Shown here one piece after another: positions 1 to 64,000 of a stretch of 64,000 nucleotides of DNA (within the stretch, counting starts at the first letter, position 1; the number at the start of each line of letters is the position of its first letter). Source of the stretch: Amoebophrya sp. A120 (taxonomy: Eukaryota; Protista; Dinoflagellata); assembly GCA_905178155.1 (NCBI GenBank), contig CAJINV010000005.1, positions 6,311,207 to 6,375,206 of the forward strand, read 5' to 3'. The translations under genes were made by a program, and so were the position numbers. The notes beneath the pieces were generated by a model that saw only the letters and a list, made by a program, of their open reading frames with translations, was not told where the DNA came from and searched no databases.

Positions 1-700
1 AACACTCACTGCCAGCATCGCTCGCAACATTTGAATCGCGGCACTCAGCCAGCAGCCCTTTTCGTTCGGATTGTCGGGCCCCCCAGTTTCCCGCATGACC
101 CGCTCGCAATCAAAACCACCCAGCAAAGGCGGCGGGCGGGTTTACTATCTAGGGCGGCGGCACGTTCTCCCGCGAGCGCCCCCTCGGAATTATCATGCTG
201 GCCGACCAACGGGCGCGCGAGGCCACTCATCGGCCACATTGTGGCGCGACCGCCTCCCGCCTGCGCCCCTTTTTGAACCCGCAAGGAGGCCCGCCGGCGC
301 AGGGCGCAGGCGGCGCGCGCCAGGAACTGCGCGACGGGAGGGAGGCCGGCCAGACGCGGCCCGCGCGCCACTCTCCGACGCGCCGGAGCGGGCCCGGCGG
401 CCCCCTCTGTCTTCCATAGTTAGAAAAGCACCGGCGGGCGCCAATGTCTTTCTGTGCGCCGGGCGGGTCGCACGCCCCCGGGCGGCCTCTGAATGTTCGC
501 GGCGGATCCAGCCCTGCTCGACGCAGCACCCGGCGCCGCCGCCCGTTGCTTGCACCGCGCGAAGCTCCCAGGGGCGCACTTCTACGGAAAAGCGCGCGCG
601 CCCTTTGGCCGACAGCGCCGGGGCGAGCTTAGTGGTGGCCCTGCAGAGGCATGTGCTTATGAGTAGCTATCTGCGGGTAATGTTCCTGAAGCAGATTGGG
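1..700 (-). pseudogene. GC-rich decayed non-LTR (LINE-like) reverse transcriptase fragment, running off the window start
   Basis: Minus ORF 45..371 reads ...VQKGAQAGGG...AAALDSKPA, resembling the RT QxGFxxG and lDxxxAF motifs in the right order. Colinear nucleotide similarity to 17200-17690 (e.g. gcgcgcgcgccc(c)tttggcc, cctgcag, gctatc). Confidence 0.45.
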
Positions 701-1268
701 CGCTGCGCCGTTGGCCAAGTTCCTAACTCGGACAAAACGCCTCTGGTACTAGTGGAAGAACACTTCAAACCGCACTAGCAGCTGTTCTTTTACATCCACA
801 GCTGTTCTTTCGCAAGTCGTCTTCTACAACTCGACTTCTATCTTCTCAGATGGAGATGAATCCAATTTATTATTACTCGCTTGCGTTTTTTTCTTTTCAA
901 AAAATCGTTAACGTCATCTTCGTCAGACTAACGCTACTATATTCAAAACATCAAGCAAAGGGAAGCTAAATTCTCAGACCTATTTCTATTTTCAGTAGCG
1001 TAAATTGGAGGGATTGCCTTTCTTCTAATTCCAGATCGAATGAGAGAGCAGTTGTACTGAGAGGTAGATAAGAATATTCGCTGCATTTCGCAAAAAAAAA
1101 GTTCACGAAGATACTTGGAGGACAAGCATGCTTCAAAAGATTTACTTCAGGTTCAGGAACATCAGCGCCATACAAAAATACATGCGAGAATGCGCTGCAG
1201 GGCATGATCATAATTCGAAATCTTCATAACGTCAAAGTCAAAGGTAACGAACAACGAGCTCCGGCTTT

Positions 1269-3044
1269 TTACAAATGAGAGACCCGACCCTCCTGCATCG
1301 CGGAACCAATGACGGTTTGCACCGCGGTAGCTGCAGAAGAACCCAAGTGGTCTGATGTACTACCCCCGCTCGTTCCTGTGGGCGCCAGCCATTCGCGGCG
1401 GACGGGCCGCTCAACTGCTGTGGCAATTGAGTCTGCGCCCTCTCCTTCAGCTGTATTCGACGAGATGAAGTTGTCAACACCTGTTGCTCCTTCTTGCACA
1501 GTAGTTTGACTTACTTGCATTGCATCCTCGCCTGACGTCGCTGCCATGTTTCTTCCTTCTAGTCCTGATGAGGAGAACTCGCCTTGATTTTCTACTCCTG
1601 TATTCTCCCCTGTAAAAATTGGCGGGCTCGGCACGGGATCATCACCAGCCCCACCAACACCCCCGGGGATAGGTGGCTGGATTGCTGTTGGCTGTAGCGA
1701 CGCAGCTGGCGAAGCAGTAGTAGAAACACCTGTCGGCTGCAAAATTGGGCGGGTCGTGCGTGTGGGTGGGAGCGGGGCGACAGCGAGGTGGTGGGGAGTT
1801 GTGGTACTAGGTGGCAAGAACGTTGTTCCGGCAACGGCCATTCTAGTATTTGTAGTTCCGCGGACCATTGGCCGCTGCTGCGTGAAACGGGAGGTCATCT
1901 GCTGGGGTTGTGCGTAAGGCGGGGCAAACCGCGGCGGCAGCTGGTGGTTCTGGGACGAGAGATAAGTCGCAGCGCCCACGTACTGTTGCTGCCTCGCATT
2001 CATCGGAGTTGTAGAGGTGCCAGAATTAGAAGCGAGATAGTTCTGGTGTTGCTGTTGCCCAATCCAGATCCTGGTTTGACCGCCTTGCTGTTGATGAACC
2101 AAAGGGGCCCGCGGCACGAAGGACCCAGCTTGTGGGGTCGAAGACACGACACTAGTAGGTCTACTCAACACGGGCTGTTGTCGCATCACAGCCACGGCCG
2201 GGGAAGAGGGCGACTGCGCCAGGTGGTGGTGCGCCTGCGCAGCCGTAGCCGCAGGTGGGGCAATTGAAATTGTTGTTCCAGACGTGTTCAAAAAGTCGGC
2301 GCTGGCAGAAGGGGATGTTGTACTTGTAGCGCCACGCGACAAATCTCGTTGTTGCAACACAGCCGGAGGAGCACCTTCGCCCGGTGTACCCGCTGGCGCG
2401 TCCAACTCCAATTGTGGTGCCTGCTGGGCGTTGAGCGGTGGGGTCGGGGGCAGAGAAATACTGTTTGTACACTCTCGTCCAGCTGCTTGGAGATGCAGGT
2501 GCTCCACGTCGACCTGCTCGTTCGAAGGAGTTGTCGTTCCACCAGCAGTTCCGGCGTTGCTCATGATTTCTGGCGTGGACGGGGCGGCGCTCGATAAACC
2601 CGTGTTGTCGCACGCCGTGGGGAGCCGCAGAAAAGGCACTTCGATCGGCGGCGTCCACTGTGGCCCGCCGGCGCGGCCAGTCTTGGAGGTGCCACGGGCC
2701 AGCTGCGGCTGCGGTTATGAAAGTTCTTGTGAGCACAACTCTGCCTGCTCCCCTTATTTTGGAAGGGCATGATAAGCAACTACACGGGCAACGGCAGCAA
2801 TATAGTGGCTCCCGCATGACAAATCTGCATGCGGATTGTAGCAGAGGGCGAGGTTCCAAAATTTACCATGCAGTCGAGAATGCTCCCTGATCAGAGACAG
2901 GATGTGCTGCATGTGCATTAGCATTTGGTATGTTGCATGACAAAACAGGGGGACGGGAGTTGTGCACAATTCTCATAGCGGTTGCCACAGGACGACCGGG
3001 GGCGTGGTGGGGCGATTGATCTGCAAAGGTTTTTTTTGGTTCAT
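1269..3044 (-). CDS. Low-complexity P/Q/S/T-rich hypothetical protein, ~502 aa, 1 introner
   Basis: ATG at 3044 (MNQKKPLQ...). Removing 2716-2977 plus 5 nt joins in frame to ORF 1269..2639. Confidence 0.7.
2716..2977. mobile_element. TIR introner, family F11 (GCACAACTC)
   Basis: TAT..ATA ends, imperfect TIR, TSD GCGGT/GCGGT, frame restored. Confidence 0.85.
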
Positions 3045-3389
3045 CTTAATACCGTCTGCACTGTCTGACACAAAAAAAAACTAAGTACAATTTTCCAAAA
3101 CTATATGTCAAAGCTGTTCCATCTGAGTCTAACCCATGTCAGGAGTACCGTGATCCGCACCGCTGGAGCAAGTTCGACCGCATGATTGGTTTCCCCCGAG
3201 CCCACCGTCGTAGCCGCAAGGGAGGGGGATGCTCCAGTATGCACAAGAAAAAGCTTCGATAGCACGATAGCACTCGCAGCTACACGACAGAATTCACGCG
3301 GCGAGAGAAATAACCTGGCGCTGGCCACTTTTATTCATTGAACAAGGCGAATGAAGTTCGCTGCTAGTTCCGTTGCAGGACTGCATTTT

Positions 3390-4960
3390 TCATTTGCGCT
3401 GCGGCTGGAAGATCTTCACGGTCCACCTTCGAGTGCAATCTACTAGCATCTTCTGTGTGTACTTCGCATACTGTGTTGCTGTACTGTCCATATCCGTGGC
3501 TGAAGCATCAGCACTGGGTGACTCCTCTAGATCATCGAGATCCACATCCATATGCATCTCTCGACCTAATTCTCCTCCCCCTTCGCTGGGCGCCGGCGAC
3601 AAAAACGGGTTGTTGTTTCCCTCCCCGAAAAGGACGTCGCTACTGGGCTCTGAGATGGGCTCCGTACGGGGAGTCAGATTCATGATCATGTCATCTGCGC
3701 CGATTTTATTTCCAGGTGGAGCAGGATTTGTTGTTGTTGTTCTGCCCGCCGGCGGCGGCGCACTTGGCAGTCCTCCTGGTGGTGGGCTGGGTAGTTGTTC
3801 TACAACTTGCTGCAAGGATGTTGAAACGACAGCTGCTGGAGACAACTCCTCCTGGCTCATCATATCAGGTGCTGTAGATGAAGAGGAAGGTCCTGCACCA
3901 GCATGCGTGTCTACTTGTTTCGCTAGTAATTCGTTTCCTAACTGGACCAGTGGTCCAGCGACATTGTTGCTGAGAAATGCCTGAGCATCTTTCGTACCGG
4001 TTCGCTTATGCGAGGTTTTTTTGTTTCTCGGAAGATGATGTTGAGCGACCTCTTGACCCCCGCGTAGTGGCCCACCTACGCCGACACCAGCACTCGAAGC
4101 GCCATTGTTCGGGGTCGCAATTCTCGCCGCTGCACCCTGGTTGGTCAACAAGGGCAGGCATAACTGCTGTTGTAGGCTGGGTGCAGGGAAAGACGAAAAT
4201 GTACCCGTGTTTGCTTGTGCGCCCTCAGGTTCCTCCACGCTTGCGGACCCAAAATTATTCGATCCCCTGAGCTCGCTACTCAACCCCCCAAGCGGCGTTG
4301 TGCAGTTGGTGGCCCGTTCCCAGGGCGCGTACCCGAGGGTAGAGAGTGATTTTTGCAGTTCCTCGTGGGTAGCCTCCGTGACGATGCGTGGCTCGTTGGT
4401 GCTGGAGGATGCGTCACCTTGCTCGGCTGACTGGGATTGAGATTCTGCCTCACCTGCGTAGTACAGCTCGTTGGCATTCCTGACCCCGTAGTTGGTCTCT
4501 ACAGGTACGACTTCGATTTCCCCAGCACTATCGGCACCACCGCAACAGTCACACGGCGAACTCTCGTCGGAATTGGGTCGGGTTTGGAAATATCCTGTGC
4601 AAAAGTATCGCACTCGTACTAATTGCAGCCATGCATGACAGATCTATTTTGTAAGCGAAAACAGCATTACAAATCGCATTTTTGTTCTTGAGAAAATTTG
4701 TCATGCAGTTCATACTAGTACGATACTTTTGCACAGGATATGAAAGGGTCTAGTTGTACTTCGTCTGCTGGTACGGAGTCCGCTTCGCCGGAGGAAGTAT
4801 GCGCGCCAGCAGCTGGGAGAAGGAAGGGGATCGCGGGATCATGTTCCTGATGATGTTCTTCTTGCACGCGGTCAGCCGGCGCAGGTGAGCAGTAGGCTGA
4901 TCCGGAGCCGGGGCTGGAGGCCTGAGAAAATAATGTGGCAAGAACGCGATTTTTTGTCAT
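3390..4960 (-). CDS. Low-complexity hypothetical protein, ~471 aa, 1 introner
   Basis: ORF 4715..4960 (...QLDPF) joins ORF 3390..4613 (QTRPN...) after removing 4591-4740 plus 5 nt. Confidence 0.7.
4591..4740. mobile_element. TIR introner, family F1 (~150 bp, TGCAAAAGTATCG)
   Basis: Perfect 20-bp TIR TATCCTGTGCAAAAGTATCG, TSD GGAAA/TGAAA. Confidence 0.95.
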
Positions 4961-6343
4961 GTATTTCTGTTAAACAGCTACAGAGATGCCAAAGTAGGAC
5001 TGTTTGATAGATGCTAGGACGCTGAACAAGTACTACAACTAGAACGGTGGCGGTGCCTTGGTTCATTACAGAAAAGTAAAGATGGGATATTAAACAAGTA
5101 CCTCTCTTACGCTGCACCTTTTCGCAAAAGCCGTCTGCAATCCGCATAAGCAGGAGCCACAACTTGCAGCAGAAGAAGTTGTCGCGCACCTAGTTCTTTG
5201 CCCGCTTGGTATTACAGCGGGAACAGGCTGAAAGGCAGCTGCTGCAACCGCGGAAAACGAAATACAGAACGACAGAAACACGTAGGCAAAAGGGAAGGTG
5301 GTAGCAACCATGATTTTTTTCAAACGGAGGCCGCGAGGGGAAGACATTTATTTATTATTATAATTATTTTGCTCTTCTTTATTATGGAGGCGCCAGCGCC
5401 TTCTTGCGATCAGGACTACCACCGAGCAAGCCGACGAGTACTCAAGTTGTAGTATCAGTTTACTTACTTTGACAGACCTGATCACACACTGACACTGCAG
5501 TTGTACTATGGAAATAAAACCATCCCGATCGATTCATCCACGAGAGAAGCCTTAGATCCGTTCCAAATTTGAAAACACGAGGTTCTACTACAGGTGTTAG
5601 AAGGCCAAAAGATCTAAAAGGATCTGCGGATGTTGATCTGTTGAAACTTGTATCCACACTGCTCATATAACCACGCAGTAAAGATCAACACGCTGCTTCA
5701 GCGACGCCTTCCAAACCCGGTCTTTTTACTGCGCCGTCAGCGAGGCGGTCTTCTATGAAGGCGCAGGAACAACGTTTAACAAATAGACCAGGGTAGGCTT
5801 CAACGCTGCAATAGTCCCTGATACCACTGAAAGAATGTATGTTGAGGTAGTCCACGACAAGCATCAACCTTCACTCTGTACAAATTTCGTTTCTCGAGAA
5901 GCCGTCGGCGTCGAAATTTTAATTTTACAATTGTTTCTACGAATCAAGTAGCACCGAGCGCAATACATAGAATGGCCACAAAAGTACATGATCATTGTGC
6001 TGCCTCCACGAGGCGATATCGATTCCGTGATTGATTCAATTTCAATTTCAAGTTGTGTACAATCACAATGTTGAGTATTTTACAATGAATAAATCGCTTT
6101 ACGTCAAATTCATTCGCTCCTTTCATCTTCCTCACGAATAAAACTGCTGGTATTTTTAGCATTATGTGCCCTCCTCACTAGTAGGAGTGTCATTCTAGAA
6201 GTTAGGGTTTTGTTTTGTGAAAAAGCTACAAAAGTAAAAAAGTATGCTGGTTCGTGATCGTGATTCCATTTCTTCACTTTACCACGTACAACTTCTCTTG
6301 TTTCTAAAAACATCCTGCGACTTACTCCCTCGGGTCGTCCTGA

Positions 6344-9300
6344 TCACCGAAAACAGTCCGTATCCACGCCGGTACCAGCCCCCCCTCCGATTCTCATCCC
6401 GTTGGAGTTTGCGTTTCTGACCAGTTCCGTCTGCGCACTTTCCGCAAACTTGTTTTTGTTACCATCCGTCAAGCCCTCGACCGGCAGTTGCAACTTATTC
6501 TGCAGTTTCGAGTAGTCTTTCACGACGGGCTTGTTCGGTACGGGACCACTGAGGGACAGATCGTCTTCCACTGGTGTAGTTGTACCAGAATCGTCCTGCT
6601 TACTACTCTCTACTTGTTCCGCATTTTGGTCGTCGTGCCGAAGACCTCCATGCTGTTCGTTGAAACGCATCAGCTCTTCTTCCGTCCGCCCCGCTTTCAG
6701 CCAGGCGTATTCCTGGACCGATCGGGTCCCGTACGCCATGCAATCAGAGGTGGCAAAGTAGAGACAAAACTTCGACTGGTTTTTATTCCCGGAAAGGTTG
6801 TTCTTCACGCCGATATGCATTGCAAAAGTATCGCACTCGTATAAATGCATTACAAATGTCCTCAGCATGAGAAATAAAATTTGTAATGCTGACCTACCTC
6901 AAGGAAAAGATTTGTGATGCATGATTGCAATACGAGTACGATACTTTTGCAGAGCATATCCGAAGGCATTCAGCAGCTCCTCACTCGGTTCAGCCAGTCC
7001 CGCCAGCGCCAACGGCCAGTTGATGCCGAATTTGGGAGCTTGCGCAAAGATCATCATCCCCGGGAACAAAACCATCAAGCCCCATTATCAGAATGAAAAA
7101 TCCCCCCTCCCCACATCAAAACGGAAATCTGTGATGCTAAAACAACCGCACCGACATTGCCATTGCCATTGTCCATTATCGCTTACGGAAATCTGTGATG
7201 CGGGATTTGTGTACACAAATCCAATCTGTCTAGCAGTAGAGGACTGCAGGCAGATGCAGCGCCTGAGTAGGGGCGCTTTGCTGTAGGCGCCTAGCAAGGC
7301 AGGCATATCCTCTGTAGGCGATACAGCATTACAAAGTGCCTGCCAAACGCGGCTGATTCTCTGTCTTTGCCCTCTTGCAATACATGGACGATTTGTGGTC
7401 ACAAATCAGCATTGCAAATTTTCAGTAGTGCCCCTTTTTGGTATGGGTAGGGTGGATTTTTCCTCACAATACCCACCACAGAATGAACATTATGGAGGCG
7501 AAAAGGTGGAAGCCCGTCCGGATTTTGAACACCGAATTAAAGGAAAAAGACGCGGACAGGACTATGCAGTGCAAAATTATCGTACTCGCAGTACTGCAAC
7601 ACAAATTCGCTTTAGCATGACAAATGGAATTTGTCATGCTGAGTTAGCTTGAAAAAGAAACTTGTCTTGCATGACTGCGATGCACGATGCTTTTACAAAG
7701 GATAAGGACGGACTTCGGCGGATTGTAGTCCGTTTCGATGCGCTCCGCTTTATAAATTGCAATTATTTCTGGGTCTGGAAAGAACTTGTGATGCTAGAGT
7801 ATGGATAAGTCTGGCGCACTCAAGTGTAGCCACGCATGACAAGTTTACTTGACATCGTCTGAAGATGCGTAGCACGCATGACAAACTGCGTTCTTGCATG
7901 ACGAAAAACTGGCGCCTTTGCTGGCTAAGCAATACAGATTTTTCAAGAGTGTAGAACATGCAACACAATTTGCGCTTTTCCAGACCCAGACATATTTCTT
8001 GCAGTGCATACGCTTCTTGGTGGTGCGATGATGAAGAAGTTCGACTTGCATTTTTATTTACCTCCACCACCCGAGCGGTGTATTCCCGTCTTCGGTGCGT
8101 ATCCACTGCAAAAGTATCGCACTCGTTTGAATTGCAGGTATGCATGACAAATCTGGTTTCCTACCCAAATCTGCATTACAAATTCCAACTTTCTTCCTGA
8201 TAAAATTTGTCATGCGATTTATACTAGTACGATACTTTTGCAATGCATAGTGCGGCTGGTACGGCGACTGGAGAAAAACGTCAAAGAACCACCGAAATTT
8301 TTTCGGGAAGACGTAGCGGGGTACCGGTTTTGGCAGGCCGCAGAGCTGGACATGATCTGCAGGAGCGCGACGTTCGCTGGTAGCGGTAGAAGCGGCTGCG
8401 CCACTCCAGTGTCCCGCCTGTAGTTGATGTTTTTCCTTCTCTGCTTCCGCGTGTAAAACCTGCTGGTGAAACTCATGCAACGTTTCCAAACGATCACTTG
8501 TTGGGTAGTAGTTTAACGCCGTACTATCGTGGTTGTCATCGGCTCCGCCTGTTATGCTGCTCATCACCCCCGTTATTCTCCCCCCCGCGCGCGCCGAGGA
8601 ACTTCTACTGTTCCTCGTGTCACTGTTATCCACAGTAAATTTCCTGTACATGTGCACATGCGGTTTCTGCATGACAAGGCTTTCTTTTAATTCTGTTCAG
8701 CATGACAAGTGGCACGCTCGAAGTTGGTGAATAAATTTGTGATGCATTTTGTACATGTACAGCAAATTTGTATTGCATAACTGTAGGACAAATGCAACTC
8801 GTATTCCAGGTCACTCAAGGGGTTCATGCCCAGGGTAAACACCATAGTTTCGCAGGCCAGCGTCCAGATGGCGTACAGTCCCCAAACAAAGGCGAAGAAG
8901 ATGAACAAGGAAAACGCCTTGAAGTTCATGCCCCCAACGCAATTCCCGATGAAAGGGCAGTGGTGGTCGAAGTGAAAGGTGCAATGTTGACAAATCCTGC
9001 AGTGGTGCACCTTCTGCGAGTGGAAATACGGCTTCCAGATGTGAGAGGACGGACAAAATTCGAAGTCAAAAGCGACCATGTGATCCACCTTCTTCGTATT
9101 CTCCGCCAGGGCGGCAGGAGAAATTTTATTTCCACTGGACGTCGTCGCGCCACTATTTTTATCCGCAAGTACTAACGGTATGCCCGTCATGTACTCTTTT
9201 TCGTAATTGGTCAACTCGTGTCTCCAGAACTCGTTCAGAATGGACCGGTACTTCTTCGGGTCGGAAAAGTACAACCCGTACTGTCCGATCACGCTGTCCC

Positions 9301-12146
9301 CGTTGGTTTTGTCCACGGCAAAATTCCCCTTGTTATCCTCTGCAAAAGTATCGTATAGTACCGTAGTAATTGCAGTATTGCTATTGCGTGACAAATCTAG
9401 GGCCTATAGGCAAACTCAGCATGAGAAATTCCATTTGTCATACTGAGCGAATTTGTAATGCGATTTCCGGGATAGTACGATACTTTTGTAATGCATACTT
9501 GTACCGAAAACTCTCTTTCTGAAACGGGTCGATGTTCCACGGGTAAGAGTGTTCCGGCTCGTAGCCCGGATTCCCGAAGCTGGCGGAAAAAATCGAAGCA
9601 AACAGCAGCGGCCAGAACAGGACAAAGCCAAAACAAATCCGTGCCGCACCGTGCAGGTGGAGGCAGTTGTGGAGGAGGTATTGTTTTTGCGACTTCGATG
9701 TAGCTCCTGCTGTACCGTTTTGCGAATTTCTGTTGTGATGCTGGAACCTGACTAGACCGATGCTGCGAAGCTGCTCTTCAGTCAATTCCGATCCGTCAAC
9801 TCCAGTTCCATTCGAGAAGTCTCCTGCAGCGGCGCCCGCGTAGAAGTTGTTGTAGGTCTTATTTTGCTGGCTCGACGCTTGCACCGGCTCCCCAATGACG
9901 TAGCGATACCGCGAAGCAGATCTGCTTCCCATGGTCGAGGGCCCGCCGTAGTAGTTGTGTCCACTACTAGCGGCGTTTGATGTTGTTCCTACAGAAGTAG
10001 TTGCCTCGTCACTAGAAGGATTGCCGTAGTACTCCACCCGTTTATTTTCTCGGACCAAAATGGGCACGTGCTGGTCCATTTTTACTGTGTTGTCCGTTTC
10101 GCCATCATCATACAGATATGAACTGCAAAAGTAGTATCGTCCTAGTATAAATTGCATTACAAATTGACTTAGCATTACAAATTAAATTTGTAATGCAGAT
10201 TTGCCTTAACAAAGAGATTTGTAATGCATAAACGCAAAAATTAGTACGAGTACGGTACTTTTGCACTGCATAACAGGTCAGCGATAGGGTCAACATCTTG
10301 CTCGTCTTCAGCAATTTCTTTACCCCCGAATATGCATTGCAAATATGTCTGGGTCTGGAAAAGTGCAACTTGTCATGCCAAATCTGAATCATACAAAAAG
10401 CTGTGTTGCATGATTGCCAATAAAGCTGTTCACTTTTGAGAAGGCCGAGAGGCTGTTTCTCATGCGGAAAAGGCATGGTAAAGATCTCACATAATCTGTG
10501 ATGCTAGGGCATGCATCACAGACCTCACGCGTCATGCAACACGTGCATGACAAACGTTGCACTTTTCCAGACCCAGACATTTTTACAGTTGATACCGAAA
10601 TAAGCACCAGAAGTTGTGAACAAGTTTTTCCTTCTCATTTCCCCGGCGCACTTTCGACAGCAAATCGAGTTCGCAGCTTTCTTCGATGTTCGAAACGCGA
10701 AGGCGTACAGGTCAAAGTCGACGAAATAGACGTCCAGCATGGCCTTGGTCCAGAACACCCAGGAAAAAATCGCAAACACGATGTAGTAGGACGGCAAAAT
10801 ACTTTGACTCGGTCCGTACACCAGCGGCCCGATCTGCAACGCCACGGTGAGGAACAGAATGTGGACGAAACCGCAGAACCCGAAGGCAAACGCGTTCGCG
10901 TAGATAAGCGCGGTGGGGTCTTGGTTCAGACTCGACATCGCGTTGGTGTTAAACCGGCCGTTGTCGTGGTTGTTCAAGAACGGAGCTTGACAACCCGCGC
11001 CGATCGCGTTCAGGCAGAGTGTGCGACAGCCGTTGCAGTAGTTGTGTTTCAACACGTCGTAAAAGGCGCGGGTGATGGTGTGAAAGTGAAAACTCAGAAT
11101 GGTAAAAATGCTCACCAGCCCGGACCGCGGAGTCTGGTGGCCCGGAACTATCGGAGGCGGGGGTTTCGCGAAGAACATCATCGTCGTTGTTCCTGCTTTC
11201 GATGCTCCTGAAGACGCCACTGCAGTGGTAGAGCTGCTAGTTGCACTCGCATTGCCCATCATCACCAAGTGCGCCGGATTCCAGTTTGCGGGCAAGAAGT
11301 AAAACAGCGGGAAACAACAAATGCTGGAGCAGAGTAACTGCCGGGCAAGCTGTTCTTCCAGAATCAAGTCTGGATCCATGGAATAGGACTGAAAGTGCCC
11401 GGTGTAGGAAGTGATCATTTGATTCGCGTTTTGGTTCTCATTGTAATCTACTGTTCCTGCTCCAGCGAACTTCTGCGCAGAAGTAGGTGATGTCCACCTA
11501 TTTGTAGAAGCTGTACCACTATGCATTGCAAAAGCATCGCGCTAGTATAAATCGCAATACAAATTTTCTCAGAAGGAGAAATGTAGTTTGTAATGCTGAT
11601 TTGGCTACGAAACAGGATTTGTCATGCATGATTGCAATTAGTACGAGTGCGATACTTTTGCAGAGCATAACCACCGTAATTTGGCTGAAACGATTTCGCG
11701 TCGTCCACTTCCACCTGCCAAGATTCGTGGAGACTCGAAGGCTCGCTAGTACTTGCAGCGTCAACAGTAGAACTGAAAGCAGTAGAACTGAAACCATTAT
11801 GTGGCTGCTGCTCCCCCTCTGCCTGGGGCGGTCGGCTCATTCCACTCGTGGATCTCGCTGTCCCTGTCGTTGTGTCCAGGGTCATTTTTTTTCCGATGTA
11901 GTTACAACTTTCGACGTCCTTCTCGCTACTTGAAGAGCTACTTGACGAGGAACTTGCCGCGGAAGAACTGTTTGCCGTGGTTGAAGATGATGTCGTAGAA
12001 GAGGTCCCTGCACCACCTCCACTTGTTCCTACCGCTGTTGAACTTTCTGTACTTCTTCTCTCCTGCTCGCCTTCCTCCCCACTAGAAGAGGAGACTAAAA
12101 TCTGCGTTTTGTCACCGATCCGTCGGGCCGACAGTTTGATTTCCAT
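6344..12146 (-). CDS. DHHC zinc-finger palmitoyltransferase, ~1260 aa, 10 introners
   Basis: HHCRICQHCTFHFDHHCPFIGNCVGGMNFKAF motif at ~8910-9010, upstream NPG motif and flanking TM helices. All 10 junctions are in frame after removing element plus 5 nt. Confidence 0.9.
6814..6958. mobile_element. TIR introner F1
   Basis: TSD GCCGA/TCCGA, frame restored. Confidence 0.92.
7086..7471. mobile_element. TIR introner, family F3 (GAAAAATCCCCC), with internal filler insertion
   Basis: TSD CCCAT/CCCAC, frame restored. Confidence 0.9.
7563..7704. mobile_element. TIR introner F1 (degenerate)
   Basis: TSD AGGAC/AGGAC, frame restored. Confidence 0.9.
7751..8010. mobile_element. TIR introner, family F2 (~260 bp, GTCTGGGTCTGGAA)
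   Basis: TSD CGCTT/CGCTT, frame restored. Confidence 0.92.
8100..8249. mobile_element. TIR introner F1
   Basis: TSD GTGCG/GTGCG, frame restored. Confidence 0.95.
8627..8779. mobile_element. TIR introner, family F12 (AAATTT-CTGTACATGT)
   Basis: TSD ACTGT/ACTGT, frame restored. Confidence 0.88.
9334..9497. mobile_element. TIR introner F1
   Basis: TSD CTTGT/CTTGT, frame restored. Confidence 0.93.
10117..10272. mobile_element. TIR introner F1
   Basis: TSD ACAGA/ACAGG, frame restored. Confidence 0.92.
10331..10594. mobile_element. TIR introner F2
   Basis: TSD CCGAA/CCGAA, frame restored. Confidence 0.95.
11520..11669. mobile_element. TIR introner F1
   Basis: TSD ACCAC/ACCAC, frame restored. 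Confidence 0.95.
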
Positions 12147-12841
12147 CTTGACAGGAGACTTTAGATAGGGATGAAAAAGAAAACACTACAAGCACCAAAA
12201 ACAAGGCGGACGTGAAACATTCATTGAGTGGATCATCTGGATCATTTGCAACGAGGATGTTGAACGGCAATAGGCCTATGCCATGACTCCTCTGGCATGA
12301 TTTATCTACTTTGCCCAGAGATTCTGACCAAATCAACGGCTAATCGTTCTGGTTCTTTGCGATCATCAGATATATCGCTGCGAACTCTTTCTTAGCCGCA
12401 AGCGTCGCGACCACTTGTGAACGATAACCACGATTTTTCGAGTCCTTTTTTCCCGACCAGACGATTGCAGCAATGATGGAAAACAGACCGAAGAGCACCT
12501 AATCGACCAATGTACTTACAGCAACGTCGATCATGTTGTTGTGCGAAACGAATTCTCATCAAAGCCCCCGAAAGTAAAATACGACGAAAAAGATGTTATA
12601 TATTCTTTCCGCGCCTTCTTGCTGACTACTTCTACTACTTCATACGCAAGAACTGTGCAACGCTGTGTTGATCTTCTTGGATGGAAGTCTTTTAATTTGC
12701 GAATTGCTCCGGATCATGATCTCCCGACGTCACTGTATAACTACTTGTTCGGATACGACCACCACCACGACAGACTACTTACAAGTACAACAGTGACAAT
12801 GAATAGGCATCAAACACGGCACTTCTACACGAAGCAGGTCC

Positions 12842-15598
12842 TCAAGAAGAAAAAACTCCGCCTGGTTTCTTTCGCAATCGACTTGTAGTTGCCGATGGCA
12901 TTTTTGCCAACGAAGAAGAGGAGTTAGCAGGAACTATTTCAGCACTATCCACCTGTATTCTTTGAAATGAAGGAAGTTGCTTCTCTGAATGCACTTGTTC
13001 CAGCACTTCTTTTTCGCGTTCTCGGAACTTCTCAAAATTTTCGATTAGCAGGGAAAGCGCAGAATTATCATTCTCTGAAAATGTTACTTTGTTATTTCCT
13101 TCGTTATCTGCGCCCGCCACTGTAGCTGCACTAGTTGTACTCACCATCGGTTCGGTGATGAAAAGCAACAGGCTCCAAAGCAGTCCATCGCTGGGAAAGT
13201 TGTCGTAGATGTACTCCGACCGGATGATTTTCGACATGTTATCCCCGTGGTCTCCTCTGTAATGCTTGTTGTAAATCTGGGACTGGAGTGATTTCAGGTT
13301 CCACACTGCCAAAGCATCGTCCTGCGTTTCATTATGAATTGCAAAAGTATCGTACTAGTATGAATTGCATTACAAATTGACTTAGCATTGCAAATTAAAT
13401 TTGTCATGCGGATTTACCTTCAGAAAGAGAACTTGTGATGCATGATTGCAATTACTACGAGTACGATACTTTTGCACAGGATATTCATCGGTTTCCTGCA
13501 AAACCCTTGTCAAGGAGACGAACTCTATCCTGAGAAAAAAGTGTTACAGTTACACATTCTTATGGGAGACAAGCAAGACAGACAACCTCTGTCATGCAGG
13601 AAATGCTTGCCAGCGTCATTTCATTCGTGTTTTAGTTTTCCCTTAGAGTCTGCGCATTACAAGTTTTCTTTGCCGTGCAGAGCAAATTTGTGATGCTGAA
13701 ATTCCAACAGATGTGTAACTGTAACACTTTTTTCTCGTGATAAACTCGAGTTCTCGCATAGTAGTTTTTCCTGTCCTGCTCCCGGTCGTGAGCACAAGAT
13801 TCTTGTCAAATTGCATCACAAATTCTTGCAGCCGCTTCAGTTCGGCGGTTTCGACGAGGTATTTTCCATTGCTGTCAGAAGTGTCTGTCTGCTTGTTGTT
13901 CCCCTTTCTCTTCAATAGCTTCAGCCGCAATAAAGCGTCGGTGAGAGCGAGGAACCGCTGGTAGTCTTCGATTCGAGACAAGCTCGAAAATGGTTTCAAA
14001 AGCGTTTTTGTTGTTCCTCCCCGTGGTTCTACTTGTTCTTCGTGATTTGTCATTCTACTGTTGCTTCGTACAACTTCCAACTCCCCCTTGAAGACGGACC
14101 TTTGTTCTGCTGCTGTCCCGCTTCCAGAATTGATTTTCGAAAAAATTCTCGGCACGATGGCGGTTGTCACCTCTCTGAACGCTGAGAACGTGTCCCGTTT
14201 CCACTTGCTCTCGGCGGCTTGCGAAGAATCGTCCGTGGTCGTGTGCAGATCCGACTCGTTCTGCTGGTGTTCGTCTTGCACATTCTCGCTATACAGCTTC
14301 CCACTCTCGCAATCCATCCGCACCACCCATTTCAAAGCTCTTAAACTAGGCTTTTCGTTCTGGAAGTAAACAAAACTGGAAAGCAGCAGCAGGAGGTTGA
14401 GCGACAAAGCGATAGCAGTAGCAGGGGGCGACGTACTTGAACTTGTCTTTTGTTCGTTAGTATGTTTCCCAGTAGAAGTTTTTACAGATGTTGCCAATAT
14501 TACCCTTGTTAAAAGTTCCTGGATCGCGAGGCCAGAGAAGACTCCGCAGGGCAGCCCGACCGGAATTAATAAGTAGCTGTACAAATCGGCCACGATCGCC
14601 GTGTCGCCGTTGTTGGGGAAGATGAAGTGACGCAGTTCGGGTTGCAGAAAGAGCTCCAGGAATTTCGGATAGAGTAAAAACGCGGAACTCGCGGTTAGCC
14701 CACCCACTGCAGCGCCGAGGAAAGGGTTTGTGTTTGCCTGAGAAACTGTGCCTGCATTTGTCATTTTCTGTTCGGGCATAAAATTTCGAAGCAGAGAGGA
14801 CCTGCTGGTGGCTCTGTCCAAGAAGTTCTTTAGTCCTATCGGCAGAGAAGTATTAGAACTTCCTCCTCCGAACAGCTTCGACTCCGCGAGCAGCAGGTAC
14901 CAAACACCGCTCGTGACCCCGTTCGCCAGTGCGATCGGCAAAAAAAGGTCTCCGTGGTGGCACACAAACGGCACAAAGTGCTTCACCAGAACACTGTACG
15001 CGCCGAAGCAACCGAAGAGCCCCGCGGAGAACTTGAGCAAATTCCCGAAAAACGTCGTGGGAAGGTACCTCGACCAAGTGATCCCGGCGCCGACGAAGAT
15101 GAACAGGGGCGTGAAGAGGGCTGTACTGGTGGAGACTAGCAAGGTTCGGTGGAGAAGAGAGGGTGGTGGCGGGGGCGGTGGTGCGGCTGGTTCCTGGTCA
15201 TGATCATGATGATCCACTCTTGGTTTTTTGTTGTCATTCGGATTCGTCCCCCCGGTTGCATACGTTCTCCGTGTCGTGTTAAAAAATGTGGCCGGAGGAC
15301 GTGCGGACGAGCGATTGATGTTTTTGTAGTTCGCCGTCATGACAATTCTACTTCGCAAGGCCCGGCGTTGTGAACAAAAACGTCGAAGGTCGCGAGGAAT
15401 TCTGGAGCCGCAGCTCGTAGCTCTGAATACAACCGAAAGTCGTGTGCCGGTCATATTCGTCGGAAAAGCAAATCCACCATGTCGCACCGTAAAAGGGGGC
15501 ACCAGCTCGAGCTGCATCGCCGAACAACACTGCAGCCGGTGAGGGCCAGCTCCTCTGGTGAATACTGGATTTTTAGGTCCGGTGGATAGCAAACGCAT
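12842..15598 (-). CDS. Multi-pass membrane protein of unknown function, up to ~792 aa, possible mitochondrial presequence, 2 introners
   Basis: 651-aa ORF with several Gly-rich hydrophobic helices and an R/S/T-rich N-terminus. Joins via EFVSLTRVLQETDE to ORF 12842..13312. Start codon uncertain. Confidence 0.75.
13333..13483. mobile_element. TIR introner F1
   Basis: TSD TTCAT/TTCAT, frame restored. Confidence 0.95.
13526..13742. mobile_element. TIR introner, family F5 (AAAAAAGTGTTACAGTTACACA)
   Basis: TSD AACTC/AACTC, frame restored. Confidence 0.95.
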
Positions 15599-16029
15599 TT
15601 TATTGTACTTAATCTTAATCCTTTACTGGCAAACAAAGCCTCGACAAAAAACAATGGGAAAAACAGAACATGGCACAGGCAACAAACAAGCTGCACTGTA
15701 GGTAAAGAGATGCGACTGCGAAGTCTTCAACGAAGGTGTTGCGCTGTCTAATTGCTTCGGCGCGCGCAATGAACTGTCTCGCCAATGACCAAAAGCACGC
15801 TTCCTTCTTCATCTTCATACAATGACGAAACACAAAAACGAAATAGCTACCCAAAAGAAGATCGATAGGCGGCGACGGTTCGATAAATGCCATCGGCGTT
15901 AACAAAAGCTTCAGACGCTGAATTAAAGAACATCAGAAGGGCCCCGGCAGTCCCCTTGGTCACTGACTCATGGTCTATCTTGAACCCACCCTCACACATG
16001 TGCCACAGCTAACAGAATAAACAGCCAGG

Positions 16030-17700
16030 AGGAATAGGGGCCGCGCTCTGGATGCGCGCCAGCCCCGCCTCCGCGAGACAGGTCGCGCGCCTGGCTCCGC
16101 CCGGGTGGTGGTGCAGCAACGCTAATACCGAAGCCAAGCAACGACTCCTTCCTTCGCCGGCCCGGGCGGCTACCCTGTCGCCCGCCTCGGGCCGGAGCGC
16201 GGCCGGGGCCCATTGCCGCCCTGCGCCGGATATACCTCGGGCGCGTCACACCGGAATAAGAGCGCACACAGGGGCGGGCGGACACAAAGGGCGAGCGCGC
16301 CCGCCTGCGAGATGGGAGGGGCCCAAGCCCCGGGCCGGGCCCACATTTGCAAGGTTGGGCGCTGCGGCCGGCCCGGCGGCCGGCCCGGCCCGCTTGCGAT
16401 GCATGGCAAGGGAAGGCCTGAAGCCACGGCGCGACCCGCTTGCCGGCATGCTGTCCAGAAATGCTCCGCCGGGGTGCACGCCGCCCCACCTCCCATTTCT
16501 TTTTCCGCCCCGCTTTCTGGGCCGAGGGGCCCGGCTGCGGCGCGCCGTTCTTCCTTGTTCGCGCCTGCTGGCACAGACCGACGGATACAAACACACAATA
16601 TCGCCGGCGGCTGGGCGGGGCAGGCCCCGGGGACAAATCCCCAGAGAGGGCGAAAAGGGTGGGGCCGGGGTGGGTCGGCTGCAAGCTGAGCCAGGTCGCC
16701 ACTGTTTTGACTGCGCACTGGCATAGCTAACGGCCGCCATAGCACAGGCATGGCCCGCGATGAAAACCAGGCAGCCAGCCCAGGCGTAATGCTCCAGGTC
16801 TTTCAGCGAGACGCAAGCCCTTTCCATGCGGACTACAAAATATATCATATCTGCCCGAAGGCAGTCCGTCGCAAGGGGTATCCTGGCTACCCGGCCATGG
16901 CATTTCCGCCCCGGTAGCGTAATGGTGTGCCGGCCGTGAAGGGCTGGAACGAAGAGTCCCACCCGGAGGCGCATGCTTGCGCCCCCCCCCCCAAAGCCCG
17001 CGCCCCGCCCCCCTACGCCTTCGCGCCCCAGACGCTGGCGGCGCCTCCGGCTGCGGTCGCGCGGCCGGCTGTCATCCTGGGGCGGTCGCGCGCCATTTCG
17101 GCGCTTCACCGGGGGCCGACCGCGAACGCGCCCGAAGCGGCAGGCGGCGCCGCGGGCCGGGCGGCCACACTAGAAGCGGCCAAAACAGCGCCACCACCGC
17201 CAGGCGACTCAGCTCCGCGCGCGCGGCGGCGCGCGTGGCGCGTACGCGCTCGGCCGGGGTGCTGGCGCTGCCAGCTTCTTGCCCACTTTGCTCCTGCGCC
17301 CGGCCGGCGGGCCCCGCTTCCGGCCTCTGGACGGCTGCCGGGAACGCCTTGCGTTCCCGCCCAACCGGAAGGGTTTCTAGGCTAGAGCCCAACAATGCGG
17401 ATGACCGCCCCGCAACATACCGCCGCGGGTCGTCTTAGTTCGCCTCTGGGCTGGACTGAACGCGCCGCAGCTCATCCACCAGAGCTGCCTCGCGCGGCGT
17501 TTACTTTCTGGCGCCGCCTTCTCTTTGGGGAGAATGTGCACGGGGACCCTGCGCATTTCGCGCGGCGCGCGCGCCCCTTTGGCCCCGCACGACTCTCCCC
17601 GCCCGCGAGAAGGGCGGGAGGTCCTACGCCTGCAGCTCAGCACGTGGCTCCACACCTGGCGCGCGGCGCTCCTGTGCTATCAGGCGGCAAGAAGAGGGAG
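16030..17700 (-). pseudogene. GC-rich decayed non-LTR (LINE-like) reverse transcriptase fragment
   Basis: Ordered degenerate motifs across frameshifts on the minus strand: QEQSGQEAGSAST (~17290, QxGFxxGRST-like), GAQACASG/GLFVPAL (~16985-16940, GxxQGcplsxxLF-like), LRADMIYFV...LKDLEHYAWAGCLVF (~16860-16765, ADD-like plus the following helix). Confidence 0.5.
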
Positions 17701-19161
17701 ACGTTGCGCCACTCCGTTGCTGTACTTCTACTTGCCTCGATGAGATAAGACACAACACGACGCAAAGGATAATGAACACCATGCCACAAGAACCCTGCTT
17801 CATCCAACAAGATTTGCTGAAGCCTCGTGGTACTGACTCAACACACAGCACTCCACGATGCTGTTCTTCTGTCAGGTATTTCACATTTGCTTTGTATCGA
17901 AACCTTGTTGAAATTTTTTTCAAAAGCACAACTCGAAAAATTTTCTCCATCGCCACCCTCGTGCCACATGAACAACGAGGGCTTCCTCCTGGGGCGAACT
18001 AAAGTGAAGATGAAGATTTCCTCTTAAGAAACGTGTACTAGTTGTGAATTATTTTCTGATCTATCGTGCAGTCGTGTCAGAAGTCCTGCAACTACTGCGG
18101 CGCAGTAGTACCAGTAGTAAGTCCTCCACCTTGGGCAGCGGGCATACATAGGTCTTGTTCTTAAATAAAAGGTGCTATTCATTGTGCGACTTCGACGTTT
18201 GTCGTGTGGCCCTTCTTATTGAAACCTCCAGAAGATGATTACTACGGCCTCGCACTTCAAAAGATCGAGGTTCCCTTGCCTGTTCTAGCACTACAGACAA
18301 AATAAGTCCTTCCCCAGTTGCAGTCGTGGTGTGAGGATCGCAGCACACCACGACGACCCGCGTGGCATTTACTCTTACAGACTAAAAAACAGTGCATAAG
18401 AATTGGCTCTGCAGCACACGACACAAGCTGCATAGTATGCCCGTCTTGTGAAAAATTGTTCTTGCGAAAAAGTTGTGTACAAAAAAATTTGAGTTTCCTT
18501 GCTACTCAAATCTGAAGCTCAAAAATTCGTGGTTCTAGTTCTACAAAGAAAATTGATATTTCTTGTTGAAAAATTCAAATTTCCGAAGCACACGGCACGC
18601 ACGTTGATGAGTTAAAAACTATCATCTTCGTGCGCGAACGAAGATTATTTGTTAAAGGCTCTGTACATCTACAGTATTAATAAATGGTCGTAGGTTTCTA
18701 TCGTATAGGTACTGTAGCTTTCTTTTCGACAGCTTGTTATTAAAAGACAGGTTTACTATTGTACGTAAAATTCATCTTCGACGCTCCCGAACCCGAAGCG
18801 GATGATGATGCTGAGTAGAGTGCAGTAGCTCTTCTTGTTTCTGCTACCCTTCTGTTGACCAGCTGCGGTCCACTTCGAGTTACTGAAATACACTTCTCTG
18901 GGGCCCTTGCTTGCGAGGACAACTATTTTGACAAGATCAGCGAAAATAGGATGAGTTTTGAAGTTGAGGACATCACACGTCGAAACTTTAGTCAATCTTA
19001 ATACTGTTTACTCTTTTTACCTTGCTATAACTGAAATTAAGGCTACAAAAACTAGTGCAGGTGAACGGTTTCAATGTCCGAACGATTTTATTGATGATCT
19101 CCAATTATTTTTCAGATGAGAACTAATCTAATATTCTGACAACAAGAACCGGCCCAAGGCA

Positions 19162-22054
19162 CTATTTCGCCTTCGCGCCCTTTTTCATCACGCCCATTGC
19201 CATCGACTTCTTCTCGGTTTTGTGGACGGACATCTTCTCGCTCTTCGAGGACATAACGCGGGACTCACCGATTTCGTATTTGCGGTATTTCGGGTCGTCC
19301 AGATTGATTGCGCCCCAGCCCGCGGCCGGCTTCATCTTGGACTGCTTGACCACCTGGAATTTGTATTGCATGAAATGCATTCAAAAGCCAGCTTGGGAAA
19401 AAAAAAAATTCTCAAATTCATGCACAATATAAATACCCATTGCAGAACATCAACATTATACCTGCACTTCCTCGCGCTTGGACTTGGCGACTGGCGGCTC
19501 GGTCATGAGATCCTTAATCCTGACGCCCTTCTTCAAAAAAGTCGGATTCGCCGGGGTCCACACATCACATCTGGTTTGTTGGTGCAAGAAAATTGTCGTT
19601 TTCAGTTGTCATGCAGCACAAACAGAAACACAATGTCGTGCAGACAAACACATCATCGTCATACATTCAAATCAGGATTTATACCGCGTCAGCCCTCTCT
19701 CCTCAAAAAAGCCCTGCGTTTCCTTCTCTGATCCTTCGTATGATGAGGAAATAAAGTGTTGCACGACAAAATATTCATGCACATTTTTCTTGAGCTTGCT
19801 ATTCGACGAGATTGCCTAGCGTGGGGCAGACTGACTATGTAGCATGAGAAAACAACTCTTGTTCACTGCCTGTTTCTTGCAAATCAAATACCGCATGCCA
19901 AATTCTGAAGCAGCACGAAGTAGAAAAACAAGCGCTGATGTCGTCGTCGTGCAAGATTTATTTCCTTTCCATACAGCGTACATCATGTTCAGCTGCCCTC
20001 CCTTCGGGACCGGTGCAACGGTTTTGAACATCATGCTCGCATATTTCTCCTTTCGCTGCGATTTCGGGACGTTTTTCTTCTTGAACGGTTCCATGTGGAC
20101 GTAGGGGTTCGCAAAATTGATCGAGATTTTCTCGTGCGGCCCGGGGCACTGGGAAAACTGCAAGACAGATCCGGGGTGCTTCACCGGGTTGATGTTCCAG
20201 TTGTCATGCGTTTCAAAACCCCACTCGTCGTCTTGCTGTTTTTGTTTTAAGTATTTATTTTAACGCGTCAATGGCATTAAAAAGATCGAAATAGGAAGCC
20301 TAAAGAACATGCTAAATCCTAAAACCCTAACTACGTCAGGGTCAGCCGCGGAACCGGGCTACGGCTACATTAAAAACGCAGTTTCGCATGACAAACCGCA
20401 GAATCATTCATTGCAGAAAAAAAATCAACATTACCTCGCTCATCTCGTTTTCTGCCTGCACGTCACCCCACAAAGCCATAACGTAGTCCTTCGGCAAATC
20501 TCGGTTGCATACTAACTGTTTTCCTGTGATTGTTTCAATTTTTGGATTTTTTTTTCAATTTCAAACAATTTCATCATTATTCTGCATGACAAACGTCTAC
20601 ACTCACTCGATTTTCGCTATGGCTTCGGCATGAGGAAGAGAATCGAATGCATCAATCTGAATACAGCACCGAAGCACAAAATATACCGAATTTTGGGTGC
20701 GGGATGGCGGACAAGCTTGGATCTCCCTTATCGCAGCATTTTTTGCAGTAGGCCAAGTACTTGGCATGCCTCTTGTCCATGCAGGGTGTGTATCAAATGC
20801 AAATATGTCTGGGTCGGGAGATTGCGAGACTTGTCATGCTAGTCTGGCATGACTCTGTACTCTGTATTGCGTGGCCACCAAGAGGTCCTCTTGCCGGTCA
20901 TGCAAAAGCGCAGTTTCTCATGCGAAATACGCATCACAGAAGCACGAAAAAACTTGTCATGCTTGGCGGCGCATTACAGAGCACTTATTGTTCACGGATT
21001 TGCATCACAAGTTTCCAGACCCAGAGGACATATTTGCAATGCATAGTGTGCCATCCAGGTAGGTTCCGATGCACAGCCCCGACGCCCACGAGTTTTGCCC
21101 GGACTTGTACGGCTTCGCTAGAACCTTCTCCGAGTAAGCTTCCGGCATCTTGCTAGATTTTTTTCCTCCTAATGAAGTACTTCTAGCCCGTTTTTCTCTT
21201 TGTTGATCTCCTTTCTGACTAGAGGACGTTGTTTTCTTGTTTTTCCCACCTGAAGATGCTCTTGTGCTTGGACTATCTGCTACGCCCCCCGGGAGGGAAG
21301 CACTAGTTTCTTGGGAGCTTTTTCTTCTACTGCTCGGGGCTGTAGTACTAGCGCTAGAATACGATCTCTTAGAGGTAGGAGACGAGGAGGACTTTTTCCT
21401 TTTACCTTTACTTGAGCTAGGTGTGCTCCTACTTCTAGAAGCTTGTTTTTGTCTTGTAGCCGGGGAGTGGTTGTGCTTTTTTTTGAGGCCGTAGTCCGTA
21501 GTGGTTGTGCTTTTTTTTGAGGAGGTTTTCTTTATGCTAAAAAAACGTCTTTGTGACGTACACGACAAGAACGGGTGCAGCTCTACATCCACTGGGTAAC
21601 TATCGCTCAAAATAAAACATTGAAGTGACAATGAATGTTGTGAAGAAGAAGAACTCGTTAGGGAAGCAGATGGTAAAGGATTCGTAAAAAATACGGTATT
21701 GCTTCGTGTTTGTCTACTAGATAGCCGAATATCTTGGCCCGTATGGATACTATGCCACCTACTGAGACTACTACTAAAACTGCGGTAAAATAAATTCACT
21801 GCTGCTGAACAACCTCCTTCACTATGACTACTGTGAGGTGTTGACAACTCTGATGACTGTGGCAGTAGCATTCGTGACGGCGGTCCTCGATGTGCACCTC
21901 CTAAAATTAAACCGTGAAAACTTCTATCAACATGTGTGGCCGCAGGTGTTGCTCTGCTCGTGGTGACACGCTTACACACATGCAAGGAACTTCTTTGTCT
22001 ACTAGTACCGCTTTGGATAAAGCGCGAAAACGCGCTGGTGACACCAGCCAGCAT
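19162..22054 (-). CDS. Divergent SET-domain protein (~602 aa, or ~300 aa if started at ATG 21148), 2 introners plus 4 GT-AG introns
   Basis: Spliced product PHPKFGKQLVCNRDLPKDYVMALWG...WGFET...INPVKHPGSVLQFSQCPGP...MMFKTVAPVPKGGQLNMMY follows the SET pattern. GT-AG introns at 20524-20686, 20236-20434, 19571-19684 and 19354-19461. Confidence 0.7.
19739..19973. mobile_element. TIR introner, family F13 (old; GGAAATAAA..TTGCACGAC)
   Basis: Imperfect TIR, decayed TSD CTTCG/CAGCG. Element plus 5 nt keeps the frame; the GT-AG option (plus 6 nt) hits TGA. Confidence 0.8.
20791..21045. mobile_element. TIR introner F2
   Basis: TSD GTGTG/GTGTG, frame restored. Confidence 0.95.
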
Positions 22055-22888
22055 AGCTTTGGCAGTATCGGTTGCGGGGTAAATCCAACCACAAAAGTAG
22101 TTGTAGGCCGTCGAAGATCCAAGTTTGCTGTTAGTTTTATCTTAAAAACTCACTCACGCTCCTCTCAGGGGGGATGAAGTCTAGGCGAAATTGTCCAAAA
22201 TCCGGGGAGGCTCCTAGGGATGTGAAGTCCCTGCGGTCTTACTGATATTTTCAACACATTTTGCAACTTTTGTCGCACGAAGCACTGCTTCTTTCGAGCT
22301 GTTCTTTTCTTTTCGTTTCATCTGCGCGACTGACAACAAGAAGGCAGTGTTTTTCTGGTACGAAACTACATTTCGTTGCAAATCGGAACGAGCAATTGCA
22401 CAGACATGGACGAATCGGAACGAGCGAACTGCACGGAAACATCAAAAATGGACGAACTCGAACTACCAGGCACAAGATAGAAGGACGCTACGGCATTATA
22501 ATTTTTACTTACTGCTACAACTTCTTGCAACATCGCTCTATTGCGTTCTTAATACGATGAACAAAACTAAAAAGGATCATTATTTTAGCGCAAATGCTGC
22601 GCAGCTCCACCACGACGCACCGTGATAAAGCCCAGAAGGGGCCGTCGCACATGCTGAAAGTACTACTACTTCGGAATACATTCACATTCAGGACAACTGC
22701 GGTTCCTAATGGGACTAAAGTGTTGGACAACTCAACAGCACTAGCATGATCAACATGGATGCGCAAATAAAACGGCAAGTAATTCTTGATCGTCCGTCAT
22801 CAATCAGAGTCACACTTTAAATTCCTATCTGACAGCAGTCATGGACAACAAAGCCGCAGCCCCCACCTGCTGTAAAACTTTCTCGCCT

Positions 22889-25800
22889 CTAGTCGTCCTC
22901 CAACAGGCTTCTCAGCTTATGAACTGCAAAAGTATCGTACTAGTAGTAATTGCAACTCAGCATTACAAATGAAATTTGTCATGCTGTTTTGCCTTGGGGT
23001 GAAGATTTGTAATGCATGACTGCGATTACTACGAGTACGATACTGTTGCACAGGATACAGCTCCGCCATCGTCAATTTCAGTGCGTTCCCGTCATTACCC
23101 GCCCTATTCCCCCCGCCAATCACTCCCTGAATCAGTTGCCGCTTCTTTTCCTGCAGAGCCAGAATCCGTTCGTCGATGCTTTTCTTGATAACGAATTTTA
23201 CACAGTAAACCTCCTCAAGTTGCCCGATCCGGTGGATTATCAAATGCAAATATATCTGGGTCTGGAAGAGTTTGAGTTTGTCATGCTAGGTCTGATCGAC
23301 GCAAAAATCTGTATTGCATGTTGGCCAATTCGGTTTACGAGAAGACAACATTTCTCATGCAGAAAAGGCATTTTTGCGGAGCCTTCGCAATAAAACTTGT
23401 GATGCTACCACTCGCATTCCAGACGTAGTTCTGGGCCATGCAAAATATGCATGACAAATCTTGCATTCTTCAAGACCCAAACATATTTGCACTGGATATG
23501 GATTCTCTGAAACGCCTGCTCCTCCACTGCCGGATTCCACCACAAATCCAACAAGTACGCTCTTGTCGCCGACACAAGATTTAACCCCACTCCGCCGGCC
23601 TTCAGGCTGATCAACAACACCTTCCCCGGCGGGGGGCTCGAGCTCGCGGAATAACTTGGCGCTGCCTGGAGCCAATCCACGCAGTCTTGCCTTTGGTGGA
23701 TCGACAGAGAGCCGTCCAACGTGCGGACCTGGTTCGACGTCAGCTGTTTGGACCCCTCGGGGAGGAGGAAGTAGCTTTCCAAAAGCGACAGAAAACACGT
23801 CCACTGGGAAAAAACGAGAATTTTCCGGTTTTCAATTTGGACGTCGTGCTTGATTTTCTCCGCGAGCAGCTTCATCTTCGCACTCGGGTACTGGATCGCT
23901 TTGCGATGTTGCTGCAGCAACACGGAAGAGGTCGGTTTCCGTGCTGGGGCGGCGGGTTTGGAGGTAGCCTTGTAACTGCCGGTTGATGATGTACTAGTCG
24001 GGACGAGTCCTGCTGCCTTGTTTTTACTGCCCACTGTGGACGACGCTGCTTGCTTGTTCGCCGCATTATTTGCCGCATTCTGGCTGGTTTGCATCATGGA
24101 AAGTAAACTTAACTGTTTTGGAGCCGCTCCAGTCGAATTGTTTGTTTTATTCCTCGTCCTGCGTTGCTTTGCTGCAGCTTTTGGGAACTTGTTGGACGCG
24201 GTGGCTGCGGTTGGATTTGGCTGTATCATTTGATGCTCGTCGTCAGTCTTCTGGTTCGAAGTTTCTGGCATCACAATCTCCACCTTGCAAGCCACACATT
24301 TCACCGCGAGTAGCCCGCTGTCTTTTGCTTCTTCAACAAGCAAATGCAGACACTCCGCGCAGTAAACGTGTTGACAGGGCTGCACCACTTTCGGATCTTC
24401 CGCCATCTCGCCACACGAGGCACACACTTCGGAAATTTGGTTCCCTAGTTGTTCCTTGTCGTCTTGCTGTTCTATCGGCGCGTCCTGTATCAAAATAAAA
24501 AATCCCCCCACCCCATACTCAAACTAGAAATTTGTGATGCAGATTTGGGGTCACAAATCAGCTTTGTTATGCTAGAAGGGACAAGATGCGGACTGTAGCG
24601 CTGGTTGGCGTGGGAAAGCTTTGCGTCTTCAGCATGACATGGGGCAGCTGGAAGTGGGAAACAGGATGACAAATTGCCTGCAAACGAGGCCACAGCTGCG
24701 TCTCTTGGCCTTCTAGCATTACAAGTCGATTTGTGTACTCAAATACAGCATCACAGGTTTCGTTTTCGATATGGGGAGGGGGGATTTTTCCTTTTGATAT
24801 CCTGCATAGCAAGTTCTATCTCGCTGGAACACTCCGCACCGCTCATTTTGCTTGTCTCTGCTGCAGCTCCTTGTTCGCCGTGCGTCAAATAATACTTCAA
24901 AACTGGTTCCCACTCCCTTTCCTGCAACGCGAGACTGCAATGCGCCAAACACATGCGGAGTTTTAACACCAAAGCAAGGATGCTGGTGAAGTAACTGCCC
25001 TTATTCTGCTGCGGCTGGTTCGGTCCTTTATTTGCATCTTCCGTGTTATGCATTGCAAATATGCCTGGGTCTGGAGGACAGTGCAAACTTCTGATGCGCA
25101 TTTCGGAACACATAAAAATCTCTCATGCATAGGTAGCAAAAGTTGCTCACTTTCTGTCACCAAAGTGGGGCATTTGTCATGCGGCTTCGGCATTGCGGAA
25201 GCTTCTCGAAACCTGTGATGCTAGAGATTCCATGCCAGACCTTCTGCGTCATGCAAAAGCAGCATGACGCTTCCAGAGTCAGACAACATTTTTGCAGTTC
25301 ATACGTGTGCGTTTGCAGCAAGACGTCCATCTTCCGCTTCGAAGCTTGAAACAGCCGGTCGTAAACCTTATGGATTGCAAAAATGTCTGGGTCTGGAAGC
25401 TTTCCAGGTAGTTTGTCATGCATATTTTGCACGACTCAGGATGTCTGTAATGCATGATCTAGCATCACATATTTTTAGAGGCCGTCCTGATGCCTATCCC
25501 GCATGACAAATGCCCTCCCCGCGTAGCACAAACTGGGCTCCTCTTGCTGGTCATGCAATACAGATTTTTTTAGCATCCAAAGTTAGCATGAGAAGTTGCA
25601 ACCTTCCAGACCCAGACATTTTTGCAATCCATAAACCTTCCGCTCCGCGTATTCTAACTCGGCGTAGAGGACCACTTCGTGCCTCTTTGGAAGAGTGATG
25701 AGGTTTCTGTACACGATTTCGTGCGTTTTTACATTTCCTGCTTGTGCACCAGAAGATTTACTTTCTCCGGCCGCGACGTTTTTGACAGGAACTTTCTGCG

Positions 25801-28800
25801 CCGACTTGGTTTCTTTCGTCCGGCGGAGCACTATGGGTTTGCAGATCATTTTGATCAGCTCCAGAACCCTCTTCACCTGCTCACTGTTCTGGTTTTCAAC
25901 CGTCCCCGTGCTCTGCCACGAGGACTCGGCCGCGGCGACCGCTGAAGTACTGCTGTTCGCACTTGATGTTCTGCCAAACAATGGGTCGGAGACCAATTTC
26001 CGCCAGACGTGTTGCACGCAGAACGGCTCCAGCTCCAGAAAACGGAGCTGCGGGTACAATTCCTCCACGGAATTTTGCATCGGCGTACCGGACACGCACC
26101 ACTTGTAATCAGCTTTCAACAGTGCGATCTTCTTCGATAATTTGGTGTGTTTTCCCTTGATGCACTGTGCTTCATCGAGGATGATGCGGCGGAAAGTCGA
26201 AGTAGTGGAAGCTACTAGTGCATTTGTGCTGTTGTTTGTCGTGTTAGAACCCCCAGCTCCCTGCTGGACGACGAGGTTGTGTTGCGGGAGACTATGCTGT
26301 TGAAACAGCGGGCTGGTCCTGACATCTTCAACATTCACGACGCCGTAGGTCGTGAAAACAATGTCGTAATTGGAAAAATGCTGGCCTTTGCGGTCTGACC
26401 CGTAGTATTCCAGGTACCTGATCTTGTTAGTAGTTGCTGTCCCGGTCGTGCCCTTGGTGTTCGTGGAGGGTTTACTGCTGCTGTCGCTGTATCGCAAGAA
26501 AAAACTGTTTACAGTAGTTCTAAATTCACATTTTCTGCAAGAACTGCAGCAACACAAACTTCCTCTGCATCTTCAAAGGCGGGAAGATGATAGATATAAA
26601 CTTGCAATGCATAGATTATCAGGGAAAGCGCGTAAATATGCTTGCAAGCACTCTCGGCATGACTGAGGGTGTCTGTTGTCTTGCTCGTCCTGCAACAGCA
26701 CCATGCGATGTCCCTGTAAACTAGGAGTTTTTTCTTGGGATATGTTGTGCAAAAACCTGTCCATTTCCCGAATCCACTGGCCCATCAGCGAAAGAGGCGT
26801 GACCACCAAAGTCGGCCCGAGCTTGGGTCTGCTATTGCTTAACTGCATCAGGGTATTTGTCATGCGGGTTGCGGCATCATTTTCATGCTGCTGCATTTTA
26901 TTTCCGATTCGCTGCTTCGCCTGCCAAAGTCTTTGGTCAAAATCCGTGGCGAGAAGTCCGAGCATCTGGTATCCTATGTAAAAGCGTCCCGACGCCGTAG
27001 TTGTCATGCACATTTGCATGGTTAAAATGTTTCTCATGCGGAGCCCTATCAGAAGCGTTTTCTGTTCGTGTTCTGGTATTTGTGATGCCTGAATCGGCAT
27101 GATCTGCTAGGTCTGTGATGCTGCTGGATCTAGCTACATAGGATTACTACACTACGAGGCCAAACTTGTCATGCGCAACAGCCAAAGCTGGTTGATTTGT
27201 CTAGCAGAATTCCCATCTTGAGTATGGGGTCGTGGGGACGTTTTTACGTAGGATATCTGGATCGTTTTTCCCAACCCCATCTCATCCGCCAGGATCCCGC
27301 CCCGACAGTATGAATTGCAAAAGCACCGTACTAGTAGAAATCGCATTACAAATTTGGTCAGCATGACAAATGGAATTTGACATGCTGTTTTACCTTGGGA
27401 TGGAGATTTGTAGTGCATGGCTGCGATTACTACGAGTACGATACTTTTGCAGTGCATAGACAGCTGGTTTCGTTGATATCGGGAAAAGTGACGCGCAGCT
27501 CCCCCGTGCCAGGCTGAAAATACAGGCGGTCGAAAGTTGTATTCTGTTGGCTGGTAGTTGCGGATGAACTTACAACTGTGGTACTTCCTGCCGCTGCGGT
27601 ACCAGTAGCAGACGTCGTCCCTTGTTCTACTCTCGTCGCAGACTGATTACCACTAGTAGTCCCGACCCTCAACTTACTGGCACCATGGTACACATTAACC
27701 GCAGCAGAAACTGCAGCAGCTCCTCCGGCAACTACTGCAGTTGTACTTTTATCTGGAATAACCGCATGCGGCGCGTTTTGCTTCAGGTACTGATTTAGCG
27801 TGAAATTATACTGGTGCTTGATAATCCGGTACTCCGACCAGAGGGGATTCAAAACCGGCTTGCTTGTAGTTGTACTGCTACTGCTGCTGCTCGTCGCGAG
27901 GCGGACGTCTTCTTCTGCATTTTCTTCGGGCTTAGGATCCTTTACATCGTCCTCGTGCACTAGTGGTGCTTCTTCCAGTACCTGCTCCACCTGGTTCTCT
28001 TTCGCTTGGCTTCCATCAGCGTCGACCCCTGCGGTGTTCAGAGCTGCCAGAACCGGGTGATGATCTACCATTTCTTCCCCAGTCGTAGTTCCATGTACGG
28101 CAGCAGCCGCAGCAGCAGAAAATCCCTCCTCCAGCGCTTCTACTTTGTTGGAAGATGATGTCACAGGAACAACCGCGGCCGTCGGTTCGTCGGCAACGGC
28201 CTCCTCCTCCGAGTCCGAAATCAAATCAATCACGACTTCGGGCTGCTTGATGTTCTTGCTCTGGGTAGAAGTTGTTTGCTGTTTCTTGTTGCCGTCTAGT
28301 ACTTTCGACAGAGCTGATGTCGCTGTTGTTTTTTCTCCTGATCGTGCTGTTGTAGTTCTTTTTTTGCTACCACTCGTTGATGATGTTCCAGCAGCGGCGC
28401 CGCCCACGCTTGTTCTTTTCCTCTTCCTGCCGTCCTCTTTCGGCGACGTGATCCTAGTTGCAAATTCGGAAAGGTCTCTACTATTCGCTGCACTCGGAGC
28501 TGCTCCTCCGCCTGGGCGGCCACGACTAGGCTGCGCAGCTGCACTCGCTGTGTCCAGTTGCAGTGGCACTTCTCTGGTGAAAATGACAGCATTCATTTTC
28601 CTCGGGTTTTTTCCTCCATCTTCCCCTCCAAAGTTTTCACACATCCCTTTCCACTTGTTCCCGATGTTCCCGCACTATTACAGTGAAAAACGCGCCCCAC
28701 CACCCCTGAAATCGCAAAAATTTGTGATGCGAAGTTTCCAAATGAAAACTTTTTGTCATGCATGAAAGGAGTATGAATCTTTCTGATGCAGAGTCTAGGC

Positions 28801-31800
28801 GTGTATCGCATCGCTTCCATGACAAGCGCCGCACTTGCTGGGGTCTTTTGCAATACAAATTTTTGCTATTCACGATTGGAAACCTGTGATGCTGATACAT
28901 GCAAGAGGGCGAACGTTTCATTTGGAAAGGTTTGCAATACAAATGCTCCCAAGTTCGGGGGTGGGGGCATTTTTCACTGTAGTACGCAGATTTCCGGATT
29001 TTCCCTCGCGAACAGGAACGCGATGCCCTGCTTTTGGTAATTCTGCAAGGTTTATCAACTGCAAAAGTGTCTGGGTCTGGAAGAGTGCCAGACTTGTCAT
29101 GCAGGTTTTCCATGACCTATGAGGTCTGGCATGTAGCACATAGCATGACAGATTCTATGAGAGTTCTATCATGCCTATTCTGCATGACAAGCTGCCTCTG
29201 TCTCGATTAGGTCAAAAGTGGACAGCTTTTGGTTATCATGCAACACAGATTTATACATGATTCAGATTTAGCATCACAAGTTGCTTTGTTCCAGACCCAG
29301 ACATTTTTGCATTGGATAAGGTTCTCAAGTTCGGGAATTTTTCCAAATCCGGCACATAGTAGGGTAAGTCGTGCTTTTCCAAAAAATGCGAGTCCTGGTT
29401 CAGCACATCTTCCGCGGGGCGACCACTTCTCGACGGTGCTGAAGGTTGTAAGGCTTGTCCTGCGATATTTGAAGATATCGGCTTCAAAGTTTGATGGTCG
29501 TGGTCTCCTGAAGTTGTAGATGACGCGGCTTCGAGCACAGAAGCTAGCGCGCTCCGCTCCCGCTGTTCCAGCTCGTTTCTTTCATCTGCGCTATCGTCTG
29601 AAGAAGAGATCTCAGCCTGCTGGTGCTGGTCAACATCTCTGTTCCTTGCAGCTATCTGTAGTTCCTGATCTGTCGCACTACTAGAGGCCGCAGGTCCTGA
29701 ACGATCTCCTTTTTTTCTCCTCTTTTTCAGTGGCGGGGCGGCCGCAAGGTTGACGGCTTGAGCAGTAGTTGATCCGACGTTTTTCATCAAGAGCTTCTTT
29801 TGCTCCTCCTCTTCTTCCATTTTCTTGTTGCTCAACACTCTTTCCTATCAAGTGCAAAAATGTCTGGGTCTGGAAGAGTCGGGACTTGTCATGCACATTT
29901 TGCATGACCCGTGAGGTCTGTGATGCTGGTGCTAGCATCACAGATTTTTTGAGAGCTTCTTGACGCTGATTACGCATGAGAAATGCCCTCTCCGCGTGCC
30001 AAGAACTGACTCCTCTTGCTGCTCATGCAACACAGATATTTTTAGAATCCGCAGACAGCATTACACGTTCCACTCTTCCAGACCCAGACATTTTTGCAAT
30101 CCATATTTCCTCCATTGTCTGTCCGCGGCTCAACAGCTCCAGTTTTCCCGAAACGCTATCCAACAGTTTCTGAAAGCACAGCTTGGTAACATCCTATCAA
30201 ATGCAAATATGTCTGGGTCTGGAAACTTGTAATGCTGAGGGACTTAGAATGTGGAGGCCACAAATGATGGCTCAGCATGACAAGTTTCTGAGCTTCTAAG
30301 TCTTGCCTATTCTGCATGACAAACTGCGTTTTTGCATCACAGAAAAATAGGGACTTTGGGTAACGCGCATGACAGACTTAGGAAACTTGCTAGCCTAGCA
30401 TGACAAACCTTGCACTTTTCCAGACCCAAACATCTGTGCAATCCATACCTCCTGCCGCTCCACAATGGAATTTTGCCGGTCTTGATCAGCTTGGTGCACC
30501 ATCTGTGCAGAATTTCCTTTAATACCCACAGCCGTGGTGCCCGGATGTTGTTGTAGTAGAGCACCCGCACGACTAGCATTACCGATCGCACTTTGCGCCG
30601 CGCCACTCAAAGCTTTTTCCGTCAACACGATGAGCAGCACGACGGGAATGGACCCACCCACCTTCACGTCCTGCCCCACGCCGAAGGTATGGAGAGAAAA
30701 AAGTCTTTCGAAGTCAGTAAGCTGCACACTTGACATTACAAATTTTCTCAGCATCACAACTTCTCCTTGTATTGCAGAAACACTAGGGAAATCCCTTATG
30801 AAGTGTGGCAGTGATGCATTTTTACGCATGGCAGACAATTGTGTATTGCAAAAAGTCCCATGAGTGATCGTGGCGAGCTTTTTTCTTTTGATAGGAGGGG
30901 TCCAGGTAGCAGTGCTTCACCTCCACGAGCTCCCACAAGACCAAGGGCAGGTATGTATTGCAAATATGTCTGGGTCTGGAAAGTTGTGATGCATGTCAGT
31001 GAATAGCAAGCGCACTGTAATGCAACTCCAAGCATGACAGATTTTTTCGTGGCTCTGTGTTGCGTATTCCGCATGATAAACAGCGTTTTTGAATGACAGA
31101 CAATAGGAGCTCTTCCTGGCCACGCAATACAGAGCTCACAGTCATGCCAAACTAGCATGACGAATCTCGCAATCTTCCAGACATCCAGAGATATTTGCAG
31201 TCCATAGCAAGAGGCATTTCGCGATACTGCCCGGAAAACTGGCAATGTCGCCGTCGATACCGTTTATGTATCAACTGCAGAAGTATCATACTAGCATAAA
31301 TTGCATGACAAATCTCCTCAGCATGAGAAATGAAATTTGTAATGCGGATTTACCTTAAGAAAAGGATTTGTAATGCAAGACTTGCATTTATACGAGTACG
31401 ATACTTTTGCACAGGATATTATGGAAATTTTCACGGTGGCGTAGTCGTACAGCCACTTGATGGGTACCTTGTGCATATCACACGAAAAAAGTGTTACAGT
31501 TACACATTTGTTGTCAATTCAGCAACACAAATTTCTCTGGAACAAGAGAGAGAAAACTTGCGTTGCAGAAATCCCACGGGAAAACACTTATGAAACAACG
31601 CTCCTATGCATATCCGGCATGACAGAGCTTGTCTGTCTTGCTATGCCTGCATAGACTATGTGTGTAACTGTAACACTTTTTCTTGCGATAGTGCAGGCTG
31701 TAGTGGTACTCTCGCTGGTACTTCTGCAACTCCTTTTTGTTGTTGATCCCTGTTAAGGAGAACTCTAATATGCAGTGCAAAAGTATCGTACTCGTATAAA

Positions 31801-34361
31801 TGCATTACAAATTTCCTCAGCATGAGAAATGAAATTTGTAATGCTGATTTAACTTAAGGAAAAGATTTGTATTGCATGATTACAATACGAGTACGATACT
31901 TTTGCACAGGATATCTAACTGCAGCGGTAAATTCTTCCGCAGCGCCGGTCCGATCTCTATCAAATGCAAAAGTGTCTGGGTCCGGAACAAAGCAACTTGT
32001 CATGCTAAATCTGAATCATGTAAAAATCTGTGTTGCGTGATTACCAAAAGCTGTCCACTTTTGACCTAATCGGGAGGCAGTTTCTCATGCAGAATAGGCA
32101 TGATAGAACTCTCGCAGAATCTGTCATGCTATGTCCTACATACCAGACCTCATGGGTCATGGAAAACCTGCATGACAAGTCTGGCATTCTTCCAGACCCA
32201 GACATTTTTGCAGTTGATAATCTCGCCGTTGATGCGAAATTTGGAATTTTTCGAAATCGTGCGCACGGTGGTCGCCGGGAACTGCCAAAAGCTATGGGAT
32301 TCTCAGACGTTACGTTCTCAACTGTTCCATGATTTATTGTCATGCAAAATTGCCATCAGCTGCCACACGACCAAGCTATTCCGCATGACAAATTATCGAA
32401 GTGCTAAGCAGGCCGATAATCCATGCCAAATTTGTGATGCGAGGCCTGCACGCTACCCCCTTTAACTTTTGCTGTCCTTGCGTCGCAAACCCATGCAACA
32501 GTTGAGAATGTAACAGTTGGGAACGCCATAAAAGCCCAACGGAATTTCGATTTTCTGGTTGGTTTGGAAAATCCGGATTTTTTGGGTTCTTTGCGGTTGC
32601 GCGGCAGTAGACGTCGTCGTGGTAGGAGGTGGAGCAGCTGATGTCGTGTTGATCTGGGCCCCCGCGGGTCTCTGATTCATCTTCATCTGAGGATTCTGTT
32701 TGTTGTGCAGCCCCAATCTGTGTAGAATGGCGACCAGATTTTCTCAGAAGCAAAGAGCGAAGTACGCAAATGCAGATAGGAGAAAAAGCGCCTGAAATTT
32801 TTCGGAAACATTGACGAGTTGCAGCATACCACAGCTGCCCTCGCTGGGCAATTGCTCTCCGCGAACGGAGTGCGTTTCCACGGAAAGATTTTCTGAGGAA
32901 ACCTCGGAGCCCAATTTCCGCAGCCGCTTGCGGACATTCTCTGCGAGAGCTAGAGGAATAATCGTTTTCGGACCACGAGTCGGAAGCACCCTCTGAGACG
33001 CTTTTCGGCGCGCCGCGGCCCAAAAAGCGCAAATTCTGCCGCTTTTTGACCCACGGCGCCGCAAAAAGCGCCTCAGAGGAAATCTTCTGACCCGGAGCCC
33101 GAGAAAAGGTCGAAGAGAATTGAGGCCTCACTGCAGCCTCTGTCACAGAAAATTCCGCCGGCGGCCCCAGAGATTGGGGCCCGGGGCTTCTCCAAAAGCC
33201 GTCGCGCAGAAACAAGGGTGGGCAAGCGAGGGCAGGCGCGACTGCGGTGCTGCGTTCTTTTGACTAACGTTTCGAAAAGTCTCAAAACGCTTTCCCGGCA
33301 CTTTGCTCTTTTGTTTTTCCGCTAATTACTTCTGAAAAAGCCCGATCTATACTGTCACAGGCTGGGCATTTTTCAGAGTGGAAAGGGCAGAGATTGCCAC
33401 TCGCGGCGCGGTCTTTTTCCGTTCCAAAACATTTTTTTTCGCCTCGAGAAAATTCCACGGAGGACCGTGAGCGACGTGCGAAACGAAAATGAGCGACTTT
33501 TGAGCTCTGCACCCCTGACAATCTGTGCCTTCTTATCTGGGCCCCCGCGGGTCTCTGATTCATCTTCATCTGAGGATTCTGTTTGTTGTAGTTCTGTTCT
33601 TGTTGCCCGAACACAACAACTCTACCTGTAGTTCGTGGTCCAGTGCTGGTCCCCACGACAGCAGGCACATTCTTTGTCTTCGAGGCAGTCGCAGCTCCGT
33701 CGCTTGCACTGGATGATGAAGATGCGCCGGATGGGGCCGCGGCGGCATAAAAATCCTGCTGCCCTGGCGCGGCCTTTTCCTCGTCTGCGTCCTCCTCGTC
33801 GGATAGGTCGATGACTTTGCTAGTGGAGGAAGTCGCAAGGTTTGTTTTGATGCCCGTACGTATTTTATTCATCCCACCCAGAAGAACTTCTGTCCTTATT
33901 GTGAGGAAAAATCCCCCCTCCCCATATCGAAAGCGGATTTGTGTTGCTGTATTTGAGTACACAAATCACATCTGTCTTGCTAGAGAGGACTGCAGACCCA
34001 TATCAAGCCTGAGCAGAGAGGCTTTGACTTAGGCGCTTAGCATGAAAAGCGTCCGTGATGTTGGCTCAACAGCATGACAAACCGCCTCCATAATGGGACG
34101 GAAGCTGTTGCCCTTGTCTTCTTGCAACACAAACGTGATTTGTGACCTCAAATCAGCAACACAAATTTTCGAAAACCTACCTCTTCAATATGGGGAGGGG
34201 GGATTTTTCCTTGCGATAGTCCTAGAAGTCTCTTTACTCGTCGTGTCGTCCACCGCATGCTGGTCCTTCAGTGTTGTGCCGGCGTTTTGGAGGTTCTTCT
34301 GCAAGAACGTCCCCAGCTTGGCCTCGGTTGGCACAAACTTACTCTTTTTCGTGGTCAGCAT
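22889..34361 (-). CDS. RAD5: Rad5/HLTF-like DNA repair protein (HIRAN-like, SNF2 ATPase, RING), ~1894 aa; 20 introners plus one 828-bp insert
   Basis: Motifs LQNYQKQGIAFLFARE, GGILADEMGLGKTIQ, PTLVVTPLSLMGQW, DIVFTTYG, RIILDEAQ, WCVSGTPMQN, C3HC4 RING (CASC..PCQHVYCAEC..CVAC), KILVFSQW, LLISLKAGGVGLNL, WWNPAVEEQAFQRIHRIGQ. HIRAN-like segment at ~30600-31440. All junctions in frame. Confidence 0.88.
22918..23057. mobile_element. TIR introner F1
   Basis: TSD CAGCT/CAGCT, frame restored. Confidence 0.95.
23238..23498. mobile_element. TIR introner F2
   Basis: TSD TGGAT/TGGAT; splits helicase motif VI (RIH|RIGQ). Confidence 0.96.
24488..24799. mobile_element. TIR introner F3
   Basis: TSD TCCTG/TCCTG, frame restored. 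Confidence 0.95.
25047..25303. mobile_element. TIR introner F2
   Basis: TSD CGTGT/CGTGT, frame restored. Confidence 0.93.
25369..25633. mobile_element. TIR introner F2
   Basis: Perfect ~30-bp TIR, TSD AACCT/AACCT. Confidence 0.96.
26490..26742. mobile_element. TIR introner, family F6 (GAAAAAACTGTTT), degenerate
   Basis: TSD CGCTG/TGTTG (3/5), frame restored. Confidence 0.8.
26970..27255. mobile_element. TIR introner, family F7 (GTAAAA-CGTCCC)
   Basis: TSD TCTGG/TCTGG; follows Walker A (GKTIQ|M). Confidence 0.95.
27309..27458. mobile_element. TIR introner F1
   Basis: TSD GACAG/GACAG, frame restored. Confidence 0.95.
28676..28984. mobile_element. TIR introner, family F4 (CAGTGAAAAA..GCCCC)
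   Basis: TSD CGCAC/CGCAG, right end GTA, frame restored. Confidence 0.92.
29053..29318. mobile_element. TIR introner F2
   Basis: TSD AGGTT/AGGTT, frame restored. Confidence 0.95.
29846..30105. mobile_element. TIR introner F2
   Basis: TSD TTTCC/TTTCC, frame restored. Confidence 0.95.
30195..30447. mobile_element. TIR introner F2
   Basis: TSD CATCC/CCTCC, frame restored. Confidence 0.92.
30688..30893. mobile_element. TIR introner, family F14 (AGAAAAAAG), degenerate
   Basis: TSD GAAGG/GGAGG, frame restored. Confidence 0.8.
30952..31206. mobile_element. TIR introner F2
   Basis: TSD GCAGG/GCAAG, frame restored. Confidence 0.92.
31269..31418. mobile_element. TIR introner F1
   Basis: TSD TTATG/TTATG, frame restored. 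Confidence 0.95.
31476..31690. mobile_element. TIR introner F5
   Basis: TSD GTGCA/GTGCA, frame restored. Confidence 0.95.
31769..31913. mobile_element. TIR introner F1
   Basis: TSD TCTAA/TCTAA, frame restored. Confidence 0.95.
31958..32219. mobile_element. TIR introner F2
   Basis: TSD ATCTC/ATCTC, frame restored. Confidence 0.95.
32293..32530. mobile_element. TIR introner, family F8 (TATGG..GTTACATTCTCAACTG)
   Basis: TSD AAAGC/AAAGC, frame restored. Confidence 0.93.
32652..33589. mobile_element. 828-bp insert (32707-33534) flanked by exact 55-bp direct repeats of RAD5 coding sequence
   Basis: Identical 55-mers at 32652-32706 and 33535-33589 (encoding NKQNPQMKMNQRPAGAQI). Interior lacks introner motifs. 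Confidence 0.7.
33897..34218. mobile_element. TIR introner F3
   Basis: TSD GTCCT/GTCCT, frame restored. Confidence 0.95.
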
Positions 34362-35984
34362 CTTTATTCATTCGAAAAATCGGCCTTTTACTTTTTCATT
34401 TTCTGCACGCGGTTGTAGTACAAGTTGGCATATATTTGGTATAGCAGTGGCAGAAATAAAGTTGATGTAGCGGCAAATTCAAATGTCATAGAGCCACAAC
34501 ACAAACAAAAATATTTTCGATAGGTTATTGGGCGGAGTCGTGAGGCTGCTACTTCTAGTCTTTCTCCTGACAATTCCACCAGGTCGTGCTGATTAAGCCG
34601 CATGTTAGTTCTTCGTGTAACAAATCTATGGCGGCCCGCAACCGAGAAATTACCTACCATTGCTTTGAAACGACCTGAAGAACCACGATATCAAAGAGCT
34701 CATCTACAACAACCCGGCGGTTTTCGTTCGACAGAGTCGTGCAGCGAGGAGAAGCAAAATCTTTTTCATCTTCTTCATCTATCGAAATTCACAAGTCCCC
34801 CTGGTATAGGAACTGATGGTGATCGTGATCTGACGTTATAATTCCAAATGACGGTCGAATTATCTGTGAGTTTTCCTTTTGAACAGAAGCCTATACATAG
34901 TTTAGGCTTTGGTCGTTGCGAGGAGGCTCTATCGTCTCGAGACGAAGATCATCGTGCGAACATTCGCACTAGAGGTGAACAACGGAAAAATGCAGCCTAG
35001 GCCACGCCACGACAATGAATGCGGCGGGCGTTTGACAGCGCTCCGGCGCGAAGCTCATAATTTCTTGCGGTCTTCCTAATTGCAGCATAAAAATTTTGAT
35101 AAATCAAAAGATTACACCACTGTGGTTTTTGGATGCTTGGAACTAGTACGGACATCAGCACCGGGAATCGGCCTGGTAAGTACTATCGCATGCATCGTGC
35201 AACCTGCACTCTCGCGGCTGCAGCTGCTGCCTCGGTGTTCTACTTTGCAGGGGGGTCTTCAGGAGCGTGTTGTATGTATCTCTATGTACAAAAAAAAATG
35301 AAGCTGCCATTTGTTTCATGCGTTGCATCATGTGTAGTTTTCGTTTCCTTGCATTATTATTTTCGTACCAAAAATAAATCACTCCACAACAGGGTGGACA
35401 AGATTCATTGACTTAAACTAACAGCTCGCATTTAAAAATTTTCACTAGGCGGTATTCGCAATACATACACAACAACTCCTTATCCTCAAAAGTGAATCTT
35501 GAAGACATCGCAAGAATAGGATAAAAATGGGGGGGAGAATATGATAGTTCCTCAAACGATCTTACAAAAGCACGGCAAGTTCTGTACTTCGTCCCGAGCT
35601 TCAACATCATACACGTTTTCTTGTATTAAATTTCTAGGATGATGATAATGTCGGCACCAGTGTGCCCTTTGGCGGACTGCTGCGTGCTACTCCGACGGCA
35701 GCTGAAGCTGAACGCCGATCTTCTACGGACTTGATAAATACTTTTTCAGGGCTGAAGTTTATTTTGCTCAAAATTCCGAACTGCTCAAAATTCCGACCCA
35801 AGAGCTGATTAAGACATCCACATCCAGCCAGCCAGGAGGTCATTTATTTTCCCATTGATAAAGACATCCAGCCAGAAGGTCGTGCGCACGACGTCAAAAT
35901 CAAGAGTGATCCGGCTTCTCTGCTTTCGGATCTCGTCCCGCGATACTGCGAGATGACGTGATCCGCAGGCAGAAGGAAAGCAGC

Positions 35985-36247
35985 TATCAAATGCAAAAAT
36001 GTCTGGGTCTGGAAGGATGCAACTTGTGATGCGCATTGCACAACACACAAAAATCTCTCATGCACAGGCAGCAAAAGGTGCCCATCTCCTGTCACCATAC
36101 TAGGGGATTTGTCATGCAGATTGGGCATTGCGGAAGATTCTCGAAATCTGTCATGCTAGGGCTTCCATGACAGACCTTCTGTGTCATGCAAAAACAGCAT
36201 GGCAAAAGTCGGCACTCTTCCAGACCCAGACATTTTTACATTTGATA
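35985..36247. mobile_element. TIR introner F2, outside any recognised CDS
   Basis: TSD GCAGC/GCAGC. Confidence 0.92.
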
Positions 36248-36721
36248 GCAGCCTGTTGGTTACAACCCGGGTAGAAGTTCGGTCTGTCTGTAGAAATAGA
36301 ACCTCTTCTACTGTAGAAGTTCTACATTGATTCTGCGCCGCGAAAACAAAAAAGCGTTCTTGCAAGCTTCTTCATCGGCACTAAACAAAACAAAACGATA
36401 AAAACATCATACATCTCGAAATGGATATGGAGGAAAAGTTGTACTTAGTTGTTATCTTCGAGTAAGTACTAAATAAAGGACATCAGCTACTCCGCAGCTC
36501 TAGTCCTCGTGTTAGCAGATGATGATGAAAACGGTATCGAGATACACACAAACATGACATGTCTCGCACCTACATCTTTTGTTCATCTTCATCTTCCCCT
36601 TGTTTAATATTTCAGTACTCGATCCGTTGGCCAAAATGTCCTCTTATTTTCCAAACAAAATACTTACTACAGTTTAGGGTCAAAACAACGAATAGATGAT
36701 GGGAAGAGAATTATGCCCGCT

Positions 36722-37042
36722 TATTGAGAGGAAAAATCCCCCCTCCCCATATTGCAATCGCATTCGTCCGAAAATTTGTGATGCAGATTTGAGGTCACAA
36801 ATCCTGTCTGTCTTGCAAAAAGGCAAAGCCTGAGATTCCGCCGCATTATGCCGGCGGTTTGTGATGCTGTTGGGCTTACAGAGCCGACACCTGTCATGCT
36901 GGTCCCCTACGTCAAAACCTCTCGACCCAGGCTGGGCATATGCCTGCAGTCCTCTCCAGCAAGACAGACCTGATTTGTGTACGCAAATGCAGCATCAGAA
37001 ACTTCGTTTCGATATGGGGAGGGGGGATTTTTCATTTTCGTA
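36722..37042. mobile_element. TIR introner F3, outside any recognised CDS
   Basis: TSD CCGCT/CCGCT, right end GTA. Confidence 0.92.
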
Positions 37043-37694
37043 CCGCTCATCTGCACGACCAATGGTCGGTGCAGCAGCAGATCATGTCCTTGTCCTTGTC
37101 CACCCTCATCTGCGCCACAATTTCTATTTTTCACAAGCATGACAAGGAAATAAACAAGTCATGAAATAATAGTCATCTCGTTGTTCTTTTTCTATGCAGA
37201 ATGTTGGTACTTCCTTCTATCGTACAAATTTTTATGTCAAGTGATTGCTCTACTTCCGAAGTATGAATGAACTGGAAAAATGGGATCACAAAGGAGCCAA
37301 ATCGATGAAAACTGAAAAAATATGATCCTGTATGATGTGGGTTTTTTTTATGCAAAGTGACAGAATGTTTGATGTAGTGTTAAAATGAATAGAGCAGATC
37401 GTACACTACTATATGACGATTGGAGGGATTGGCACAACTACCATTTTTGCAACTAGAAGAAAATCCATATAAAAGGAAGAGACTTGTTTTTCCTTTACTA
37501 CTAGCCCGTAGATTAAAGCCACTACTCGACGAGGAGGAGGTTTATTGCCAGTAGAACGAGGAGCGTGAGGACTGTTATTGCTTTCAAAATACGATCATTT
37601 TCCACGGCATCTTCCGCAAATAATCTTCCTCGCTCGGTATTACAGCAGAAGCAGAATCGAAGGAGCACCTGAATACGTACTGAAACACGACTGA

Positions 37695-37967
37695 TATCAA
37701 GTGCAAATATGTCGGGGTCTGGAAAAGATTGCTACATTTGTCTTTGCCATGCATGTCTGACATGCCTCGAGAATCTGTGACGTGTATGGGTATCGGAAAA
37801 AGCGCTCTTACCTGTTATGCAAGAACGCAGTTTTCCACGCGGAATACGCAACACACAGAAGCTCAAAAATTTGTCATGCTTGGCTCCGTATGTTGGCAGT
37901 GCGCCTCTCACTCCCTTTTAGCATAACAAGTTTCATCCAGACGCCCCAGACACATTTGCAATGCATA
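37695..37967. mobile_element. TIR introner F2 (degenerate), in probable 3' UTR
   Basis: TSD ACTGA/ACTGA, 20 nt past the stop at 37988. Confidence 0.88.
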
Positions 37968-37987
37968 ACTGAAGATCGGCCCCGCAC

Positions 37988-40900
37988 TTACGGCGCTAAC
38001 GGGACCGGGTGCTGACCGATTTCGGGTTCAAATTGTCTTGTTACACCATCATCGCCAATGTAAGTATCCGGGTCCCTTGCCAACTCTATTCTGAGGAAAA
38101 ATCCCCCCTCCCCATATCGAAAAGGTGCGTTTCCGAAAATTTGTGTTGCTGATTTGAGGTCACAAATCACGTCTGTCTTGCAAGAAGACAAGCGCAGAGG
38201 CTTCCGCACCATTATGGAAGCGATTTGGCATGCTGTTGCGCCTAGGGGACGCCCGTTTGCAATGCTAAGCAACTAGACCTATGCGCCCCTACCTAGGCCG
38301 AGGATCTGGCTGCGATGCCTTACTGCAAGACAAATCCGATTTGTGTACCCAAATCCAGCATCACAGATTTCCACTTCGATATGGGGAGGGGGGATTTTTC
38401 CTTTTGATAAACTCCGCCTGGATTCTAGGTTGCTGCACGATTTTGAAGTCCCGGTACCACTTATTGCAGTGAAAAGTGCCCCCCACCCCTGAAATTGCAA
38501 AATTTGTGATGCGAGGTTTCCAGATGAAAACTTTCTGTCATGCATGGAAGGAGTATGGATCTTTCTGATGCAGAGTCTAGGCGTGTATCGCATCGCTTGC
38601 ATGACAAGCGCCGCTCGTGCTGGGGCCTTTTGCAATACAAATTTTTGCTACTCACGATTGGAAACCTGTGATGCTGATAGATGAAAGAGGGCGAATGTTT
38701 CATTTGGAAAGGTTTGCAATACAAATGCGTTCACGTTCGGGAGTGGGGGCATTTTTCATTGTAATACCACTTGAAGAGCGCGTTGTCCGTCTCGAGCACG
38801 TATGCCTTGCAAATATCGATCTGGGTCAGGGAGGATGCGAAGACGAACTTGTGACGCATGTTGCGGATCATACAAACATCTGTGTAGTCGCGTGAGTTGC
38901 AAAAGGTGCCCACAACTGCTGGCCATGCTGAGAGGGAATTTCCCAGGACTACAGGCATCACCGAGGGGCGGCAGATCATCCTGTGAAGATCATGCTAGGC
39001 CCCCGCCTGCATTCCAGACGTAGTGGAGCAAGCTTGGAGAATAAAACTGCATGACAAATCTCGCATCAATCTTCCAGACCCAGATCGATTATATTTGCGT
39101 TTGGTAGCACGTATCAAATGTAAAAATGTCTGGGTCTGGAAGAGTCGGGGCTTGTCATGCACATTTTGCATGACCCGCGAGGTCTGTGATGCCGGTGCTA
39201 GCATCATAGATTTTTTGAGAGCTTCTTGATGGTAATTACGCATGAGAAATGCCCTCCCCGCGTGCCAAGAGCTGACTCCTCTTGCTGCTCATGCAACACA
39301 GATATTTTTACAATCCACAGACAGCATTACAAGTTCCACTCTTCCAGCCCCAGATCGATATTTGCATTTGGTAGCACGAGGTCGTTCACGATAGCCGCCC
39401 GCACCGCATCCGCGCCTTGCACGGGAGCAGCCAAAACCCTATCCTGTGCAAAAGTATCGTACTCGTACTAATCGCATTCATGCATTACAAATTTCGTTCT
39501 CAGGTTAAATCCGCATTACAAATTTTCTTTCTCATGCTGAGAAAATTTGTCATGCGATTTATACTAGTACGATGCTTTTGCATTTCATAAACCCGGCCAT
39601 CCGGCAAATTCGCACCGTTCAGGTCCTGTTCCTGGTTTGGTTGCCACACGCCCGAGTTCGGTGCGAGGTTCCGCAGGCGTGCGGCCACCGCCGCGGGGCT
39701 GTTGTCACCGCTGTGCCCGCCCCCAGGTCCCGACAACTGGAACACCTTCTTCTATTGAGAGGAAAAATCCCCCCTCCCCATATTGAAAAGGCATGCCACG
39801 AAAAATTTGTGATGCTGATTTGTGACCACAAATCCTGCCTCTCTTGCAAGGGGGCAAATCCAAAGAGTCCGCCACTTTATGCGGACGATTTGTCATGCTG
39901 TTACGCCTACATCGAAGGCCTCTGTTATGCTCCTAAGCACCTACACAAAAACGCCCCTACGCAGGCTGAGGCCGCCTGCAGTGCCTCATTGCAAGACAGA
40001 GCTGATTTGTGTAAGTACACAGATCCAGCCACAGAAATTTCCGTTTCAATATGGGGAGGGGGGATTTTTCATTTTGATATCTTCGCTTCCACGACAAGGT
40101 ATTGACTTTTCTGAAGTGGTATCAAATGTAAAAATGTCTGGGTCTGGAAGGTTGGAACTTGTGATGCTGTCTCTGGATTCTAAAAAATTTGCATTGCATG
40201 ACCAGCAACAGAACTCCAGTTTGTGCTACACGGAGAGGGCATTCCTCATGCGGTAGAGGCATCACAAAGGCCTCTAAAAATCTGTCATGCTAGAGCATGC
40301 ATCACAGACATCATGAGTCTTTCAGAATATGCATGACAAACCTGGCAAGCTTCCAGACCCAGACATTTTTACATTTGATAAGTGGCTCGTTTGACGCCGG
40401 AACCATCCACACCCGGGGGTTCGCGCCCCCGGCGCCGACCGGTGCTCGGCCGTTCACAAACAACCCTCGAAGCTCCTCGGTGTTGGTATGGATTGTAAAA
40501 ATGTCTGGGTCTGCTGGAAACTTGTGATGCTGGGTGGCGTATCATGAAGAAGCCACAAGTGCTGGCTCAGCATGGCAAGTTTGTGAGCTTCTTCTAGGTG
40601 TTGATGCCTATTGTGCATGGCAAACTGCGTTTCTGCATGGCAGCAAAATGGGTCTCTTTGGTCACGTGCATGAGAGATTTAAGAGTCATGCCAGACAAGC
40701 ATGACAAACATGCACTCTTCCAGACCCAGACACTTTTGCATTTGATAGTTGGTGTAACAGTACAACTTCTTGCGTCTTTCTCCGCCGGCGTTCCGTTGCG
40801 AATAGTCAATCACCAGTAGCAAGTCGGGTATCGCGAACATGTTTACAGGATCTACTATCCAGTGCAAATTATATCGATCTGGGTCTGCAAGATTTTTGCC

Positions 40901-43900
40901 AGGTTAAGGTTTGTCATGCAGGTTTTTTTGCATGAGCTCCATGATCGATCTGTGATGTATGCCCTAGCATCTTCACAGAGTTTATAAGGGCTTCTTGCTG
41001 CCTACCCCGTATGTTGTCAAATGCCCTTCATTCCGCGTAGCAAAAATTGGGCGCCTCGTCTTGCTGCTCATGCAATACAGATTTTTTTAGCATGATCCAA
41101 ATGCAGCATCACAGGTCTGGCTCGTCTTCCAGACCACCCAGATCGATGTTTGCAATGCATATCTTCCCCGCCTTCGCAAGACCCCGGAGCCGTCCACCCT
41201 CGGCCGGCGGCGGTCAGCCGGGCCTGTGGATCTGTCGTGGCCGGGTTGCCTTGCGTAGGCTCGGTCTGGCCGGGGGGAGGACCACCACCACCATCTCCAC
41301 CACCACCGCCGGCAGGGGCAGGAGGCAAGGGCATGGGGTACTGACCGATCATTTCCTGAAAGCGTTGCGCGAAATTAGGGTCCGCGTCCGCTTCCCGCTG
41401 CAACAGCTATGCATTGCAAAAGTACTATCGTACGCGTAGTATTGCAATACAAATTAGCTCAGCATGAAAAATGGAATTTCTCATGCTGATTTAGCTTGAA
41501 AAAGAAATTTGTCTTGCATGACTGCGATTAGTACGAGTACGATACTCTTGCACAGGATACGCGCGGTTGGTGCGCGATCTTCCTATCAACTGTAAAAATC
41601 CCTGGATGTCTGGAAGAATCCAACTTGTCATGCTAATTTTGGACTCTAAAAAAATCTGTATTGCATGAGCAGCAAAGAGAGTCCAAGTTTTGCTACACGG
41701 AAAGAGCATTTGTAATGCGGTACTATAGGCATCAGGAAGCCCTCACAAAATCTGTGATGCTAGGGCATGCATCACAGGTACAACTATCAGGAGTCATGCA
41801 AAACGTGCATGACAAACCTGGCAATCTTCCAGACCCAGACATTTTTACATTTGATACTTCCACAGCCGGTACCACTCGTAGAGCCGGTTCGGCCATCAAA
41901 TGCAAAAATGTCTGGGTCTGAAAGAGTGCTAGGTTTGTCTTTGTCATCATGCAGGTTATCCATAACCCGCGCGGTCTGGCATGCACGGCCTCACATGACA
42001 GCTTCTGTGCGATCTCTATCATGCCTTTCCTGCATCAGAAACTACCTCTAAACTTGTTCAGAAGTGGACCTCTTTTGGTAATCATGCAACACAAATTTTT
42101 CCACGATCCAGATGTAGCATGACAAGTTACACTCTTCCAGACCCAGACATTTTTGCAATGCATATCTGGCCCGAGACCAGTTCGGTAACGATTGCGGTTT
42201 GAACATGGGCGGGCATGTATCGCCAGAAAAAACTGTTTCACTGTAAACTTGTAATGCAGAAAATGCATTTCATAAAGTGCTTGTCTTGCTACACATGCAA
42301 GACAGTGGATTTGTAGCTGTGTTTTCCGTTAGGAACCTTGCATGGCAAATTTTCCTTGTCATGTAGAACAAACTTGTGATGCAAAACCTGCAAAATCCTT
42401 ACAGTGAAACACTTTTTTCGTACGATAGCATGTCAGATATATCGGGTCTGGCTTCGCGTCGAAACCGTGCCTCGACCTGGGGCGCGTCGTTCGCGTCGTT
42501 CCCGCCGTCCGCCTCCCTATGGCGTTCTACTCAAATGTTACATTCGCAACTGTAGTTACATGAATGTGTAATCCTAAACCGACCGAAGCCACAAACGTAA
42601 CCCATATTTATTAGGGCACCTTTCCGCAGATGGTCAGGCCACCGGGTCGCGGCGTCAGGCGGACCGAAGCCATCACCATCTTGTTCACACTCGGGCACAT
42701 CACCATCTTCACACATGAACTTGTAATGCAAGAACGGCAAAAATGAATGGGGGAAGCTTGCGCCTTTTGCATTACAGATACTTGGCACAGATTTACATGC
42801 TGTTTAGCCCCGTTGGAGCTTTGTCATGCGAAGCAGCTTAATGGTGGCGATCTTGGTGGCAAATTTGCAAGACAAATCATGTAGCAGTTGAGAATGTAAC
42901 ATTTGAGAGTCCTCCCATACTCCCCACCCGCGCCGTTGAGCTTAAACAGATCCCGCCCGCGCAGGACCAAAAAGCGACCGGCGTGCAGTAGCGCGTTGGT
43001 GTGCAGGCGCCCTCGAACGTCATACCAATCGCGGCCAAGTGTGGGGTCCGTCGGATAGTTGAGGAGGCGTCTGCGGGTATCCTGAGTAAAAACGTACCCA
43101 CACCAGAGTCAGGATGGGGATTTTGCAACACAAACCTAGGAGTTTTGTGAGTCACGCATGACAAGTTGCGCTCTGCAGTGTAGTGCAGGTTAGCAAGTGC
43201 AGCCGCGTCACAGATTCATCTGCTCATCCTGTTCACAGCATCACAAATTCCAAAACACGATTGGAAATGGCTCTCATGGGGATGCACATTACAAGTCTTC
43301 CTGTCTTTGCAAATCTGCATTACAACTCTGGTGTGGGTACGCTTTTACTCAGGATATCGGGTCTCCGGGTGGTTTTCATAGCAGTACAGGCTTTTGTTCG
43401 TGTTGTCCAGCACCAACAGCAGGTCCACAATGGGTTCAGCGGTGTAAATATCCTCTCCTTCAGGATCGCAGGTGTCGTCGACCCTCCACGTGACGTTCGC
43501 TCGCATCAGGGTAGCTGCTATCAAATGCAAATATGTCTGGGTCTGGAATAAATTTGTGATGCAAGGAGGGGAATAGTGAGCTCACTGTAATGCGCTGCCA
43601 AGCATGACAAGTTTTCTGCATGGTTCTGAGTTGGTGATTCTGCATGAGAAACTGCGTTTTTGCATGACAGGGAGTACTAGCGGCTCTTCGCGGCCGCGCA
43701 ATACAGAGCTCAGAGTCATGCCAGACCAGCATGACAAATCTCGGAATCTCCCAGAGGACCCAGACATTTTTACATTTGATAGCCGCGGCTGCACCGGCCG
43801 TGGCGGGGTTGCCCATCATGGCGAGCTGGCCCGGTGTGTACGTAGGGCCGGCTCCATTCGTGCCAAAAAGCACGCCCGACTTCCTATCAAATGCAACCAT

Positions 43901-46900
43901 GTCTGGGTCTGGAAACTTGTGATGCAAGGAAGGGACTAGTGAGCACACAACTACTTATCATGCGCTGCCAAGCATGACAAGTTTTTCCGTGGTTCTGAGT
44001 TGCGTACTTCGCATGAGAAACTGCGTCTTTGCATGACAGGCAAGAGGAGCTCTTTGTCGCGGTGACGGTGCAACACAGAGTTCAGAGTCATGCCAGACTA
44101 GCATGACAAGTCTCGCATCAACTTCCCAGACCGCAAGACATATTTGCATTTGATACTTCCAGTCGCTGTACCACTGCGGCAAAAATCGCGACAGCTCTTC
44201 CGCGTGCTGATCGCGCAGAGTGTACGGGTCCGCGCTCGCCACGACGATTCCCTATCAAATGCAAAAATGTCTGGGTCTGCAATGTTGGCGGGTTTGTCAT
44301 GCATATTTTGCATGGCCCAGGGTTGTGTGTGATGCATGTCCTTCCATCACAGACTTTTAGAACCCTTCCTGATGCCTACGCCGCATGACAAATGCGCTCC
44401 CCGCGTAGCACAAACTGGACTCCTCTTGCTGGTCATGCAATACAGATTTTTTTACCGTCCAGAGTTAGCATGACAAGTTGCAATCTTCCAGACATCCAGG
44501 GATTTTTGCAATTCATATTCCGCGATTGGGCACGACAGTCCTCGCGAGGAGGCCCGGAATGTCGCGGGGGATGGCTCCGTTCGTCAGGGTTTGGCGGAGG
44601 TCAGCCTGCGGAAGCACCATCTGCGCATTTTGGAGCACCACGAAGTTTTTCAGCTGCAGGTTTTCCCCAGCAACGTTGGCCCGCACACTATTCGGGTTTC
44701 GTTTCCGCTGGTACAAAGCCTTCCGCAGGGCTGCGTTGGAGTGGAAACAGTACAGGACTTTGCGTGCCGGATCCTGGTATGGATTGCAAAAATGTCTGGG
44801 TCTGGAAGATTGATGCAACTTGTCATGCTAAATCTGGATCATGCAAAAATCTGTGTTGCATGAGTGCCAAAAGCTGCCCACTTTCGGCCAAGTTGGGAGG
44901 GGATTTCTCATGCAGGATAGGCATTAGAAAAGTCTCGCAGAATCTGTCATGCTAAGTCCTACATACCAGACCTCATGGCTCATAGAAAACCTGCATGACA
45001 AATCTGGCAATCTTCCAGACCCAGACATTTTTGCAATCCATACCTGGAAGTCCGCTACCACCATCAGGTTGGTGATCGGCGTCTGCAACGGCAAGGGGGT
45101 TGGCGGTGCCGCGTTGTCGGTCGCGGCCCGCACGTGCGCGACCGGGAGCTGCAGGGCCGCCCGCGGCTTCGACTTCGGGCTGGTAAACTATCCTATGTAA
45201 AAACGGGGCCCACACACCAGAGTCAAGATGGGAACTCGGCTAAACAAATCCACAAGCTTTGGCTGTTTTGCATGACAGATTTGGACTCGTAGTGTAGTGC
45301 TGTTTGAGCTGGCTCAGCAGCATCACAGATCTAGTATATCATGCTGATTGGAGCATGACAAATTCCGAAACACGACAAAACAATGCTTGTCATGGGGCTT
45401 CACATGAGAAACATCTTCGGCATGCAGAATTGCATGACAACTCTGGGGACGCCGACGCTGTTGCTCAGGATATAAACTCGCAGTTGACCATCTTCCACGG
45501 CCCGGCCACGCCGCCTGCACTATCCAAGAGAAAAAAGCTGGCAGGGCATTACTATCTATTATATTCATGCAAAAGTAGAGGTCTACAGAGGGTGGAAGAG
45601 AGGTGGCCGAGAGGTAAAAAAGAGGTCGACAGAGGTCAAAAAGAGGTCGACAGAGGTGGAGAGGTGGCGCGGGAGGTCATTCGAGAGGGTGGCCGAGAGG
45701 GTGCGCGAGTATAGCCCGCCGAAGGGCTCGCCCTAAAGCCGCGCCTATAGGGACCAGAGGGGGCCGAGAGGGTCCAGAGAGGGTAAGCGAGAGGTGGACA
45801 GAGGTGCCGAGAGGTTGCGCGAATAAGGGCGAACCTCTCGCGCACCCTCTGAGCCACCTCTCGGCCACCTCTGTAGACCTCTACCGGCGAGTATAGCCGG
45901 ATTATTAGCAACACCTCTCGGGAGAGGTCAAAAAGAGGGTCTGCGAGAGGGTCAGAAAACCCCGAATCCGCCCGGCACGCGGCCGGTTTTGTTTGGGCCT
46001 TTTCATCGCGCAGGCCCGCACCCTCTCGCGCTACCCTCTCGCGCACCCTCTCGCGCACCCTCTCGCGCCACCCTCTCGCGCCACCCTCTCGCGCTACCCT
46101 CTCGCGCCCCCCTCTCGTGCCAACCATTTCCGCCGGGAGGCAAATAGGGCGGGGGCGGGATGGTGATCAAAAAAGGGCAGCGCGGCCCCCGTTCTGCTTC
46201 CTTCGGCACCTATGTCGAGGTGGCTTCTCTTCTCCCCCAGGCTTCGTTGCAGTTGCTCCCTGCGCATAGCGCCAGCAGGCGCGGGAAGCGCGCGGGAGGC
46301 CGCGCGGGCTGACATGGCGCAAACCGGCGCCAGTAGTTCCCCCGGTCTGTCACGCTGTGCCCAAAGACCCGGCGCTGCGGTCCGACCCGCGCATTGTCCT
46401 GCCCCGCCACAACAGCCTTGCGCTCCGGCGGTAGCCGGAGCATGGCTGGTATTTGTAATGCAAAAATGAATACGCAGAAAAATTTGTCATGGGTGGCCTC
46501 ATAGCATGCTGCTTCGGATATGCAACGCAGGCGCTTTTGTGTATTTATTTTTGCATTACAAATATGCCCTGCCAGCTTTTTTCTGTGTGATATGCACCCC
46601 CCGCGGGGAGGCGTGAGGTGAAATCGACTTCGTTGGTCTTCTTGTGCTGGGCCTTCCACTGAGTGAAAAATTTCACAATGTTGATCTCCAGGTCTTGCTT
46701 CATCTGCCGCTTCATATCACGCAACATCTGCGGCGTGTGGCCGTTCGTCCGCTGCCAGACTGAAGTGGGAGATTGCAGGACGGAATAATCCTCGATGCTC
46801 TGCGCTACGTCTTCTCTCTGTTCAATCGTCACTAGGTTCTGGTTGCCGTTACCCGCACCGAACAAATGCTCCATGCGCAGCACTAGGTACGACTCCTCCT

Positions 46901-49718
46901 CCAGGTCCTTACGCTTCGCTTGTGTCATATCAACTGCAACAATCCCTGGATGTCTGGAAGAGCAGTCGGGGCTTGTCATGCAAATTTTGCATGACCCGTG
47001 AGGTCTGTGATGCTGGTGCTAGTACCATCACAGATTTTTTGAGAGCTTCTTGATGCAAATCACGCATGAGAAATTATGCCCTCTCCGCGTGCCAAGAACT
47101 GAGTCCTCTTGCTGCTCATGCAACACAGATATTTTTACCGTCCGCAGACAGCATTACAAGTTCCAACTTTCCAGACATCCAGTGCTATTTGCAATCCATA
47201 GGTCACGCCGTCCCGTAAATAATTCTGCGGGTGGCGCCACACGTAAGCGTAGTCATATCACAGTGAAAAATGCCCCCCACCCCTGAAATTGCAAGAGTTT
47301 GTGATGCGAAGTTTCCAAATGAAAGCTTTTTGTCATGCATGAAAGGAGTACGAATCTTTCTGATGCAGATTCTAGTCGTGTTTCGCATTGCTTGCATGAC
47401 AAGCACCGCTCTTGCTGGGATCTTTTGCAATACAGATTTTTGCTATTCACGATCGAAAATCTGTGATGCTGATACACGCAAGAGGGCGAATGTTTCATTT
47501 GGAAAGATTTGCAATACAAATGCTTCCAAGTTCGGGGGTGGGGGCATTTTTCATTGTAATAAGTCATACCAGGAATTCTGATACAGATTGCTGTTTCGGT
47601 CCATCGCTGCGCGCCTGCGCCAATCGATATGCAAATCGGGGTGCGTCAACGTCTTCCCCTGGGAAAGGTCCGAGCGCGTCTGTGTCGAGTCTTCCAGGCA
47701 GGTGATCTCCTTCCGCCGCTGCCGGCCGCCCAAAGTGGCCCCGTCGCGCCGGTCTTTACTTAGCCCCCAAAGGTAGTCGCTGTGCGAAATATCGTCCTGC
47801 AGGTAGCCCGTCCGGGAATAGTCGACCAAGAGGAGCAAGTATCGCAAGAAAAAACTGTTTGACTGTGAACCTGTGATGCAGAAAATCGAACACAGAACGA
47901 TTTGTCTTGCTACACCTCCTACAAGGCGTTGGATTTTCGTGTTAGCTTTCCCTTTGGAAGTGCACATGACAAATTTATTTCAGTGTCATGTGTAACAAAC
48001 TTGTGATGCAGATCTTGCAAAATCATCACAGTGAAACAGTTTTTTCGACGTGGGATAGCAAGTCCTTGATTTTCTCTTTCGAGGCAAAGTCGAAATCGGT
48101 CTATCAAATGTAAAAATGTCTGGGTCTGGAAGAATGCAACTTGTCATGCTAAATCTAAATGATGCAAAGATCTGTGTTGCGTGAGTGCCAAAAGCTGTCC
48201 GCTTTTGACCAAGTTGAGAGGGAGTTTCTCATGCAGGAAAGGCATGATAGACACCTCAAAGAATCTGTCATGCTGAGTCTCGCATTCCAGACCTCATGCG
48301 TCATGGAAAACCTGCATCACAAATCTTGCATTCTTCCAGACCCAGACATTTTTACATTTGATACGGTCGGCTCGCAGTTGATAAACGTGAAGCCCTTCTG
48401 CTTCAGCGCCTCCAGGCCAGAATGTTCCGGCGCATTATTCATGGTGACGTTCGCAGCCAGTTTTTGCTGCAGAAGGCCGCCACCGCCGCCGCCCCCACCA
48501 CCGCCGCCGCCGTTACCACCGCCGCCGCCGTTACCACCGCCGCCGCTACCACCGCCGCCGGCACCACCGCCGCCACCGCCGCTACCACCGCCGCTACCAC
48601 CGCCGCCGCTGCCACCGCCGCCGCTACCACCACCGGCACCGCCGCCGCCACCGGCACCGCCGCCGCCACCGCCGCCGCCTCCCAAGGAAGGATCATCCTT
48701 GGGATATGGATGTGTCAGAATCGAAATTCGCAAAATCGAAAAATTTGTAATGCATAAAATGTAGGGCACGTATGGCCTGTGCTGGGGAGCAGGCAAATGA
48801 GACCGATTGCAAGCCTGTTTGGGGCAAGGCGATGCGCCCCAGAGTAGCACGACAGGAGCAGTCTTCCTTGCCCAAACAGCATGACAGACTGGATTTTGTT
48901 GCTCCCGAAATTTGTCATGCCCCACTTGGAAACTGCGGCTGCAACTGGTATCGATTTTGTGCATCACAAGTTTTTCGATTTTGTCAATTTCGATTCTGAC
49001 ACTTCCATATGGGAGCAGTGATTGATAAGCCCGGCTGCTGCTGCGCATTGGAATTATTATGCTCCACGGAAGCAAAATAGTATCAACTGTAAAAATGTTT
49101 GGGTCTGGAAACTTGTGATGCTAAAATGTGCATGATGAAAACACTTCCGAATGCAGTCCGGCATGACAACTTCCCAAAACGCTTTCTCATAGGCAACCCG
49201 CATGAGAAACTGCGTCTTTGCATGACAAAAGAGGCTGCGACTTTTGTTGGTTATGCAATACAGATTTTCTAGGTATGGAAAGCTAGCATTACAAGTTCCA
49301 ACCTTCCAGACCCAGACATTTTTACAATCCATAAATACACCGCGAGACCGATTCCAGTCCCGACAACCACGCAGACTGCAAGGATAATAGCGACAATGGC
49401 AAGGGCACTGCAGCCAGCTGCGGGGGTCGTCCTTGTGGATGACCCTGGCTCCTGATTCTCATCGAAAACGAGCTGATTTTCTTCGTCGGCAGCAACATGA
49501 TCTTCAGCGTAGTGGTAGTAGTATTGCTGATGCGGCACAACTGCAGTCTGCGTGCCGCCCGGTTGTCCTGCGAGGACGATGTTGTCCTGCTGTGGAGAGA
49601 TTTGCGGCGGAGGTGGCGTAGTTGCGGTGCTGTCCAAAACTACAACACCATCGTGGCCACGGTGCAGCTCCATATCGTGATAAGAAGTCGCGACGTGCTG
49701 CGGATGCTGATGTTCCAT
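37988..49718 (-). CDS. Type II membrane protein, ~1156 aa: TM anchor, poly-Gly linker and four copies of an unrecognised ~200-270 aa domain; 27 introners
   Basis: ATG 49718 to TAA 37988 is continuously open after removing 27 elements plus 5 nt each (3471 nt). TM ALAIVAIILAVCVVVGTGIGLAVYF. Internal repeat motifs recur across splice junctions. Confidence 0.85.
38087..38409. mobile_element. TIR introner F3
   Basis: TSD AACTC/AACTC, frame restored. Confidence 0.95.
38462..38766. mobile_element. TIR introner F4
   Basis: TSD CCACT/CCACT, frame restored. Confidence 0.95.
38801..39106. mobile_element. TIR introner F2, left member of twin
   Basis: TSD GCACG/GCACG, shared with the next element. Confidence 0.9.
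39112..39373. mobile_element. TIR introner F2, right member of twin
   Basis: TSD GCACG/GCACG. Confidence 0.92.
39440..39589. mobile_element. TIR introner F1
   Basis: TSD AACCC/AACCC, frame restored. Confidence 0.95.
39753..40079. mobile_element. TIR introner F3
   Basis: TSD TCTTC/TCTTC, frame restored. Confidence 0.95.
40120..40380. mobile_element. TIR introner F2
   Basis: Perfect ~30-bp TIR, TSD AGTGG/AGTGG. Confidence 0.96.
40487..40747. mobile_element. TIR introner F2
   Basis: TSD GTTGG/GTTGG, frame restored. Confidence 0.95.
40856..41161. mobile_element. TIR introner F2 (degenerate)
   Basis: TSD TCTAC/TCTTC, frame restored. Confidence 0.88.
41408..41559. mobile_element. TIR introner F1
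   Basis: TSD decayed (ACAGC/CGCGC), but plus-5 removal restores frame. Confidence 0.88.
41584..41856. mobile_element. TIR introner F2
   Basis: TSD CTTCC/CTTCC, frame restored. Confidence 0.95.
41894..42164. mobile_element. TIR introner F2
   Basis: Left end CAT instead of TAT, TSD TCGGC/TCTGG decayed, frame restored. Confidence 0.88.
42218..42427. mobile_element. TIR introner F6
   Basis: TSD GCATG/GCATG, frame restored. Confidence 0.93.
42518..42919. mobile_element. TIR introner F8 with internal filler insertion
   Basis: TSD CTCCC/CTCCC, frame restored. Confidence 0.9.
43078..43356. mobile_element. TIR introner F7
   Basis: TSD GCGGG/TCGGG, frame restored. Confidence 0.94.
43519..43781. 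mobile_element. TIR introner F2
   Basis: TSD GCTGC/GCCGC, frame restored. Confidence 0.93.
43885..44155. mobile_element. TIR introner F2
   Basis: TSD CTTCC/CTTCC, frame restored. Confidence 0.94.
44253..44517. mobile_element. TIR introner F2
   Basis: TSD TTCCC/TTCCG, frame restored. Confidence 0.93.
44778..45042. mobile_element. TIR introner F2
   Basis: Perfect ~34-bp TIR, TSD CCTGG/CCTGG. Confidence 0.96.
45189..45472. mobile_element. TIR introner F7
   Basis: TSD TAAAC/TAAAC, frame restored. Confidence 0.9.
45521..46592. mobile_element. Long (1072 bp) TIR introner F14 carrying ~900 bp of repetitive GC-rich cargo
   Basis: TIR AGAAAAAAGCTGGCAGGGCAT, TSD TGCAC/TGCAC, frame restored (GGA|GGVAGPW). 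Confidence 0.92.
45576..46120. repeat. GAGAGG/CCTCTC fold-back and minisatellite inside the long introner
   Basis: GTAGAGGTCTACAGAGG at ~45576 is inverted at ~45868-45884. Tandem (CCCTCTCGCGC(T/C)A)n at 46021-46120. Confidence 0.85.
46928..47200. mobile_element. TIR introner F2
   Basis: TSD TGTCA/GGTCA, frame restored. Confidence 0.92.
47256..47561. mobile_element. TIR introner F4
   Basis: TSD AGTCA/AGTCA, frame restored. Confidence 0.95.
47840..48057. mobile_element. TIR introner F6
   Basis: TSD GCAAG/GCAAG, frame restored. Confidence 0.93.
48102..48363. mobile_element. TIR introner F2
   Basis: Perfect ~37-bp TIR, TSD CGGTC/CGGTC. Confidence 0.96.
48476..48683 (-). repeat. (CCG/CCA)n coding repeat encoding a poly-Gly linker
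   Basis: About 70 codons of G with S/N/A in frame of the 37988..49718 gene. Confidence 0.9.
48705..49009. mobile_element. TIR introner, family F9 (GTGTCAGAATCGAAAT)
   Basis: TSD TGGGA/TGGGA, frame restored. Confidence 0.95.
49081..49333. mobile_element. TIR introner F2
   Basis: TSD AATAG/AATAC, frame restored. Confidence 0.93.
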
Positions 49719-50696
49719 TTTGATTTTCTTGATAGAGCTAGAGGACTACTTGTACTTGCACACTACAAATACAAAAGCAAAAGAACTTCCGATAGATATA
49801 CGCAATAATACGTTTGTTCTTTCCGAGAGAAGAGAAGTTATAGCTAAAACCTTTTCTTTCGAACAGAGGACTGCGCAGGCTTTCTTTAGAACAGAGGACT
49901 GTTTAGACTTTGTATGGTCGTTTAGTTGCAATAGGCTATAGAAGTTGTCTGGGAGTATTTTTTCCAAAACGTGAGCACAATCTAATTCTAATAAAATAAA
50001 AAATTGAAATAATCCAATATTTTTGTCCAAAACAATTAAAACAAAACAAAGAGAAAGACCAATCGAATAAATCAAAACTCTGTAGAAATTATTGTTGCTA
50101 TGGAGATGATTTCTCGAGATAAGTAAGGTTACTTCCTTGTCTCGAAAACAAATCTAATAGCGTGCTAATACTATCCAAAAATCTTGTCACAAATTTTCTG
50201 ATTGGTCTTCTTGAGAAAGCAGAAGCACAGGATTTTTGTACTATCAATATCTTTCGATTTTTTCTGTTCGATTTGGAACGTCGTTGCGGTCCCGAGCTCA
50301 AACAAATGAACTTCGGCGCTGTAGAATGAAGTCAGATCAAGACTGGTTTATTTCTTGGCTCAAGACAACTTGAACTTGATTATTGTGAGGAGCTTTACTA
50401 GGATAATCAGGGGCCTGATCATGTTCGTGTTTTAGTGAAGAAACATTCTGTGAAGAATGTCGCCACTTTTGATACTACTTATTGTCCTTGCATCGCTCTC
50501 ATCAACATTTTGTCACTGAATTGCTAACTTCTTACCGACACTAGTGTCATTGTTTGACCGATAGGTGGTCTACAGTCGTTCCCCCGGACCACGTCGGAGG
50601 ACGGTGTTTGGAACGGCAAGGATCGATATATTGGTCGTTTATTCTTTTGGACCGACGATTTTTTCATCCCCAGTCCGGAACTACGGAGCCATCATT

Positions 50697-51004
50697 TATG
50701 GGAGTGTCAGGATTGAAATCGTCAAAGTTGAAACAACTTGTAATGCATAAAATCGATACCAGTTAGAAGCCCAATTTCCAAGCGGCGCATGACAAATTTG
50801 GGTAGAACCGAAATCCAGTTTGTAATGCTGTTTGGGTAAGGAAGACGCCTTTTGTCGTGCTACTTTAGCAGCTCTATTTCTACCCCGCAACAGGCTTACA
50901 GCCTGCCTCTCTTGCCTACTCTGCAAGACAGGCAATTTGTGGGTTGCATTTTATGCATCACAAACTATTTCAACTATGACGATTTCGGTCCTGACGCTTC
51001 CATA
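50697..51004. mobile_element. TIR introner F9, outside any recognised CDS
   Basis: TSD TCATT/TCATT; opposite orientation to the 48705 copy. Confidence 0.92.
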
Positions 51005-51445
51005 TCATTCACGATCTTAGTATCCTGTTCTTCATCTTGTACTATCGACAGCCTCGCTTATTTTCCTAGATATAGAAATCAGCATCAGCTAGTGTACAAC
51101 TGATAGGATATCATCTTCACAACTCCTGTCTGATGTGGCTTAGATTAGAAGATGAACATGTTGATCTGCAGTAGTTGTGACCACGAGAACACCACGATAG
51201 TTGCACTCCTGCATGGATAGAAATATTAAAACCTGCGCAGGAGCCCTGCAGCATCCATTTTTTGGCTTTTTCTTTATCGATCGAAACAACGCAGATGAAG
51301 CATAAAAAGTAGCTTGCTCTCTAAAGATTCCGTCTGGTTTTTTGTTTTTCTTCCCTGTACTATCTCCTGCGGTTTTCACAGACTTTCACTTTTTGCAAGA
51401 TCATACACAAAAAAAATACTTCGTTTCGATATTAAAATCCTTTTA

Positions 51446-54400
51446 CTAGAAGAAAATCGGTCGTTTCAACAGCATATGCATTGCAAATATCCCTGGATGT
51501 CTGGAAGGATGCGAACTTGTGACGCATGTAGTTGCGCATCATACAAAAATCTGTGTTGCGTGACTTCTTGCAAATAAAGGTGCTCACTTCTGGCCATGCT
51601 GAGGGGACATTTTCCATGCAGAACAGGCATCACAAGAAAGGAGCTGCAGATCCTGTGAAGATGCTAGGTCCTCCTGCAGTCCAGACTTGGTGGAGCTTGG
51701 AAAAACTGCATGACAAATCTCCGAATCTTCCAGACCCAGACACTTTTGCATTTGATACAGCACTTCATGAACAAAGAAGCTGAGAAGGTCCCTCGCCCGT
51801 ATGGCGTTCTCAAACGTTACATTCTCAACTGTTACATGATTTGTCATGCAAAATCACAATTAGAATTGATACGATCAAGCTGCTCCGCATCACAAATTCT
51901 CGAAGAGCCAAACAGGCTGAAAATCTGTGCCAAATCTGTCATGCTAGACGCGCAAGGCCACCCCTTCGACTTTTGCCATTCTTGCGTCACAAATTCATGT
52001 AACAGTTGAGAATGTAACAGTTGAGAACGCCATAGCCCGTATCGCTTGGTTAGCGACGAAATCCGAGAATTGCCTTCCCTGTTTGCGTATCAAAGACATA
52101 CATGTCTGGGTCTACTGGAAGATTGCAATACTCGTCGTGCAGATTTTTCATGACTCGTGAGGTGTGGAATGCAGGACCCAGCATGACAGACTCTGCGAGG
52201 CCTATATCATGCCAATGCCTATCGATCCTGCATGAAAAAGAACTCCCGCTAAACTTGCAGGTCAGAAGTGGCCAAATTTTGGTAAAGATCTTCACGCAAA
52301 ACAGATTTTTGCACGATGCAGACTTAGCATGACAAGTTGCAGTGTGTAGTTCCAGACCCAGATCGGTATCTGCAATGCATATCGCGCACAAAGGACTGGA
52401 AAGAACGACCTGTATGGTTGCTTTCGTGCTCTCCTTGTTGCCTGGTTTTCTTCCGGATGGCTTCAATTTTTTCCTTTTTCTCGAATATTCTGAGTAAAAA
52501 CGTCCCCACCCCAGAGCTGTCATGCAAATCTGCACGCCAGAAAAGTTTCTCAATTGGAGCCCCATGAGAGACATGCTCCCGCCGTGTTTTGAAATTTGTG
52601 ATGCTAGTATCAGCATGATATGCTAGATCTGCGACGCTTCCGAACTAGCTAAACAGGATTACACTACGAGGGTAGACTTCTTGTCATGCGAAACAGCCAA
52701 AGCTGGTTGATTTGTCTAGCAGATTTCCCATCTCTACTCTGGTGGGGGGACATTTTTCCTCAGGATATCGAACCTGGACGGTTTTGGAAACATGGTTTGG
52801 AAAAAGGTCGTATCCTGTGCAAAAGCATCGTACTCGTATAAATGCAAGTCTTCCATTACAAATCTTTTTCATAAGGCAAATCCGCATTACAAATTTTATT
52901 TCTCATGCTGAGGAAATTTGTAATGCATTTATACGAGTATGATACTTTTGCAGTTCATAGGTCGAGAATTTCTTCTCCGGCACATCTCCGTACTCCTTGC
53001 TGATTCCCTTGCCTTGAATATTCATGAAAAACGTTTTCTTCCGCTTCACGACCTCCGCCGGGTCACAATCGTTCGCCGCGCCATATCAAATGCAAAAATG
53101 TCTGGGTCTGGAAGAATGCATGTTTGTCATGCTTGTCTGGGATGTTGACTCTTAAATCTGTCATGCACGTTGCCAAAGTGCCCAGTTGTTCTGTCATGCA
53201 GAAACGCAGTTTGTCATGCAGACTAGGCAACACCTAGAAGCTCAGAAAGTTGTCATGCTGCGCCAGCACTTGTGGCCTCCTCCTGATACGCCACTCAGCA
53301 TCACAAGTTTCCAGACCCAGACATTTTTGCATTTGATACGCCACGGCTGTGACACAAGTGAAAGAGGTTGTTCTCGTTGAGTAGTCGGAACCGGTTCTCG
53401 GACAGGCAATCCGCGCAGCCGATTTGCATCGCGTGGCCGGCGATACAAACCGGATTGAAGTCGGCGTAGGAGTTTCTGTCATCTTGTTATCAACATGAAA
53501 AATCCCCCCTCCCCATATCAAAGTGGTAATCTGTGTTGCGGGATTTGTGTATGTCTTGCAGTAGAGGAGTGCAGGCAGATGCAAAGCCTGGAAGGGGCTG
53601 GCTAGAGGTGGGCGCTCAGCATCGCAGACGTCTGCCCTGTTGGCGCAGCAGCATTACAAACCGCCTGCGTAAAGTGGCGGAAGCTCTGGTGGCGTTGCTC
53701 TCTTGCAAGACAGACCGGATTTGTGAAAACAAATCAGCATCACAAATTTTCAGAAGGATGCTTTTTCGATATGGGGAGGGGGTGATTTTTCCTTACGATA
53801 CTTGTTCCCGGGCTTCCAGCGGCGCTTGAATAGAAGGATAATTGCTCTCCTCTCCATCTCCGCTGCTCGTACTACTAGGTGCTCCGCCGTCGGTACTAGG
53901 TGCTGTTCCGGCGGTGTGAAGATTTTTTTTACCTTGTTCCAGCAGAAGGGTGACTTGATCTGCCGATGCTTCTGCTATCTCACCACGCTTAGAAGAAGTG
54001 CCCTGCTCTGGTCCTGCAGGGTCGTCTATATCCACCTTCGTGCTCATCAACATCTTCTCGTCGTGTAGTTGTTGGTCGTGCAGATCTGCTGGCGAAATAG
54101 TTCTAGCTTTCCTACTTTTTTCCCTTCGTACTCCCTCTAGTACCGCTTGTTCTCCTTCGTGCTCTTGCTCTTCATTTGCTGGGGTCCTCGTGATGAAAAA
54201 GGATTCGTTATTCCCCTCGTCGTGGTCTTCTACTTCACTTCCGTGGGGGTTTACAACATTCCCGCCAGTAGTTGTCTTCGTTGATCTCGCCAAATTTTCG
54301 AAGAAGGCCACGGTCGTCTGCAACGCACACTTGCTCAACACTGACACGCTGTATGAACTGCAAAACTATCGTATTCGTATAAATGCATTACAAATTATTT

Positions 54401-57400
54401 CTCTGCATGAGAAATAAAATTTGTAATGCTGATTTACCGTAAGAAAAAGATTTGTAATGCAAGATTGCAATACGAGTACGATATTTTTGCACAGGATACG
54501 CCATGCAGTTCCGCGAACCCCGGGCGGTGGAGACAGTAGCCGGGCGGTATCGTGAGAAGGATCCCCCCTCCCCATACTCACAATGGAAATTTGTGATGCT
54601 GATTTGCGGCCACAAATCAGCTTTGTCTTGCATATGAGGCAAATGGGAGCCGCGTGGCGCACTCCACAGCCAAGCTGTCATGCGCTTTTGCCTACTGCAA
54701 AGCGGTCTGTCATGCCTGAGTGCTAACCTGAATTTGCATACCTAATCAGGCCTAGGAAATGCCTGCAAGCGCTGGCTGCAATACAGCGCTGATTTGTGTA
54801 CACAAATCCAGCAACATAAATTTTCGTTTCAATATGGGGACGGGGATTTTTTCACTTTGATAGGCGGGCCGTCGTCGCGCCCGTGCTTGTACAGCATCAG
54901 CTTGCCCGCTTTGTTATTCTGTGCACAAGTATCGCACTCGTATAATAAATGCAAGTCCTGCATCACAATCTTGTTCCCAAGGCAAATCAGCATTACAGAT
55001 TTTATCTCTCATGCTGAGGAAATTTGTAATGCATTTATACGAGTACGATACTTTTGCATTTCATATTTGTCAAAAAACGTGTTCTGGCCGTTGGCGAAGA
55101 AGTTTATTTTGGAAGACGTTGCCCCCCGCGTAGACAAACTTGTAGTTTCTTCTTCTTCATCACCCTGTTTTGGTATAATTATTTCCGGAGCTACCGCCGG
55201 AGCTGCTCCTGCTGCTGCAACGTCCTGCACCAGAAAATTGTCGTCGGGAAGGAAGTATGAATTGCAAAAGTAATATCGTACTTCGCCTATTAGTAATCGC
55301 AATCATGCATGACAAGCACAATAAATCTCTCTCTCAAGGTCAAGCTGAATCTACTGGATAATGACAAATTCCGTTTATCATTCTGTCATGCGATAGTTTT
55401 CTCACTAGGTACTATCGAATTTGCTTTTGCACATAGGATAGGAAGAGGAAAAACGGACTGAGATCGGGCAGAAACGCCATCGCTTGCTCTTTGCACAAAG
55501 TGTTAGCACTTTTCGTTTGGTGCACAACTTCGCCGTTATGTGATTGTTCTTTGTTCCCACAGGGTTCTACATAGACGAAACGGAGTTGCTTTTTCGTCCT
55601 CGCGGAAGTCGATTCCGAAACTTCTCGCTGCATGTCCTCCAGGGAGGTGCTCTGTTGTTTTTGTTCCTGGTAATTGTATAATGCGCTCTCCTGCAGACGC
55701 TGGTGATGTTCATCCTCTTGGGCAGCTGATGTGCGTAGAAGTTGACTACTGCTCTCCGAAGTAGATTCGGCTGCATTAATTCGATCCCGGCCCGCAGCGG
55801 CCTTAGCGAGCTTGATCTGCTGGTCTATGAGAGCGCACAACTCCGTCTCGTTCCCCTCATTTGCATTGCATGAACAGCAATACAGGCACCAGCACACATG
55901 GAGCCTGTACATGACAAACTCATGCACCTAGTGTAATACTGTTTGGGCTTCCGGAATCTGTCATGCATAATAGTGAGACAAGGGAGCAATTGGGATTGTG
56001 GATTTTGCATGAGAAATGAGACTGAGGGGGAGTTGTGCGCCGTCGTATGGTCGGTCAAAGAGACAAACTCCACAGTGGTTTCATCCAACCACGCCGGCGC
56101 CTTGTCCAGTTCTTCTCCCAGGATGAAAATCCTTCCGACCTGGTTCAGCAAGCCGAAGCGTTCGTAGGATATGGTATTCTCAACCGTTACCTTCTCAGCT
56201 GTTACATGAATCTGTAATGCAAGAATGGCAAAAGCGCAAGGGGGAAGATTGCAAAAATTGCATTACAAATCCCGCGCAGATTTAGGTCCTGTTTAGCCCT
56301 TCGCAAATTTGTCATGCGAAGCAGCTTGATCTTGTGGATCATGATGGTAGTTTCGCATGACAAATTCATGTAACAGTTGGGAATGTAACGTGTGAGAACT
56401 CCATATAGGATCGGAGTTGGTTGCGGAGGTCTTCGTCCCCGCCCTTGCTGCTCCAAAAAGTGACGACTATCCAACAAAAAAACACCATCACAATCACTTT
56501 TGCACATTTTTGCAATACAAAAATTTTTGTCATGCGCAAAAATGCATCACACACAGTCAAGAGTTAAAGGCGATTTTCCTTTGTGTTTTTGCAATACAAG
56601 AAAAATTTGTCATACGAGACAAATTTCTGATGCAAAACCTCCTAAGTGTGATTGTGATGGTGTTTTTTTCTTGGATAACGACGTCAATGGTTCTATTCCG
56701 CTGTGGAAGATGGTTGCTGGTGGACCGCAACATGCGGTCGTCTGGTCCTTGTGGTGCTCGTCCGGAGGAAGATGCTGTGTTAGAGCTTTAACACCCGCTA
56801 GCATGAGTAGCGGTGAATCTTTAGTGAATTTTGCATGACAAGTTGCAGAGTAGACTGCAGATGCGTTGTCCCTCTTGGTCTTCTGGGGAGTAGGTTCTGC
56901 ACGCTGCGCCAGAACGAAGTCGCGGCTCATGCGGCGGGCAGCTAGAAATAACCTGGGCGTTCTTGTTCTTTGGGCCATTTTTGCGCCTCCCCGTGCTTGC
57001 ATCAGAGCACTACAGCAGCATGGCAAAGCACCAAAAAGAAAGGCGGCGAAACGCATGCAACTACGCAAAAAGGCGCGAGAGCAAGGGCGAAAGGACCAGG
57101 CCGGGAGCTTTGACGCGTCTATCCGGCAGGCGTGTGAACTCTCCCGGCCTTTTCGGCAGAATATAGACGGGCTGAGGGCAGCAGAGGGCGCTTGTCTTTT
57201 CCCTCCGGCCCCACTTCCCAGGGCCTATTTGCGGACTTCCTTGAGCACTTTCTCAGGCAGACGCGCAGAAGAGTAAGAGCCACCCGATCCACCTTCTTTG
57301 GTTACATACGCACTACACAGCCCGGCGAGCCCCCGCAAGACCACTTCTTTCGGTCCTGCAAGCGCCACCACGCGACGAGCAGCCCTTCACGCTATGTGGG

Positions 57401-59664
57401 ATGCTTGGGCTCGTGTCCATACCTAGCGCACTTCTCTTTTAAGTACTTACTTAAATGCAAGTCATGCAATACAAATTCAGTGGAAATTCACCCTTCTGTA
57501 CGCTAACGACCGTCCAAGGCATAATCCGCAACATGCGGTCGTCTGGTCCTTGTGGTGCTCGTCCGGAGGAAGATGCTGTGCTACCTCCGAAACGTTCGTA
57601 GGATATGGTGTTCTAAAGCGTTACCTCCTTCTCAGCTGTTACCTGAATCTGTAATGCAAGAATGGCAAAAGCGAAAGGGGGAGGATTGCAAAAATTGCAT
57701 TACAAATCCCGCGCATATTTAGGTTCTGTTTAGCCCTTCCCAAATTTGTCATGCATACCCGACTGCACCACATCGAAAACCTTTGCACCGTCGCCGAAGC
57801 AGCTTGATCTTGTGGATGATGATGGTAGTTTCGCATGACAAATTCAGGTAAAAACAGTTGGGAATGTAACGTTTGAAAACTCCATATAGGATCGGAGTTG
57901 GTTGCGCAGATCTTCGTCCCCGCCCTTGCTGCTCCAAAAAGTGACCACTATTCAAGAAAAAAACACCATCACAATCACTATTGCACGCTTTTGCAGTACA
58001 AAAATTTTTGTCATGCGCAAAAATTAAAATGCATCACAGTCAAAATTTCTCCGGGTTTACCCTTCTGTTTTTGCAATACAAGAAAAATTTGTCATGCGAG
58101 AAAAATTTCTGATGCGAAACCTCCTAAATGTGATTGTGATGGTGTTTTTTTCTTCGATAACCACGTCAATGGTTCTACTACTCCGCTGTGGAAGATGGTT
58201 GCTGGTGGTGGACCGCAACATGCGGCTATGGGGTTCTCAGCCGTTACATTCTCAATTGTTACATGAATTTGTCATGCAAAAGCACCATCATCATCCACGC
58301 GATCAAGCTGCTTCGCATGACAAATTTGCCTAGGGCTACACAGCACCTAAATCTGTCCGGAATTTGTAATGGTACAGGCGCAACCCTCCCCCTTTCACTT
58401 TTCCCTTTCTTGCATCACAAATCCATGTAACAGTTGAGAATGTAACAGTTGAGAACGCCATAGCGGTCGTCTGATCCTTGTGGTGCTCGTCCGGAGGAAG
58501 ATGCTGTGCTACCTCCTATCCCGGGGAAAAATCCCCCCCCCATATCGAAAAGGTATGTTTCCGAAAATTTGTGTTGCTGATTTGAGGTCACAAATCACAT
58601 TTGTCTTGCAAGAAGACAAGGGCAGAAGCTTCCGCCCCACTATGGAAGGGGTTTGCCATGCTGTTGGCCCTAAAAGTGACCCGCTTGCCATGCTGAACAA
58701 CTAGACCCATACGCCCCTACCTAGCATGGGGATTTGGCCGCAGTGCCTCTCTGCAATACAAACCTGATTTGTGTACACAAATCCAGCATCAGAAATTCCG
58801 TTTTGATATGGGGAGGGGGGATTTTTCCTTTCGATACCTCCATGCAGCTCCTGGCACTGCTTCCCGATCTCGTCCCCCAGTAGCTCCAAGGCCACGTCCT
58901 CCTCGAAATTCTTTTTCGGATTATTGGTCAACCGATACAGCTTCTGCAACTGCGCATCGCTGAGATGCTGCCGCTTCTGCTGCACAAATTGCTTGAGGGA
59001 AAAGCTCATCGTATCCAGCTGCCGGATCGGGGCGAGTTGCTATTAAACAAAAAAGTGTTAACGTTAACGGTTTCCGCAGATGGCAGTCACGCATTACAAA
59101 TTTTGCCTTCCATGCATGCTACGCAATACAAATTTGGGCAGCTTGTTTTCTGGTGCATTACTGCATCACAAATTCCGTCAACGGTAACACTTTTCGTTGT
59201 GATAGTTGCCTCGATGAAGATGCTAACTTTATTTGCTGGTGGGAGGTACTTGTCTGCTTCTGCTTGCTCAAGCTCATCATCCCCGAAGCTGCACGCCCGG
59301 TCGTGGAGGACGTGGATAGGGAATTCTTCTTCGTGGTAGTTCTTTCCATTTTTGCGGTCTTGGAAGATGCTGTGGACGTCGACCTTTTCAACATCTGGTG
59401 CGCTGCGGTCTTCGCCTTCTGACTTTTCGACTTGGACGAGGCCCCCATCTCCATGGCGGCCACTTGGTGTATTTTTATTTGTGCGGGCGAAAAAATATTG
59501 CACGCTGTCCAGTGAAGGTCTTGATCATGCGGCAAGAAAAAGAGGACCACGACGTGTTTCAACATTTTTCTCACTGCCGACAGAAAGCTTGTTCTTCTTG
59601 TTGTGCGGATGAAGTGGCCGCGGGAGGACATGATCTTCACGGCAACAGCAGCACGAGACTGCAT
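51446..59664 (-). CDS. Stealth-family protein (putative hexose-1-phosphate transferase, GNPTAB/CpsY-related), ~943 aa; 19 introners, a 746-bp insert and an internal tandem duplication
   Basis: Spliced motifs TIDVVTFW (CR1), DEDLRNQLRSYERF..RIFIL..PAWL..LPDLSPFFLFLPDDNFL (CR2), FFMNIQ..FFQTMFPKPSRFE (CR4). Hydrophobic N-terminal stretch. Start uncertain. Confidence 0.78.
51475..51757. mobile_element. TIR introner F2
   Basis: TSD CAGCA/CAGCA. Confidence 0.93.
51800..52034. mobile_element. TIR introner F8
   Basis: TSD GCCCG/GCCCG, frame restored. Confidence 0.95.
52088..52381. mobile_element. TIR introner F2 (degenerate)
   Basis: TSD TTGCG/TCGCG, frame restored. Confidence 0.88.
52486..52767. 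mobile_element. TIR introner F7
   Basis: TSD TCGAA/TCGAA, frame restored. Confidence 0.94.
52811..52959. mobile_element. TIR introner F1
   Basis: TSD GGTCG/GGTCG, frame restored. Confidence 0.95.
53084..53338. mobile_element. TIR introner F2
   Basis: Perfect ~29-bp TIR, TSD CGCCA/CGCCA. Confidence 0.96.
53488..53800. mobile_element. TIR introner F3
   Basis: TSD CTTGT/CTTGT, frame restored. Confidence 0.94.
54352..54498. mobile_element. TIR introner F1
   Basis: TSD CGCTG/CGCCA, frame restored. Confidence 0.9.
54548..54862. mobile_element. TIR introner F3
   Basis: TSD GGCGG/GGCGG, frame restored. Confidence 0.93.
54915..55065. mobile_element. TIR introner F1
   Basis: TSD TTTGT/TTTGT, frame restored. 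Confidence 0.94.
55256..55440. mobile_element. TIR introner F1 (degenerate)
   Basis: TSD GGAAG/GGAAG; splits Stealth CR2 (FLF|LPDD). Confidence 0.9.
55826..56047. mobile_element. TIR introner F11
   Basis: IR GCGCACAACTCC, TSD TGGTC/TGGTC, frame restored. Confidence 0.88.
56170..56405. mobile_element. TIR introner F8
   Basis: TSD TAGGA/TAGGA, frame restored. Confidence 0.94.
56468..56677. mobile_element. TIR introner, family F10 (AAAAAACACCATCACAATCAC)
   Basis: TSD ACGAC/ACGAC, frame restored. Confidence 0.95.
56725..57580. mobile_element. 746-bp insert (56780-57525) flanked by exact 55-bp direct repeats of Stealth coding sequence
   Basis: Identical 55-mers at 56725-56779 and 57526-57580. 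Interior has imperfect subterminal inverted repeats (GGTGAAT..TGAATTT..TGCATGAC) bracketed by CGCTA/CGCTA (56801-57500). Confidence 0.7.
57604..57886. mobile_element. TIR introner F8 (paralog of the 56170 copy, with extra internal segment)
   Basis: TSD TAGGA/TAGGA, frame restored. Confidence 0.93.
57949..58159. mobile_element. TIR introner F10 (paralog of the 56468 copy)
   Basis: TSD ACCAC/ACCAC, frame restored. Confidence 0.94.
58227..58462. mobile_element. TIR introner F8
   Basis: TSD GCGGC/GCGGT; empty paralogous sites nearby. Confidence 0.95.
58517..58836. mobile_element. TIR introner F3
   Basis: TSD CCTCC/CCTCC, frame restored. Confidence 0.95.
59041..59204. mobile_element. TIR introner, F5-like
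   Basis: TSD GTTGC/GTTGC, frame restored. Confidence 0.9.
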
Positions 59665-61066
59665 TTTTTGTTTTTTTTTTTTTTTTATATACAAATCACA
59701 AGCAAAAAACGGCGAAACTCATCATAGACAACTTCAGATCGGAGGTAGAATTGATCCAGGCTCGTCATCCATGTTTTGTCGCAGTTCGTGACTCGTGGTT
59801 CGTAAATGCCATCCGACTCCTTTGCCTCTCGGCTCCAGATCACTGTCTCCTTCTCCTCGTGACATGCTACAGTTGTTCACATGGTCAGCAGGCGGCGAGT
59901 CACACCACCGAGTTGTCTCCATCCTCGCTGCGCAAGAGAGTCGACAACTGTAGTGATGCGACGTCGCAGGTGCTATGTCGCTCTTCCTTTTTTCGGTGGT
60001 GTTTCTGTACCTGTTCCTAATGTCCTCTGTCCCGCCCCACACGCCTGCGAAAAAATGTCTAAAGGTCGGGCAATCGAACTCCACATATGTGGGTTTTGAA
60101 GAATCAACTTTGGGATCCTGAGATGCCATGACATGCATGACTGGGCGCGGCGCTCCTAGATGTTAGATGCTGCTTTTTGAAGTGAATACACAGGAGGAAG
60201 GTAGAGAAGAGGCAATTTTTAGTAGAAGTAGTTCATTTTTTAACTTATTCGCACGTTACTATCGCCACAAAAGATATATATCAAGAAGTAACCCATACTC
60301 TTTTCTTATAGCTCGCCTTGTTTCGCCTTTTGTCGTCCACTGTCTCTCGTTTTTGACATTTCCGCATTTTGTAGCTCCTTCACACAAAGCCAGTTTGATT
60401 TGCATTCAATGCCTCCATCGTGCTTTTTATCCTTTTTGTCTTAGGATCTCTCTTCACAACTTTTCCCCTCCCTCATTCTGCATCACAACTTGTTGCCGCA
60501 CGAACTTCATTATATCTTCTGCCTTTCTTGTCAGGCTAGGCACTTGTGCACTTCGCAGCAGCTTTTCACGCTGTGCATTTATCTCTTTTGTTCATACATC
60601 TTCATTTTTGAGCACAGTGGTCATTTCCATGTTGTTAAAAAATCAAGGACAAGATTGCTGCTTTCTTGTCAGAATCTTTCATGTGTATGTTGAAAAATTT
60701 TGCTTGCTCTCTCAAAAGGAGCCAAAGCTACTCTGCGCGTATTTTGTCTGAATGCCGACGAAGTTGCGTACTTGCGTAGGACCTTCTGCTTGTGCTGCAT
60801 GTCCGTGCTCATGCTACACCAGGATGCTCGGCTCATCCTGTGGGTTTGCAGTTGTCCGCTTACTGCCCCATTTGCATACTACTCCTGTTGCTTTCTGCAG
60901 TTGCATCGTCATGCAGAGAGAATAAACGCACCTTCGCTTCTCATGCTCCACCACTCCTGCTTACTTCAAAATTGTCAAAAATAGAAAAAGTCCTCGCATT
61001 ACAGCTGTTATGCCGCGGGAGGACATGATCTTCACGGCAACAGCAGCACGAGACTGCATTTTTTGT
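59617..61066 (-). mobile_element. 1340-bp poly(A)-ended insert (59672-61011) flanked by exact 55-bp direct repeats
   Basis: Identical 55-mers at 59617-59671 and 61012-61066. A T-run of ~15 nt starts at 59672, which is poly(A) at the 3' end on the minus strand. Confidence 0.72.
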
Positions 61067-61148
61067 CCTGATAGCCGTTCGCAGTTTTGCGAGTCGAATT
61101 TGAATTCGTTGCGGAGCAGGATGGTGGTCCACCTCGACGTGACAACTA

Positions 61149-61175
61149 ATCATCATCATCATCATCATCATCATC
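61149..61175. repeat. (ATC)n microsatellite
   Basis: About 9 tandem ATC units. Confidence 0.9.
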
Positions 61176-63122
61176 TTGCTTAGGTAAATACTTAACTTCA
61201 ACTACGCGGAAATAAAGAAGGGTACAACTGGAGAAAAAATCCGTCAATATAACTCTCAATCTCAATCAATCTCTTTCAGCCTCAAAGTTTGTTGTTCTCT
61301 TTTGCACTCAAAAGAAAACTTTACTTCTGACGATGTTTTCGCTCAAAGAAAGGTGAACTAGTGTATGCATTGTACTACTGCTTCTAGACAACTCCAATCA
61401 TCTCTACCTGCTGTATCGAACGACCTACTCGCAACATGAAAATTTCTCCGCTGATTGTGATTCTTCCCCGGCCCAGCACCTGAATAAGCCACGGAACAAC
61501 GACCATGTGCTGGGCTGCAAAAATTTTAGTACCGTCCTCTTGCTCCTCTACTTCGGCGTTCTCGAACACATATCTCCGTTGGTTCTTGAGAGGTGGATTA
61601 CACGCCATATGGAAAAAGTGATCGCCTGCTTCCCAAGCGACGAAGTGTAGAGTCAGTAGCGCAACAGCCCTCGCGCGAAAATAAACATGGCCAAAAGAGT
61701 TTGGTTTCTTGCAAGAAGCAGGACACCATATCGGACGGTCGACACACAAATTATAACCTGAAATGGTACGCTCCTTGGATGACGACGCCCAGAAACAAAT
61801 ATCAAGGAGAGAACCTCAATCATAGTATGTGTGCGCCAGTTTTTTAAGTACATCGGAACCGGGAAGGAGTATACGAGAGGAAAGAACGAGAAACGTAGGT
61901 AGTCCTTCTACAAAGGACCACCTCAGCTCTATCCTCCCCCACGGACCTCGAGCTCGATTCCTTTTTTGGTTCAAAATAAACTGTGCCCGACTTGGTAAAA
62001 GGCTTCTCAACATGGAAAAGCAGTTCTAGTTCAAAGCTAGATTGATTTCAAAAGCGTCAACGTTGAATAGGCTGCTCTTAGATGAAGCTAAATCTTGCGG
62101 TGAAGATATAGCCTGTGTGATCGGAGCTGGTGCGTGTCACAAGTTTCTTTGCGCGATTCCTTGTCTCCGTGATGTAATGTGTGCGGTTGATGTTGATGAC
62201 TAGGCCTCGTCGCAGTCGTACGGACCGCCTAAAAACGTATCCTCGCAATATGAAGGTTCTCGTGCGTTTCTTTCACTCGGGTGCGCTTTCAAAGATCCTT
62301 TACGTTAACGTTGCGAAAAAGATTGATAAAAATGGGGGAGTACTATGATGTGCGTGGGTTGCAACAGTGACGAATAAAAATACGCTCCACGAGTCCGATG
62401 CTTCGATCGTTTCGAGTTCACCCATCCCGCGGGGGAAGGGGGAGTAAAGAAAACAAAATGCGAAAGTAAAGATGATAGAAAAGTAGTAGACATCAGCGAG
62501 AATAAAAAGGTTCGATAACTTTGTCTGCTGGCAGTGAGCAAAAATCATACACAGATTATAGTTGGAGCTTGGTTATTGTAGAAATCATCTTACGTAGAAG
62601 TAGGGGGTTGAGCACTTGAGGTAGAACCACATAAGTAACTACAGCGCAAAAAAAGTACAACAAGCTCCGGGCGGCTCAGTTCTTTTTCCATTGGAAGGTA
62701 AACCGTCATCTCCTTCTCCCCCATCAACTACATGATCCCTACTCGAAAAATAAATAAAGTAGAGTTTACTTTTTACTCATACTCCGCACAAGGACGGTGT
62801 CGAGGTCGTCGAGAGATGAGGTTTACAATAAGTAGGAAGAGCTAAAAACTTGTTTTGTACATCCTTTGCGGGCGGGAAAGTTGATGAGGACGACGCCGGG
62901 TGTCCTTAACAACTTGTTTTCCACCTCTACTCGGTCATAAAGCATGTGCTTGCTCTGCCAAAAGATCAAGATTCCATGTGGACGATCCGAGTTTTCTTTC
63001 ACTTCAATGTAATGGGTAAAAGTAAATGATCTTTCAGCTTTCAGAATGCATGCATTTCTTGTAAACAAATCACCCTCCCGCAGCTGAAGGGGCGGGCATC
63101 ACGGGCTACTAGCGTTTTAATA

Positions 63123-64000
63123 CTAGGCCCACCCTTCTACTTCACCAACATGGCCATCGCTCTCCCGTAGAAGCAACTCCGCCTTTTCCACGTCCCCTCC
63201 TGATCTGCGCAAAGCTTCGAGCATTCTCCCCCGATCGGTGAAGCCCCTTTTCAGTAAAGCTTCCACCTCGCGTGCCCACCACGAGACCAAAGGTCGCTGC
63301 TGTGCGGACGGGGCGGAGGAGGAAGGTGCTTGTGCCCGCCGGTAGTCGCGCCCGACCGGTTCCGCTTTTGAAGAGGCAGATGCAGAACGACCAGATCTAC
63401 CTTTCTGTTTCCGAACGACCCTCCGGGGCAGTTCCAGTTTCTGCACCGATATGGAGCCGCCACGAGTTGTAGAAGCTTTTTCCAGGAGCACGCTGGCGGG
63501 TGGATGAGTCCTCGAAGTAAAAGATCTCGATCTACTCTTATTTTTGCCAGGTTTTTTCACCCTCCGGAGCAGACCTACTCCCGGACTCGGTCCAGGACAG
63601 GTGCCGGCGTCATACTTGCGACCATCTTCCTCGCTGCTGTCGCACATGTCGGCCCACTTGTCTTCATTTGCAGTCTGCCGAAGCTCCTGTACCTCCCATA
63701 CAGTTCGAAAGAGGTCGGGCGCCCCCGGCTCATCAGCTTGTCGCTTTTGTAATTTTGGTCGTGACCTCGCGACGGCCGGATCATGGACCGCGTCGACGTG
63801 CTGGTCGGAGTAGTAGAAGCCGGTGCTGCTGGTAGAAGTTCTCATCTTGCCTCTGTCGTTTCCGCCCTCGCTGCCCTCCTGCGGATCCTCGAGAGCCGAA
63901 CCTGCCAAGCAGAGCGGCGGCTGGTAATAGCCCTCACGGAAAAACGCGGCAACGTCTTCCTTGTTCCATCTCCGTTCGCACTGTCGTTTGAAAACCTCGT
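63123..64000 (-). CDS. Partial protein with C-terminal UBA domain (5' end beyond the window)
   Basis: EVEALLKRGFTDRGRMLEALRRSGGDVEKAELLL matches the UBA pattern. Frame is open to the window edge. Confidence 0.75.
   Translation of the reverse strand, partial: EVFKRQCERRWNKEDVAAFFREGYYQPPLCLAGSALEDPQEGSEGGNDRGKMRTSTSSTGFYYSDQHVDAVHDPAVARSRPKLQKRQADEPGAPDLFRTVWEVQELRQTANEDKWADMCDSSEEDGRKYDAGTCPGPSPGVGLLRRVKKPGKNKSRSRSFTSRTHPPASVLLEKASTTRGGSISVQKLELPRRVVRKQKGRSGRSASASSKAEPVGRDYRRAQAPSSSAPSAQQRPLVSWWAREVEALLKRGFTDRGRMLEALRRSGGDVEKAELLLRESDGHVGEVEGWA

Follow-up and report, generated by a model that had tools for sequence, protein, structure and literature searches.

Introduction

Amoebophrya is a marine parasite. 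For Amoebophrya sp. A120, ∼30,000 introners without GT-AG borders have been described, and in the available text of that account neither a U1 snRNA nor a transposase was detected (PMC7789003). These introners carry inverted repeats composed of TAT, 7 nt and an A-run, have short direct repeats and are removed without GT-AG; the repeats covered by the available text are the terminal and direct ones only (Farhat et al. 2021, PMC7789003). A120 introner family 38 is described, in the part of the source available, as having TA..TA termini, a 5-bp target site duplication (TSD) and integrase-like homology (PMC12130899). TA..TA termini also occur in IS3EU/GingerRoot elements, for which the available sections give a TSD of usually 6 bp (PMC10045372). 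In the accessible account of Emigrant MITEs, short repeated internal sites lie beyond the terminal inverted repeat (TIR) and are conserved in non-autonomous copies (PMC1636448). The window analysed here, a stretch of 64,000 nucleotides, carries elements that resemble the A120 introners in their ends, direct repeats and removal, and family 38 in termini and TSD length.

Short repeated sites beyond the TIR may be likened to the multi-site ends of Tn7 and Mu. Transposition can be helped by DNA-bending proteins, HU/IHF for Mu and Tn10 and HMGB1 for Sleeping Beauty, and the ends of Paramecium IESs are helically phased, a short DNA having to loop in phase for its ends to meet. Unlike the weak or single sites of these helpers, the site described here is specific, 10–12 bp long and repeated four to seven times, and unlike the removal of Paramecium IESs, removal here is seen in RNA. 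The elements differ from IS3EU/GingerRoot in being non-coding and in their 5-bp TSD, and from MITEs, as far as their subterminal repeats are described, in that the sites run through the entire element pointing either way, are common to about 10 groups that mostly do not align, and are found intact in ordinary introns as well. Literature searches found no published description of the internal motif; the conservation of its core, the site lattice, the failure of RNA-level readings and the sharing of the motif with predicted GT-AG introns are new here.

Results

Elements and their removal from RNA

The window holds 86 elements with TAT...ATA ends and 5-bp target duplications. They are published introners of Amoebophrya sp. 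A120, and an exon of the window is 100% identical to an Amoebophrya sp. A120 protein (P0001). A wider sample comprised 481 elements, covering <1% of the genome at loci picked by a group B pattern. TAT began 781 of 792 element ends, under a detector that itself required TA, and A was found at positions 11–14 in 82–93% of ends, the A-run being absent from groups F, G and J. An exact 5-bp repeat flanked 31 of the 35 group B elements in a set chosen without a TSD filter, and both the TAT...ATA ends and the 5-bp TSD were common to all element groups. Five of 89 first-pass element calls were discarded as false (19106, 45560, 46450, 49839 and 62238), and an apparent surplus of TSD mismatches at edge positions, seen within the window, did not recur in 65 further cases. 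Seven long TAT...ATA candidates yielded no autonomous element and no transposase frame: six were known-type elements with inserts, and one 6.2-kb call had wrongly paired internal sequence.

In each of the 22 listed joints that involve a single element, the RNA lacked the element plus 5 nt, without a fixed GT-AG; 14 of these joints were in raw RNA reads, and the other eight came only from contigs whose RNA origin is a guess. Of the raw RNA runs, X9 and X10 span parts of the window and X11 almost none of it. Removal at the DNA level was considered but found no support, joined forms having zero depth in run X1 (partly counted) at the eight of eight RNA joints shown. An element split by a 900-bp insert (45521..46592), with TAT...ATA ends, a 5-bp TSD and motif sites only near its right end, was removed as element plus 5 nt in one likely-RNA contig, and a group F element whose first site, at 208, is separated from the left TIR by ∼165 extra bases (42518..42919) was removed in the same way in 225 raw RNA reads. 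The exact cut needs neither a given motif strand nor an intact distance from end to motif, and is probably set by the TIR ends.

A motif tiled through all element groups

The first-pass annotation had described a motif of about 10 bp tiled in both orientations through every introner family and rare in exons, and the tiling is borne out by the counts. The window contains 121 exact matches to GCATNACAAA, where 0.94 would be expected and 100 shuffles gave no more than 4, and 117 of the matches fell within the 86 elements; the other four lie at 13813, 20386, 20584 and 26856. At least one strong site was present in 86 of 86 elements. The matrix learned from 431 sites in 85 elements reads (A/T)GCA(T>A)(G>C,T)A(C>G)A(A>G)(A>G)T, an asymmetric motif of 10–12 bp with an ACAAAT tail, and its density at scores >10 was 19.1/kb in elements versus 0.58/kb outside. 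Both orientations occurred in 77 of 86 elements, but not as strong sites in group H, where these all point one way.

The groups differed in the arrangement of their sites. Group A (19 copies, ∼150 bp) usually has two forward then two reverse sites: 4591-4740, 6814-6958, 7563-7704, 8100-8249, 8627-8779, 9334-9497, 10117-10272, 11520-11669, 13333-13483, 22918-23057, 27309-27458, 31269-31418, 31769-31913, 39440-39589, 41408-41559, 52811-52959, 54352-54498, 54915-55065 and 55256-55440. The example first singled out, at 10154-10230, lies in the 156-bp copy at 10117..10272 and was read correctly, with forward sites at 10154 and 10172 and reverse sites at 10187 and 10218. Group B (30 copies, ∼250–305 bp) has an outward-pointing first site 37 or 44–47 bp from an end: 7751-8010, 10331-10594, 20791-21045, 23238-23498, 25047-25303, 25369-25633, 29053-29318, 29846-30105, 30195-30447, 30952-31206, 31958-32219, 35985-36247, 37695-37967, 38801-39106, 39112-39373, 40120-40380, 40487-40747, 40856-41161, 41584-41856, 41894-42164, 43519-43781, 43885-44155, 44253-44517, 44778-45042, 46928-47200, 48102-48363, 49081-49333, 51475-51757, 52088-52381 and 53084-53338.

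Three direct pairs at 32–33 bp mark group C (nine copies, ∼310–325 bp: 7086-7471, 24488-24799, 33897-34218, 36722-37042, 38087-38409, 39753-40079, 53488-53800, 54548-54862 and 58517-58836), and seven strong sites mark group D (three copies, ∼305 bp: 28676-28984, 38462-38766 and 47256-47561). Sites alternate at 16-bp steps in group E/I (10 copies, ∼165–250 bp: 13526-13742, 19739-19973, 26490-26742, 30688-30893, 31476-31690, 42218-42427, 47840-48057, 56468-56677, 57949-58159 and 59041-59204) and run reverse, forward, reverse, forward at 46–49-bp steps in group F (six copies, ∼235 bp: 32293-32530, 42518-42919, 51800-52034, 56170-56405, 57604-57886 and 58227-58462). Groups G (48705-49009 and 50697-51004, ∼305 bp) and J (2716-2977 and 55826-56047, 220–262 bp) have two copies each. 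The four group H copies (∼280 bp: 26970-27255, 43078-43356, 45189-45472 and 52486-52767) lie in minus-strand genes in either orientation and are removed in both, the 26970 copy being inferred from the coordinates of X3 contig 10.

The spacing, first described as a loose ∼18–30 bp, is stricter than that: a distance of 31–33 bp separated 106 of the 219 same-direction neighbour pairs, and distances between opposite-direction neighbours peaked at 15–17, 34 and 46–50 bp. A direct pair at 30–33 bp occurred in 10 of 13 representatives (2.5 expected; 0 of 5000 random placements), and one at 31–33 bp in nine of 10 element groups after related groups were merged. First sites clustered 36–38, 44–48 and 56–59 bp from the element end. 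Within 8–13 bp the best period was 10.4–10.5 (offset ∼2.25; R 0.49–0.63 against a null of 0.16–0.20, 0 of 1000), a phase that survived removal of the 30–33-bp pairs (0.41 vs −0.03); an 11-bp period gave R 0.04. The 10.4-bp phase of B-DNA fits nine of 10 groups and fails for H. A 16.4-bp step is about as good overall, and in a search over 8–20 bp the best period was 16.3–16.5 in 219 of 300 draws and 10.4–10.5 in 81; a universal 16-bp alternating lattice was nevertheless rejected, as it fails for B and E. The sequence surrounding the sites showed no general AA/TT periodicity (R 0.05), which gives no support to a nucleosome-bendability signal. The 31-bp pair also matched two viral contigs; both represent a single AT-rich phage-like locus, and the match was put down to chance.

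Conservation of the motif core

Mismatch was 3.1% in the motif core against 16.1% in spacers (∼5-fold), the core being lower in 15 of 15 families with at least eight copies, and alleles common to at least three copies numbered 0.04 per core column against 0.41 per spacer column. The claim that the motif persists in decayed copies holds only in part, as single sites, once inserted, seem to decay about as fast as spacers. Where the TSD was damaged, core mismatch rose from 2.3 to 3.5% and spacer mismatch from 6.8 to 7.9%; core mismatch was 2.5% in restored frames versus 2.0% outside; and nearest-neighbour pairs gave core/spacer ratios of 0.28–0.50 with no clear trend. A split-half slope had an interval of −5 to +6, a test without power. 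As post-insertion decay of sites seems like that of spacers, there is no sign of host selection on young copies.

The motif in ordinary introns

The motif is not confined to introners, and sites also occur in ordinary introns and other non-element DNA. Of 115 predicted GT-AG introns lacking homology to elements, 24 had a strong site; sites totalled 30 where 1.6 were expected (column-permuted matrices gave at most 6 in 200), and the intact motif was the top non-homopolymer word of the 115. Most of these 115 introns come from our own gene model, with Pfam backing the flanking exons for one gene among 41 pieces; four of four protein-validated GT-AG introns, all from one gene, carry the motif. Four minus-strand introns of the window without TIRs illustrate the class: 20524..20686 (163 nt; antisense site scoring 17.8, 99 nt from the 5′ end), 20236..20434 (199 nt; antisense, 16.8, 45 nt from the 5′ end), 19571..19684 (114 nt; sense, 14.9, 40 nt from the 3′ end) and 19354..19461 (108 nt; sense, 15.3, 12 nt from the 3′ end), all strong sites. 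Since 91 of the 115 introns have no strong site, the motif is not a general intron requirement. Two of the 24 motif-bearing introns were element fragments, leaving 22 without TIRs, and clustering by gene was not significant (5 vs 3.3, p 0.22). Non-element DNA held 160 sites and 22 close pairs in all, with duplicate loci L090, L091 and L133 (37 kb) left out; eight of 16 direct pairs there were at 30–34 bp (p 2e-5), and periods of 10.5, 11 and 16.4 all fit.

Discussion

The motif is present in all introners at strict spacing and in about one-fifth of the mostly predicted ordinary introns, and is therefore likely to be recognised by a single DNA-binding protein, probably one of the host's own. 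The conserved core, the 31–33-bp direct pair, the lattice, the indifference to the transcribed strand and the intact copies in TIR-less GT-AG introns are established directly. That the candidate reader is a protein and acts on duplex DNA is probable. Our preferred reading, held tentatively, is that the motif serves as a phased site on double-stranded DNA for a single protein, probably a host factor that also binds ordinary introns. The earlier proposal of a shared cis-code for one trans-acting factor is supported by the core conservation, the 0.11 sites/kb in exons and the mostly unalignable groups.

Such a protein would bind in arrays along one helix face, and four to seven in-phase sites would bend or wrap an element of 110–320 bp until its two ends meet, helping an integrase-like transposase (TA..TA ends, 5-bp TSD) to mobilise it; variants passed to many copies would spare the core because this meeting of ends aids mobilisation. 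The same protein would also bind ordinary introns. It would therefore be either encoded by the host or a transposase domain that has been domesticated, and it may label DNA as intron while transcription proceeds. A protein marking introns, one of the candidates first listed, would fit the sites in TIR-less GT-AG introns if it acted on DNA, but no link to splicing was found. A bolder extension, which we consider unlikely, is that a host protein reads a helically phased code on the DNA template and loops or flags the segment in transcription for a relaxed spliceosome to cut, tiling having made transposons spliceable either way, so that tens of thousands could invade coding exons.

A close rival, and a realistic possibility, is that an integrase-like transposase of all groups binds the sites cooperatively with no host role, the copies in ordinary introns being scraps of unsampled families. 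It would explain the conserved inherited variants with near-neutral decay after insertion, the phasing relative to termini, the splicing of copies with disrupted arrays, and the same ends and TSD in every group. A repeated short site at a defined TIR distance, conserved among source copies, is what was found, and the available account of Lemi1 proteins binding Emigrant MITE subterminal motifs cooperatively offers a precedent (PMC1636448). Transposase subterminal sites, also on the first list of candidates, explain everything within elements, but not the sites in the 22 TIR-less GT-AG introns, which are as intact as in young elements: 48% of excess intron sites score >15, against 52% in present elements and the 10–14% predicted had neutral decay gone far enough to mask homology. 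The flanks of these sites have no counterpart in the sampled DNA, and no TSD or TIR remnant was found in motif-bearing predicted GT-AG introns. Also against a transposase alone are the 30–34-bp spacing kept outside elements, the excess in predicted introns of a motif not restricted to a transposon family, the seven long candidates without a transposase frame, and the available text on A120, which reports no transposase (PMC7789003). A GTAT start was more frequent in motif-bearing introns (14 of 24 vs 27 of 91, p 0.015), which could point to old introner ancestry.

An RNA-level signal, whether a bidirectional branch-point-like or splicing-factor motif or stems joining the splice sites, is improbable. 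UNAC lies within the sites in mRNA sense, 10 of 11 strong sense sites fall in the 3′ half of predicted GT-AG introns (Fisher p 0.02 at two thresholds, 0.056 at a third), and predicted folds pair motif with motif in many families. However, antisense sites outnumber sense sites in these introns by 19 to 11, nearest-end polarity is only 23 to 15, and folds of group H pair 0–26% of motif bases. RNA-pairing and branch-point readings fail because inverted partners do not covary and all-antisense copies are spliced: no covariation was found between inverted partner sites, which match at position 5 in 0.27–0.29 of pairs against a background of 0.40, the central hairpin seen most often in group A has mismatches at positions 5 and 7 (28 and 32 of 47 copies), and two H copies in which every strong site is antisense, 43078 and 45189, were spliced in 81 and 48 raw reads, respectively. 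Selection does not favour a sense site close to the 3′ end: of 172 elements in restored frames, 117 have one, exactly the expected 117, and elements with no sense site at all numbered 13 against 13.5 expected. A sense-strand motif near the 3′ splice site is not required here, and the branch-point-like element first suggested is not supported.

Equally doubtful is a host chromatin or transcription factor site that accumulates in non-coding space with no role in splicing or transposition, its carrier elements being better tolerated. Long non-coding DNA is enriched 5.7-fold (exons 2.1-fold) and most ordinary introns have no site, but density is 1.36/kb in short introns against 0.38/kb in long non-coding DNA, and phasing against element termini needs a link to the ends. 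Exons, at 0.11/kb, are indeed poor in the motif, as first noted, and do not carry it at equal frequency.

Shared descent without current function, from one ancestor or a 32-bp tandem unit, is very improbable: the common termini, TSD length and A-run at positions 11–14 and the kinship of C–C2 (Z 23), J–L (10) and E–I (8.5), with weaker B–D, B–H and D–J signals, favour it, but descent predicts equal decay of motif and spacer and is refuted as a sole cause by the 5-fold more conserved core, while with motif and TIRs masked only six of 78 group pairs align at Z>6 (72 do not) and the spacers of 31–33-bp modules, judged by eye, look unrelated. Neither decay of the motif like its neighbours nor one ancestor for all families, the outcomes that would have spoken against the first-pass annotation, was observed.

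As to the preferred DNA-binding protein, the ApiAP2 motif TGCATGCA of apicomplexans, as far as it is described, has the 5′ half TGCATG in common with the motif and points to a candidate alveolate protein family; unlike it, the motif here is asymmetric, with an ACAAAT tail. To our knowledge few sequence-specific regulators are known in the Amoebophrya lineage. The 10–12-bp site and its 32-bp spacing are a bait for the protein, be it the missing transposase or a host factor. How introners are recognised without a detected U1 snRNA, and move without a detected transposase, are questions left by the available account of the genome (PMC7789003), and the binding protein would give a handle on both the spread and the recognition of these introns. 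Should it prove to be a host factor that ordinary introns share, it would constitute a DNA-level intron mark and would explain why exons tolerate transposons of many families in both orientations.

The elements and their removal from RNA

An exon 100% identical to a protein so named identified the source of the window as Amoebophrya sp. A120. The window contains 86 elements with TAT...ATA terminal inverted repeats (TIRs) and a 5-bp target duplication (TSD), which match the known introners of PMC7789003. Excision of an element plus one duplication restored minus-strand frames of 1077, 801, 1758, 1165 and 664 codons, and the RNA gap was exactly the element plus 5 nt at all 22 single-element joints among those listed, 14 of them in raw reads. 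Exact removal in RNA persisted in elements carrying 165 or 900 extra bases between one end and the motif array. A scan of one public assembly with the end pattern of group B, one of the lettered element groups, yielded 144 loci (603 kb without overlaps), representing <1% of the genome and biased to group B. These loci added 396 elements, related copies were 71-96% identical to those of the window, and shuffled sequence gave no false calls.

Copies with unequal TSDs (window 40856-52381) constrained the position of the cut. Read in mRNA sense, the 43078 and 46928 junctions require removal of 1 or more bases ahead of the element, and the one at 52088 permits no more than 1. A single cut, 1 base ahead of TAT and 4 after ATA, therefore accounts for all 22 joints; the informative genes are all on one strand. 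The spliced intron would thus begin N-TAT; the commonest donor of predicted canonical introns was GTAT (41/115).

A tandem group B pair (38801-39373) with three TSD copies was skipped jointly (578 nt) in 458 raw reads. In contigs of sequencing run X5, the decayed copy at 52088-52381 occurred in a spliced form at depth 39.5 and in an unspliced form at depth 10.6, the latter reflecting retention or DNA carry-over. In run X10, 80-132 reads joined 41187 to about 44588, skipping 3.4 kb with neither TIR nor GT-AG, which is either an artefact or a rare isoform. A 900-bp GC-rich insert lies within an introner at 45550-46449; at its right end, a 7-bp hairpin and then CTGG ahead of a T resemble a Helitron 3' end, and no second copy was found in the sampled DNA. 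Inserts of 831 and 745 bp lie between direct repeats of about 50-55 bp at 32658-33587 and 56726-57582 respectively; no motif sites were found in the former, and the latter carries sites close to each of its ends and matches a sampled locus (L051) over 63 bp. Positions 56100-58500 form a local duplication, with F and E/I elements each present twice (56170/57604, 56468/57949).

A spaced motif in all element groups

The word GCATNACAAA matched the window 121 times against 0.94 expected, and 117 of these matches were within elements. The motif matrix, (A/T)GCA(T>A)(G>C,T)A(C>G)A(A>G)(A>G)T, gave ~5 sites per element. The first-pass annotation had claimed that the motif runs in both directions through every introner family and is rare in exons, and both claims held, save that the strong sites of group H all run in one direction: the motif was carried by all 31 family consensuses, a strong site was present in 86/86 elements with both orientations in 77, and the density of strong sites per kb fell from ~16 in elements to 1.36 in short introns, then to 0.38 in long non-coding DNA and 0.11 in exons. 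Once motif and TIRs were masked, alignment at Z >6 was found in only 6 of 78 group pairs, and merging the three clearest related pairs left 10 groups. The groups may share a remote common ancestor, because termini and duplication length are common to all.

Of 219 same-direction neighbour pairs in the window, 106 were separated by 31-33 bp. A direct pair at 30-33 bp occurred in 10 of 13 representatives (2.5 expected) and 9 of the 10 merged groups, and the smallest family (109 bp) is a single such pair flanked by TIRs. The first site was mostly 36-38, 44-48 or 56-59 bp from the element end. Within a period range of 8-13 bp, pair distances were best fitted by 10.4-10.5 bp with an orientation offset of ~2.25 bp, a fit far exceeding random placement and holding after the 30-33-bp pairs were dropped; an 11-bp period in elements gave R 0.04. 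A 16.3-16.5-bp lattice equalled or beat 10.4 overall (best in 219 versus 81 of 300 draws). All groups except H fit the 10.4 model, and groups B and E do not fit 16.4. Both lattices seat opposite orientations together, which points to duplex symmetry.

Decay at the rate of neighbouring positions, with all families aligning to one ancestor, had been named beforehand as refuting a shared code; in 15 families with at least 8 copies, differences from consensus affected 3.1% of cells in the core, 16.1% in spacers and 6.1% at TIR positions 11-30. Alleles common to at least three copies were ten times rarer in the core. Constraint on the core falls mainly on copies that produced other copies. In copies with damaged duplications, differences rose from 2.3 to 3.5% in the core and from 6.8 to 7.9% in spacers, and sites of copies in restored frames were kept no better than in other copies. 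By these weak tests single sites, once inserted, appear to decay like spacers, as do TIRs. The earlier claim that the motif persists in decayed copies holds only in part.

Sites in ordinary introns

Outside element-like DNA, 160 strong sites were found against ~30 expected, the expectation coming from a slightly larger set. A motif-blind gene model predicted 115 GT-AG introns with lengths of 80-300 nt and no element homology. Most of these introns are predictions, and one gene had Pfam support among the 41 exon pieces; in the gene at 19.1-22.0 kb, four introns were validated both by the annotated protein and by a homologue of 69% identity, and each has one strong site. Twenty-four of the 115 had a strong site and 91 had none; the 30 sites compare with 1.6 expected and a maximum of 6 for column-permuted matrices on the same introns. 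The top non-homopolymer 6-mers of the set were motif words. Scores >15 were reached by 48% of ordinary-intron sites and 52% of present-element sites, and simulated neutral decay deep enough to hide homology left 10-14% of sites above 15. No TSD or TIR remnants were seen in the motif-bearing introns, and two of the 24 proved to be fragments of elements. Elsewhere than in elements, 8 of 16 close direct pairs had a spacing of 30-34 bp. GTAT donors were favoured in motif-bearing introns, and outward polarity of sites was weak. The 115 introns are T-rich at 5' ends and A-rich at 3' ends (skew +0.09, -0.08), the reverse of A-run polarity in introner TIRs, and lack a polypyrimidine tract.

Discussion

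A conserved, spaced and strand-indifferent motif is present in all element groups and in some ordinary introns, and a single protein probably binds it on duplex DNA. In-phase arrays would bend the 110-320-bp element so that its two ends meet. Meeting of the ends by bending is a requirement of short transposons, and such a need would account for the selection seen on source copies. Because sites also occur in ordinary introns, the protein may be the host's own or a domesticated transposase domain, a real if tentative possibility; the transposase alone is a close and only slightly less likely rival. Cooperative binding of subterminal motifs in MITEs and a link of introners to nucleosome linkers are reported in PMC1636448 and PMC9860276, respectively.

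The TA..TA ends resemble those of IS3EU/GingerRoot, for which PMC10045372 gives duplications of usually 6 bp; given their 5-bp duplication, the elements are not assigned there. The best lead for their mover is A120 family 38, which among 18 of 58 A120 rows in supplement file 8 of PMC12130899 is labelled Ginger and given TA/TA ends with a TSD of 5 bp, and to which that paper attributes integrase-like homology.

The motif is unlikely to be an RNA signal. Sites were sense to the mRNA in 391 cases and antisense in 466, and group H, with strong sites all in one direction, was removed from RNA in either orientation. Of the 172 elements lying in restored frames, a sense site stood no more than 65 nt from the 3' end in 117, equal to the random-orientation expectation. 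A bidirectional branch-point-like element, proposed in the first-pass annotation, is not supported, given this orientation-indifferent removal and the lack of a 3'-end excess. RNA pairing found no support either: inverted partners matched at the degenerate position less often than unrelated sites (0.27-0.29 versus 0.40), and the group A central hairpin was usually mismatched. In group B families 4, 8, 11, 20 and 27, one orientation with respect to the reading frame prevailed over the other (5 versus 22), with little or no bias in most other families.

A part for the motif in splicing is possible. No description of the motif was found among the papers listed by the literature searches or in supplement text. 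The elements themselves were already known; what appears undescribed is the spaced motif code, together with its occurrence in ordinary introns.

Follow-up and report, generated by a model that had tools for sequence, protein, structure and literature searches.

Background

Staggered nicks are the standard source of target-site duplications. SLACS reportedly leaves a duplication of 49 bp. The R9 LINE of Adineta vaga makes a 126 bp target-site duplication, and Dualen-4b of Chlamydomonas reinhardtii makes duplications longer than 50 bp with a median of 900 bp (PMC6895275, PMC9977147). We consider a stretch of 64,000 nucleotides from Amoebophrya sp. A120, called the window below, in which three inserts are each flanked by a 55-bp direct repeat. 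Like those LINEs, the three sites have a long perfect target duplication on both sides, which for the LINEs is ascribed to distant nicks on the first and second strands, and site 3 has a poly(A) end. However, R9 is specific to rDNA and carries itself, whereas the cargo here is non-coding and of several kinds, and the target exons are unrelated to one another. Dualen duplications vary widely in length, but those described here fall in a narrow band of 55-60 bp with a shorter tail. All three are also outside the 10-20 bp typical of APE LINEs (PMC6895275).

There are other systems to compare. The introners of Amoebophrya (PMC7789003, PMC12130899) belong to the same type of genome and have TAT...ATA ends. 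Insert 2 resembles them in its degenerate inverted ends and a shared internal motif, and it likely acts as an intron. Introners have direct repeats of 3-5 nt and leave the message unchanged, whereas here the repeats are 55 nt and the message likely gains about 51 bases from insertion 2. The Retro-DNAs of primates (PMC11195612) consist of DNA-transposon sequence that a LINE copied in trans through an RNA; their duplications are longer, and a tail is often missing. By definition they have no inverted ends, and they peak at 8-bp duplications, but in insert 2 both ends are kept and the duplication is 55 bp.

The last comparison is with endonuclease-positive Penelope-like elements, including Naiad and Chlamys with their N-terminal GIY-YIG nuclease (PMC8557442, PMC3846280). 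The cargo of one related locus, L020, is part of a GIY-YIG-first ORF that has long RT-like homologues. Penelope elements form palindromes and move unrelated sequence in trans (PMC8557442, PMC3846280). They also retain introns, and their template may be antisense (PMC3846280). Their reported duplications are 8-10 bp, as in Adineta (PMC3846280), against 55-60 bp here, and the window inserts have neither a pseudo-LTR (no terminal direct repeat above 9 nt) nor a hammerhead in the Rfam scans. Dinoflagellates and alveolates go unmentioned in the main text searched on endonuclease-positive Penelope-like elements.

The repeats are target-site duplications

An earlier note on this DNA described perfect 55-bp direct repeats at three sites, and all three are present (Table 1). 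Each pair is a pair of identical 55-mers with a mismatch directly beyond it, and about 1e-25 such pairs are expected by chance. The inserts are 828, 746 and 1340 bp long in the window, as the earlier note had it, with the inner length of insert 3 unconfirmed by reads. A scan of the window for further isolated repeats of this kind found none besides the three. Repeat matches of 42 and 34 bp are parts of a duplicated exon.

Table 1. Features of the three insertion sites and their host genes (positions in the window)
Feature	Position	Strand	Remarks
Gene 1, 5' part	26575..34361	-	likely RAD5-type SNF2/RING helicase; SNF2, RING, Helicase_C at 23405-27100
Target-site duplication 1, left copy	32652..32706	.	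within a coding exon of gene 1 (minus); contig of left flank ends at 32681
Insert 1	32707..33534	.	fold-back repeat; imperfect long hairpin with its centre near 33035 (z = -9.4)
Target-site duplication 1, right copy	33535..33589	.	right flank contig starts 33560
Gene 2	55070..59664	-	no Pfam match
Target-site duplication 2, left copy	56725..56779	.	contains AG 56776-56775 (minus), likely 3' splice site
Insert 2	56780..57525	.	multi-copy element; degenerate terminal inverted repeats; two introner-type motifs; relative in locus L030
Target-site duplication 2, right copy	57526..57580	.	right flank contig starts 57551
Duplicated exon segment of gene 2	58206..58516	-	preserves empty form of site 2; ordinary introner at 58227-58462
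Target-site duplication 3, left copy	59617..59671	.	likely gene 2 ATG; T-rich 3' end adjoins poly(T); flank contig ends 59646
Insert 3	59672..61011	-	15-base poly(A) end on minus strand; right 1.0 kb single-copy
Target-site duplication 3, right copy	61012..61066	.	DNA contig reaches from insert 3 to 30 nt inside this copy; right flank contig starts 61037

The repeats are target-site duplications because the empty sites restore long reading frames. Gene 1, which we take to be of the RAD5 type from its domain order, has 1172 open codons at the empty site against 250 with insert 1 retained. Gene 2 has at least 558 open codons either at the empty site or with the 51-nt gain argued for below, and retention of insert 2 introduces 8 stops. 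Repeats 1 and 2 lie within coding exons. Repeat 3 contains the likely start codon of gene 2, the gene that insert 2 interrupts, and insert 3 lies at the start of this gene and leaves the frame whole. Weak searches for annotated protein products of gene 1 or gene 2 found nothing. A target-site duplication with an empty-site equivalent, as here, is also expected of an insert mobilised in trans by a LINE through target-primed reverse transcription. The three targets share no motif except a TGT or TGTG end, which the cases in a related organism lack, and since they are unrelated there is no single fixed target sequence of the R9 kind.

Are the repeats an artefact of assembly?

One can imagine that the repeats are k-mer overlaps with the inserts threaded in from elsewhere, or that a loop of repeat plus insert is really a circle or tandem array. 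The number 55 is a common value of k, and the earlier note had warned of this. The k-mer explanation predicts that the repeat is absent from the reads and that the flanks join directly at other k. Contigs from public reads serve as a separate check, assembled at k=31 according to PMC12424806, and they branch at 6/6 predicted repeat borders. The borders in Table 1, together with 56754 and 61041, are those simulated for filled sites and not those for empty ones. It must be noted that phasing over 55 nt is beyond the reach of DNA contigs at k=31, and that an empty site plus a circle would give the same borders as a filled site. Insert 3 is partly unmatched by the DNA run, and the window may be misassembled locally there. 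Read sets X1 and X2 may also be the window's own source sample. However, one contig at single-copy depth holds the junction of insert 3 with its repeat, and the left junction of site 1 explains single-copy depth (23.9 and 48.8). A contig from another sample covers insert 3, repeat and flank together, and the related assembly has 57 and 60 bp rather than 55. The warning is largely refuted, and we consider an artefact very unlikely.

Probable splicing at site 2

The earlier note held that the two broken genes would need removal of the insert plus one repeat. Removal of a whole repeat does not fit site 2, where contigs from a likely-RNA read set retain both copies. These contigs cross repeat 2 twice and fit a splice to the AG inside the downstream repeat. 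Only models that cut at that AG account for their pieces of 77, 50 (at double depth) and 53 nt. Models with donors at 0 or 34 nt, without any splicing, with clean removal or with a cut of the usual introner type predict contig borders other than those observed. Clean removal in particular predicts one unbroken contig, and removal without residue in the manner of introners was not found. Perfect splicing through an AG-GT within the repeat was rejected, as the repeat does not have that motif. Insert 2 is therefore likely spliced out from near its first base, a donor position placed by contig borders and depth, to the AG five bases into the downstream repeat, and gene 2 would survive. By the same borders and depth, about 17 duplicated codons (some 51 bases) would be retained in frame, and insert 2 would act as a new intron.

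The read set used here (X3) was taken as RNA by guess, with one contig that does not have an introner as a supporting sign. It does not cover the exons around site 1, and the splice evidence concerns site 2 only. Raw RNA reads with the same species label (X9) gave 34 matching reads, all partial and all on introners. At site 3 a likely-RNA contig (60660-61138) runs across the right copy of the duplication.

The length of the duplications

Exact repeat pairs 300-3000 nt apart were surveyed in the window and 130 related loci. There were 143 pairs, of which 47 were rare and 13 of those isolated. Among these 13, six measure 55-60 bp, no length exceeds 60 bp and none falls in the range 20-29 bp. The other 34 rare pairs were dropped as parts of longer duplications, including L036 (53 bp), L029 (53 and 42 bp) and L025. 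L034 was retained in the count though some of its cargo is similar to sequence lying 600 bp upstream, as were L030 and L023, whose context is complex. L052 was reclassified as a 57-bp tandem duplication that captured no cargo and was struck by ordinary elements with 5-bp duplications. The earlier note claimed a fixed length of exactly 55. This claim is not supported as it stands, because inserts of a similar kind in the assembly of a related organism have repeats of 57, 57 and 60 bp and some of 30-39 bp. The duplication length is a narrow band.

The cargo

No similarity among the three inserts rises above shuffled controls in 6/6 pairwise strand comparisons. The cargo is heterogeneous, as the earlier note said: insert 1 is a fold-back present in roughly two copies, insert 2 an inverted-repeat element with multiple copies, and insert 3 a piece that ends in poly(A). 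The contig for insert 1 (32709-33494) has depths of 54.6 and 114.9 against 22-30 and 32-50 in the flanks, which puts the core at about twice single-copy and the right end higher. Depth bins in insert 2 are 201 and 728 against about 43. Its ends pair at 30/40 terminal bases (G-U allowed), right up to the junctions, with TAT at one end only, and inserts 1 and 3 pair at 22/40 and 17/40.

Insert 3 has a diverged relative elsewhere. The contig for insert 3 (59990-61041) has a depth of 40.2 and a joint at 60729-60796. A 2611-nt DNA contig matches 59701-59805 and then diverges into other sequence. The inner part (59806-59989) is unconfirmed, and from 59806 to about 59930 there is no cover at 99% likeness, a setting that also leaves a hole in insert 2 (56978-57146), and such holes prove nothing. 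A poly(A) tail is found in one of the three window inserts, and a terminal tail in 0/5 related cargos examined.

Pfam searches of 24 stop-free frames, taken from the inserts and from two further GC-rich blocks, had no match with an E below 0.02. Rfam had no matches in the window at the gathering score and only sub-threshold hairpin matches at a relaxed E. A tRNA search found none, and the introner word had 0 matches in viral contigs. No window insert showed translated similarity to the Penelope-like proteins (best E 0.23), and none of these inserts has GIY-YIG and RT in one ORF.

A candidate enzyme

At L020, the related organism's 60-bp case, the cargo comprises the 344 codons at the 5' end of an ORF. 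A weak search for long relatives of this ORF found nothing, but an exhaustive search did find them, and GIY-YIG scores above the Pfam cut-off in two of the nine scanned (P0005 and P0009). The RT signal in these homologues is weak: RVT_1 in P0005 has E 0.066, and profile matches to RT structures have E 0.026. The protein has no entry in Atlas. The L020 cargo is likely part of a Penelope-like GIY-YIG retroelement. It comes from another organism and may be passive cargo.

The mechanism of insertion

The earlier note proposed a second insertion pathway with a 55-nt staggered cut. Real insertions with long duplications, mixed cargo and a pathway distinct from that of the introners are supported; of the 75 elements called as introners in the window, 62 carry an exact 5-bp duplication. 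The exact 55 was not supported, and the enzyme is a matter of inference. We give roughly even odds to a retrotransposon that makes its nicks some 55-60 nt apart and inserts other RNAs in trans. Its endonuclease would nick the two strands at that distance and so make the long target duplication, and the reverse transcriptase would then paste whichever mobile-element RNA is bound. The leading candidate would be a Penelope-like element with an N-terminal GIY-YIG nuclease, followed by a LINE, and the 30-39 bp duplications may be trimmed products. The poly(A) end of insert 3 adjoins the T-rich end of its target, as in target-primed reverse transcription. Sites 1 and 2 have repeated cargo, and the same architecture is found with 57-60 bp in the related organism. 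It counts against a retrotransposon that poly(A) is found at only one of three sites. So does the greater likeness to DNA transposons of insert 1, which forms a strong hairpin, and of insert 2, an inverted-repeat element of full length.

The main rival has no RNA step. A staggered break of about 55-60 nt, from paired nicks or from a transposition with only one end joined, would be filled in by the host and would catch free transposon DNA or a templated copy. Inserts 1 and 2 have no tails, which suits it, and so does the pairing of the ends of insert 2 right to the junctions. The L052 duplication suggests a break that is filled in with no need for RNA, and lengths in the related organism range from 30 to 60. 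Against it stands the poly(A) end of insert 3, which adjoins a T-rich target end. A fixed-geometry cutter is still needed, because three equal lengths in one window have a probability of about 0.0015 if lengths are uniform over 35-60, and repair names no such cutter. On balance we think DNA capture possible but rather unlikely. L052 is exactly a case of another scenario, where a short tandem duplication came first and an ordinary transposon landed later between or within the copies. At the three window sites the cargo ends show neither a 5-bp duplication nor the rest of a repeat unit, and three independent landings at the exact junction are unlikely. For the window we consider this scenario very unlikely.

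The retrotransposon reading can be made more specific. A Penelope-like GIY-YIG nuclease of Amoebophrya, with a fixed stagger of about 55-60 nt, would paste any mobile-element RNA, hairpins included, and the inserts would become introns that add 15-17 codons, because the long duplication carries its own AG acceptor. We offer this only tentatively and consider it doubtful in full.

Implications

A practical lesson for assembly is that flanking 55-bp repeats can be genuine. A narrow 55-60-nt stagger over unrelated cargo implies a fixed-geometry cutter that is undescribed for this lineage in the literature searched, and the length band is a signature that can be counted genome-wide to find the enzyme. 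The band also bears on the open question of how retroelements place the second-strand nick. These sites allow a direct test of the origin of new introns in a genome with a relaxed spliceosome, where the duplication gives the splice site and adds a short tandem repeat to the protein. If the Penelope-like scenario is true, the long duplication supplies its own AG acceptor, and this would be a second, unreported route to intron gain and the growth of protein repeats in the lineage.

Three exact repeats in two host genes

At sites 1 to 3 both copies of each 55-mer are identical, with mismatches directly outside. The enclosed inserts have no mutual relationship in sequence. Both points agree with the earlier note, which also held that two inserts break otherwise intact genes. 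With introners (short TAT...ATA elements) removed by script, gene 1 has 1172 open codons when site 1 is empty, but it stops after 250 when insert 1 is kept. Gene 2 has at least 558 with empty sites and stops after 322 with insert 2 kept. Downstream exons of gene 1 match SNF2, RING and helicase families, and a duplicated exon of gene 2 preserves the empty form of site 2. The start codon of gene 2 likely sits in repeat 3, so insert 3 would leave the frame unbroken.

One stop remains in gene 1 with all called introners removed; SNF2 exons resume in frame beyond it, and it is probably an intron overlooked by the calling rule. Gene 2 has an internal duplication with a period of about 1.45-1.48 kb. 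The same introners are in both copies, with an extra introner in copy 2 only and insert 2 in copy 1 only. This is a dated series of insertions.

Coordinates of the features, in the window unless a locus of the related organism is named
Feature	Position	Size	Flank contigs simulated for filled site (end; begin)
Site 1 repeats (gene 1, minus strand)	32652-32706, 33535-33589	55 bp	32681; 33560
Site 2 repeats (gene 2, minus strand)	56725-56779, 57526-57580	55 bp	56754; 57551
Site 3 repeats (likely start of gene 2)	59617-59671, 61012-61066	55 bp	59646; 61037
Insert 1	32707-33534	828 bp	
Insert 2	56780-57525	746 bp	
Insert 3	59672-61011	1340 bp	
X3 pieces around site 2	56678-56754, 57546-57598, 57526-57575	77, 53, 50 nt	
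Stop in gene 1	26575		
Gene 2 internal duplication	56147-56779, 57587-58516		
Long TAT...ATA element	45521-46592	1072 bp	
G+C-rich block	15900-17800	1.9 kb	
Tandem duplication, L052	12750-13960	57 bp	
Likely Penelope-like fragment, L020	1886-3549		

Cargo and setting

In none of the inserts could a protein or RNA family be recognised. Insert 1 folds as a long hairpin (z = -9.4); its core has about twice the single-copy depth with no base differing, and its right end is deeper yet. Insert 2 folds ordinarily overall (z = -0.84) and has degenerate inverted ends (30 of 40 bases paired) that reach the junctions. It holds two introner-type motifs, its depth rises to about 15-fold near the right end, and locus L030 of a related organism has a relative (89% over 63 nt). 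On the minus strand insert 3 finishes with a poly(A) of 15 bases facing the T-rich repeat end; a diverged relative occurs in DNA and in what is likely RNA. Within 59675-59989, a 2611-nt DNA contig of single-copy depth fits 59701-59805 and then leaves the window for other sequence, and the next ~125 bases (59806 to ~59930) are uncovered by contigs. Insert 3 may therefore be longer than assembled, its length in the reads perhaps being several kb; alternatively, there may be another copy with a poly(A) end.

This eukaryotic window has a high density of short TAT...ATA inverted-repeat elements. We called 75 (one a false call within site 2, a few missed), and 62 of them have an exact 5-bp duplication. 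They fit the introners described for Amoebophrya-type genomes, notably in the TAT-starting motif (PMC7789003). The 1072-bp element in the table also has a 5-bp duplication; it is GC-rich inside and contains short tandem repeats, and L054 and L029 have relatives of its right end. The G+C-rich block (65-68%) has no long flanking repeat, called inverted ends or Pfam match.

Are the sites real?

Of eleven read runs, four were compared at site 1 and two at sites 2 and 3. Logan uses k=31 for its contigs (PMC12424806), and a k=31 graph was simulated for filled and empty sites. An empty site gives a single joined contig, and a filled site gives the borders in the table. All six filled-site borders are present, so the earlier caveat of a k=55 assembly artefact is not borne out. 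Insert 3 runs into repeat 3 within one single-copy contig that ends at 61041 as predicted, and depth arithmetic gives the left junction of site 1 single-copy depth. It must be noted that read sets X1 and X2 may be the sample behind the window itself. DNA contigs of k=31 also fail to link the two sides of a 55-nt repeat, which leaves an empty site accompanied by a circle formally possible. In another sample, X3, one contig reaches from insert 3 through the repeat into the flank. We consider an artefact very unlikely.

Fate of insert 2 in RNA

X3 is, at a guess, RNA; it is without one introner that the DNA carries. Seven models of site 2 were simulated and only two give all three X3 pieces, the 50-nt piece having a depth of 16.2 versus 8.3. 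Both cut directly after the AG at 56776-56775, with a non-G base preceding. Clean removal predicts no contig break, yet X3 breaks. The leftover depth of that bin agrees with a junction contig of 61 nt, which would put the donor one base into insert 2; a donor at 22 nt is possible too. Either preserves the frame of gene 2, and the one-base model adds 51 nt with no stop. We infer that insert 2 is spliced to the AG within the repeat, at a predicted junction. The earlier note thought that the insert plus one repeat must be removed, but at site 2 the likely-RNA pieces fit the AG cut instead. The same kind of splice could rescue site 1.

A band of lengths

Related loci were fetched by an introner word from a separate metagenome assembly (at least 130 loci, 669 kb; 78 of at least 2 kb). 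Their introners are 79-97% identical to those of the window in best matches. The window and these loci have 143 exact pairs, 47 of them rare and 13 isolated. In the window and loci listed, the isolated pairs are 60, 57, 57, 55, 55, 55, 48, 42, 39, 35, 34, 33 and 30 bp; the 42- and 34-bp pairs belong to the duplicated exon in the window and the 48-bp pair to L052. One fixed length of exactly 55 is thus not supported, given pairs of 57, 57, 60 and 30-39 bp in the related organism; duplication length is a band near 55-60 bp plus a shorter tail. In the 57-60-bp pairs (L020, L034, L057) the exact repeat has one mismatch and then two more matches before it, on the same side in all three, so the real borders may be as much as 3 bp beyond those given. 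Site 2 has this pattern too, on the opposite side.

A candidate enzyme

In L020 (the 60-bp case) the cargo includes codons 1-344 of an ORF, which the junction truncates. The fragment has no Pfam match and only weak GIY-YIG matches. An exhaustive search gave 12 matches, and the homologues are 939-1336 residues. An N-terminal GIY-YIG exceeds the Pfam cut-off in 2 of 9 scanned. Reverse transcriptase (RT) signal is weak (E 0.066; profile matches to RT structures at E 0.026), and YVDD-like motifs are visible in the sequences. This is the layout of the Naiad/Chlamys Penelope-like elements, and the main text of the paper on that clade names neither dinoflagellates nor alveolates (PMC8557442). The L020 segment is likely the 5' part of such an element, with an N-terminal GIY-YIG nuclease, from an Amoebophrya-like organism. 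Penelope elements can mobilise sequence other than their own in trans. They may also copy from an antisense template, and fragments from the 5' end alone would then result; duplications of 8-10 bp are reported for them (PMC3846280), versus 55-60 bp here. No similarity was found between the window inserts and these proteins, so the tie is a lead and not a result.

Mechanism

Long duplications come from opposite-strand nicks spaced by the duplication length (PMC9977147, PMC6895275). Here too the distance between the nicks would equal the duplication length, and a retrotransposon would insert the cargo in trans. If lengths were spread evenly over 35-60, three identical ones would have p ~0.0015, which calls for a cutter with preferred geometry. 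The earlier proposal of a staggered cut that takes varied cargo is supported as to the mixed cargo, but the exact 55-nt stagger gives way to a band near 55-60 plus a shorter tail.

We give about an even chance to a retrotransposon acting in trans, which is favoured on three grounds: the poly(A) junction, the variety of the cargo, and the relative's Penelope-like cargo. Capture of DNA at a staggered break accounts equally well for the tail-less hairpin and for L052, an exact 57-bp tandem duplication with no cargo that is possibly a product of the same cut. The poly(A) end of insert 3 against a T-rich target end speaks against capture, which we regard as the main rival and as less likely. One copy in L052 was later struck by ordinary elements with 5-bp duplications. 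One can imagine such a two-step origin for the sites, but like the artefact it is unlikely.

Long target duplications are already known from R9 and Dualen LINEs (PMC6895275, PMC9977147). In the article texts and abstracts searched (including PMC7789003, PMC12130899 and PMC12005148), we found no account of duplications of 55-60 bp for this lineage.

What the first reader, a model, noticed from the sequence alone, without database searches (positions are those of the whole stretch)
38796..39378. Twin introner: two elements at the same 5-bp target with no exon between them, and outer ends that match each other
Seen: GCACG-[38801-39106]-GCACG-[39112-39373]-GCACG. The frame (DLV|LETD) needs both elements and two of the three repeats removed, leaving zero exonic bases between them. 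The right end of the second element (CAGATCGATATTTGCATTTGGTA) does not mirror its own left end (TATCAAATGTAAAAATGTCTG). It copies the first element's right end and complements the first element's left end (TGCAAATATCGATCTG). Inference: either recursive removal, or the outermost ends were homogenised so the pair is excised as one hairpin, which would indicate that end pairing is under selection.
Basis: partly seen in the sequence, partly recalled or inferred. Interest (0 to 1): 0.75.

Follow-up and report, generated by a model that had tools for sequence, protein, structure and literature searches.

The report
Back-to-back introner pair spliced cleanly
Two related transposon-like introns of a kind already described in the marine parasite Amoebophrya sit back to back with no exon between them and are both missing from the messenger RNA; the newer one likely took over the older one's end on arrival, and the pair is likely cut out as one piece.

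Summary
The twin is real. GCACG-E1(306)-GCACG-E2(262)-GCACG is in DNA-type contigs at single-copy depth, and RNA reads skip exactly 578 nt with no micro-exon (458 + 44 reads). E1 and E2 are one family in opposite orientation (bodies 59% alike), so this is not a duplication. E2's right end is foreign to its subfamily and shares two rare features with E1's right end, so it was copied locally. The selection reading fails its controls: outer-end pairing (-37 kcal/mol) is average for any two family ends, and 37 of 40 artificial inverted twins fold the same way. Likely story: a younger element landed on E1's target duplication and took E1's end, so the intron kept its old outer ends; the inner ends are predicted to pair with each other, favouring one-step removal. 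Recursive removal is not excluded, as no data had power for intermediates. The arrangement is rare: only 4 of 338 other end-to-end gaps fall in 6-33 nt, against about 92 expected. The element class is published (Amoebophrya introners) and this scan noted it in many windows of this genome; five look-ups showed no earlier twin note.

The parts
38796..38800 (.). Target duplication copy 1 (GCACG); 3' flank of the intron in the transcript
   Evidence: RNA joint
38801..39106 (+). E1, older family-A element (306 nt); body largely single-copy in X1, nearest catalogued relative 73%
38801..38835 (+). L1, outer left end, rare ATCGAT type; 3' end of the intron in the transcript
39067..39106 (+). R1, inner end; ATCGAT type with a 3-nt insertion and an A>G change relative to R2; ends TTTGGTA
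39107..39111 (.). Middle GCACG, shared by both elements; absent from mRNA; predicted to lie in the apical loop of the rod
39112..39373 (-). E2, younger family-A element (262 nt), inverted relative to E1; body 93% identical to the single element 29846-30105; high-copy subfamily
39112..39146 (+). L2, inner end; standard family end, predicted to pair with R1
39349..39373 (+). R2 terminal ~25 nt, E1-type (ATCGAT core plus TTTGGTA), foreign to E2's subfamily; 5' end of the intron in the transcript
39374..39378 (.). Target duplication copy 3 (GCACG)
38797..39374 (-). 578 nt removed from the mRNA. Length is shown; the exact cut can slide over 7 positions, and these bounds assume the 1+4 register taken from earlier notes
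38765..38800 (-). Downstream exon of the host gene (about 30 nt net)
39374..39439 (-). Upstream exon of the host gene; expressed gene, no Pfam hit for 5 exon peptides tested

Best explanation
Two Amoebophrya-type introners of one family stand back to back in opposite orientation on one 5-bp target and are both absent from the mRNA; the younger one (E2) likely arrived on the older one's target duplication and likely took a copy of the older one's right end, and the pair is likely spliced out in one step between its outer ends. Shown: anatomy, inversion, 578-nt skip in RNA and not in the DNA-type run, E2's foreign right end. Inferred: E1 came first (largely single-copy body; ATCGAT ends at both sides). 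E2's left end was joined precisely after GCACG, as a transposase would do. Its right terminus was replaced by E1's, either because the insertion was one-ended and resolved by recombination in the shared TTCCAGACCCAGA core, or by later conversion between the two right ends 267 nt apart. The result is formally E1's old intron, with its old 5' and 3' ends, plus a 267-nt internal insert, so the splicing machinery needed nothing new and no selection on pairing need be invoked. In the transcript the inner ends are predicted to pair with each other once about 40 nt of E1 are made, which displaces E2's own hairpin and leaves the outer ends to pair.
For: RNA skip of 578 nt. E1 and E2 inverted, bodies 59%. 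10 of the 10 nearest E2-body relatives have a non-ATCGAT right end (alignment). ATCGAT ends are 5 of 378 and TACCAAA ends 1 of 378 among 189 family singles, yet R1 and R2 have both. The short ATCGAT end of R2 is a natural allele, one base from that in L119 and L141. Whole-rod fold: L1:R2 25 bp, body:body 104 bp, R1:L2 24 bp, 39 kcal/mol below the two folded apart. Prefix folds: R2:L2 falls from 28 to 0.6 pairs by 40 nt of E1. In 3 of 3 likely-RNA runs (one sample) the E1-retaining contig runs on into L2, not into the exon. Other neighbours almost never lie closer than about 34 nt, so a 0-nt exon recognised as an exon would be an exception.
Against: Folds are equilibrium predictions; E2 is transcribed first and its hairpin could be trapped. 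Both inner ends keep TA termini and L2 is an intact standard end, so either single cut remains possible in sequence. No true nested TIR element was found among 373, which is odd if only outer ends matter, unless insertion avoids elements. R1's longer form resembles the long end of the ATCGAT element 40856-41161, so R1 may have been long from the start, and R2's core could then have come from L1 or another copy. Contigs drop rare forms; 2 and 11 joints were hidden; the X2/X3/X5 intron cover could be DNA. The R2-exon junction was not seen in any laid contig.
Confidence: 0.5

Rival explanations
1. Same origin, but removal is recursive: E2+5 nt is cut first, the middle GCACG serves as acceptor then donor (zero-nucleotide site), and E1+5 nt follows. 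Because R2 copies R1, the regenerated 5' site is almost the same as the first one.
For: 311+267=578 exactly, and each single removal is possible in sequence. Each unit folds its own end hairpin when alone (26 and 28 pairs). Inner ends are not decayed. E2 is made first. Absence of nests could mean each unit must be intact.
Against: No single-element joint among rows shown, though X12 and X13 have almost no intron cover in any intron, so power is near nil. R1:L2 is predicted to displace R2:L2 within 40 nt. E1-retaining contigs keep L2. No AG|GT at the middle repeat.
Confidence: 0.3
2. One reading: the outer ends were homogenised with each other and kept by selection because the pair must be excised as one hairpin.
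For: R2 is an exact 18-nt complement of L1's core; L1:R2 is 3.6 kcal/mol better than either inner pair; both R1/R2 differences favour the outer pair; if R1 was long from the start (cf. 40856-41161) R2's core is better explained from L1.
Against: Terminal 7 nt follow R1, not L1. The pairing is average for the family and is reproduced by random twins. Spliced singles in this same gene have weaker ends (40487: -30.2; 40856: about -32.5; 37695: -34.0). Only 44 of 198 family entries have the same 7-mer at both ends. The mutation counts fit neutrality.
Confidence: 0.12
3. E1 was first duplicated in tandem through its 5-bp repeats, and one copy's left end and body were then overwritten by ectopic conversion from an inverted high-copy relative; no new transposition at this site.
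For: Explains three identical repeats and R2 resembling R1 without a precise second landing; family ends and bodies are mosaic.
Against: L2 shares only TAT with L1 at the boundary, so conversion would have to finish in 3 nt of homology; no E1 body remains in E2; no same-element tandem was seen among 236 neighbour pairs.
Confidence: 0.1
4. Assembly artefact (duplication, or two alleles joined in tandem), or DNA-level excision.
For: R2-exon junction not seen in laid contigs; the bridge over the inner junction is short on one side.
Against: The two units are different sequences in opposite orientation; the inner junction is present with 0 differences in 4 of 4 runs, at flank depth in X1; no skip joint in X1 among rows shown.
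Confidence: 0.04

Closest known systems
Introner elements / non-canonical introns of Amoebophrya sp. A120 (Farhat et al. 2021, PMC7789003; abstract, passages and sections 10, 11, 12, 16 read)
   Same: Inverted-repeat ends, short direct repeats at the borders, no GT-AG, repeated families, ends of the form TAT + 7 nt + AAA, removal from RNA.
   Different: Two elements share one target with no exon; both transcript-5' ends begin TAC. The words 'nested' and 'recursive' occur 0 times in that paper, and the 'tandem' passages shown concern genes; its supplement was not read.
Zero-nucleotide recursive splice sites (review PMC13149111, passages read)
   Same: An acceptor position directly followed by a donor position, with no exon left in the mRNA.
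   Different: No AG|GU; intron of 578 nt, not over 10 kb; stepwise use not shown; the site is a transposon target duplication.
TIR-spacer-TIR junctions of copy-out/paste-in insertion sequences (PMC7780238 passages; 'IS911 targeted insertion' seen only as a reference title; insertion next to a resident IS end is recalled)
   Same: One end joined a few bases beyond another end, the spacer being the recipient's own flank.
   Different: Eukaryotic non-autonomous elements; no transposase or circle shown; the junction is also what an ordinary two-ended insertion into that 5-mer would leave.
Twintrons and stwintrons (PMC8469720, start of abstract in the search listing only)
   Same: Two intron units at one exon junction.
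   Different: Side by side, not one interrupting the other's splice signal; non-canonical borders; obligatory order not shown.

Membership tests
Amoebophrya introner elements (Farhat 2021) | Inverted repeats of 8-20 nt at the intron ends | tested here: met
Amoebophrya introner elements (Farhat 2021) | 3-5 nt direct repeat at the borders | tested here: met
   GCACG three times
Amoebophrya introner elements (Farhat 2021) | Removed from RNA with non-GT-AG borders | tested here: met
   no GT..AG among the 7 possible cut positions
Amoebophrya introner elements (Farhat 2021) | Repeated family | tested here: met
   26 other copies in the window, 189 singles with the loci
Amoebophrya introner elements (Farhat 2021) | A120-type end: TAT + 7 nt + at least three A | tested here: met
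   L1 and L2 fit; R1 and R2 carry the rare TAC start (9 of 748 other ends)
Amoebophrya introner elements (Farhat 2021) | Host organism is Amoebophrya | not tested
   No genome held; inferred from the element grammar and from earlier notes
Zero-nucleotide recursive splicing | No exon between acceptor and donor | tested here: met
   311+267=578 skipped
Zero-nucleotide recursive splicing | AG|GU motif in a long intron | tested here: not met
Zero-nucleotide recursive splicing | Stepwise intermediates | tested here: inconclusive
   none among rows shown, but little power
Copy-out/paste-in TIR-TIR junction | Spacer equals the flank of the recipient end | tested here: met
   spacer is E1's own target copy; not specific to this pathway
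Copy-out/paste-in TIR-TIR junction | Circular intermediate and cognate DDE transposase | not testable with these tools
Tandem duplication of one element | Two similar copies in the same orientation | tested here: not met
   bodies 49% forward, 59% reverse
Twintron / stwintron | Inner intron interrupts a splice signal of the outer one and must go first | tested here: not met
   outer ends are intact without removing either unit

The most novel reading that the evidence does not exclude
The R1-GCACG-L2 junction is a fossil of end-targeted, one-ended strand transfer: the unknown Amoebophrya transposase attacks exactly 5 nt beyond a resident end, as copy-out/paste-in insertion sequences do, and recombination supplies the far end. 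Twins would then be a recurring product that reveals how these introners move (through circles with a 5-nt spacer), and the middle repeat could act as a zero-nucleotide recursive splice site in a non-GT-AG system.
Probability: 0.2. Interest if true: 0.75.

Novelty: new variant of a known kind. Interest (0 to 1): 0.45.

Why it matters
How these introners are spliced and how they move are both open questions in the papers read. The twin is a natural experiment in an expressed gene: one-step and recursive removal predict different excised RNAs (578 versus 267 + 311 nt), which would tell whether the machinery follows the folded end pair or takes the nearest ends as they are made. Its borrowed right end records how a new copy was joined in. 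It does not, as one case, show selection on end pairing. The near-empty zone of about 30 nt around elements is a general rule worth testing in its own right.

Tried and rejected
Whole-genome twin count: no genome held. No other twin among 236 neighbour pairs of complete elements or 338 end-to-end gaps (that scan missed the twin itself because R1 is diverged). Searching the records behind the loci failed. Outer-end pairing as evidence of selection: rejected by controls; one single (40856) was entered 1 nt off. Tandem duplication: rejected. No clear AG or GT enrichment in the repeats of 139 oriented elements. Pfam on 5 exon peptides: 0 families. The missing contig cover of the R2-exon junction is not used as evidence. 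Literature: seven searches; 'nested' and 'tandem' occur 0 times in PMC12130899, PMC9860276 and bioRxiv 2020.10.14.339549 (passages only); no twin introner found; supplements not read; the IS911 targeted-insertion paper is not held.

Full report
Observation. The end/5-nt/end junction is unique in the window and absent from 100 shuffles. The window holds about 70 elements with TA...TA ends and 5-bp repeats; 26 others belong to the same family as E1 and E2. This grammar matches the A120 introners of PMC7789003 (TAT + 7 nt + AAA; section 11).

RNA and DNA. The host gene is on the - strand. Raw RNA reads skip 38794->39373, 578 nt, in 458 reads of X12 and 44 of X13; X11 has no cover on the gene. Contigs of X7, X2, X3 and X5 show the same joint. 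578 = 573 + 5 = 311 + 267, so no exon remains between the units, and other outcomes give early stops. None of the 7 possible cut positions is GT..AG. In DNA-type run X1 the inner junction is in an exact 81-nt contig at depth 47 beside a flank at 44, and no skip joint is among the rows shown. So the twin is genomic and removal is at the RNA level. Limits: the bridge is 24 nt on its short side, the R2-exon junction was not covered by any laid contig, and 2 and 11 joints were hidden.

What the two units are. They are not copies: bodies are 49% alike forward and 59% in reverse, so they are inverted relatives. E2's body is 93% identical to the single element at 29846-30105 and lies in a high-copy subfamily, while E1's body is at single-copy depth over much of its length and its nearest catalogued relative is 73%. 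E2 is therefore likely the newcomer. All 10 nearest E2 relatives end without the ATCGAT motif. Among 378 ends of 189 family singles (window plus loci from a related genome, selected by a pattern) 5 are ATCGAT and 1 starts TACCAAA; R1 and R2 have both. R2's last 25 nt or so were thus copied locally. Its terminal 7 nt are R1's and not L1's; its core is the short allele seen in L119 and L141 and in L1. The simplest history is that R2 preserves E1's original right end and R1 later gained 3 nt and one change. A caveat is that the other two-ATCGAT element, 40856-41161, also has one long end on the same side, so R1 may have been long at the start.

Is outer pairing special? No. The 573-nt RNA is predicted to fold as one rod (L1:R2 25, body:body 104, R1:L2 24 pairs), 39 kcal/mol below the two apart. 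But 37 of 40 artificial inverted twins and 32 of 40 same-orientation twins also pair their outer ends, with median 28.5 and 26 pairs against 25 here. The L1:R2 duplex (-37.3) beats the inner pairs (-33.7, -33.6) slightly, and sits near the median of random cross-pairs (-38.1) and of singles' own ends (-39.5). Singles with weaker ends in the same gene are spliced. Two changes in R1 and one in R2 fit drift. The selection inference is not supported.

How it is likely removed. Both routes give the same mRNA. For one step: the composite has E1's old ends; prefix folding predicts that the local R1:L2 hairpin displaces E2's own ends by the time 40 nt of E1 are made; in X2, X3 and X5 (one sample; contig totals of 41-43 Mb against 105 Mb for X1 suggest RNA) the unspliced E1 contig at about 1% depth continues into L2 rather than into the exon; and elements otherwise keep apart, with 4 of 338 gaps in 6-33 nt against about 92 expected. 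For recursion: the inner ends are intact, E2 is made first, each unit folds alone, and no nested element was found among 373. Earlier notes from other windows propose a cut 1 nt before and 4 nt after each element; under it the middle repeat splits 4|1 into acceptor and donor, the geometry of a zero-nucleotide recursive site. My one informative junction (40856-41161, upstream repeat copy kept at position 2) fits that register but does not fix it. I put one step at 0.5 and recursion at 0.3.

How it likely arose. L2 is joined precisely after GCACG, which points to a transposase; the R2 switch lies in the shared TTCCAGACCCAGA core, which points to recombination. One-ended insertion resolved by recombination, and ordinary insertion followed by conversion between right ends 267 nt apart, both fit. 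The first resembles TIR-spacer-TIR junctions of copy-out/paste-in insertion sequences (the intermolecular version is recalled). A landing exactly 5 nt from a resident end, in a genome where nests and close neighbours are nearly absent, is what keeps that reading open. One X1 contig at depth 35.5 joins an R2-like end to an L2-like end through 9 other letters, possibly a second abutted pair elsewhere; a metagenome scan for family twins with a 5-nt spacer found none.

Novelty. The class is published (PMC7789003; PMC12130899, passages) and much noted by this scan. Seven literature searches and five look-ups in earlier findings (8 rows shown at most in each) gave no twin. It is a new variant of a known kind: one real, RNA-confirmed case, useful as a test of mechanism, but not evidence of selection on end pairing. 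Interest 0.45.

Noticed in passing
window and loci L001-L181: Exclusion zone: right-end to left-end gaps almost never fall below about 34 nt (4 of 338 in 6-33 nt, about 92 expected from the 40-79 nt density), across families. Splicing limit or insertion footprint is not resolved.
   Followed up: partly
window and loci L001-L181: No true nested TIR element among 373 catalogued (4 candidates were shifted or chance calls), although elements make up much of the DNA of these genes.
   Followed up: partly
run X1 contig laid on window 39370->39112: A contig at depth 35.5 joins an R2-like end to an L2-like end through 9 other letters, which reads as an end, about 6 nt, and an end at another locus: a possible second abutted pair or a circle junction (table 5c).
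   Followed up: no
window 40856-41161: Second element with ATCGAT ends on both sides, also 306 nt, with a mismatched repeat; mRNA keeps the transcript-upstream copy at the mismatch.
   Followed up: partly
family A, window and loci: Ends and bodies are mosaic: only 44 of 198 entries share the first 7 nt at both ends, and singles' own ends pair no better than random cross-pairs.
   Followed up: partly
window 45521-46592: A 1072-nt element with inverted ends and a 5-bp repeat, holding short internal repeats; 45548-46108 is 90% identical to L030, the longest match between window and loci. Longest stop-free frame 176 codons.
   Followed up: no
window 37695-37967: The element lies just past the host gene's stop codon (3' untranslated region) yet is spliced precisely in 400 reads of X12.
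   Followed up: no
window 41410-41559: An element of the 150-nt family whose flanks no longer form a clear 5-bp repeat, 24 nt from the next element.
   Followed up: no
window and loci: Element lengths cluster near 150, 210, 260 and 310 nt, steps of about 50 nt (the 260 class is over-sampled by the search pattern).
   Followed up: no
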